A stretch of DNA of 33,867 nt from an uncultured Candidatus Saccharibacteria bacterium. GTDB lineage: Bacteria > Patescibacteriota > Saccharimonadia > Saccharimonadales > UBA7683. This document shows, piece by piece, positions 1-33,867 of the stretch. The notes beneath the pieces were generated by a model. The model saw only the letters and a list, made by a program, of their open reading frames with translations, was not told where the DNA came from and did not search any database. The DNA lies in contig CAZUOL010000064.1 of assembly GCA_964621845.1 (NCBI GenBank), forward strand, positions 1-33,867. Reading direction: 5' to 3'. How positions within the stretch are numbered: the first letter of the stretch is position 1; each line of letters begins with the position of its first letter. The translations under genes were made by a program, and so were the position numbers.

Positions 1-419
1 TTCAAAATTCAGGAAACCTCAGCAAAGAAGACGTTGAAAAGGCACAAAAAGACGCTGAAGCCCACGCTGAAGAAGATAAGAAAAAGAGCGAAGCTGCCGA
101 AGCTAAGAACCTTCTAGAAAACGCAATCTATCAGGCAGAAAAAATGCCAGATGAATACAAAGACAAGATTTCTGAAGAAGATAAGACCGCCATTAAAGAA
201 GCTGTGGAAGAAGCTAAAAAGCACACCGATTCAACTGACAAAGAAGAAATCGAATCTGCAGCCAAAGCACTAATGGACACAATCCAGCCAATTGGCGCAA
301 AGCTTTACGAACCAGCTGAGACACCAGAAGATTCAGAATCTGATTCTAAAGACGACAAAAAGAAGTCAAAAGCTGACGACGCGGTCGAAGGTGAAGTTGT
401 CGACGAAGACAAAAAATAG
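1..419 (+). CDS. dnaK: Chaperone DnaK (Hsp70), C-terminal fragment; the 5' end lies outside the window
   Basis: Frame 3 is open from base 3 and reads NSGNLSKEDVEKAQKDAEAHAEEDKKKSEAAEAKNLLENAIYQAEK..., the conserved Hsp70 lid region, followed by an acidic tail ending EGEVVDEDKK. The ORF track shows only the part after an internal Met (144..419). dnaJ lies downstream on the same strand. Confidence 0.88.
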   Translation, partial: QNSGNLSKEDVEKAQKDAEAHAEEDKKKSEAAEAKNLLENAIYQAEKMPDEYKDKISEEDKTAIKEAVEEAKKHTDSTDKEEIESAAKALMDTIQPIGAKLYEPAETPEDSESDSKDDKKKSKADDAVEGEVVDEDKK

Positions 420-439
420 AAGTGCTTATCGTCTCTACT

Positions 440-468
440 AAAAAAGGAGACTTCGGTCTCCTTTTTTT
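440..468 (+). terminator. Rho-independent terminator after dnaK
   Basis: Perfect 7-bp stem AGGAGAC/GTCTCCT (445-451 / 456-462) with a TTCG loop and a T6 run (463-468). An A-run precedes it. Confidence 0.7.
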
Positions 469-537
469 GCTTGTGTTTTAAACATAAGTATTTTACAATT
501 ACACTGTAAATTAACAACATAAATGTGAAGAGGTAAT

Positions 538-1920
538 ATGAAGAGGGGTATTTTAGCAATTGCAACAATTTTAGGAATGTTGAGTTCTTTGGTGATTCCA
601 GTAGCAGTACAAGCTGCACCTAAAACGTTTCGTCAAATGAATTCAGGAACACTCTCCTATAATTCCACCGATAACCCTCGGCTTAATGCAGACCCAGCCA
701 CAACTGCAACGTTTAACGGTTCTGGTATTTCGCATGGCTCAGAAGGTAGCCCTGCGCAGACTACGAGCGACACAAATACTAACCAAATATATACATGGCG
801 ATTAGAAGACTTACGTGACAATATCTGCGGTAATGCAGTATTAACTTCTTTGCGAGTACAGGCTAGTGTAAATGTAAATAATGTTGGTAACCCTGATCTT
901 GCTGCCCTTTCTGTATATAGAATTGATGGCAGTAACTTGTATAATCTCGACGATTACACAGTAAGTGACGGTGTTGACTATGCAACAGCAACTGGTGCAT
1001 TCACACCACCAAACAACGGTGGTATATCTGGTGTTGTTCGCGGAAGCGATCCAGTGTTTGGTGGAACACTTGCCGGCGGACTCGAAGCGGAATGGGATTT
1101 AAGCGATTATGATATAAACGACTCATTTGGAATCATGATCCAGCAAGATTCTCAAGACGGCTCTACCGATCTTCAAACAGCAATCAATACAGTAGATATT
1201 GAATACGATGACGCTGCATGCGTGAAAGACTCGGCAATTACTAAGACTCTAGTTAATCAAGCAGATGTAAAACCCGGCGGCACAGCGATTTACGAAATAA
1301 AAATTTCAAATAACGGTACAGACCCGATCTATGTTGGTGGCAACGAAAGCACACTCATATACGATATTGCTTCGCCAGAATTAACATTTGTCAGCGCAAA
1401 CAATGGCTATGGCTGTGAAGATGGAGGTACACTACAAGATGTGTTCGGAAACGAACCGGACGCTGCACGAATGTATCATAATCATCTTCACTACAAATTC
1501 ATAATGTGTGGAACTGAGGATGGAGTAGTTTTGCAACCGGGCGAATCAACTCAGTTCAGGATGAACTTTAAAGTATCTTCGTCGGCTAAGTCTATTATCA
1601 ATACTGCTGGGTATGGTATTGGAGGAAGTGAAGATGGTCCACAAGATCCTGGTGCACTTGCTTTACTTAGTTCATTTAGCACAATTCAACAAGATGGTCC
1701 TGACCTTCTTGATCTCATCATCTCTCGTCAATTGGTTACTGATAATTTCGCATTTTCTTCCTTTAATTTCACCAGTACCAATTCAACATCGTTGGCAAAC
1801 ACTGGGTCATCAACACCACTCTATATTATGGTGAGCGCAATCTTAACTCTATTTGGCGGAGGCCTTCTGGTAATAAAGCGGCGCAATTCTTCCGGTCTAG
1901 TTTTTGGTCTGCGTAAATAA
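538..1920 (+). CDS. Secreted cell-wall-anchored surface protein with a DUF11-like repeat region and an LAXTG-type sorting signal
   Basis: N-terminal signal peptide MKRGILAIATILGMLSSLVIPVAVQA|AP. The segment KTLVNQADVKPGGTAIYEIKISNNGTDPIYV resembles DUF11/conserved-repeat domains. The C-terminus has LANTG (1792..1806), then a hydrophobic stretch, then a basic KRRNSS tail, which is a classical sortase substrate architecture. Confidence 0.75.
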   Translation: MKRGILAIATILGMLSSLVIPVAVQAAPKTFRQMNSGTLSYNSTDNPRLNADPATTATFNGSGISHGSEGSPAQTTSDTNTNQIYTWRLEDLRDNICGNAVLTSLRVQASVNVNNVGNPDLAALSVYRIDGSNLYNLDDYTVSDGVDYATATGAFTPPNNGGISGVVRGSDPVFGGTLAGGLEAEWDLSDYDINDSFGIMIQQDSQDGSTDLQTAINTVDIEYDDAACVKDSAITKTLVNQADVKPGGTAIYEIKISNNGTDPIYVGGNESTLIYDIASPELTFVSANNGYGCEDGGTLQDVFGNEPDAARMYHNHLHYKFIMCGTEDGVVLQPGESTQFRMNFKVSSSAKSIINTAGYGIGGSEDGPQDPGALALLSSFSTIQQDGPDLLDLIISRQLVTDNFAFSSFNFTSTNSTSLANTGSSTPLYIMVSAILTLFGGGLLVIKRRNSSGLVFGLRK

Positions 1921-1946
1921 GTTTTACTAATATATACTAGAAGTAG

Positions 1947-2537
1947 ATGAAGAAATTTACGTTTATTAAAATATACAAGGCCATTCTTGTAGCAGGCGGA
2001 ATCATTGGTTTAGTTGCCGCGTCTATATTAACAATTGAAAAAATTCATTTAGCTTCTGACCCTAACTATATTCCTAGCTGTAGTCTCAGTCCTGTTGTTG
2101 CATGTTCACCGGTCATTGGTTCTAAACAAGCATCTGCATTTGGATTTCCTAACCCTATTATTGGAATAGCGGGTTTTGCCATGGTGTGGGCTGTCGGTAT
2201 GATGTTATTCGCAGGCGCTAAAAACTTAAAAAAATGGTTTTGGTGGTGTTTTCAGGCGGGTACAACGTTCGGAATTTTATTTTGTGCATGGCTACTTAGT
2301 CAAAGTTTGTATGAAATCGGTAAACTCTGTATTTACTGCATGATCGTATGGGCAGTTACAGTTCCAATATTCTGGACAACGCTAGCCTACAATATACGTG
2401 AAAAAAACATTAAAAGCAGTACGAAATTAGCTACTTGGGTTGCCGCGAATCCGGGTAAGTTGGTTGCTCTTACATACTTGCTAGCTGTGATTCTTGTATT
2501 CACTCGTTTCGCTGATTATTTTCATAGTTTCATCTAG
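1947..2537 (+). CDS. Vitamin K epoxide reductase (VKOR) family disulfide-bond-forming membrane protein
   Basis: Multi-pass membrane protein with a loop cysteine pair (PSCSLSPVVACSP), the conserved SAFGFPNPIIGI motif and a CxxC in a transmembrane helix (CIYC). Confidence 0.85.
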   Translation: MKKFTFIKIYKAILVAGGIIGLVAASILTIEKIHLASDPNYIPSCSLSPVVACSPVIGSKQASAFGFPNPIIGIAGFAMVWAVGMMLFAGAKNLKKWFWWCFQAGTTFGILFCAWLLSQSLYEIGKLCIYCMIVWAVTVPIFWTTLAYNIREKNIKSSTKLATWVAANPGKLVALTYLLAVILVFTRFADYFHSFI

Positions 2538-2581
2538 AAAAAAGTTAGCACTCTCGTGCTTAAAGTGCTAAAATAGTAGCT

Positions 2582-3208
2582 ATGAAAGAATTTTTACTAG
2601 TAGCAGGCATACATATTCTTGCCGTCATGAGCCCTGGCCCAGACTTTGCAATGGTGCTCAGAAATTCATTAGTATATTCCCGAAGAGTCGGTATTTTGGC
2701 AGCTGTAGGCTTAGGGTTGGGTATTTTGCTTCATGTAACATATTCACTGCTTGGTATAGGCCTTATAATTTCACAATCAGTTTTGCTATTTAATGTTATA
2801 AAACTACTCGGAGCAGCTTACCTCATTTACGTAGGCGTAAAATCGTTGCTTGCCAAAAAACCTGCAGCAGATAAGTTTACCGAAGCAATACAAAAGAATG
2901 AAGATATCTCTAATTTCGCTGCAATACGACTCGGTTTCTTAACAAATGCCTTAAATCCTAAGGCAACATTGTTCTTCCTTGCACTATTTACGCAGGTGAT
3001 TAGTCCAAATACTTCTATTTTTACTAAAGCCCTCTATGGTATAGAAATGTCAGTAGCTACATTTGCTTGGTTTGCAGTTGTTGCACTACTACTTACGCAT
3101 CCACGCATCAACAAGGCATTCGCAGGTATTAAACATCATCTTGAACGAGTATTCGGCGCAGTCCTAATTGCGCTGGGTGTAAAAGTAGCATTAGGAGCAC
3201 ATAAATAA
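2582..3208 (+). CDS. LysE/RhtB family amino-acid exporter
   Basis: About 200 aa and six predicted TM segments. The N-terminal signature HILAVMSPGPDFAMVLRNS is typical of LysE/RhtB translocators. Confidence 0.85.
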   Translation: MKEFLLVAGIHILAVMSPGPDFAMVLRNSLVYSRRVGILAAVGLGLGILLHVTYSLLGIGLIISQSVLLFNVIKLLGAAYLIYVGVKSLLAKKPAADKFTEAIQKNEDISNFAAIRLGFLTNALNPKATLFFLALFTQVISPNTSIFTKALYGIEMSVATFAWFAVVALLLTHPRINKAFAGIKHHLERVFGAVLIALGVKVALGAHK

Positions 3209-4335
3209 TGGCAGAAAAAAGAGATTACTACGAAATTTTAGGTATTAAAAAAGATGCCTCTGCTGATGAAATTAAAAAAGCTTTTAGAAAAGCGGCGGTA
3301 AGACATCACCCAGACAAAGAAGGTGGTGATGAAGCAAAGTTTAAAGAAGCTTCAGAAGCATACGAAGTTTTAAAAGATTCTACTAAGCGGCAAAGATACG
3401 ATCAGTTTGGGCATGCAGGTGTCGGCGGTGCTGCGGGCGGCGGCGATCCATTCGGTGGTGGTTTTGGCGGTTTTGATTTTTCGCAATTCGGTGGGGCGAA
3501 TGGCCAGAATATTCACTTTGATTTCGGTGACGGGGGCCTAGGGGATATCTTCGGTAGCTTCTTTGGCGGCGGGCAATCAAGGCGTCAAGCAGCTGACATG
3601 GGCCGTGATGTGCAAACTGATGTCACACTGAGTTTTGAAGAAGCAATTTTCGGGGTTGAAAAAACAGTCCATCTGCACATGAACGATATTTGTTCGCATT
3701 GTAAAGGCAAGCGAGCTGAGCCAGGCCATGAATTAAAAACATGCGAAACGTGTAAGGGGTCTGGGCAGGTAGTTCGTCAGATGAACACGATGTTTGGCGC
3801 TATACAACAGGCCAGTATTTGCTCAACTTGCGAAGGCCGCGGCAAGGTGCCTGAAAAAGCGTGTACGGTATGCCACGGTAAGGGTGTCGAGCGCACAAAA
3901 CAGGAGATAACGATCAAGATACCAGCGGGAATTGATGACGGCGCAGTGATACGATTGCGCGAGCATGGTGAAGCAGCTGCTAATGGTAACAAAGGTGATT
4001 TGTATGTGCAGATCAGTGTAAAAGCCCATAAGAAGTTCACACGAGAAGGTGATTTAATTCTTTCGAGCGAACATGTTGGGATGGTCGAAGCGGCACTTGG
4101 TACTGAAATCGAGGTAGAAACGGTTGATGGGCCGGTGAAGATGAAAGTACCGGCGGGCACGCAAAGTGGTACCGATTTTAAGCTTTCTGACCACGGTGTG
4201 CCGCATATTCGAGATAAAGCCAGGGGCCCGCATATTGTTACCATTTTGGTAGATACACCTACGAACCTAAGTAAAGAGCAAAAGCAATTGCTTGAACAGC
4301 TTGGTACAGCCAAGAAACACCGCTTTTTCGGATAG
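3208..4335 (+). CDS. dnaJ: Co-chaperone DnaJ (type I Hsp40)
   Basis: J domain DYYEILGIKKDASADEIKKAFRKAAVRHHPDK, a Gly/Phe-rich linker and four CxxCxGxG zinc-finger repeats (CSHCKGKR, CETCKGSG, CSTCEGRG, CTVCHGKG). The start ATG shares one base with the upstream TAA (TAATG). Confidence 0.96.
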   Translation: MAEKRDYYEILGIKKDASADEIKKAFRKAAVRHHPDKEGGDEAKFKEASEAYEVLKDSTKRQRYDQFGHAGVGGAAGGGDPFGGGFGGFDFSQFGGANGQNIHFDFGDGGLGDIFGSFFGGGQSRRQAADMGRDVQTDVTLSFEEAIFGVEKTVHLHMNDICSHCKGKRAEPGHELKTCETCKGSGQVVRQMNTMFGAIQQASICSTCEGRGKVPEKACTVCHGKGVERTKQEITIKIPAGIDDGAVIRLREHGEAAANGNKGDLYVQISVKAHKKFTREGDLILSSEHVGMVEAALGTEIEVETVDGPVKMKVPAGTQSGTDFKLSDHGVPHIRDKARGPHIVTILVDTPTNLSKEQKQLLEQLGTAKKHRFFG

Positions 4336-4345
4336 CTATTCCAAT

Positions 4346-4375
4346 AAAAACAGCTCCATGAAAGGAGCTGTTTTT
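4346..4375. terminator. Bidirectional rho-independent terminator between convergent dnaJ and the DUF4870-like gene
   Basis: AAAAACAGCTCC-ATGAAA-GGAGCTGTTTTT: a perfect 7-bp GC-containing stem flanked by an A5 run and a T5 run, so it can terminate on either strand. Confidence 0.72.
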
Positions 4376-4391
4376 AGGTTGTATCACTAAA

Positions 4392-4751
4392 CTATTTGAT
4401 CAGTTCAATATCGCCAACGAGTGGTAACTTTTCCATCTTGCCATTTGCAGCATTGATGAGCCCCATGACGCTCAAAACAATAAGCGTAACCCAGGCAGCA
4501 AAGCCAATAAGCCAGCCAAGCACAGGAATAAATACCAAGATCCACCATGCAACCCCAAGGATGCATTCTGCAATAAACAGAGTGAGGCCTTGATTCGCAT
4601 GGAACTTTGCGAACTTTGATTCAGGTGCAGCCAACAAGGGCACTAAGAATAAAATCCCAATATAGGCTAGAATGCCAAACACTTTATTTTTTTCAACATC
4701 AGCTGATGTTGTTGCCGGTTTTGCCGCAGCAGTTTTCTTTTTTTCAGCCAC
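4392..4751 (-). CDS. Small membrane protein, DUF4870-like
   Basis: GTG start preceded by a strong SD (GAGGAGGAAATT-GTG). The pattern ILAYIGILFLVPLL...SKFAKFHANQGLTLFI plus three TM segments resembles the DUF4870 family. Confidence 0.62.
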   Translation of the reverse strand: MAEKKKTAAAKPATTSADVEKNKVFGILAYIGILFLVPLLAAPESKFAKFHANQGLTLFIAECILGVAWWILVFIPVLGWLIGFAAWVTLIVLSVMGLINAANGKMEKLPLVGDIELIK

Positions 4752-4850
4752 AATTTCCTCCTCGCAGTTATTGATACCACCATAATGCCAAAAGTGCAGA
4801 AAAAAAACAATCTTGTCAGCAAATCTTCAGAAACCAATCTAATATTCAAT

Positions 4851-6077
4851 CTACGATGTCTTAACAAAGCAGCTTTTATTAATGTAGTTGAGGTCGCGGT
4901 TAAACTGATCGTAATCAGAGTTATGGAGTATGATAACTGCACACATTTTGTAGCCATCACCGGCCTTACCAACATGATTGCCTAATGGTTGTTTAATTTT
5001 ATAGTACTGCAGTGATGGTAACTGTTTTAGCTGGTCTTCGTTGGCGATGCCAGCAAAGATACCAGCCTGTTTGGGGAATAGCTCAAGAACCGCACAGGGT
5101 TCGTTCTTTTTTATCTCTATCTGCGGAGATTCACCTAATTTGATAGCAAGCGTAAGCTCTAAAAGGTTTATGTCGTTCGCCAGTTTATGCATGCGTTCGC
5201 GGTAACCCCCATTGCGTGCGCCAATCTCAACAATACGCGGCCCCTCTGTGGTCATGATGATTTCGATATGAGCTGGCGAGCTTTTCATATCTAGTGCCTT
5301 GCAACCAACTGCCGCCACCCGCTTGAGTGCAGCTTGTTCTGCCGCACTCAGTTTTGATGGGACAATCCGGCTGTAATGAAAGTTATCGTCGTAACCAATA
5401 TCGTATCCGGTCTGGTAGTCAACAATGCTGTCAAGGACCTTAACCGTACCGCACTCATCGATGAAGGCATCAACTGAATGAATGGAGCCTACTAGGAATT
5501 CCTCAAGAATGATCTTGGGGGTGCTGTTTGGTGCATACTTGCGGTATACGTTATCAAGCGAGCTGACCATTCTTTGATAGTTTTCTTGCAGCTCTTTGTG
5601 GTTATGGCACTTAAGTACCAGCAGGCTCTTGGCTAGATTCGCCGGCTTGATAATCAGAGGAAATGAGTGAGCCTCAGCAAAATCCTCGGCATCCCTTAGG
5701 CTTTCGATAACCGAAAAGTCGGGGCTCACTTTTTCTGGCGCCTGCGCAAACAGTGCACGCATCAGCCCCTTGTCCGTGCATGCTCGAGCCGCCTCCTCGG
5801 TCATACCGGGCAGGCCCAAGTGTTGGGCTATCCAGCTTGTAGCACAGACATAATTTTCATAGGTTGTTAAGACGCCATCAAATTTCTGTGGCATGGTAGC
5901 TACGGTACGTAGCACCGACTCCTTTGAACTGAAGTCACACATTACACGCCGCCCGGCATTGGTGGTAAAGCGTGAGCCTTGAATGTCTCGCAATAATACA
6001 AAGTCGTCACCACGCGCTAGAATGGCCTGTTTCAAATTACCGAACTGTTTGCCAACGATGAGAAAACGCCTAGACAT
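4851..6077 (-). CDS. ATP-grasp domain ligase (L-amino-acid-ligase-like), substrate unknown
   Basis: 408 aa. The central region has ATP-grasp hallmarks (FPLIIKPANLAKSLLVLKC, ILEEFLVGSIHSVDAF, AHIEIIMTTEGPRIVEIGARNGG). It is a different subfamily from the RimK encoded next door. Confidence 0.78.
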   Translation of the reverse strand: MSRRFLIVGKQFGNLKQAILARGDDFVLLRDIQGSRFTTNAGRRVMCDFSSKESVLRTVATMPQKFDGVLTTYENYVCATSWIAQHLGLPGMTEEAARACTDKGLMRALFAQAPEKVSPDFSVIESLRDAEDFAEAHSFPLIIKPANLAKSLLVLKCHNHKELQENYQRMVSSLDNVYRKYAPNSTPKIILEEFLVGSIHSVDAFIDECGTVKVLDSIVDYQTGYDIGYDDNFHYSRIVPSKLSAAEQAALKRVAAVGCKALDMKSSPAHIEIIMTTEGPRIVEIGARNGGYRERMHKLANDINLLELTLAIKLGESPQIEIKKNEPCAVLELFPKQAGIFAGIANEDQLKQLPSLQYYKIKQPLGNHVGKAGDGYKMCAVIILHNSDYDQFNRDLNYINKSCFVKTS

Positions 6078-6078
6078 A

Positions 6079-6107
6079 TTGACCTATTGTACTATTCATG
6101 TTACAAT
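6079..6107 (+). promoter_or_regulatory. Sigma-70-type promoter for the protease-rimK-DUF192 operon
   Basis: TTGACC (6079-6084), a 17-nt spacer, then TACAAT (6102-6107) with an extended -10 TG (6099-6100). It lies about 70 nt upstream of the 6179 ATG. Confidence 0.5.
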
Positions 6108-6178
6108 TAATCAAGTAAAGCTCTATTTATATAAAAAACAATAAGCACTATACTTAAATAGTACATAAGGGGCTACAT

Positions 6179-6679
6179 ATGGCGCAAGCACGAGATTTTC
6201 ACAAGGTTATTGTTGGAAGGGCAGAGCTGCTGCATTTTCAGGATTACCAGATAGCTGATGTACCTGCGAAGGTTGATACTGGCGCTTATCGTTCTGCTAT
6301 TCACGCTGGAGACATTACGCTTATTGATAATGGCTCGCGATTACAGTTTGAAATTTTAAAAGGTCACCCTGTGTGCGGAGCACTTTCTCAGGTCATAACA
6401 GCAGATAAGTTTAAAAAAGTGACTATTGCTAACTCATTTGGGCACGAAGAGGAGCGTTATGAGGTCTGGCTGCGCGTTAAGCTTGGGCCGCGTGTGTTCC
6501 CTGCATCATTTACCCTTGCTGATCGTTCCAAAAAAATATACCCAATTTTGTTGGGGCGCAAACTCCTGAATGGTCGCTTTGTGGTTGATACAAATGAAAC
6601 GAGTGTAAATCGCATTGAGTTGAAGAAACAGTATGGTATTGAGATGCCACAAGACGAAGAGGTTGGAGAGGTGCAATGA
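6179..6679 (+). CDS. Retropepsin-like aspartic protease, the family often annotated 'ATP-dependent zinc protease' (RimB-like RimK partner)
   Basis: 166 aa with the aspartic-protease signature VDTGAYRSAIHA (D-T-G-A). It is translationally coupled to rimK through an ATGA overlap at 6676-6679. Confidence 0.72.
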   Translation: MAQARDFHKVIVGRAELLHFQDYQIADVPAKVDTGAYRSAIHAGDITLIDNGSRLQFEILKGHPVCGALSQVITADKFKKVTIANSFGHEEERYEVWLRVKLGPRVFPASFTLADRSKKIYPILLGRKLLNGRFVVDTNETSVNRIELKKQYGIEMPQDEEVGEVQ

Positions 6680-7587
6680 ACTTAGTGATTCTAAGTAATG
6701 GCAACGCAAACTACTCTACCAAGAGACTGGCTGAAGAAGCTCAAAAACGTGGCCATAACGTGCGTGTGGTGAAGTATCGTGATTGCTATGCCTCGATTGA
6801 AAAAAGCAATCCGGGCGTGAGCTACCGTGGCGAAGATCTTAAAAATATAGATGCCATTATCCCTCGTATTGCAAGTAGCATGACCCGTTATGGTTCAGCT
6901 ATGGTACGCCAGTTTGAGATGCAGGGGGTGTATACGCCGAGCACCTCAATCGCCATCGCTCGTTCGCGCGATAAGCTGCGCTCTATTCAGCTGCTCGCTC
7001 GAGCAGGCGTGGGAATCCCCAAAACGGTTTTTTCACGTAACACTGCCGATATTGATGACCTCCTTGAACAAATCGGTGGTACCCCCGTTATTATCAAGTT
7101 GGCTCGTGGCACGCATGGTAATGGTGTGGTACTTGCTGAAACCAAAAAGGCAGCAAAATCAGTACTGCAAGCCTTTTATTTGCATAACGAAGACGGTACC
7201 AACATCTTACTCCAAGAATTTGTAGAAGAATCTGCCGGTGAAGATATTCGTGCCTTTGTGGTGGGTGGCCGGGTCGTCGCGAGTATGAAGCGTCAGAGCC
7301 TTGACGATGATTTCAGGAGCAATTTGCACCAAGGAGGCGAAGGTACGGCTATTAAACTCACCGATGAAGAAAAAAAGACGGCCATAAAAGCCGCTAAAGC
7401 GATGGGTTTGCCGATTTGCGGTGTCGATATGATGCGCTCGAGTCGTGGCCCGCTAGTGCTCGAAGTGAATGCAAGCCCTGGGTTTGGTATCGAAGCCGTA
7501 ACGGGGCGCAACGTTGCTGCCAAGGTTATTGAATACGTAGAGATAAATGCAAAAAGAAAAACACGCAAAGATAAAGTGGGCGCTTAG
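6676..7587 (+). CDS. rimK: Ribosomal protein bS6 L-glutamate ligase RimK (ATP-grasp)
   Basis: Collinear similarity to my recollection of E. coli RimK along the full length (RDKLRSIQLLARAGVGIP, VIIKLARGTHGNGVVLAE, DFRSNLHQGGEG, GVDMMRSSRGPLVLEVNASPG). Confidence 0.92.
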   Translation: MNLVILSNGNANYSTKRLAEEAQKRGHNVRVVKYRDCYASIEKSNPGVSYRGEDLKNIDAIIPRIASSMTRYGSAMVRQFEMQGVYTPSTSIAIARSRDKLRSIQLLARAGVGIPKTVFSRNTADIDDLLEQIGGTPVIIKLARGTHGNGVVLAETKKAAKSVLQAFYLHNEDGTNILLQEFVEESAGEDIRAFVVGGRVVASMKRQSLDDDFRSNLHQGGEGTAIKLTDEEKKTAIKAAKAMGLPICGVDMMRSSRGPLVLEVNASPGFGIEAVTGRNVAAKVIEYVEINAKRKTRKDKVGA

Positions 7588-8005
7588 CGCTGCAGTAGTA
7601 GTACTGCTGCTACTCTCAAGCTATATTTTTGCGACAACATCGCAAAAAAACAATGCCCATCAGCTTCATATAAATGGCACTCAGCTGCAGCTAGAAATTG
7701 CGACAATGTCGCAAGAACGTGCACGAGGGCTTTGCTGTCGTGAGAGCTTAGCGCCTACCGCTGGCATGCTTTTTGTATATGATAAGCCCGGTGACTATCG
7801 TTTTTGGATGAAGGACACACTCATACCACTTGATATGATCTGGCTGGGTGCCAATAAAAAGGTGGTGCATATAGAACATAACATCAGGCCAGAATCGTAC
7901 CCTGCCACTTTCGGCTCGCCTGTCGCTGCCCAGTATATTCTAGAAACAAATGCTGGCTGGGCAGCCCAACATAATATTACCCTTGGTGATCAGGCTGCCT
8001 TTTAA
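7547..8005 (+). CDS. DUF192 (UPF0127/COG1430) protein with an N-terminal membrane anchor
   Basis: Signature ERARGL...GMLFVYDKPGDYRFWMKDTLIPLDMIWL is typical of DUF192. The start overlaps the rimK 3' end by 41 nt, and no alternative start exists before the TM segment. Confidence 0.78.
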   Translation: MQKEKHAKIKWALSAAVVVLLLLSSYIFATTSQKNNAHQLHINGTQLQLEIATMSQERARGLCCRESLAPTAGMLFVYDKPGDYRFWMKDTLIPLDMIWLGANKKVVHIEHNIRPESYPATFGSPVAAQYILETNAGWAAQHNITLGDQAAF

Positions 8006-8052
8006 TACCTGGATACTACTCACTGCTCACGAGATCTGTTACCATAAACGGT

Positions 8053-8556
8053 ATGATTGATATTGCTGCCTGTGCCGTCACCGTGCTCGTAATTGTTGGA
8101 GTACTGCTCCGTAAAACCAGCGCCGGGGTTGCCATTTTAGCGCTGTTAGCTGGTGTGCTGCTCGATCAGTTGCTTGCGAGTTGGGTACTGAGCTTTATTC
8201 CACCACAAAACGAACAAACGATGCTCTACATAAGCGCAGCGGTACACTTGCTGCTTACCTTCACGCCTGCTATCGTCGCGTTGATTGCCGTGAAGGTTGG
8301 TAAACATCATATCGTACCTTCCTTGCTTGCTTCGATTGCCCTCGGGTTTTTAATTACTTTTTTTGGTACCAAAATTCTCCTGCCACTACCACTTGTTCCG
8401 GATGAAGCAAAATCGTCTGGGTTGTTGGTGTTTCTGCAGCCCTACCAGAATGCAATATTGGCTGCCAGTGCCATTGTTGCCGTGTTTGAAATGACGCTAA
8501 GTTATCACAAAACGACGGCACACAATAAATCAAAGCGCCACCGGCTGACGAAGTAA
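8053..8556 (+). CDS. Hypothetical polytopic membrane protein
   Basis: 167-aa ORF with 4-5 hydrophobic segments and a basic tail. I recognise no family. Confidence 0.5.
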   Translation: MIDIAACAVTVLVIVGVLLRKTSAGVAILALLAGVLLDQLLASWVLSFIPPQNEQTMLYISAAVHLLLTFTPAIVALIAVKVGKHHIVPSLLASIALGFLITFFGTKILLPLPLVPDEAKSSGLLVFLQPYQNAILAASAIVAVFEMTLSYHKTTAHNKSKRHRLTK

Positions 8557-8559
8557 CCG

Positions 8560-9966
8560 CTAATAGACCTGCTGATAGCTGGTAATAGTCCACGTTTTAG
8601 AGCCACTTGAAAGCTTGGTGCCAAAGGTGATGGTACCGGCACCAGAAAGATCAACAGTTTGACCAACAGCAGCCCCAAGTACACCACTACCACCCACTTT
8701 TATGGTGCCCCAATACGATTGGAATACCATACCCGCGAGATTCGCAGCACCGCCTACATCAACTGTGGTGAGTGATTGGGTTGTTTTCAGCGCGTTGCCT
8801 GAAAGGCTGGTACACGCTGATCCACAGCTGGCGTTGGACTTAAAACTAATAAACTGAATACCCGTACCTGAGCTATTGGCAATTAATTGTGCCGAGCCAG
8901 CCACCGTTATAGTGCCATCAACCACAATAACGGGTGGCTTTGTACCGACACTGTTGGCAACGCGAATTTTAGCTGCGCCTCCAATCGTAAGGTTGCCGGT
9001 GATGTATACATCGCCAGTCACGGTGAGGTCACAGCTGCTTGAATTACTCACATTGCCCGTTAGCTTAAGATTCGCCAGCCAGGTTCTTACAAAACCGTTG
9101 GGGCTTTGCCACTGGCTACAATCGTAGTTAATGGCATTACCGGCAGCGGTGGTGGTCATCCGAGCAATGTGTGCTGCTCTGTCGTATGTAGGTTGCGTGC
9201 CAGGGTCGGTGACGCAGCCAATTTTTAAGCCCTGGCCACCTGTTCCAGTCTGAATATTGTTGTTCGGGCCTTTGCTGGTTTGGCCGGTGGCACAAACCGT
9301 ACCATAAATAGCAGTGCTCTGGGCAAGGCTAATCGGTTGGGTGCTTGAACAGACGGTTGGGTAGGTAGCGCCCGGTGTGGCACCGGTGGGGCAGGCCTGA
9401 TTGGCAACATATACATTCACCGGTTGGTTCGCGGTCCCAATTTTTGCTGCCCCAGAGAGCGATATGGTTACATTCACGAATACATCAGAGTTTGTAATAT
9501 TCGCACTACCGGTCAAAATCAGGCCACCTGGGCCGCTAAAAACAGAATACGATTCTGATCCAGTGCCAACAACGGTCACTTTAATTTTACGTTGGCTCAC
9601 CAGTTTAGAGGGGCTGCTGAGTGTGTAAATCGAGCCTGTTGAGGTAATTGTTTTAGCGTTGTTTGCTGCCGCCGTAACCGTTGTTTGAAAAACACCCCGG
9701 CCTTGCGTCGAGTTGTTAAAGAACTCCTGATTTGTTGCGTAGCCCGTAAAACTATCACTGGCATTGAGCTGGTGAAGCGATTGTTCAATCCCCGCCTCAG
9801 CTGCTAGGAGTGCATTTACATCAGAAACGTTTTTAGTGGTGATTTTAAAATCACTTAATACGAGTGTTACAAGCGCTAAGCCAATAATAGAAAGCGAGAT
9901 GGTAATAATCAGCACTGCACCGAGCAGGCTCCCGTTTTGATTTATTATTTTCAACCGCTTAATCAT
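8560..9966 (-). CDS. Large pilus-associated protein with a PilX_N-type N-terminus and a Gly/Thr/Ser/Asn-rich, probably beta-helical body
   Basis: The N-terminus NQNGSLLGAVLIITISLSIIGLALVTL followed by ALLAAEAGIEQ matches the PilX N-terminal pattern. It is the last gene of the minor-pilin operon, with an 8-nt overlap on the upstream gene. The body has 8 Cys and repetitive motifs such as GxxxITGNLTIGGAAKI. Confidence 0.68.
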   Translation of the reverse strand: MIKRLKIINQNGSLLGAVLIITISLSIIGLALVTLVLSDFKITTKNVSDVNALLAAEAGIEQSLHQLNASDSFTGYATNQEFFNNSTQGRGVFQTTVTAAANNAKTITSTGSIYTLSSPSKLVSQRKIKVTVVGTGSESYSVFSGPGGLILTGSANITNSDVFVNVTISLSGAAKIGTANQPVNVYVANQACPTGATPGATYPTVCSSTQPISLAQSTAIYGTVCATGQTSKGPNNNIQTGTGGQGLKIGCVTDPGTQPTYDRAAHIARMTTTAAGNAINYDCSQWQSPNGFVRTWLANLKLTGNVSNSSSCDLTVTGDVYITGNLTIGGAAKIRVANSVGTKPPVIVVDGTITVAGSAQLIANSSGTGIQFISFKSNASCGSACTSLSGNALKTTQSLTTVDVGGAANLAGMVFQSYWGTIKVGGSGVLGAAVGQTVDLSGAGTITFGTKLSSGSKTWTITSYQQVY

Positions 9967-10627
9967 TTCTAAATACCATCCTTGTTTTATAATCTGCCGT
10001 GATTGTGCGCCCGTAATATTTCTTGCTTAAATTGATCTGCAGCTCAATTGAACGAGCGTTGGTGGGCGTCACCTGATTGTTATCTCCATCATAGTACAAA
10101 ACGGTGAAACTGGTAATGTTTTCAATCAGTTTTTTATCGGCGGGGCAGGAGCTGGTTGCCTTGCTCGCCGGGCAGCTTGTTTTGGTGGCATTATTGGCAA
10201 CGGTTGATGCCAGCGATCTTTTGTATAACGTACCATTTTGTACAAAATAGACATTATTATTTTTCTCGGTAATATACTGTGAGGGGTCAGAAAATACGAT
10301 GTTCTTGCTTGTATCTTGCACCGCAGTGGCAAGTATGAGTGTGCTTGCATTTGAGGTCCAACTATACAAATTGGTTGGCGCACTCGGAGCGTTGTTGTCT
10401 GGCCAGCGATTATTTAAATCCGCATTTGCTGAAAGGCGTGTTTCATCGGCAACCTGATCAAGACCCTGCTGGGCTTGAATGAGCAAGTCACGCCGGGCTT
10501 GAATAACGGCGTAATTGACGAGGCCGTTTGCCATAAAGTTCATGATGACCATAATCAGTAAACTCGTCACAATTACAGATACAAGCACCTCAACAATTGT
10601 GAATCCTTTTTGATCCGTTATTTTCAC
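9959..10627 (-). CDS. Minor pilin / pseudopilin (PilW-like) with a prepilin N-terminal cleavage-methylation motif
   Basis: MKITDQKG|FTIVEVLVSVIVTSLLIMVI is a class III signal (G|FTxxE plus a hydrophobic helix). It overlaps its upstream neighbour by 4 nt. Confidence 0.75.
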   Translation of the reverse strand: MKITDQKGFTIVEVLVSVIVTSLLIMVIMNFMANGLVNYAVIQARRDLLIQAQQGLDQVADETRLSANADLNNRWPDNNAPSAPTNLYSWTSNASTLILATAVQDTSKNIVFSDPSQYITEKNNNVYFVQNGTLYKRSLASTVANNATKTSCPASKATSSCPADKKLIENITSFTVLYYDGDNNQVTPTNARSIELQINLSKKYYGRTITADYKTRMVFRND

Positions 10628-11016
10628 TGTGTTATTCCTATCACGCCAATCAGTGAGCTGAGCTGTACCTTATGCGTTTTATTGCCATCAGGGTAGCTGA
10701 CTGTTACGTCAACACGCTTTAACCCCGAAGTAGGCTCTGAAACAACCACGGTGCCGCTGCTGCCTTTCGGGAGCTTGGGAGAAAGTTGATTGGTAAAATC
10801 TATAGTACTTCCAGTAACCAGCGCGTTGTAATTGTTGTTACGCAGGGTTTCAATTTCACGCTGAGCTGCTCGAGTAGCGTTTTCTTTATAATTCGCCTGG
10901 GTCTGGGTGTTTTGGATACTTACAAATAAACTTGAAAGTGCCATCACTACTATGCCGATGACTATGATGCTGATGATTAACTCAACAATCGTAAACCCAC
11001 GTGTATTCTTATTCAT
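10624..11016 (-). CDS. Minor pilin (PilV-like) with a prepilin N-terminal cleavage-methylation motif
   Basis: From the internal ATG at 11016 the protein starts MNKNTRG|FTIVELIISIIVIGIVV, a short basic leader followed by G|FTIVE. The 25-codon extension in the ORF track (start 11091) runs through a terminator hairpin and a TATAAT box, so I reject it. Confidence 0.75.
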   Translation of the reverse strand: MNKNTRGFTIVELIISIIVIGIVVMALSSLFVSIQNTQTQANYKENATRAAQREIETLRNNNYNALVTGSTIDFTNQLSPKLPKGSSGTVVVSEPTSGLKRVDVTVSYPDGNKTHKVQLSSLIGVIGITQ

Positions 11017-11026
11017 GCTTATCTTT

Positions 11027-11032
11027 ATTATA
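11027..11032 (-). promoter_or_regulatory. -10 box (TATAAT) of the minor-pilin operon
   Basis: A perfect TATAAT on the minus strand lies 10 nt upstream of the ATG at 11016. No SD lies in between, and the -35 region is weak (TTTTGG at 17 nt). Confidence 0.4.
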
Positions 11033-11049
11033 GTACGTTTACTCAAGAA

Positions 11050-11075
11050 CCAAAAAAGCCACCTAAAATGGCTTA
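11050..11075 (-). terminator. Rho-independent terminator (minus strand)
   Basis: The minus strand reads AAGCCAT-TTTAG-GTGGCTT followed by TTTT. This is a 6-7 bp stem with one G.U pair, just upstream of the minor-pilin promoter. Confidence 0.55.
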
Positions 11076-11306
11076 ACGAAATGGTGTTCATCGCCGATGT
11101 TGTGGTGTACGAACTTTATCTATGCAGCAGTCTGTGCTAAATAACTTTCAATGTACAGACCATGTCATTTTCGGGCTTCCTAATTTGGTTCTATGCAAAA
11201 TTTTTATTCTGAGACTTTACTCCCGATCCAAAAATCGTTACTGAATGGTTCGTATTCAAGAAGTCTTATCGTTTCATTTCGTAACTACAATGTTTATGCC
11301 AGCAAT

Positions 11307-11954
11307 CTAAGCGCTCAATTGCTGCAAGAATATCGATAGAGGGTAAAGCACTACAAGCCCAGCCAACGCAAAGCAGGGTAGGGTGTACGTGAGCGCCTTA
11401 ATCCAACCAAGCTGGGGGCTACTACCGCTGCGGAGTCCAAACTGCTTGATGAGCTTGAGGTCCATCTCTGTAAGATGCGTATCAATGAAAGGTGGGTAAT
11501 TTGAAAGAATCACTACCGGCCAAATTGCATTAGACGATCTCGTTAGCAATCGCCGCACAATAGTGGTTACGGCAAAGCCTATTTCAAGCCATATTGAAAT
11601 AGAAAAACAGATACAAATAATAGACAAGAGCCCGTTAGGTGACCCGTTCAATGTCAGGGGTGCAATGAGTGCAAAGGTTATCACAAAGATAAGATTTAGC
11701 AGAAAAACAATGGAGGCGATGTCAACAAAGTCACCTCTGCTCAGAAGAGGCACCTTAATCACTCTTTGCTCAAACCAGTCCGAGTAACTTAACGCATTAA
11801 CTTCTTCTGCACTGATCCACACTCTCTGCGGGTATTTCTTCTTATATTGTGGACGATATTTAAGATATACAATCGCTGTATATAGAAACGTTATTAAATT
11901 CGTAAAACATAGTACTAAAGTAATTATCACGGCGGGATTCGCATATTCTTTCAT
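11307..11954 (-). CDS. Hypothetical polytopic membrane protein
   Basis: 215-aa ORF with about 6 hydrophobic segments. I recognise no family. Confidence 0.5.
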   Translation of the reverse strand: MKEYANPAVIITLVLCFTNLITFLYTAIVYLKYRPQYKKKYPQRVWISAEEVNALSYSDWFEQRVIKVPLLSRGDFVDIASIVFLLNLIFVITFALIAPLTLNGSPNGLLSIICICFSISIWLEIGFAVTTIVRRLLTRSSNAIWPVVILSNYPPFIDTHLTEMDLKLIKQFGLRSGSSPQLGWIKALTYTLPCFALAGLVVLYPLSIFLQQLSA

Positions 11955-12169
11955 GACCCGATGTTAACACAAAGTAACTATCTTCTGAATAGAGATGAGT
12001 ATGATGATTTGAACGTTAAGCGCTGTTAAGTAGCTCGATTTTAAAATTTCTATCAAGCCAGTTTTTTGTAGGCCGTCTGGGCTATAGTAAGCAGTATTCG
12101 GAATAAATTTCTGAGGATCGGTTTCTCCCGTACGTCCTGAAACCAGACCCTCAAGAAAACATTCCAATT

Positions 12170-12193
12170 CAAAAAGCCACACTGAGGTGGCTT
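12170..12193 (-). terminator. Rho-independent terminator after tRNA-Lys
   Basis: The minus strand reads AGCCAC-CTCAGT-GTGGCT followed by TTTTT, immediately 3' of the tRNA. Confidence 0.55.
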
Positions 12194-12200
12194 CATGAAT

Positions 12201-12277
12201 TGGAGGGCCATCTGGGGCTCGAACCCAGGACACCGGGCTTAAAAGGCCCGTGCTCTAACCAACTGAGCTAATGGCCC
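12201..12277 (-). tRNA. tRNA-Lys (anticodon UUU), CCA encoded
   Basis: The reverse complement folds by hand into a cloverleaf: acceptor GGGCCAT/ATGGCCC, D arm GCTC-AGTTGGTTA-GAGC, anticodon arm CGGGC-CTTTTAA-GCCCG (anticodon TTT), variable loop GTGTC, T arm CTGGG-TTCGAGC-CCCAG, discriminator T, CCA. Total 77 nt. Confidence 0.93.
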
Positions 12278-12356
12278 GCACGGTAGTGCAGTAAGTGCAC
12301 GACTAGAATAGTAAAGCATAACAGATGTAAAAAATCAATCTGCTATCATACCAATA

Positions 12357-13817
12357 ATGGTTGGGTGGTTGAAAAGGTACAGACCAACACGTGTTACGCT
12401 TATTGGCTGTCTGCTGGCAAGCATACTCTTTGGTTTGCTCGTGGCACGTCTCTCTTTTGCGCTCAATAGCCAATGGCTGTTTGCCATCCCTATATTGGCC
12501 AGTTTTCTCGCGCGACCAAAATTTATTTCAGTGCTTGCGGTACTTGCCATAGGCTTTATTATTGGCAGCTGGCGTGGAGGTACCTATCTAAGGCAGGTTT
12601 ATAGGTACGAGCAGTTTTTTGGCAGGGCTGTTGCTGTTGTAGGCACAGTCACTGATGATACGAGCTATGATAAAAGCAAGCAGACCGAATTTCATGTTGA
12701 TCACATAGCTATCAATAACCAGCAGTTACCTGGCAAGGTGCGGGTTCGTGGCTTTGGCGCAAACTCTGTTGCGCGCGGTGACCAGGTAAGAGTACTCGGG
12801 ACGTTGAATCGAACTATTGGTACCAGTCAGCAGGCCAGCATTTCTTATTCCTCCATTACTGTTATTGGCAAAAACAGTTCATGGGTGGAAAGAACTCGCA
12901 GTCGATTTTTTGCGGGGGTGTATTCGAGTTTGCCTGAGCCGCAGGCCAGCTTAGGGCTTGGTTTTTTGGTGGGGGTGCGGACAGCATTGCCACAAGATTT
13001 CAGCGATAAACTTGCCTTAGTTGGCTTAACACATATTATTGCAGTGAGCGGTTACAACTTAACGATTATCGTACAAATGGTGCGTAAGCTCTTTGAAAAA
13101 CGCTCTGCCTATCAGTCGGTATTGTTTTCAGGTATTTTGATCTTGTTGTTTTTGCTGATGACCGGCTGGAGCCCGTCAATTATGCGTGCTGCCGTTATCA
13201 CGGGCTTCAGTTTGCTCGCGTGGTATTATGGCCGAACAATTTTGCCAATCATCCTGATTTTACTGGGTGGTGCCATAACCGGGTTTATTAACCCACTTTA
13301 CGTGTGGGGTGATGCCGGTTGGTATCTTTCATTCCTAGCTTTTACGGGTGTTCTTATTCTTTCACCGATCGTCATATGTTTGTTGTATAAAGATGAAAAG
13401 CCAAACTTCTTCATTGCTATTTTAATAGAAACACTTTCGGCAATCTTATTTACGGCGCCCTACATCGCCTGGTTGTTTGGCAAGGTTTCGCTCATAGCTC
13501 CGATTGCAAACATAATTGTCGGTCCGCTGATTCCAATAACCATGCTGCTTGTTTTCTTGGTAGGTGCCATTGCTATATTTGTGCCAGTTCTAGCGCTTTG
13601 GCTGGCAATTTTCCCACGAGCAATCTTAACCTTCGTAGTTTGGGTGGTTGAAAAACTGGCCGCTGTTCCATTCGCCCAAGTTCAGGTGACTATAAGCCCA
13701 GCGCACATGGCCTTCTTCTATGCGCTTTTAGTTGCAATAACGCTTGTGTTGTGGCGCTTGCAAAAACATCGCGAAACCAAACAGCCATCCGCCAAAATCG
13801 ATTGGAATTTGGTATAA
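12357..13817 (+). CDS. comEC: ComEC/Rec2 DNA internalisation channel, short form (DUF4131 OB-fold plus Competence domain, no metallo-beta-lactamase domain)
   Basis: Signature GLTHIIAVSGYNLTIIV, SPSIMRAAV and many TM segments. The N-terminal soluble insert VVGTVTDD...VRVLGTL matches DUF4131. The ORF ends right after the last TM segments at 486 aa. Confidence 0.87.
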   Translation: MVGWLKRYRPTRVTLIGCLLASILFGLLVARLSFALNSQWLFAIPILASFLARPKFISVLAVLAIGFIIGSWRGGTYLRQVYRYEQFFGRAVAVVGTVTDDTSYDKSKQTEFHVDHIAINNQQLPGKVRVRGFGANSVARGDQVRVLGTLNRTIGTSQQASISYSSITVIGKNSSWVERTRSRFFAGVYSSLPEPQASLGLGFLVGVRTALPQDFSDKLALVGLTHIIAVSGYNLTIIVQMVRKLFEKRSAYQSVLFSGILILLFLLMTGWSPSIMRAAVITGFSLLAWYYGRTILPIILILLGGAITGFINPLYVWGDAGWYLSFLAFTGVLILSPIVICLLYKDEKPNFFIAILIETLSAILFTAPYIAWLFGKVSLIAPIANIIVGPLIPITMLLVFLVGAIAIFVPVLALWLAIFPRAILTFVVWVVEKLAAVPFAQVQVTISPAHMAFFYALLVAITLVLWRLQKHRETKQPSAKIDWNLV

Positions 13818-13859
13818 TTTAAGATATAGAATACAAGGCTAAATTGAAAGTAGAGTGAT

Positions 13860-14573
13860 ATGTCAGGGCATAGTAAGTGGTCAACAATTAAGCGGCAAAA
13901 AGAGGCAACCGATGCCAAGCGTGGAGCAGTGTTTACAAAAATGGGCAATCAAATCGCCATTGCTGCGCGCGGCGGCACCGATCCTGCCACAAACTCGGCA
14001 TTGGCGCTTGCAATCGACCGTGCTAAAGCGGCCAATATGCCCCTTGCTAATATTCAACGAGCCATAGATAGGGTGGCTGATAAAAATGCTGCTCAGCTCG
14101 AAGAGGTGGTGTACGAAGGTTATGGTCCGGGTGGTATCGGCCTCATTATTGAGGCGGCAACAGACAATAAAAACCGCACCTTTCCAGATGTCAGAACGGC
14201 ATTGACGAAGAACGGTGGCACAGTTGCCGAGCCCGGGAGTGTCGCTTTTCAATTTACAAGAAAGGGCGTCATTACAGTCGCAGCTAAAGGTGAAGATGCG
14301 CTGCTGACAGTTTTAGATGCGGGTGCTGATGATGCCATCGAAGAAGATGAAGGAATCGTTGTCTATACTGAGGCCAAAGAACTTGCCAAAGTTAGAACTG
14401 CGATTAAAGAGGCGGGGCTTGAAGTGAAGGACGCCGAGCTTCAGTATGTACCGAATAACACAATCGAGATAACCGACAAAGAGGTTGCTCGTAAAATTAT
14501 GAATATCATGGATGCCGTTGACGATCTTGATGATGTGACGGCCGTGCACAGCAACTTTGAAATCATAGAGTAA
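13860..14573 (+). CDS. yebC: YebC/PmpR family DNA-binding transcriptional regulator
   Basis: MSGHSKWSTIKRQKEATDAKRGAVFTKMGNQI... is the invariant YebC N-terminus, and the 237-aa length is typical. Confidence 0.93.
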   Translation: MSGHSKWSTIKRQKEATDAKRGAVFTKMGNQIAIAARGGTDPATNSALALAIDRAKAANMPLANIQRAIDRVADKNAAQLEEVVYEGYGPGGIGLIIEAATDNKNRTFPDVRTALTKNGGTVAEPGSVAFQFTRKGVITVAAKGEDALLTVLDAGADDAIEEDEGIVVYTEAKELAKVRTAIKEAGLEVKDAELQYVPNNTIEITDKEVARKIMNIMDAVDDLDDVTAVHSNFEIIE

Positions 14574-14631
14574 TTTTAAGCAAACGCTGAAAGTTTTGAC
14601 AGCTCAATAAGCACGGGCGTATTATTTTGGT

Positions 14632-16350
14632 ATGAAGCGGGTGGGCATCTTGTTTCTGGTGTTATTGCTCAACGTTATCTTTTCGCGTGCGCTTTTTGCA
14701 AGCGCCGTCGTCATTTCGCAAATAAAGGCGGGCAATTCTTCGGCACCACGCTTGATCGAGCTCTATAACAATACTGAAAATGCGGTTGATGTTACAGATT
14801 GGTGTGTCTACTATGCGAGCGCGGCCTCAAATCCAGCTATCTCTCAAACTACGCCAAATGAGCGAGCCTGCTTTCACACAACGCAGGCGACGCAGCGGTT
14901 AGTGCTACCGGCTCGGTCGTACATTGTTGTCAGCGCCAACATTACTGGGCTGACAGGCGATTTCACCATGACCGAGGGCCTTGGATCGGGCTCATCGGGA
15001 CACGTTTTCATCGCCGATGCTGGTAAGGCAATACAAGATATAGTTGGGTGGGGAACGGCGCAGTATCCCGAACAGGCGTCAATTATCAACCCGAGTCCGT
15101 ATATTATCGAGCGCAAACAAGCAACTCTCGGGATGTACCAAGATACTGATAATAATGCCGCCGATTTTGCGGCATCGACCCTACGTGCGAATTACCAAGT
15201 TGGCGCACTGACTGAAGCGACTGATGTATGTCTGAACCTAGAAGGATATCAGTCAGCACTCCCTGAGGGCTATGAAGTAACTGATGGTCATAACTGTACC
15301 CTACTGCCGGTGGATATATGCTTGAATATTGACGGGGTTCAGGCTGAGGTGCCTGCTGGTTACCAAGTTGAGGGTAGTGGTGAATGCACGCCTACAGATC
15401 CAGCACCCGATCCCAATCAGGGTCCTGATCCTATCCCAAGTAATATTCCACTTGAAATCACTGAGTTGCTACCCAATGCGATCGGTGCTGATGAAGGGGC
15501 TGAGTTTATTGAAATTCATAACCCGAACAGTACCCCAATTGGGCTCGATGGCTACCAATTGAATGTGGGGCCTGGTTTCGAAAAGCATTATAGTTTTCCG
15601 CCCAACACTGAAATAGGGCCTGAACAGTATCTGGCATTCTATAATTCGGAGATAAACTTTACATTGGTGAACACAACCAGTCGCGTGCGGCTGGTCGCAC
15701 CCACTGGCGCTGTAGTCAGTACTACTGAAAGCTACCAAGACCCTGCCGATGGGCAAAGCTGGTCACTGTTTGATGATGGCTGGAAGATCACTGATAGTTC
15801 GACTCCGAACGCTCCAAATCAATACACCCTGAATGAAAGTACTGATGAAACGAGCAGCACAGGGTCTACTCTCACGCCGTGCCGTGCTGATCAGTATCGC
15901 AACCCATTAACGAACCGCTGCAAATTAAAAGCCAGTGCATCCGGCGTGCTGAAGGCCTGCGCAGCGGATCAGGTAAGAAACCCTGAAACTAATCGCTGTC
16001 GTAAATTAAGCACCGCAGTCACCTCGCTATCTCCGTGTAAGGTTGGCCAAGAGCGGAACCCCGAAACCAATCGGTGTCGTAAAATAGGTGCCGGCACGTC
16101 TAGCTTGAAACCTTGTCAGCCAGGTTATGAGCGCAATCCTGAAACTAATCGCTGTCGAAAGGGCTCTGCTAAACTAAGCGGCGCGCTCGCAGAGCCTGCT
16201 GCCATTAGCCCCATCAATCTAAGTAGCAGAATCATTGTTTTGCTGGTTGCAATGGCACTCGCCTACGGAGCATATGAATATAAAACAGATATCAAGCACT
16301 TGATTGATCGTCTGCGTAGTAAACGAGGCGACCCAAGACCACCTGGCTAG
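14632..16350 (+). CDS. Membrane-anchored surface protein with two lamin-tail domains (LTD), two CLN-x-G-x-Q modules and four Cys-bracketed basic repeats
   Basis: Signal peptide MKRVGILFLVLLLNVIFSRALFASA. LTD-like segments VISQIKAGNSSAPRLIELYN...VTDW and LEITELLPNAIGADEGAEFIEIHNPNSTPIGLDGYQL. Four repeats of C-x12-C (consensus C..GQ.RNPETNRC-RK). A C-terminal TM segment and a basic tail. Confidence 0.8.
   Translation: MKRVGILFLVLLLNVIFSRALFASAVVISQIKAGNSSAPRLIELYNNTENAVDVTDWCVYYASAASNPAISQTTPNERACFHTTQATQRLVLPARSYIVVSANITGLTGDFTMTEGLGSGSSGHVFIADAGKAIQDIVGWGTAQYPEQASIINPSPYIIERKQATLGMYQDTDNNAADFAASTLRANYQVGALTEATDVCLNLEGYQSALPEGYEVTDGHNCTLLPVDICLNIDGVQAEVPAGYQVEGSGECTPTDPAPDPNQGPDPIPSNIPLEITELLPNAIGADEGAEFIEIHNPNSTPIGLDGYQLNVGPGFEKHYSFPPNTEIGPEQYLAFYNSEINFTLVNTTSRVRLVAPTGAVVSTTESYQDPADGQSWSLFDDGWKITDSSTPNAPNQYTLNESTDETSSTGSTLTPCRADQYRNPLTNRCKLKASASGVLKACAADQVRNPETNRCRKLSTAVTSLSPCKVGQERNPETNRCRKIGAGTSSLKPCQPGYERNPETNRCRKGSAKLSGALAEPAAISPINLSSRIIVLLVAMALAYGAYEYKTDIKHLIDRLRSKRGDPRPPG
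15880..16161 (+). repeat. In-frame tandem coding repeats (4 copies, about 81-nt period) encoding C-x12-C basic modules
   Basis: CRADQYRNPLTNRCKLK / CAADQVRNPETNRCRKL / CKVGQERNPETNRCRKI / CQPGYERNPETNRCRKG, separated by Ser/Thr/Ala-rich 9-aa linkers. The copies differ at synonymous sites, so they are old repeats. Confidence 0.85.
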
Positions 16351-16367
16351 AATACATTCATCACATA

Positions 16368-16396
16368 AAGCCGAGCTTTACCGCTCGGTTTTTTTA
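16368..16396 (+). terminator. Rho-independent terminator after the LTD gene
   Basis: CCGAGC-TTTACC-GCTCGG followed by T7 (16389-16395). Confidence 0.65.
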
Positions 16397-16419
16397 TAGT
16401 AAATACGTATACTTAAGGT

Positions 16420-16881
16420 ATGAGAATCTTAGGGATTGATCCGGGTACGGGAATAGTTGGCTTCGGCATTATTGACCGAGATGGCCACAAGAATGAGTTA
16501 GTAGACGCCGGGGTTATCAGGACCCCAGCTCATCAGCCTGCTCATGAAAGGCTCGTCATTATCCATGACGACCTGAAGGGGATAATCAAACAACACAACC
16601 CAGAAGTGATGGTGGTGGAGCAACTATTTTTTGCCAAAAATGTGACAACCGCCATGACAGTCAGTCAGGCGCGAGGGGTTATTTTACTTCTTGGTGAACA
16701 AATGGGATTGAAGATTGCCGAATACACCCCCTTACAAATGAAACAAGCACTCACAGGTTACGGTAGGGCAGGGAAAAGTGAGATTCAAGAAATGGTTCGC
16801 CTTCAGTTAAAACTCAAAGAAACCCCAAAACCGGATGACGCAGCCGATGCGCTGGCAGCTGCATTGACATATTCTAGTTAA
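16420..16881 (+). CDS. ruvC: Holliday junction resolvase RuvC
   Basis: MRILGIDPGTGIVGFGII..., VVEQLFFAKNVTTAM and the C-terminal PDDAADALAAAL are the RuvC catalytic and conserved motifs. Confidence 0.93.
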   Translation: MRILGIDPGTGIVGFGIIDRDGHKNELVDAGVIRTPAHQPAHERLVIIHDDLKGIIKQHNPEVMVVEQLFFAKNVTTAMTVSQARGVILLLGEQMGLKIAEYTPLQMKQALTGYGRAGKSEIQEMVRLQLKLKETPKPDDAADALAAALTYSS

Positions 16882-16895
16882 TATTCAACAAAGTA

Positions 16896-16924
16896 TTGAC
16901 AAACATAAGCTTTTTTGCTAACAT
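16896..16924 (+). promoter_or_regulatory. Sigma-70-type promoter upstream of the 47-aa ORF
   Basis: Consensus TTGACA (16896-16901), a 17-nt spacer, then TAACAT (16919-16924) with an extended -10 TG (16916-16917). Confidence 0.5.
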
Positions 16925-16962
16925 AGTATTGTTACAACATAAAACAAATAAAAGGAACAAAA

Positions 16963-17106
16963 ATGCCCGAAGAACTCAAAAATAATCCAAGTCATAAAGA
17001 CTTCGATGCCTATTTACGCAGCTTTATGCGTCGTAAAGAACTACAGCACAGCGCCAAAGTTGCAAAAGATGCTGTTACTTCACTGGGTATCGCAGTCACC
17101 CTTTAG
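16963..17106 (+). CDS. Hypothetical 47-aa protein (below the ORF-track cutoff)
   Basis: ATG at 16963 preceded by AAAAGGAAC (SD-like) and the promoter above. It reads MPEELKNNPSHKDFDAYLRSFMRRKELQHSAKVAKDAVTSLGIAVTL with a TAG stop at 17104-17106. I recognise no family. Confidence 0.35.
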   Translation: MPEELKNNPSHKDFDAYLRSFMRRKELQHSAKVAKDAVTSLGIAVTL

Positions 17107-17132
17107 TTGCGCCAGGGTCCGTCCTTGACGCA
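17107..17132. repeat. Left REP-like inverted repeat
   Basis: See the mobile_element entry. It starts right after the stop codon (17104-17106) of the 47-aa ORF. Confidence 0.85.
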
Positions 17133-17212
17133 GCTGCGAAGCACAGAGTTCAAGGATAAGGTTGAGCGCGAGCGCGAGCTTCGTTGACCGAGCTTCGCTG
17201 ACGTCAACTAAC

Positions 17213-17827
17213 CTAGTGGTCGGCAAGCTCCCACTTGATTTCGTCAAGCATTTGTTTGTAATCTTTGTGATCATGCAAGAACCGTAGATAGTCATTCATA
17301 TCCTTAAATAGGTCTAGAATCCGCTGCGGCTTGAGCCATTCAGGTCTTTGCTCCTTGGGGTAGTATTTTAAGCTCGTATTATTGGAGGTTTCCCAGTCCT
17401 TCGGATTCAGGTGGATGTAGCGTGAAATGTGTTCAAGGTAGCTATCGGTATCAATACGCGAGGCTCGATACCTGCTTTGAAAAACTGGTCCTACTCGCCT
17501 GTATTTTTTGTTGTAGTACATGCTGTAGCTGGTCATGGCGGACCGCAAGAGATCAACGATGGCCCGGTTATCTTTTTGGTAAATCAACAGGTGGATGTGA
17601 TTAGGCATGAGTGCGTAACATAATAATTCAATCCGATCGCTATAGTTTGGATACGTATGGCGGCTGTTTGTTTTTTTGGGGGCTTTACTGAGGTAGCGCT
17701 TCAACAATCCGAGAAAAACTGTGTAGTCTGCTTCTTCATCAAATATAACTTGTTTGGCAACACCACGCGTGTATATATGATAATAACTTTCTTCGGCATA
17801 CTGCTTAACAATGTTTCTACCTGGCAT
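17213..17827 (-). CDS. REP-associated tyrosine transposase (RAYT; IS200/IS605-like HUH Y1 transposase family)
   Basis: HUH motif in LMPNHIHLLIY, a catalytic-Tyr region SRYIHLNP and the N-terminal YYHIYTRGVAKQVIF pattern. I start it at the ATG at 17827 (MPGRNIVKQY...), because the 13-codon extension in the ORF track is simply the right inverted repeat. Confidence 0.82.
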   Translation of the reverse strand: MPGRNIVKQYAEESYYHIYTRGVAKQVIFDEEADYTVFLGLLKRYLSKAPKKTNSRHTYPNYSDRIELLCYALMPNHIHLLIYQKDNRAIVDLLRSAMTSYSMYYNKKYRRVGPVFQSRYRASRIDTDSYLEHISRYIHLNPKDWETSNNTSLKYYPKEQRPEWLKPQRILDLFKDMNDYLRFLHDHKDYKQMLDEIKWELADH

Positions 17828-17840
17828 CGTAAGCTCATTA

Positions 17841-17866
17841 TGCGCCAAGGACGGACCCTGGCGCAA
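17841..17866. repeat. Right REP-like inverted repeat
   Basis: TGCGCCAAGGACGGACCCTGGCGCAA: a 7-bp stem, a mismatch, 2 more bp and a 5-nt loop. It lies 23 nt upstream of the ruvA start. Confidence 0.85.
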
Positions 17867-17889
17867 GGGGGATGTGGGATAATAAGTAC

Positions 17890-18471
17890 ATGATTTCGTA
17901 TCTTAAGGGAGTTGTGACCGAAAAAGCGAACAATGTTGTTGTTGAGTGTAACGGCGTTGGTTACGGTGTTTTAATGCCAACTTCCGACCTCAACCACCTC
18001 ACACTTAACCAAGAAATTAAGCTCTATATTCACGAACATATTAAAGAAGATGCTCACGATCTTTACGGTTTCGTTTCCATCGAAACCAAGCTACTTTTCG
18101 AACAGTTATTGAGTGTGAAGAATGTGGGCCCGAAGGTGGCACTTTCGGTGCTGGATATCGGTTCGGCCGACGATGTGCGTGCGGCTATTGCTGGCGGTGA
18201 TGTAAAACAGCTGCAGTCGGCTAAAGGTGTCGGTAAGCGCGCTGCTGAACAGATTGTGGTTGAGCTGCGTGATAAGGTTGGCGCACCCGTTGGTGAAGGT
18301 GCTGAAAATTTGATTACTCGCTCTGGTGTGAGTCAAAGTGATGAGGCCTTGCAAGCGCTTGTTTCGCTTGGATATACCGAAGCTGATGCCGCATTGGCTT
18401 TGCAAAACATTGACGCCTCCCTTTCTACCGAAGATCGTATCAAACAAGCCCTGAAAGGGAACCGGGTATGA
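17890..18471 (+). CDS. ruvA: Holliday junction branch-migration complex subunit RuvA
   Basis: MISYLKGVV...GVGYGV...LYIHEHIKEDAHDLYGF, then LLSVKNVGPKVALSVL and LQSAKGVGKRAAEQIVVELRDK (helix-hairpin-helix motifs). I take the start at the ATG at 17890 rather than 17872. Confidence 0.92.
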   Translation: MISYLKGVVTEKANNVVVECNGVGYGVLMPTSDLNHLTLNQEIKLYIHEHIKEDAHDLYGFVSIETKLLFEQLLSVKNVGPKVALSVLDIGSADDVRAAIAGGDVKQLQSAKGVGKRAAEQIVVELRDKVGAPVGEGAENLITRSGVSQSDEALQALVSLGYTEADAALALQNIDASLSTEDRIKQALKGNRV

Positions 18472-18779
18472 GTTATGCAACATACTTTCTGACTTGTGCA
18501 GATAACGAAGAGGCAAAAAAGATTGCAGAACAGCTGTTAAGTAAGCGGCTCGTGGCGTGCGCGAAGTACACATCCGTTGCATCTTCGTATTGGTGGGAAG
18601 GAAAAATAGAACATGCCGATGAGGAACTTTTAATACTTGAATCGACGGCAGAAAAATTTGATGTCATTGATGCCGAAGTAAAGAAGCTGCATAGTTACGA
18701 TCAGTATGTTCTGACGATGCAAAAAGTTGATCGCACCAACCCGCCTACTCTAGAATGGCTCAACAAGGAGTTGCTTTAA
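18468..18779 (+). CDS. cutA: Divalent-cation tolerance protein CutA
   Basis: 103 aa with KRLVACAKY...SSYWWEGKIE...EELLILESTAEKF, typical of CutA1. ATGA overlap with the ruvA stop. Confidence 0.87.
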   Translation: MSYATYFLTCADNEEAKKIAEQLLSKRLVACAKYTSVASSYWWEGKIEHADEELLILESTAEKFDVIDAEVKKLHSYDQYVLTMQKVDRTNPPTLEWLNKELL

Positions 18780-18781
18780 TT

Positions 18782-19195
18782 ATGAGAATTGGCGTAGCAG
18801 GTAGTATGCAGTTTATTGAGCAGATGGCTGAGGCAGCCGAAAAACTGCGCGAGCTTGGCCATGAGACCTTTATTAGCAAATTCAAGGACGAATATGTTGG
18901 TAAGTCTGATGACGAAAAAGAATCCCAGAAGTTACATGACAAAATGGAGAATGATGCTATTCGCGAATTTTGGCAGCCAATGCAAGATGCCGATGCCCTT
19001 TTGGTGGTCAATCTTGATAAGCATGGTATCAAAAACTATATCGGTGGCAACAGTTTTTTAGAAATGGGGTTTGCACACGTTTTAAAACAAAAGATATTTT
19101 TAATGAATTCAATACCGGAAATGCCCTATTATGGAACTGAGATTGTCGCCATGAGGCCAATCGTTATTAACGGAGATCTAACAAAGATTGTTTGA
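18782..19195 (+). CDS. Nucleoside 2-deoxyribosyltransferase-like / DNPH1(Rcl)-like Rossmann-fold protein (tentative)
   Basis: MRIGVAGSM... at the N-terminus, then [40 protein letters not shown]. This resembles the NDT/Rcl pattern of a late acidic residue in an xxE(M/L)G motif followed by a short helix and K-x-I. The assignment rests on pattern recognition only. Confidence 0.45.
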
Positions 19196-19197
19196 TT

Positions 19198-20229
19198 ATG
19201 GCGGTTGATAGAATTATAAGCACCAAAGAAGATGAAACCCCAGAAGAACAAAAGTTCGAACAATCTTTAAGGCCAAAAAAGTTTCAGGAGTATATTGGAC
19301 AAGAACGGTTAAAAAAGAACCTGAAGCTGGCGATTGATGCAGCCAAAAAGCGCGGCGAGCCTGTTGATCATATTCTGCTGTACGGCCCACCGGGGCTTGG
19401 TAAAACCACTATGGCGAGTGTGATTGCCAATGAGATGGGGGCAGAAATTAGAATCACCTCTGGACCGGCCCTTGGTCGTGCTGGTGACCTTGCGAGCTTA
19501 CTCACGAACCTCCAAGATGGAGACATATTATTCATTGATGAAATTCACCGGCTCGGCCGTAGTGTTGAAGAGGTGCTCTATTCGGCAATGGAGGATTTTC
19601 AGCTTGATATTATGCTCGGCAAAGGGCCAACGGCAAAGTCACTGCGGCTCGATTTGCCAAAGTTTACCATTATTGGTGCCACCACCCGCACTGGTGCCTT
19701 GGCGGCACCACTCAGGGACCGTTTTGGTATTCAGCACCGATTAGAGTTTTACAATAATCAAGAAATTGGGGAAATCATACATCGCTCAGCCGAAATACTA
19801 GATGTGCATATTCAACCCGAGGCGGCTGGCATGATTGCTACGCGCGCTCGTTTAACGCCGCGCATTGCCAATCGCCTATTAAAGCGAGTGCGTGACTATG
19901 CTGACATTAACGGCGATGGTATCATTGATATCACTATTGCGCATGGCGCACTCGATCTACTAGAGATAGATGCCATGGGGCTTGACCCCGCTGACAGAAG
20001 ATTGCTCGAGGCTATCATTGAAAACCATGCTGGCGGGCCTGTGGGGGTTGAAACCCTTGCAGCACTTACAGGCGATGAGCGTTCGACTATTGAAGATTTT
20101 TTTGAGCCATATTTACTGCAAATTGGCTTTTTAGAGCGTACGCCACGAGGTCGCAAGGTGACCGTGAAAGCTTACGAACACCTTGGCAAGAAGATGAGCC
20201 AAAAAACTGATCAGCCATCATTGCTCTAA
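19198..20229 (+). CDS. ruvB: Holliday junction branch-migration ATPase RuvB
   Basis: [19 protein letters not shown], Walker [10 protein letters not shown], Walker [11 protein letters not shown], and sensor and winged-helix regions. An ATG at 19198 is more likely than the TTG at 19192. Confidence 0.95.
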
Positions 20230-20256
20230 TCTAACGGCCGCGCTATAGTAAGAGTA

Positions 20257-20979
20257 ATGAACGAACAGGCGTTGCGCGATAAGTTGCCAATTGGCTCGCA
20301 TGAAAAGATTATTAAGGTGATTCGACACCATTGGTTTGCGTATGTCAGTGTATATATTGGATCGGCATTAATAATCCTACTGATTTTATCGGTGGTAGCT
20401 ATTATTGGTGTGTACCATAATGACCTGCAGCTTTCGGCTTCAGCAGCTGGTGTTATCGCGGCGGGTGGTGGTATGTTTGCAGTAATTGTTGGTTTATTTT
20501 CACTCATCCCGGCTTGGTTGAAGAAACAGGAATACCTGGTACTTACCGAAGAGGCACTGATGCAGGTGAATAAGCCAAGTATCTTTACTAACAAAGTTTC
20601 GCAGCTGAATCTTGTGCATGTTTCTGATGTAACCGTGAACCAAGATGCAATCGGCAGCTTACTCGGTTATGGAAAGTTGGTAATTGAAACACCAGGGGAA
20701 CAAGATAATTACATATTCAGCATGGTAAATGACCCGCGCGGAGTTTCAAAGGCGATTGTTGAAGCGCATGAAAATTATGCAGCAGCACTTGAAAGCGGCC
20801 AAATTCAAACTACCCTCGGTAGCCGCCCCCCGGTAAACGGCACAGCATGGCGGCCGGAGCCCCCATTATCAACTGACGCTAGGCAATACCAGCCGGTTCA
20901 ACCGCCGCACGACTCTAAAGCAGCTGCTTCAGCACTTGGCCACATAGCGTCTGAAGAAGCTGAAACCGAAGATCAGTAG
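20257..20979 (+). CDS. Membrane protein with a bacterial PH domain (bPH_2/YdbT-like)
   Basis: EKIIKVIRHHWFAYV followed by two TM segments and a soluble domain (YLVLTEEALMQV...GKLVIETPGE), as in bPH_2 proteins. Pro-rich C-terminal tail. Confidence 0.65.
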   Translation: MNEQALRDKLPIGSHEKIIKVIRHHWFAYVSVYIGSALIILLILSVVAIIGVYHNDLQLSASAAGVIAAGGGMFAVIVGLFSLIPAWLKKQEYLVLTEEALMQVNKPSIFTNKVSQLNLVHVSDVTVNQDAIGSLLGYGKLVIETPGEQDNYIFSMVNDPRGVSKAIVEAHENYAAALESGQIQTTLGSRPPVNGTAWRPEPPLSTDARQYQPVQPPHDSKAAASALGHIASEEAETEDQ

Positions 20980-21051
20980 TTTTTTCATTCTGAGTACAAC
21001 AAAGAAACTGTATTCGAGACCTCCCGCTTTGCTCAAGATGAAAACGGGCCG

Positions 21052-21453
21052 TTATTTATTGAGGCTCAATTTTGTGTAGGTTGCTTCGCGCTCTAATTCA
21101 GTTGAAAGTTCAAAACTGGCACATTTGCCATTTTTGCAGCCCCGTGCCTGATAGGTGTACTCGCTCCCAGCTTGCCCAAGTGTCACCTCGTTTGCATCTT
21201 TCAGGCTATCGGGGTCAAGCCCTTTGAGCGTGTCGGCACTTACCTTTTGGGGGTAGTAGCCACTGCGTTCATGAAACGCCTCAAGCTGGTAATAAATGGC
21301 GTTGATATCGCGCTTTCTCATTTCATCGCGATTATCGGCCCTTAACCCTCGAATGTTTGAAACGGCAACACCAGCTATAACCAGCAGTACTAAAATGGCA
21401 ACCAATAATTCAATAACAGTAAAACCCTGATTGTTGTTTTGCAGTCTTTTCAT
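21052..21453 (-). CDS. Type IV pilin-like protein (orphan, second major-pilin-type gene)
   Basis: MKRLQNNNQG|FTVIELLVAILVLLVIAGVAV class III signal, a pilin-type RDxxRKRDINAIYYQLEAF helix and a C-terminal Cys pair (CKNGKC). Same architecture as the pilin at 28246. Confidence 0.8.
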   Translation of the reverse strand: MKRLQNNNQGFTVIELLVAILVLLVIAGVAVSNIRGLRADNRDEMRKRDINAIYYQLEAFHERSGYYPQKVSADTLKGLDPDSLKDANEVTLGQAGSEYTYQARGCKNGKCASFELSTELEREATYTKLSLNK

Positions 21454-21461
21454 TACGACTT

Positions 21462-21470
21462 ATTGTAGCA
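21462..21470 (-). promoter_or_regulatory. Extended -10 box (TGCTACAAT) for the orphan pilin
   Basis: The minus strand reads TGCTACAAT, ending 8 nt before the ATG at 21453, with no SD in between. Confidence 0.4.
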
Positions 21471-21492
21471 AATTTGCGAGAAGCAGTATAAT
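21463..21492 (+). promoter_or_regulatory. Candidate recA promoter
   Basis: TTGTAG (21463-21468), an 18-nt spacer, then a perfect TATAAT (21487-21492), about 44 nt upstream of the recA GTG. The -35 element overlaps the pilin -10 on the other strand. Confidence 0.38.
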
Positions 21493-21535
21493 AGTGGGCA
21501 GCAGGGTGGCTAACTGAATAAAAGAGAGGGTACAC

Positions 21536-22567
21536 GTGGCAAAGGCAACAAAAGCAAAGCAGGAAAACACAGCTGCCGATAACGGGAAACAAAAAGCATT
21601 AGATTTAGCGATGGAGCAAATCACCAAGCAATTTGGTGATGGTGCCATAATGAAGTTGGGTGAATCACACCATAGTGATGTTGAGACATTCGGCACCGGC
21701 TCATTAAGCCTTGATTTGGCGCTTGGCGGTGGTTTTCCAAAGGGGCGTATTATAGAAATTTATGGGCCAGAATCAAGCGGTAAAACAACCCTAACGCTTC
21801 ACGCTATCGCTGAGATTCAAAAAGCGGGCGGCACGGCTGCCTTTATTGATGCCGAACACGCGCTTGACCCACAATATGCCCGCCGGGTTGGTGTTGATAC
21901 TGAGAATTTGTTTGTAGCGCAACCTGATAACGGTGAGCAAGCGCTCGAAATTTGTGAAACTTTGGTGCGTTCGAACGCTGTTGATCTTGTGGTAGTGGAC
22001 TCCGTCGCCGCTCTTGTGCCACAGGCTGAAATTGAAGGCGATATGGGCGATAGCCATATGGGGCTTCAGGCGCGCTTAATGAGCCAAGCCCTCCGCAAGC
22101 TCACTGGTATTATTAACAAATCAAAAACCACGGTCATCTTCATTAATCAAATCCGTATGAAGATTGGTGTGATGTTCGGTAACCCTGAAACAACGACTGG
22201 CGGTAATGCCTTGAAGTTCTACGCTTCGGTACGTATTGATATTCGCCGTATTGGGCAGATTAAAGATGGCGAAAATATTATTGGCAACCGCACTAAAGTG
22301 AAGGTCGTAAAAAATAAGATCGCTCCCCCATTCAGAATTGCTGAGTTTGACATCATGTATAACGAAGGTATTTCGGCTACTGGTGATGCCGTAGATCTTG
22401 GCGTGCAGTATGGCATTGTTGGCAAAGCCGGTGCGTGGTTTGATTACAATGATGCCAAAATTGGCCAGGGTCGTGAAGCTGCCAAGCAATACTTAAAAGA
22501 AAATCCAAAAGTAATGGCTGAAATTATTAAAAAAGTGAAAGACGCCGCCGCTAAATCGGAGGAGTGA
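21536..22567 (+). CDS. recA: Recombinase RecA
   Basis: [25 protein letters not shown], Walker [29 protein letters not shown] and [33 protein letters not shown] start with an AGAGGG SD. Confidence 0.97.
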
Positions 22568-22569
22568 CC

Positions 22570-22962
22570 ATGCCAGAAGTACATTCACGGGCAGGAGAGC
22601 AAGCGGCACAAAGACGTATTTACGAGGTGATACTTACAGACGAGCAACTCAGTCGATTCGAAGAAAACGCGGTTGATGGAGCCATTACACTACGGGCCAT
22701 CTATCCGGATGACGTGTTGCAGCACTGTCCAGAGGGTATGCTGGCACATTTTATTTGGAGCGAACGAGAAGGCGAAGTCATAATTCCTGGTAAGGATGTG
22801 GCATGGTGGCTCAATACGCTCGACGATATGGATCACGAGCATGGCCAGCAGCCGCGGAGAAAGCCGTACGCTGAAGCTTATAGCTCACACCCTAAAAAGG
22901 GCTATGCAATACCCATAGATCAAGTTGAAATAGCGGAGCCAAGGTCTCTGCCAAAATATTAA
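22570..22962 (+). CDS. Hypothetical protein between recA and recX
   Basis: 130-aa ORF starting at the ATG 3 nt after the recA stop (the track's GTG at 22564 overlaps recA). I recognise no family. Confidence 0.5.
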   Translation: MPEVHSRAGEQAAQRRIYEVILTDEQLSRFEENAVDGAITLRAIYPDDVLQHCPEGMLAHFIWSEREGEVIIPGKDVAWWLNTLDDMDHEHGQQPRRKPYAEAYSSHPKKGYAIPIDQVEIAEPRSLPKY

Positions 22963-22964
22963 CG

Positions 22965-23546
22965 ATGAGAAAGGCTACACTCCTTCACGGAACAGATGGT
23001 TCGCCAGAATACTGCTGGTTCCCATGGCTGGTGAAAATACTTAATGAAAACAACCTTGATGTGTTTGTGCCACTATTACCAAAAAACCATACACCTAATC
23101 GATTTACCTACAATGATTTTTTACAAAAATCAGGCTGGGATTTTAGCGATAACTTACTAGTGGGTCATTCATCAGGTGCAACTACCGTTTTAAATCTTCT
23201 GCAGTCCGATTGGTTCCCGAAAGTTGACACGGTCGTCTTGGTGGGCACATTCTTAAATGAGAAACTTTTGCACGGCGTGGAGTGGTATGAGCCCGGGCAG
23301 TTCGAGAATCTGTTCCCTGAGAATTTTGACACTGAGAAAATAAAAAGCAAAGCCAATAAGTTTATCTTCATTCATGGCGATGATGATCTCTACTGTGATA
23401 TCGAAGACGCAAAGACCCTATTTAATCAGCTTGAAGGTACGTTTATTACAGTTCCAGGAGGTAAGCACCTCAGTAGCAATCGAACTGATCTTCCTGAAAT
23501 GATACCCGCACTTGTAGAGGGTGAGTTTGTAGTGTTTGAGGTTTAA
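22965..23546 (+). CDS. Alpha/beta serine hydrolase, YdeN/RBBP9 family
   Basis: LLHGTDGSPEYCWFPWL, nucleophile elbow VGHSSGA and IHGDDDLYC are typical of the PF06821-type serine hydrolases. About 190 aa. Confidence 0.75.
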   Translation: MRKATLLHGTDGSPEYCWFPWLVKILNENNLDVFVPLLPKNHTPNRFTYNDFLQKSGWDFSDNLLVGHSSGATTVLNLLQSDWFPKVDTVVLVGTFLNEKLLHGVEWYEPGQFENLFPENFDTEKIKSKANKFIFIHGDDDLYCDIEDAKTLFNQLEGTFITVPGGKHLSSNRTDLPEMIPALVEGEFVVFEV

Positions 23547-23553
23547 AATCCTC

Positions 23554-24225
23554 ATGAAAGTGACCAAGATTCAGCAACAGCAGAAACGGAAAGACAGGTA
23601 TTCAATTTATATTAATGAAAAATATCTCTTTTCGCTCAACGAATTTCAGTTGGCTGGCTCGGGCTTAAGAATTGGTAAAGAGCTTACACCGAGTGAGGTT
23701 GAAAATTTTGCAACAGAGTCGCAATTTGGGAAGGCATACGAGCGTAGTTTGAATTACGTTATGGTTCGCCCAAGAAGCCAAAAAGAAATCAAAGACTACC
23801 TTACTCGCACCTATTTGTACCCCAAGCCAAAATCATATGTTGATAAAAACGGTCAAAGACATTTTAAGCAACAAGAAGTCGACAAGGCCAAAGTATCAAA
23901 TTTGATTGTGCGGGTAATGGAACGCCTGGCCGACAAGGGCCATATAAATGATCAAAGATTTACTGAATCTTGGGTGCAATCGCGGATGCTACATAAAAAC
24001 CCAAGTAAACGAAAACTAGAGCAGGAATTATACGCGAAAGGAATTGATCAAAAAATAATTGCGACGGTGTTGCAAAATGAAGACTTGAATGAGCAGGATA
24101 ACTTGCTTGAGCTTGTAAAAAAGAAGCGTAAACTGCTACGCTATCAAGACGACCAGAAGCTTATCGCCTATTTGCTTCGCCAAGGGTTTAACTATGACGA
24201 CATCAGAGATATCATCAACGAATGA
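23554..24225 (+). CDS. recX: RecA regulator RecX
   Basis: KRKDRYSIYINEKYLFSL at the N-terminus and repeated three-helix units (KAYERSLNYVMVRPRSQKEIKDYL, VMERLADKGHINDQRFTESWV, LIAYLLRQGFNYDDI). I prefer the ATG at 23554 to the TTG at 23536. Confidence 0.85.
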   Translation: MKVTKIQQQQKRKDRYSIYINEKYLFSLNEFQLAGSGLRIGKELTPSEVENFATESQFGKAYERSLNYVMVRPRSQKEIKDYLTRTYLYPKPKSYVDKNGQRHFKQQEVDKAKVSNLIVRVMERLADKGHINDQRFTESWVQSRMLHKNPSKRKLEQELYAKGIDQKIIATVLQNEDLNEQDNLLELVKKKRKLLRYQDDQKLIAYLLRQGFNYDDIRDIINE

Positions 24226-24490
24226 AAGGAGTCTCGAGCTCCAGCTACTTATAGCAGAGCGTGCAGCAGAAGTTGTTGATCACGTTGCTGAAGCAAACGG
24301 GCATCTATGGCGCGAGAGAGGCTTGCTGTTTGCGGCATCGTTTCAGACTGGGAAAGCACAAAAGGCGGCATTAAAGGAAAACGGCCAGCGTATTGTGCAG
24401 GCACATAAAGCAAATGAAGTGGTACTTCGGTTTATGGGCAGCTATTTTTTATCTAAAGAAGATTCAGCTGATGGAGTCAGCGGTGACTGA
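24194..24490 (+). CDS. Hypothetical 98-aa ORF (doubtful)
   Basis: ATG inside the recX 3' end with a weak AAGGG SD. It fills the gap between recX and the convergent PRC-barrel gene but overlaps both. I recognise no family. Confidence 0.3.
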   Translation: MTTSEISSTNERSLELQLLIAERAAEVVDHVAEANGHLWRERGLLFAASFQTGKAQKAALKENGQRIVQAHKANEVVLRFMGSYFLSKEDSADGVSGD

Positions 24491-25032
24491 GCTTTTCGGA
24501 ACGGGTTCAACACCTGTGTGAGGCCCGTTTGCTGTTGTACTGCCCCAGATCGGACTACAATGACACGATCATTCATTTCAACAATCTGAGCGCGATTAAT
24601 GATAAGGTCGGAACTGGTCAGATTTTTAAACATTGATTGACCAACATGTATTTTTTGTATGAAAAAACTATCTACATCGACTGCATAATCAACTACTTTG
24701 CCGAGCTTTCGTTTTTGTTCGTCTATCACCATTTTACCAATAAGGTTGAAATGAAAACCAATCACCTCGTTTAAGCGGACCAGGTCTTCGCTCACCTCCA
24801 TAATATCGTCAGCATTATTTACAATAAATCCCAATGGCCCGTACTCACGAATGTCAGAAGTGTGGATGACGCTCTCACTGTGTATGCGTGGGCCACTTGC
24901 GTAGTATGCAATAATCTGTAGTTTGCGAGGATCAATAATGGGGTGTTGGGCTAGGCCAAGCTTGCCACCATTTTGCAAACTCATAATAGGCACGTTCTCC
25001 AAGTTCTTGTAGAGTACAAGCATATGGCCCAT
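24442..25032 (-). CDS. Tandem PRC-barrel domain protein
   Basis: Two segments fit the PRC-barrel/YlmC-like pattern: LENVPIMSLQNGGKLGLAQHPIIDPRKLQIIAYY and LIGKMVIDEQKRKLGKVVDYAVDVDSFFIQKIHV. Divergent from pilB. Confidence 0.55.
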   Translation of the reverse strand: MGHMLVLYKNLENVPIMSLQNGGKLGLAQHPIIDPRKLQIIAYYASGPRIHSESVIHTSDIREYGPLGFIVNNADDIMEVSEDLVRLNEVIGFHFNLIGKMVIDEQKRKLGKVVDYAVDVDSFFIQKIHVGQSMFKNLTSSDLIINRAQIVEMNDRVIVVRSGAVQQQTGLTQVLNPFRKAQSPLTPSAESSLDKK

Positions 25033-25078
25033 TGTATCATTTCGCCCTTAGCCTGACATATATTATGCTTATGGTTTT

Positions 25079-25087
25079 TGCTATACT
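25079..25087 (+). promoter_or_regulatory. Extended -10 box (TGCTATACT) upstream of pilB
   Basis: TGCTATACT ends 12 nt before the pilB ATG, with no SD in between. Confidence 0.35.
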
Positions 25088-25099
25088 GAAACAGAATAT

Positions 25100-26884
25100 A
25101 TGAACATAGCCGATAAAACAGTAAAGCAAATCCTCATTGATAGTAAAAAGCTTAAAAAAACTGAGCTTGAAAAGCTCGAGGAGTCGGCACATCGCACCAA
25201 AAAAGCGCTGCAAGAGACAGCTCTGAAGCAGGGTGTGATTACTGATGAGGAGTTAGTGAAGTGGTACGCAGAGCTCACTGAGACACCGTTTATTAAGGTT
25301 GACCCAAAATCGATAGACCCAACACTGCTTAATTTGATACCCGAGCGTATCGCGCGCCGCTACTCAGCAGTTGTATTTGGCGAAAAAGATGGCGTGAAGC
25401 TGCTCGCCATGGAAGACCCTGAGGACGTGCAGGCGGTTGATTTTATTGAAAAGCAGCTTGGCTCTAAGCCCACGTTATACATTGCGACAAAACAAAATAT
25501 CTCGAGCGCACTCGAACTCTATGGTGGAGGGGTCGACAACGAACTCACCCGAGTGATCGCAGAAGACACTGAGGGCGAAACCGATGCTGCTGAAGAGGTT
25601 GATGAAGCTGATCTCGCCGAGGATTCCCCTATTGCCCAAACTGTCACCTTGCTGATCGAGTATGCCATTAAGGCGGGCGCATCAGATGTGCACATTGAAC
25701 CGCGTGAGGGTTATGTACAGGTGCGTTATCGCGTAGACGGGGTGCTTCGTGAGGCAGAAAAGTTGCCCAAAAAGGTGCAGGCTGCCCTTACCAGCCGTAT
25801 TAAAATTCTGGCGAACTTAAAAATAGATGAACATCGTGTTCCGCAGGATGGCCGCTTTAAGATTTCTTATGCTGATAAATCGTTTGCACTCCGCGTTTCA
25901 ACGCTGCCAATTGCCGATGGGGAGAAGGTGGTTATTCGTTTACTCGATGAGTCAAACAAAGCTAAAACACTTGAAGAGCTGGGCTTTTGGGGTAGTGCAC
26001 TTAAAACCATCAACGATGCCATCATACAACCACATGGCATGATTTTAGTAACGGGGCCGACTGGCTCAGGCAAGTCAACCACGCTGTACAGTGTACTTTC
26101 GTTGTTGAATGACGAAACAGTAAATATCTCAACTGTGGAAGATCCTATTGAGTATAAAATTGTGGGGGCAAATCAAACGCAGGTGAATGTGAAAGCGGGC
26201 ATGACTTTTGCCTCGGGGTTACGCGCGCTGCTGCGTCAGGACCCTAACGTTATTATGGTTGGCGAGGTCCGCGATCGCGAAACTGCCGATATGGCAGTGC
26301 AAGCATCGCTTACCGGGCACCTGGTCTTTTCAACACTGCATACAAACAATGCAGCAACCTGTTTGCCGCGTTTGCTTGATATGGGGGTAGAACCCTTTCT
26401 TATTGCTTCAACTACCCGTTCGGTGATAGGGCAGCGTCTTGTGCGCAATATCTGTATGGACTGTCGCGAATCGTACCAACCGGATGAGACGGAAGTTACT
26501 GAAATTAAAAAGATGTTTAAATTAACCGATGCCGCTGTCTTCAAAAAAATGAATGAACTCGAAGCAGTTGCCCTCAAACAGGGGATTGGCCCAGCGGATA
26601 AAGCGCTTGCTACCTCAGCCTCAACCATCACCCGATTATATCGCCCCAAAGAAGGAGGGTGCGATAAATGCGGAGGCAGCGGTTTCCGCGGTCGTGTTGG
26701 TATCTATGAGGTGCTTGGCAATAGCGAAGAGGTACAGAAACTGATCATGCAGAACGCGACAAGTGAGGTCATTCAAGAAGAGGCAATCAACGAGGGCATG
26801 GTCACTATGCAACTGGATGGGCTTATCAAAGCCTTTCGTGGCCTTACCTCTGTGAAAGAGATTTTGAGAGTAACGAGAGAATAG
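25100..26884 (+). CDS. pilB: Type IV pilus assembly ATPase PilB (GspE/PulE family)
   Basis: N-terminal T2SSE_N domain, Walker A GPTGSGKSTT, Asp box, Walker B IMVGEVRD, His box TGHLVFSTLHTN and a C-terminal tetracysteine motif (CMDC ... CDKCGGSG). Confidence 0.93.
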   Translation: MNIADKTVKQILIDSKKLKKTELEKLEESAHRTKKALQETALKQGVITDEELVKWYAELTETPFIKVDPKSIDPTLLNLIPERIARRYSAVVFGEKDGVKLLAMEDPEDVQAVDFIEKQLGSKPTLYIATKQNISSALELYGGGVDNELTRVIAEDTEGETDAAEEVDEADLAEDSPIAQTVTLLIEYAIKAGASDVHIEPREGYVQVRYRVDGVLREAEKLPKKVQAALTSRIKILANLKIDEHRVPQDGRFKISYADKSFALRVSTLPIADGEKVVIRLLDESNKAKTLEELGFWGSALKTINDAIIQPHGMILVTGPTGSGKSTTLYSVLSLLNDETVNISTVEDPIEYKIVGANQTQVNVKAGMTFASGLRALLRQDPNVIMVGEVRDRETADMAVQASLTGHLVFSTLHTNNAATCLPRLLDMGVEPFLIASTTRSVIGQRLVRNICMDCRESYQPDETEVTEIKKMFKLTDAAVFKKMNELEAVALKQGIGPADKALATSASTITRLYRPKEGGCDKCGGSGFRGRVGIYEVLGNSEEVQKLIMQNATSEVIQEEAINEGMVTMQLDGLIKAFRGLTSVKEILRVTRE

Positions 26885-26886
26885 CA

Positions 26887-28110
26887 ATGCCTGAATTTAC
26901 CTATAAAGCACTCAATAAAGATGGCACTCCCACAGAAGGTGTGGTAGAAGCTGAAACGCGTGAGGCGGCGACGGAAACCGTTAAAAAGCAGGGGATGAAA
27001 CCACTGAGTATTGTAGAAGGGAAAAAAGGTGGCGGCATTCTTTCTTTTAACCTCAATAACAAGGTGAAGACAAAAGACCTGGTTATTTTTACCCGTGAAT
27101 TAGCAACGTTGGTGAATGCAGGCGTTCCATTAACTCGTTCGCTGAACACGCTGCAGCAGCAGGCGGAAAGCGCGGTACTTAAAAAACAACTTGCCTCGGT
27201 AGTGAAGCGCGTCGAATCGGGCGCCTCATTGGGTGATTCGCTGGCGGCGTTTCCTAAAACATTCTCTGCGATTTATGTGAATATGGTGCGAGCCGGCGAA
27301 GAAGGCGGTATTTTAGATGACGTGCTGAAGCGTCTTGCCATGCAGCAAGAAAAAGATGCTGCGATCCGGGCAAAAATTAAAAGTGCCATGACATACCCTG
27401 CGGTGATCTCGGTCATTACTTCAGTTGCGTTTATCTTCTTAATGACAAGCGTCGTTCCAAAAATTGGCGATATCATTACCAATATCGGTGGTGAAGGTGC
27501 TTCTCTACCGGTTTATACCGTTGCGCTGTTAAAAATAAGTGCAGTGATGAAAACACCACTTTTTCTTGGATTGTTATTTATTGTTGGCCCGGCGGTGTTC
27601 ATCACCTTCAGACGCTACATTAAAACAAAAAAAGGGCGCTTTGTGTGGCACACAGTACTGTTGAAAATACCAATTGTAAAAACGCTTATTACCAAAGTGG
27701 CGATTGCGCGGTTTGCACGGACATTCTCATCACTGATGGGGGCTGGTGTTACTATTCTGCAAGCCATTAGTACCACGGCCGGGGCGATTGGCAACGCAGT
27801 GATTGAAAAAGAGCTCCTTGATAGTGCCAAGGCAGTACAGGCAGGCGGGCAGCTTTCTGAACAACTCAAAGGCAGCAAGGTGTTCCCACCACTGGTAAGC
27901 GAGATGCTCGCGGTAGGTGAAGAGACCGGTAAAACGGATGAAATACTCGTAAAGGTTGCTGAGTTTTATGAAGAAGAAGTAGACGCCTTTGTAGGCGCTC
28001 TTGCATCGATTATTGAACCACTGATGATTGTGGTGCTCGGTGCCATAGTGGGGTTTATTGCGGCGAGTGTGTTTGGGCCTATCAGTCAACTTTCTTCACA
28101 GATTCACTAA
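26887..28110 (+). CDS. pilC: Type IV pilus platform protein PilC (GspF family)
   Basis: Two GspF repeats (FTRELATLVNAGVPL... and FARTFSSLMGAGVTIL...) with 3 TM segments. 407 aa. Confidence 0.93.
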   Translation: MPEFTYKALNKDGTPTEGVVEAETREAATETVKKQGMKPLSIVEGKKGGGILSFNLNNKVKTKDLVIFTRELATLVNAGVPLTRSLNTLQQQAESAVLKKQLASVVKRVESGASLGDSLAAFPKTFSAIYVNMVRAGEEGGILDDVLKRLAMQQEKDAAIRAKIKSAMTYPAVISVITSVAFIFLMTSVVPKIGDIITNIGGEGASLPVYTVALLKISAVMKTPLFLGLLFIVGPAVFITFRRYIKTKKGRFVWHTVLLKIPIVKTLITKVAIARFARTFSSLMGAGVTILQAISTTAGAIGNAVIEKELLDSAKAVQAGGQLSEQLKGSKVFPPLVSEMLAVGEETGKTDEILVKVAEFYEEEVDAFVGALASIIEPLMIVVLGAIVGFIAASVFGPISQLSSQIH

Positions 28111-28149
28111 CATCTGTGGAAAAATAATGTTACGAAATGAAGCAGATCA

Positions 28150-28179
28150 TTGACAATACGTTTAAGCATAAGCAATAAT
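28150..28179 (+). promoter_or_regulatory. Candidate pilin promoter
   Basis: Consensus TTGACA (28150-28155), an 18-nt spacer, then AATAAT (28174-28179). It is followed by a roughly 60-nt leader with a strong SD (AAAGGAGGG). Confidence 0.38.
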
Positions 28180-28245
28180 AACTGGCAGGACTGAGTCTCA
28201 TTGACTCTCCTTAAAAAAATTAACACCTAAAGGAGGGTGGGCAGA

Positions 28246-28644
28246 ATGAATAAAATTAAACAATTAAGCCGAAGCGGTTTTACGATTGTCGAGCTTTTGA
28301 TCGTCATCGTAGTTATCGGTATCTTGGCTGGTCTGGTGTTTGTCCAGTTCAACAACGTTCAGGGTCGCGCACGTGACAGTGAACGTAAAGCTGACATCCG
28401 CCTGATCGAAAGTAAGCTTGCAGAGTACCGCGCAGACAACAGCGCGTACCCAGCTGCATTGTCTGATCTTTCAGACATCCCAGCTGAAGCACTTGCTGGT
28501 CCAAAGAGTGGTGAAACATACACCTACACAGCTACTGCAACAGGTGGCGGTGCATGTACAACAGCAGCTAAAGACTGTGCGAACTATACAATTTCTTCAA
28601 CAAACATGGAGAAAGAATCAAACCCATACTCACATTCTCAGTAG
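28246..28644 (+). CDS. pilA: Type IV major pilin (PilA-like)
   Basis: MNKIKQLSRSG|FTIVELLIVIVVIGILAGLV class III signal, a strong SD, its own promoter and terminator, and a C-terminal Cys pair (CTTAAKDC). I start it at the ATG at 28246, not the GTG at 28237. Confidence 0.88.
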   Translation: MNKIKQLSRSGFTIVELLIVIVVIGILAGLVFVQFNNVQGRARDSERKADIRLIESKLAEYRADNSAYPAALSDLSDIPAEALAGPKSGETYTYTATATGGGACTTAAKDCANYTISSTNMEKESNPYSHSQ

Positions 28645-28660
28645 TAGGGTAACGCACAGA

Positions 28661-28692
28661 AAAACTGCCTCTTTTGAGGCAGTTTTTCTTTT
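28661..28692 (+). terminator. Rho-independent terminator after the pilin gene
   Basis: CTGCCTC-TTTT-GAGGCAG (28665-28682) followed by TTTTTCTTTT and preceded by an A-run. Confidence 0.75.
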
Positions 28693-28743
28693 GCTTGTAC
28701 CTGGCACACAAAACGGTTATGCTTATACATAAGCACAGTACGT

Positions 28744-29829
28744 ATGAGTATGCAAAAACAACCACTTTTTTATTACAAACGGCCAGTTTTTGGCCTTGAT
28801 GTTGGTTCGCAGAGTATTAAGGTGATGCAGCTCGAGCACACCAAGCATGGTGCGAAGGTGGTTGGATATGGTAACACGAAGACTACCGAAAAAATCATCA
28901 AAGATGGGGTGATTGTTGCAGTTCCCGAAACTGCAAAACTTATCGATCAACTATTGGCAAACGAGCTGAAGGGGCGGCTCACGACGAACCGGGTAGTAAT
29001 GGGCATACCTGTTTCGCATGTTTTTACGCGAGTACTCACGCTGCCGCAGATGTCAAAGAAGGAGCTGCATGCTGCAGTCGAACTTGAGGTGGAGCAGTCA
29101 GTGCCGCTTGCACCAAAAGAACTCTACTTTGATTATGAGGCGACAGGCGGTCTTGATTCAAAAGAGGTGCTTGTTCGCATGGTCGCGGCGCCACGTAAGA
29201 TAGTGGATTCATATGTGCAGGTGTGCGAATTGTTGCGACTCGATCTCGCTCTGGTACAGACTAACATCGAGGCTGATTCACAGCTTTGTATGTTATATGA
29301 AGACATGAAACGTGGCACCCCGTACATTATTGTCGACGTCGGTGGTGTTTCGGTTGATGTTGGCATACTGGATGCAACACTCCGTGTGACAGGAACGGTT
29401 GATACGGGCGGCGAACATTTTACTGATGCAGTTGCAAAAGTGCTTCATGTTTCGCGCACGAAAGCTCAACATATCAAGATCACCAGTGGTATTAATGCTG
29501 GCCCGCAGCAGGAAAAGATGAAGGCCGCCCTAGACCCTCTGTTCGATAAGGTAGTTGAAGAAATTAAACGTATTAAAAAGTTTTATACAAACCGTGTACA
29601 GCAAGAGGCCGATATAACACAGATTGTTATAACAGGCGGTGGCGCGAACGTACCTGGGTTAGGAGACTATCTCACGAACGCAACGAGAATACCCACCAAG
29701 GTATCATCGCCATGGACAAAGCACATTTCATTTGGCCATCTTCAATCACCTGATGTCGCAGATTTGCCACGGTTTTTGACTGCTGCGGGCTTAGCTTTAG
29801 CGAAAGACGAGGACGTGATGCATGATTAA
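28744..29829 (+). CDS. pilM: Type IV pilus assembly protein PilM (actin-like ATPase fold)
   Basis: FGLDVGSQSIKVMQLE, IIVDVGGVSVDVGIL and VITGGGANVPGL are actin/FtsA-like phosphate and adenosine motifs in PilM order. Confidence 0.88.
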   Translation: MSMQKQPLFYYKRPVFGLDVGSQSIKVMQLEHTKHGAKVVGYGNTKTTEKIIKDGVIVAVPETAKLIDQLLANELKGRLTTNRVVMGIPVSHVFTRVLTLPQMSKKELHAAVELEVEQSVPLAPKELYFDYEATGGLDSKEVLVRMVAAPRKIVDSYVQVCELLRLDLALVQTNIEADSQLCMLYEDMKRGTPYIIVDVGGVSVDVGILDATLRVTGTVDTGGEHFTDAVAKVLHVSRTKAQHIKITSGINAGPQQEKMKAALDPLFDKVVEEIKRIKKFYTNRVQQEADITQIVITGGGANVPGLGDYLTNATRIPTKVSSPWTKHISFGHLQSPDVADLPRFLTAAGLALAKDEDVMHD

Positions 29830-30481
29830 TCTACTGCCCCCAAGTGAACGAATCGCTATGGCTATTGCAAAGCGAAATACACTGCTGCGACGCTACCTGG
29901 AGTTTATGCTGCTTGGCATCCTACTCCTCACCCTCTTGGTTATCGGCTCGTACTATTATCTTTCTTTGCAATATACAAACACCAAAAAAACACTGGAATT
30001 GAATCAACAAAAGTTGGCGCAGCTTGAGCCGAAACAAAAAGAAGCCGAAGAACTTTCAACAACGGTCAATACGATTGCGGCACTTTTTTCGAGAGATGTT
30101 ACGTTTTCGAAAATGTTAACCCAAATAGGCCAATTAATGCCAGAAAAAACAGTGCTTACTAAGCTGGAGCTTTCGAGTGCCGATAGTCAGGCGCCTCTGA
30201 ATATTACTGCCCAGGTTGATTCGGAGGAGCGAGCGGCAGTACTCCGCAATAACCTTGCAAGCTCAACAGTATTTAGTAAGGCGAACATTATCTCGATTAC
30301 CAAAATAGGGGCTGACACACAAACGGGCACATCAGCAACGAGCGGCAGCACTACGCCAGCGCCTACGAACACTTCAGGTTCAACGAGCTCGTCGACCCAG
30401 ACGCTGGCCAAGGATTCACCGTATAAATTCGCCGTTGTTATAGAGGCTTATCTTAAGCCCGTAAATGGAGTGAAAAAATGA
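29822..30481 (+). CDS. pilN: PilN-like bitopic pilus alignment protein
   Basis: N-terminal INLLP motif, one TM segment and a coiled coil, then an unusual Ser/Thr-rich insert (GTSATSGSTTPAPTNTSGSTSSST). 8-nt overlap with pilM. Confidence 0.7.
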   Translation: MINLLPPSERIAMAIAKRNTLLRRYLEFMLLGILLLTLLVIGSYYYLSLQYTNTKKTLELNQQKLAQLEPKQKEAEELSTTVNTIAALFSRDVTFSKMLTQIGQLMPEKTVLTKLELSSADSQAPLNITAQVDSEERAAVLRNNLASSTVFSKANIISITKIGADTQTGTSATSGSTTPAPTNTSGSTSSSTQTLAKDSPYKFAVVIEAYLKPVNGVKK

Positions 30482-31080
30482 CGCCCAAAAAAATGAATCT
30501 TGCGCTGAAGGTTCTCATTGGTGTTCTCATAGCAATTACCGTTGCTGGGCTGTATTTTGCTAACCAAAAGTTGACGCGGCTTGCTACTGAAACGGCAAAG
30601 CTTAAAACAGATATTGAAGTGACCAACCAGCGCATAAAAGATTACGAGCTCACTGAAGCGAAGGTCAATCAGCTGAGTTACGTAAAAGATCTTGCGGCGC
30701 AAATTGTTCCGCAAAATGAAGATCAATCGGCCATTGTTGCCGAGCTAGCAGAATTTGCTCGTCGCTCGAACCTGCAGACGGGAGCAATAACCTTCGATGA
30801 AACCGCACAGACAACGACAGCACCAGTAACAAGCACCGCCAAGGCGGTAAAGCCCCCCGCAGGCGTGGGCATCGTGCCTGTTATTTTCACCGTGGGTGAT
30901 AGTGCAAAATACGAAGACGTACTCGCGTTTTTAAGATACATCGAAGCAAATCGGCGTAAAATGCAGGTGACACAGATTACACTTACCCCAAATGGCGACA
31001 ACGGTAATTTACTTGATAATGTGATACTCTCACTCAACCTCTTTGTGAAAAAGCCGGTTGAACAAGGAGCAAAAAAATGA
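30478..31080 (+). CDS. pilO: PilO-like bitopic pilus alignment protein
   Basis: One TM segment, a coiled coil and a C-terminal ferredoxin-like segment (VPVIFTVGDSAKYEDVLAFLRYIEANRRKMQVTQITL) typical of PilO. ATGA overlap with pilN. Confidence 0.68.
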   Translation: MTPKKMNLALKVLIGVLIAITVAGLYFANQKLTRLATETAKLKTDIEVTNQRIKDYELTEAKVNQLSYVKDLAAQIVPQNEDQSAIVAELAEFARRSNLQTGAITFDETAQTTTAPVTSTAKAVKPPAGVGIVPVIFTVGDSAKYEDVLAFLRYIEANRRKMQVTQITLTPNGDNGNLLDNVILSLNLFVKKPVEQGAKK

Positions 31081-31370
31081 AGGCAAAGGTGAAGGGCTAT
31101 CTACTCAAGACCAAAGAGGTGCTCACTAAAAATCAAGCATTTGTTTCAGCATGTATTTTTTTGGGGATCGCAGCATTCGTGTTGTATCGTCTTATGGTGC
31201 TTAGTAATATCGGACCCGATAGTGCTGCAATATTAGACCAGCAAAGAACAATAAAAACAGTACAGTTTAATCAACAGGCAATTGATCAAATTGAAGAGCT
31301 GCGAGATAGCAACGTAAAGACCCCGGGCACCGACATACAGAAGAACCGCCAGAATCCTTTTGCCGAGTAA
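31077..31370 (+). CDS. Hypothetical 97-aa single-pass membrane protein, translationally coupled to pilO
   Basis: ATGA overlap with the pilO stop. One TM segment (FVSACIFLGIAAFVLYRLMVL). I recognise no family. Confidence 0.55.
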   Translation: MKAKVKGYLLKTKEVLTKNQAFVSACIFLGIAAFVLYRLMVLSNIGPDSAAILDQQRTIKTVQFNQQAIDQIEELRDSNVKTPGTDIQKNRQNPFAE

Positions 31371-31409
31371 GGTTTATTTTTGTCGCAAAATCAGTCAGTA
31401 TAGTGTGGT

Positions 31410-31868
31410 ATGCAAAAGATCTATCACACGAATAGCCCTGAAGAAACCAAGCAGGTTGCATTGGCAATAGGCGAACGCTTAAGGGGTGGTGAAACGTTTG
31501 ATGTCTTAAGCGATCTAGGCGGTGGGAAGACGACGTTTATAAAAGGCTTGGTGTCAGGCTTTGGCTCGGATGATGGTGTTTCAAGCCCTAGTTTCACCAT
31601 TAGTTTCACCTATGCGCGGCCCGATGGTGCTCGCTTTCACCATTTTGATTTCTATCGTTTGAGCGATCCTGGAATTATGAAACACGAACTCGATGAAGTT
31701 ATAGCTGACGAGCGTGATGTGGTGGCAGTTGAATGGGGTGATGTGGTGGCCGACCACTTGCCGAAGGATACGGTGCACGTAGTAATTAAGAAAACAAACA
31801 CCACTGCTAGAGAAATAACTATCACCGCACCGCCTCAGCGTGCGTATGTATGTGGAGATCATCTGTGA
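31410..31868 (+). CDS. tsaE: tRNA t6A37 biosynthesis ATPase TsaE
   Basis: LSDLGGGKTTFIKGL (P-loop), SPSFTISFTY and HHFDFYRL are TsaE/YjeE signatures. Confidence 0.9.
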   Translation: MQKIYHTNSPEETKQVALAIGERLRGGETFDVLSDLGGGKTTFIKGLVSGFGSDDGVSSPSFTISFTYARPDGARFHHFDFYRLSDPGIMKHELDEVIADERDVVAVEWGDVVADHLPKDTVHVVIKKTNTTAREITITAPPQRAYVCGDHL

Positions 31869-32263
31869 TTCTTGCCATAAAAACCGACCAACCACAAGCT
31901 GAGCTAAAACTGCTGGAAGCTGCAAGTGGTGGAATAGTTGATGAAATTAGCTGGCAGGCCCACCGGGAACTTTCTGATACAATTCTGACGAATATCGACC
32001 GACTATTAAAAAACAATAACCACGCACTCAATGATGTGACGGCACTTATTGTGTTTGAAGGTCCTGGATCATTTACGGGTCTACGCATCGGCATTTCAGT
32101 GGCGAACACACTTTCTTATGCGCTTGACGTACCAGTTGTTGGTGCGGGTACACCTGATTGGGTACGCGTTGGTACGAAGTTGCTGCAGAACCAAAAAGGT
32201 TTCTCAGAAGTTGCAGCCCCTCAATATGGCGCTCCGGCTCACATCACCACACCACGTAAATAG
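31865..32263 (+). CDS. tsaB: TsaB (YeaZ)-like protein, N-terminal half only
   Basis: ILAIKTD..., LIVFEGPGSFTGLRIGISVANTLSYALDVPVVG is the conserved YeaZ N-terminal subdomain. A GTG at 31865 overlaps the tsaE TGA (GTGA). About 132 aa, against about 230 aa for canonical TsaB as I recall it. Confidence 0.78.
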   Translation: MILAIKTDQPQAELKLLEAASGGIVDEISWQAHRELSDTILTNIDRLLKNNNHALNDVTALIVFEGPGSFTGLRIGISVANTLSYALDVPVVGAGTPDWVRVGTKLLQNQKGFSEVAAPQYGAPAHITTPRK

Positions 32264-32293
32264 TTGACAGTAGAAGCCAGCTACGGCTATTAT
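32264..32293 (+). promoter_or_regulatory. Sigma-70-type promoter for the small secreted protein gene
   Basis: Consensus TTGACA (32264-32269), an 18-nt spacer, then TATTAT (32288-32293), 31 nt upstream of the ATG at 32325. Confidence 0.45.
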
Positions 32294-32324
32294 GGAATGC
32301 AGATAAGCATAAACGGAAAATGAA

Positions 32325-32633
32325 ATGAAACGAATATCACTCCTTGTTCTATCGTTACTCCTACTCAGCACTCTCACAGCATCTTCTGTAGTGCGGGCGC
32401 AGTCTACAGATACGCTTGATGGCGGTACTGACACGACGGCTGCAGATGCTACTGATACTACAAGTGATACAACCGATCAGACGAATACACAGACTGCAAG
32501 TGTCCCTGATACCGGCTTTGCACCAACACAGAATAAAATGTTCGCACAAGCAATGGTTTTTATTGGCGGCGCGGCGCTAGGTGGGGCTCTTGGTTTTGGC
32601 ATTGTGCAAATTCGTAAAAAGTCTCATTTTTAG
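32325..32633 (+). CDS. Small secreted Thr/Asp-rich protein with a C-terminal sorting-signal-like anchor (VPDTG)
   Basis: Signal peptide MKRISLLVLSLLLLSTLTASSVVRA|Q, a low-complexity TD-rich core, then VPDTG (32502..32516), a hydrophobic segment and a basic RKKSHF tail. Confidence 0.6.
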   Translation: MKRISLLVLSLLLLSTLTASSVVRAQSTDTLDGGTDTTAADATDTTSDTTDQTNTQTASVPDTGFAPTQNKMFAQAMVFIGGAALGGALGFGIVQIRKKSHF

Positions 32634-32663
32634 CAAAATATAGCTAGATCAAACTTGGTAATT

Positions 32664-32698
32664 GCGCTACACTGAATGCAGTGTCGGCGCATGTTTTT
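32664..32698 (+). terminator. Candidate rho-independent terminator
   Basis: GCGCTACACTG-AATG-CAGTGTCGGCGC (imperfect stem with a bulge) followed by ATGTTTTT. Confidence 0.42.
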
Positions 32699-32824
32699 AT
32701 AAGCAATCGCGACTGAAATGACATTGTTTTATTAATTGACTGACTGCAAGATTCGACACCACGATGACTACTTCTATGCTGTTTGTTTTTGTGGTGAGGT
32801 GTTGCGTGACTGGAAAGGATCGAT

Positions 32825-33867
32825 ATGGTGATATTTATAGTTGTAGCCCTACTTGCTGGAGCTGCTGCAGGCTTTGGTGGTGCGAGTATGAATGCAAAAA
32901 AGAAGCTTGGTTCAGCAGAAGAAGACGCTAAGAAGCAGCTTGAAGCTGCAAAGAAGGAGGCAGACAAGCTTGTCGTTGAAGCCAAGAAAGAGGCTTTAGA
33001 GATGGCTGAGCAAGCCAAGAAAGAAGAAGATCGCCGCCGTAAAGAACTCGGTGAAACTGAAAAGCGCTTACTGAATCGAGAAGAGAACCTCGATAAAAAA
33101 CTTGACGAACTAGATAAGCGTAGTGAAAAACTGAGAGCAAACGAGGATGAGCTTGAAAAACTCAAAGATGAGGTACGGGCGATTCGTACCAAGGCCCAAG
33201 AAAAGCTAGAGAAGATAGCAAAACTCTCTAAGGCCGATGCCGCTGAAAAATTAATGCAGATGACTGAGCGTGATATCAAGCGTGATCTAGAGGGATTGGT
33301 GGCAAAGTTACAGCGTGACGCGGTGGATACGGCCGAAGAACAGGCCCAGATGGTGATTACTCAGGCGATGGAGCGCATGGCTTCAGAAGTGACGAGCGAA
33401 AAGACGGTGACCGCACTCAAACTGGAAGATGAGGAGATGAAGGGCCGCATTATTGGTAAAGAGGGGCGCAATATACAGGCACTGCAACGTGCCACAGGTG
33501 TGGACATTCTGGTTGATGATACGCCGGGCATGATTATTCTCTCAAGCTTTGACCCGATTCGCCGACAGATTACACGTGAGGCACTCGAATTATTACTAAA
33601 AGATGGCCGTATTCATCCTGGTCGTATTGAAGAGGTGGTTGAAAAAGCGCAGAAGAATATCGATAAAGAGATTGATCGTGCAGGAGAGGATGCTATTCGA
33701 GAAGTTGGTGTCGTGGGTATGGTGCCAAAAGAAATGTCACGTTTACTTGGTGAACTGAAGTTTCGCACCAGCTATGGTCAGAATGTTTTGAAGCACAGTA
33801 CAGAGATGGCGCAGATTGCCGCCTCGATTGCCGAAGAAGTTGGCGTAGATGTGAAGACGGTGAAAAC
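32825..33867 (+). CDS. rny: Ribonuclease Y, N-terminal about 347 aa; the 3' end lies outside the window
   Basis: The ORF is missing from the track because it has no stop in the window. It has an N-terminal TM segment (MVIFIVVALLAGAAAGFGG), a long Lys/Glu coiled coil, a KH domain (GRIIGKEGRNIQALQRATGVDILVDDTPG) and the start of an HD domain (LKFRTSYGQNVLKHSTEMAQIA). Confidence 0.93.
   Translation, partial: MVIFIVVALLAGAAAGFGGASMNAKKKLGSAEEDAKKQLEAAKKEADKLVVEAKKEALEMAEQAKKEEDRRRKELGETEKRLLNREENLDKKLDELDKRSEKLRANEDELEKLKDEVRAIRTKAQEKLEKIAKLSKADAAEKLMQMTERDIKRDLEGLVAKLQRDAVDTAEEQAQMVITQAMERMASEVTSEKTVTALKLEDEEMKGRIIGKEGRNIQALQRATGVDILVDDTPGMIILSSFDPIRRQITREALELLLKDGRIHPGRIEEVVEKAQKNIDKEIDRAGEDAIREVGVVGMVPKEMSRLLGELKFRTSYGQNVLKHSTEMAQIAASIAEEVGVDVKTVK

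Follow-up and report, generated by a model that had tools for sequence, protein, structure and literature searches.

The question raised by this locus is why genes for a DNA-import channel, for recombination and for type IV pili lie within 23 kb of one another in a clade-G1 Saccharibacterium, on a stretch of 33,867 nucleotides referred to below as the window. The first-pass annotation had read the region as two pilus loci bracketing nearly all of the genes for DNA uptake and recombination. Pfam searches recovered every gene that it listed with the same coordinates, order and strands, and the co-location is confirmed as genuine. A second assembly (ENA NODE_489, locus L086) differs from the window at only 7 of 20,414 bases, and the gene order is therefore not an assembly artefact. 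When 13-20 DNA-uptake, recombination and pilus units were placed at random on a circle of 0.7-1.2 Mb, five units fell inside 23 kb in about 0.1-5% of the trials; the clustering is nominally non-random, for a category picked post hoc. The features are as follows.

8560-9966, minus strand: large PilX-like minor pilin, 468 aa, last in the minor-pilin operon (weak PilX_N, DUF7305)
9959-10627, minus strand: minor pilin, 222 aa (N_methyl 2e-5; GFTIVE prepilin motif)
10624-11016, minus strand: minor pilin, 130 aa from an internal ATG, first in the operon (N_methyl 7e-7)
11307-11954, minus strand: non-conserved multi-pass membrane ORF, 215 aa
12201-12277, minus strand: tRNA-Lys(UUU), conserved landmark directly upstream of comEC (ARAGORN and Rfam)
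12357-13817, plus strand: comEC, short-form DNA-import channel (Competence domain PF03772 4e-35, weak OB/DUF4131)
13860-14573, plus strand: yebC (PF01709 and PF20772)
14632-16350, plus strand: surface protein with two lamin-tail domains (LTD 2.5e-21, two stretches)
16367-16392, plus strand: strong intrinsic terminator 3' of the LTD gene (10-bp stem, 5 GC pairs, T-run)
16420-16881, plus strand: ruvC (PF02075 3.5e-48)
17213-17827, minus strand: IS200/Y1 transposase-like (RAYT-like) gene inserted between ruvC and ruvA (Y1_Tnp 7.5e-9)
17890-18471, plus strand: ruvA (RuvA_N, HHH_5, RuvA_C)
18468-18779, plus strand: cutA, inserted in the ruvAB operon (CutA1 1e-25)
18782-19195 (alternative start 18755), plus strand: orf137, conserved Saccharimonadales protein of 137 aa, predicted nucleoside 2-deoxyribosyltransferase (NDT) superfamily fold
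19198-20229, plus strand: ruvB (RuvB_N 2.5e-79)
20257-20979, plus strand: membrane protein with bacterial PH domain, bPH (bPH_2 2e-5)
21052-21453, minus strand: orphan pilin (PilJ-type), divergent from recA (N_methyl 5e-7)
21536-22567, plus strand: recA (RecA 4.6e-143)
22570-23546, plus strand: orf130 and a serine-hydrolase-fold gene in a variable recA-recX slot (Ser_hydrolase 4e-8)
23554-24225, plus strand: recX (RecX_HTH1, 2 and 3)
24442-24984, minus strand: PRC-barrel protein, convergent with recX (PRC 1e-4)
25100-28110, plus strand: pilB (594 aa, MshEN and T2SSE) and pilC (407 aa), T4P-2 assembly ATPase and platform
28246-28644, plus strand: major-pilin-like gene behind a promoter region of its own (N_methyl and T2SSG)
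28744-31370, plus strand: overlapping pilM-pilN-pilO-orf97, T4P-2 alignment complex (PilM_2 5e-37, PilN 9e-7)

To speak of almost the whole gene set was an overstatement. The window holds no dprA, comF, comEA, ssb, pilT, pilD, recFOR, recG, recJ or radA; dprA, comF, ssb, pilT, recJ, recR, recG and radA are found at other genomic positions, and in the collinear genome of Southlakia epibionticum the missing uptake and recombination genes are scattered (SEML1_0003, 0021, 0098, 0109, 0169, 0298, 0398, 0505 and 0510; PMC10633639). The ComEC of the window lacks a metallo-beta-lactamase domain by Pfam; in S. epibionticum the gene is of comparable length, its product shares both Pfam domains (PF03772, PF13567), and it too adjoins a tRNA-Lys (SEML1_0778/0777; PMC10633639). 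In most related loci yebC adjoins comEC and ruvC. The LTD protein begins with a signal peptide and carries at its C-terminal end four repeats bounded by Cys as well as a membrane anchor, and its gene is preceded by its own promoter-like site (TTGACA-18-TATTAT at 14596-14625). The 215-aa membrane ORF gave no Pfam or NCBIfam match and no tblastn match across 31 related loci. The RAYT-like gene scores 41 bits against NCBIfam REP_Tyr_transpos, below the cutoff of 80, and a search for REP repeats flanking it found none; a homologue at 51% identity lies between pilB and recA in L006. The bPH gene is kept downstream of ruvB in L001, L004, L005, L008, L023, L090-L093 and L095, as well as in S. epibionticum, where it is non-essential (SEML1_0769; PMC10633639).

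In the relative L090, the pil operon holds, in the pilC-pilM interval and next to bPH, homologues of all three minor pilins of the window (40% identity for the 468-aa protein; the 222-aa protein also has homologues in L082 and L013). Both pilus loci are parts of a single T4P-2 system, which in L090 is one operon, and the bracketing is lineage-specific: upstream of comEC, a pilin operon is absent from S. epibionticum and L005. PilB and PilC agree in size with PilB2 (592 aa) and PilC2 (408 aa) of Nanosynbacter lyticus TM7x and with SEML1_0758/0759. PilO matches its family weakly (E = 0.11), and the major-pilin-like protein has a conserved N-terminus, GFTIVELLIVIVVIGILA. An orphan pilin occupies the equivalent position in L003, L004, L019 and L023, and the motif ATTATAGCAAA...GTATAAT, found between this pilin and recA, also occurs in the TM7x pilJ upstream primer.

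As to how often these genes neighbour one another, a point already raised in the first-pass annotation, we compared recA-centred loci of 22 Saccharibacteria species with those of 57 other bacteria. Among the former, comEC-yebC-ruvCAB, recA-recX and a pilBCMNO operon are repeatedly found within 10 kb, variously permuted, while neither ruvB nor comEC lies within 10 kb of recA in any of the 57 controls; the cluster recurs in G1 Saccharibacteria and is not unique to this genome. It persists among species with RecA identity of only 75-84%, in rearranged forms that keep the pieces adjacent, and the pil block around recA-recX-PRC takes at least five configurations. In about 12 of 20 Saccharibacteria species loci, recA has kept a T4P-2 gene as its immediate divergent neighbour through repeated rearrangement; L091, L095 and probably L014 retain a pilin and a 441-aa ATPase beside recA where no pilC, pilM, pilN or pilO is nearby. 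The distant L010-L012, L015-L017 and L021 keep recA-recX-PRC and not the full cluster: no pil operon lies within 10 kb, and the ruv set is absent or partial. Overall, recX follows recA in 21 of the 22 loci and the PRC gene follows recX in 20. Because yebC, LTD, PRC, tsaE/tsaB and the upstream rimK and dnaJ are kept at about the same frequency as the genes for DNA handling and the pilus, general synteny accounts for much of this conservation.

Neither does the region look like one transcription unit. Boxes of the -10 type end 4-12 nt 5' of 14 of the 43 start codons, against a background of 14% (for the 130-aa minor pilin, a TATAAT ending 10 nt 5' of the ATG), and several units are apparently leaderless; operon-internal genes show Shine-Dalgarno motifs or overlaps rather than -10 boxes. 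With these many promoters and two strong terminators, 3' of the LTD gene and of pilA (the latter at about 28660-28690, read from sequence), the cluster is not one operon. No operator is common to the recA upstream regions across the 22 loci.

Two cultivated relatives offer the closest comparisons. Locus two of TM7x (TM7x_03095-03145; ISME J 2025, PMC12206443) and the window both have pilB, C, M, N and O without pilT or pilD, an embedded recA-recX and one orphan pilin beside recA, and locus three (TM7x_02975-02995) is likewise a separate minor-pilin cluster that includes a large PilX-type protein; this likeness is one of gene order, protein sizes and the intergenic motif. The window differs in that its major-pilin-like gene lies between pilC and pilM (pilA2 of TM7x is in locus three), its minor pilins are three instead of five and lie upstream of comEC, whereas in TM7x they are found on the opposite side, 16 genes away from pilB2, and its pil machinery is co-directional with recA. 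The region SEML1_0758-0784 of S. epibionticum ML1 (Cell 2023, PMC10633639, Table S1) is collinear, with nearly identical gene lengths, and shares the order DnaJ, RimK genes, tRNA-Lys, ComEC, YebC, LTD, RuvC, RuvA, RuvB, PH-domain protein, pilin, RecA, RecX, PRC-barrel and pilO/N/M/C/B; however, its pil block has the reverse orientation compared with the window, the minor-pilin operon upstream of comEC is missing, a transglycosylase fills the ruvC-ruvA slot where the window has the Y1 transposase, and its ruvAB contains no cutA or orf137. Competence regulons of transformable bacteria (comEA, comEC, comFA/FC, dprA, ssbB, recA) have ComEC, type IV pili and RecA in common with the window, but their genes are co-regulated and scattered, whereas the window places some of them together, shows no evidence of co-regulation and lacks comEA, comF, dprA, pilT and pilD, and in TM7x competence does not require the adjacent pilus (PMC12206443).

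Gene functions established in these two oral species, in laboratory co-culture, would carry over to the uncultured organism of the window. TM7x mutants of T4P-2 (pilA2, pilX2, pilB2, pilC2 and others) show wild-type transformation and defective host binding, the function of this pilus (PMC12206443); as the pilus genes of the window correspond to T4P-2, the proposal that pilus and ComEC together take up DNA is not supported. Deletion of TM7x pilJ, the orphan-pilin counterpart, was not obtainable, and its authors wrote that an essential pilin beside recA "hints at DNA uptake" (PMC12206443); the counterpart in S. epibionticum, SEML1_0768, is ES at the last time point, and the size-matched pilMNO-region genes SEML1_0760-0763 are all NE/GD/GD (PMC10633639). 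In S. epibionticum, comEC is needed for transformation and dispensable for growth, comEC, comF and dprA are no fitness genes, and the authors conclude that nucleotide acquisition does not need the com system (PMC10633639), which argues against imported DNA as a nucleotide source. In the same species ruvB is ES, ruvA, ruvC and LTD become ES, and recA causes a growth defect (PMC10633639). With ruvABC essential and comEC dispensable, the recombination genes serve general chromosome maintenance and not only imported DNA, contrary to the supposed dependence on DNA import for recombination. The embedded genes proposed as new uptake components fare no better: the positional counterpart of the LTD gene, SEML1_0775, is essential (NE/ES/ES; PMC10633639) and comEC is not, so that the main role of this protein is not ComEC-dependent uptake; the PRC-barrel gene is non-essential (SEML1_0764; PMC10633639); orf97 belongs to the pilMNO operon; and orf130, like orf98 and cutA, is not conserved. 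For orf130 neither a family match nor a homologue in related loci was found, the neighbouring serine-hydrolase-fold gene is seen only in L003, L006 and L008 among related loci, and cutA, without match in 31 related loci, is present only in this strain's contigs.

We consider it probable (about 0.7) that the region is a largely intact inherited clade-G1 neighbourhood of separately promoted units, not one operon or dedicated machine, and that its pilus is a split T4P-2; that relatives with the same gene order use this pilus for host binding and not for DNA uptake argues for such a reading. The inherited order would run dnaJ, rimK, tRNA-Lys, comEC, yebC, LTD, ruvC, ruvA, ruvB, bPH, orphan pilin (minus strand), recA, recX, PRC (minus strand) and T4P-2 machinery. 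ComEC would be the DNA-import channel for natural transformation, as shown in the relative; ruvCAB, recA and recX would serve general homologous recombination and fork repair, needed for growth independently of DNA import; and all pilus genes would build one thin host-binding pilus. From relatives in which T4P-2 appears as a single operon between ruvB/bPH and recA, we infer that this was the ancestral state, and that local rearrangements in this lineage broke it up three ways, the minor pilins being relocated upstream of comEC, one pilin remaining beside recA and the machinery being relocated downstream of PRC, which would give the appearance of two loci around the DNA genes. The conserved NDT-superfamily-fold enzyme orf137 would have entered ruvAB by insertion within this sub-lineage. 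Two observations sit uneasily with this reading: the persistence of a recA-adjacent T4P-2 gene is not obviously predicted by pure historical inertia, and orf137 moves yet stays by ruvAB or comEC in 6 of 8 genomes.

Alternatively, selection might hold together the channel, the recombination enzymes, a DNA-capture pilus or pilin and a nucleoside-salvage enzyme, co-expressed when the epibiont takes up DNA, for instance from a lysing host, for recombination and/or nucleotides. The nominally non-random, clade-confined clustering, with none of the 57 controls alike, the pil-recA proximity that outlasts several rearrangements, the NDT-superfamily fold and the placement of orf137, a PF05014 gene near comEC in L090, Exo_endo_phos genes by comEC in L092 and the TM7x authors' remark on the essential pilin (PMC12206443) would all suit it. 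We nevertheless find it unlikely: T4P-2 machinery and pilin mutants transform normally (PMC12206443), comEC, comF and dprA carry no fitness cost when lost (PMC10633639), the LTD protein and pilJ are essential when comEC is not, dprA, comF, ssb and pilT are located elsewhere, the many separate promoters share no operator, and unrelated neighbours are equally syntenic. Of the first-pass interpretation, the clustering, its recurrence in the clade and the NDT fold are supported; the DNA-acquisition function and the embedded candidates are not, and the bracketing is lineage-specific. Less probable still is that conventional operons (yebC-ruvCAB, recA-recX, pilBC/MNO) came to lie side by side by pure coincidence in a chromosome of roughly 1 Mb and are shared through recent ancestry. 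The yebC-ruvC-ruvAB and recA-recX operons are indeed widespread and ancient, the single-genome probability is only about 0.1-5% for a post hoc category, and the distant Saccharibacteria lack the full cluster; but coincidence accords poorly with a cluster kept across RecA identities of 75-84% in several rearranged forms, and with orf137 being independently tied to two different cluster genes.

The most novel element of the window is orf137, closely packed between cutA and ruvB with gaps of about 2 bp. None of its 1913 homologues carries a Pfam domain, and with 68-100% identity among the 120 matches listed it forms a tight family of its own within Saccharimonadales. Its AlphaFold model (pLDDT 94) finds as top PDB folds the CMP N-glycosidase BcmB, YtoQ, NDTs and DNPH1 (4jen, 8of6, 8rh3, 7o62 and 1s2d, plus DNPH1), at TM-scores of just 0.5-0.6. 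In an alignment with a PF05014 protein, Glu94, in the conserved motif GGN[SA]FLEMG, falls at the E-x-G motif. The likeness to the PF05014/DNPH1/BcmB superfamily is one of confidently predicted fold and Glu position, whereas the Pfam score (13.5 bits) is below the cutoff of 28.8 and a sequence search found no PDB relative. The earlier report of an NDT-like gene in the ruv operon is borne out at the level of predicted fold. In 6 of the 8 genomes examined the gene lies within ruvAB or next to comEC; in the other two it is beside MazG, and in L096 also beside NUDIX and a kinase. The PF05014 gene of L090 is a true member of that family and lies 2 kb from comEC, and in L092 the Exo_endo_phos genes are next to comEC.

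All the genes named in the first-pass annotation were recovered, in the order it had given, by a six-frame ORF list and Pfam scans.

Features of the cluster, in their order along the window
8560-11016, minus strand: three pilin genes (minor pilins)
Between the minor pilins and comEC: orf215, membrane ORF, then tRNA-Lys
comEC, plus strand: 486 aa, competence domain PF03772 (4e-35), weak OB/DUF4131 match
Downstream of comEC: yebC, then a surface protein of 572 aa carrying two lamin-tail domains (LTD protein)
Next: ruvC, a Y1 transposase-like gene (minus strand), ruvA, cutA, a family-less small ORF (orf137), ruvB
18782-19195: orf137, its true start giving 137 aa
After ruvB: a bacterial-PH membrane protein (bPH), then an orphan pilin (pilJ) divergent from recA
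21052-21453, minus strand: the orphan pilin; recA starts at 21536 and recX lies at 23554 (Pfam)
From recA: two variable ORFs, recX, a small ORF, a PRC-barrel gene (minus strand)
Final block: pilB, pilC, a pilin, pilM, pilN, a weak PilO match, a 97-aa ORF, tsaE, tsaB

The metallo-beta-lactamase domain is absent from this ComEC according to Pfam, and the flanks of the window carry unrelated functions (dnaK/dnaJ, VKOR, LysE, ATP-grasp and RimK genes, RNase Y). The gene order is not a mis-assembly, since an independent assembly (ENA NODE_489, L086) differs at only 7 of 20,414 bases. An Rfam scan of the whole window returned tRNA and nothing else, while NCBIfam searches with the ten family-less ORFs gave no usable match beyond a weak ExeM-LTD hit and a sub-threshold RAYT hit.

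A single operon would lie on one strand, free of internal terminators and under one promoter, and the cluster is not organised in this way: seven protein-coding genes and tRNA-Lys interrupt it on the opposite strand, and there are strong terminators behind the LTD gene (at 16367-16392) and behind the pilin at 28246-28644 (pilA). A TAnnnT box ends 4-12 nt before the start codon in 14 of the 43 genes, against a background of 14%, and each of them opens an apparent unit; they include the first minor pilin, comEC, the LTD gene, ruvC, bPH, pilJ, pilB and tsaE. Internal genes overlap or are closely spaced (ruvA-cutA-orf137-ruvB, recA-orf130-hydrolase-recX-orf98, pilM-N-O-orf97), and several of them in the closely packed units have Shine-Dalgarno motifs. 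As judged from these sequence signals, the cluster consists of about a dozen consecutive units and is not a super-operon. In many of the unit-first genes a -10 box ends 5-8 nt ahead of the start codon and a Shine-Dalgarno motif is lacking (for example at 12340-12356, 14616-14631, 16405-16419, 20240-20256 and 31392-31409), which suggests that leaderless mRNAs may be widespread in the window. Between ruvC and the transposase gene, at 16896-17106, there is a site resembling a strong promoter (TTGACA and TAACAT, 17-nt spacer, upstream TG) and, 3' of it, a 47-aa ORF with a Shine-Dalgarno motif, which the public annotations of L086 and L088 include as well.

The RecA of the window is 75-84% identical to that of many Saccharibacteria metagenome-assembled genomes (MAGs), and all window proteins were compared by tblastn with the 10 kb on either side of recA in 80 species representatives. 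In the Saccharibacteria loci recX follows recA in 21 of 22 and the PRC gene comes after in 20 of 22; neighbours were counted in the 16 of these 22 loci with several kb of flank on both sides of recA. Within 10 kb of recA, ruvB occurs in 8/16, a PilB at least 50% identical in 9/16 and both together in 6/16, and tsaE and/or tsaB are found in 11/16. Neither ruvB nor comEC lies within 10 kb of recA in any of the 57 non-Saccharibacteria loci, and pilB does so in three of them, where a pilB-type ATPase sits just 3' of recA (L056 at 14255, L062 at 4711, L073 at 10986; sources a Peribacteria MAG, a deltaproteobacterial MAG and an Ectothiorhodospiraceae MAG). The string comEC-yebC-ruvC-ruvA-ruvB-bPH is repeated in further loci reached via ComEC or orf137; a metagenome scan with ComEC yielded only 5 loci, mostly short, which confirmed comEC-yebC-ruvCAB and said little on the minor pilins. 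In the more distant Saccharibacteria (L010-L012, L015-L017, L021) recA-recX-PRC is kept and the full cluster is not, with no pil operon within 10 kb of recA and the ruv genes absent or partial. The pil block itself takes at least five configurations around recA.

Position of the pil block relative to recA in the window and related loci
Between bPH and recA, divergent from recA: L008, L090, L092, L093
Likewise directly upstream of recA and divergent, ruv/bPH not within 10 kb (counted with the preceding configuration): L002, L006, L013
Downstream of PRC, inverted: L001, L003, L004, L019
Downstream of PRC, direct: the window
Split: L005
Pilin and 441-aa ATPase only, beside recA: L091, L095, probably L014

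In the last group a pilin and a short 441-aa T2SSE-type ATPase diverge from recA (L091 16357-18201, L095 16964-18803, L014 approximately 8270-10000) with none of pilC, pilM, pilN or pilO near them; the two genes may be a minimal remnant, or they may form a separate unit that has kept its place beside recA. The gene group at 4851-8005, upstream of the cluster (ATP-grasp, RimB-like protease, RimK, DUF192), occupies at least partly the same relative position in S. epibionticum, L005, L091, L093 and L095, so that synteny reaches well past the DNA genes.

When 13-20 units are placed at random on a circle of 0.7-1.2 Mb, 0.1-5% of trials bring five of them together within 23 kb and 1-5% bring four within 20 kb; the clustering exceeds chance, but only modestly, and the category was picked post hoc. 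That it recurs across species reflects a single ancestral arrangement and not many independent events. The region is one more example, with a lineage-specific rearrangement, of a neighbourhood that published Saccharibacteria genomes already show and part of which has been described as T4P locus two with recAX; no report of the comEC-ruv-recA-pilus linkage as such was found in the searchable literature.

The pilus genes were compared with the T4P-2 system of Nanosynbacter lyticus TM7x (ISME J 2025, PMC12206443; preprint PMC11623550), whose locus is confined to clade G1 (PMC12206443). By Pfam the window encodes T2SSE+MshEN, T2SSF, PilM_2 and PilN proteins, with a weak PilO (E = 0.11), and neither a second T2SSE (pilT) nor a Peptidase_A24 (pilD). 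As in TM7x, pilB, pilC, pilM, pilN and pilO come without pilT or pilD in the locus, recA-recX lies inside it with a single orphan pilin adjoining recA, and there is a separate minor-pilin cluster including a large PilX2-type pilin. The motif ATTATAGCAAA...GTATAAT is common to the TM7x primer upstream of pilJ and to the pilin-recA spacer of the window; gene lengths, collinearity and this primer-derived motif indirectly support reading the window PilB and PilC as probable counterparts of TM7x PilB2/PilC2 and not of PilB1/PilC1. In L090 the pil genes form a single pilB-to-pilO operon adjoining bPH, and each of the three window minor pilins has a homologue there (40-46% identity) between pilC and pilM, which argues that the window holds a fragmented version of one pilus system. 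The minor pilins 5' of comEC, the single pilin that stayed next to recA and the machinery downstream of PRC would then be pieces of that system. The two pilus loci that the first-pass annotation saw as bracketing the DNA genes are therefore a lineage-specific feature, because S. epibionticum and L005 have no pilin operon 5' of comEC and the pilin locus of TM7x (T4P locus three, five pilins; PMC12206443) is elsewhere, 16 genes from pilB2. A role of orf215 as prepilin peptidase was considered and rejected, as it is without the A24 peptidase signature and is not conserved.

Saccharibacteria lack the ability to synthesise nucleotides, and it is a long-standing proposal that they obtain them by taking up DNA. 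The neighbourhood might be read as a module for DNA acquisition and salvage: DNA would be captured by the essential recA-adjacent pilin instead of the T4P-2 filament, enter through ComEC and be recombined by RecA and RuvABC, and the putative orf137 enzyme, of a family specific to Saccharimonadales, would make imported deoxynucleotides or deoxynucleosides reusable, by converting them or by stripping off unwanted bases. If so, orf137 would represent a new family of enzymes, linked genetically to the processing of Holliday junctions; we nonetheless regard this reading as improbable, at roughly 15%. The ComEC channel of the natural-competence gene set is present (PF03772, 4e-35). In TM7x pilJ could not be deleted (PMC12206443), and in favour of the reading the TM7x preprint considered that an essential pilin adjoining recA "hints at DNA uptake" (PMC11623550). 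Against it, none of DprA, ComF, ComEA, SSB or a retraction ATPase was found by Pfam among the 43 window ORFs; in S. epibionticum RecF, ComF, SSB, PilT, RecJ, DprA, RecR, RecG and RadA are scattered through the genome and no ComEA is annotated. A search for an SOS or competence box 5' of recA, covering the window and 22 related loci, found only -10 boxes conserved, with no common operator visible across relatives. Deletion of pilB2 in TM7x abolishes thin pili, and T4P-2 mutants bind the host poorly while twitching and competence are as in the wild type (PMC12206443); a thin pilus serving host binding and dispensable for competence is an experimental property known from TM7x only. S. epibionticum keeps the window order from pilB to DnaJ with near-identical gene lengths (SEML1_0758-0784; Cell 2023 Table S1, PMC10633639), and its genes were scored by Tn-seq at three time points (PMC10633639).

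Tn-seq calls (NE, GD, ES) for S. epibionticum counterparts (PMC10633639)
pilB, pilC: NE/NE/GD
pilM, pilN, pilO, 90-aa ORF: NE/GD/GD
PRC, RecX, PH protein, YebC, ComEC: NE
RecA: NE/NE/GD
recA-adjacent pilin: NE/GD/ES
RuvB: ES/ES/ES
RuvA, RuvC: NE/GD/ES
LTD protein: NE/ES/ES

Transformation of S. epibionticum requires comEC, and comEC, comF and dprA are not fitness genes, which counts against nucleotide acquisition via the com system (PMC10633639). By analogy with these collinear relatives, the pilus would serve host binding and ComEC-mediated uptake would be dispensable for growth. The idea of a DNA-acquisition super-locus is borne out as to the clustering, and its interpretation holds only in part. 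A locus coupling uptake, recombination and salvage would have given direct genomic support to the DNA-supply idea, but the evidence points elsewhere. As this inherited neighbourhood already exists in two genetically tractable species, the remaining questions are directly testable there; those worth testing concern the T4P gene that persistently accompanies recA, the function of the essential LTD protein, and the role of the NDT-superfamily protein coupled to ruvAB/comEC.

The description of orf137 as an NDT-like gene within the ruv operon is sustained at the level of fold, the sequence evidence being weak. Its 1913 homologues, several of them named Saccharimonadales, carry no Pfam domain (identity 68-100% among the 120 listed). 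Its match to PF05014 scores 13.5 bits, below the gathering threshold of 28.8 (E = 0.079), and sequence searches of the PDB, with the single sequence or a profile, gave nothing meaningful; only fold comparison worked. An alignment-based AlphaFold model (pLDDT 94, pTM 0.88) has as best PDB matches the CMP N-glycosidase BcmB, YtoQ, several nucleoside 2-deoxyribosyltransferases and DNPH1; Foldseek gives probability 1.0 to NDT, DNPH1, BcmB and YtoQ, with TM-scores of only 0.5-0.6 and E-values of 2e-4 to 2e-2. Glu94, invariant within the motif GGN[SA]FLEMG, falls on the E-x-G motif when aligned by hhalign with the true PF05014 protein of L090 (pairwise E 0.011 only). The model points to a putative enzyme of NDT-superfamily fold, and its linkage to ruv and comEC is real within the sub-clade.

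Position of orf137 in eight genomes
Between ruvA and ruvB (4 genomes): window, L090, L092, L093
Directly upstream of comEC (2 genomes): L091, L095
Adjoining MazG (2 genomes): L094, L096, with NUDIX and kinase genes near in L096

A few kb upstream of comEC, L090 has its true PF05014 deoxyribosyltransferase gene (4620-5030, minus strand) and L092 has Exo_endo_phos nuclease/phosphatase-family genes (1-521 and 4652-5371, minus strand); in L094 an Exo_endo_phos gene (8115-8921, minus strand) lies near orf137.

The other embedded genes, some of them proposed earlier as candidate new components, differ in their conservation: none of cutA, orf130, orf98 and orf215 has a counterpart in 31 related loci, the serine-hydrolase gene occurs sporadically, orf97 is the conserved last gene of pilMNO, and the PRC-barrel gene is conserved and non-essential in S. 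epibionticum. The LTD protein stays in the neighbourhood, between yebC and ruvC or after PRC. Lamin-tail domains occur in the extracellular nuclease ExeM. The LTD protein as a substitute for ComEA was down-weighted, and its main role is probably not ComEC-dependent uptake, since its S. epibionticum counterpart is essential and comEC is not. Just before its C-terminal membrane anchor (residues about 425-525, window 15900-16250) are four tandem Cys-bounded repeats, C-x6-RNP-x-TNRC-[RK]-K, with no Pfam match. The RAYT-like Y1 transposase gene inserted between ruvC and ruvA (17213-17866, minus strand) passes the Pfam threshold for Y1_Tnp (36 vs 23 bits) and scores 41 bits against NCBIfam RAYT (cutoff 80); no REP palindromes were found nearby. 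A 51%-identical copy lies between pilB and recA in L006 (at about 9221), so that the same type of element has landed in two different gaps of the neighbourhood.
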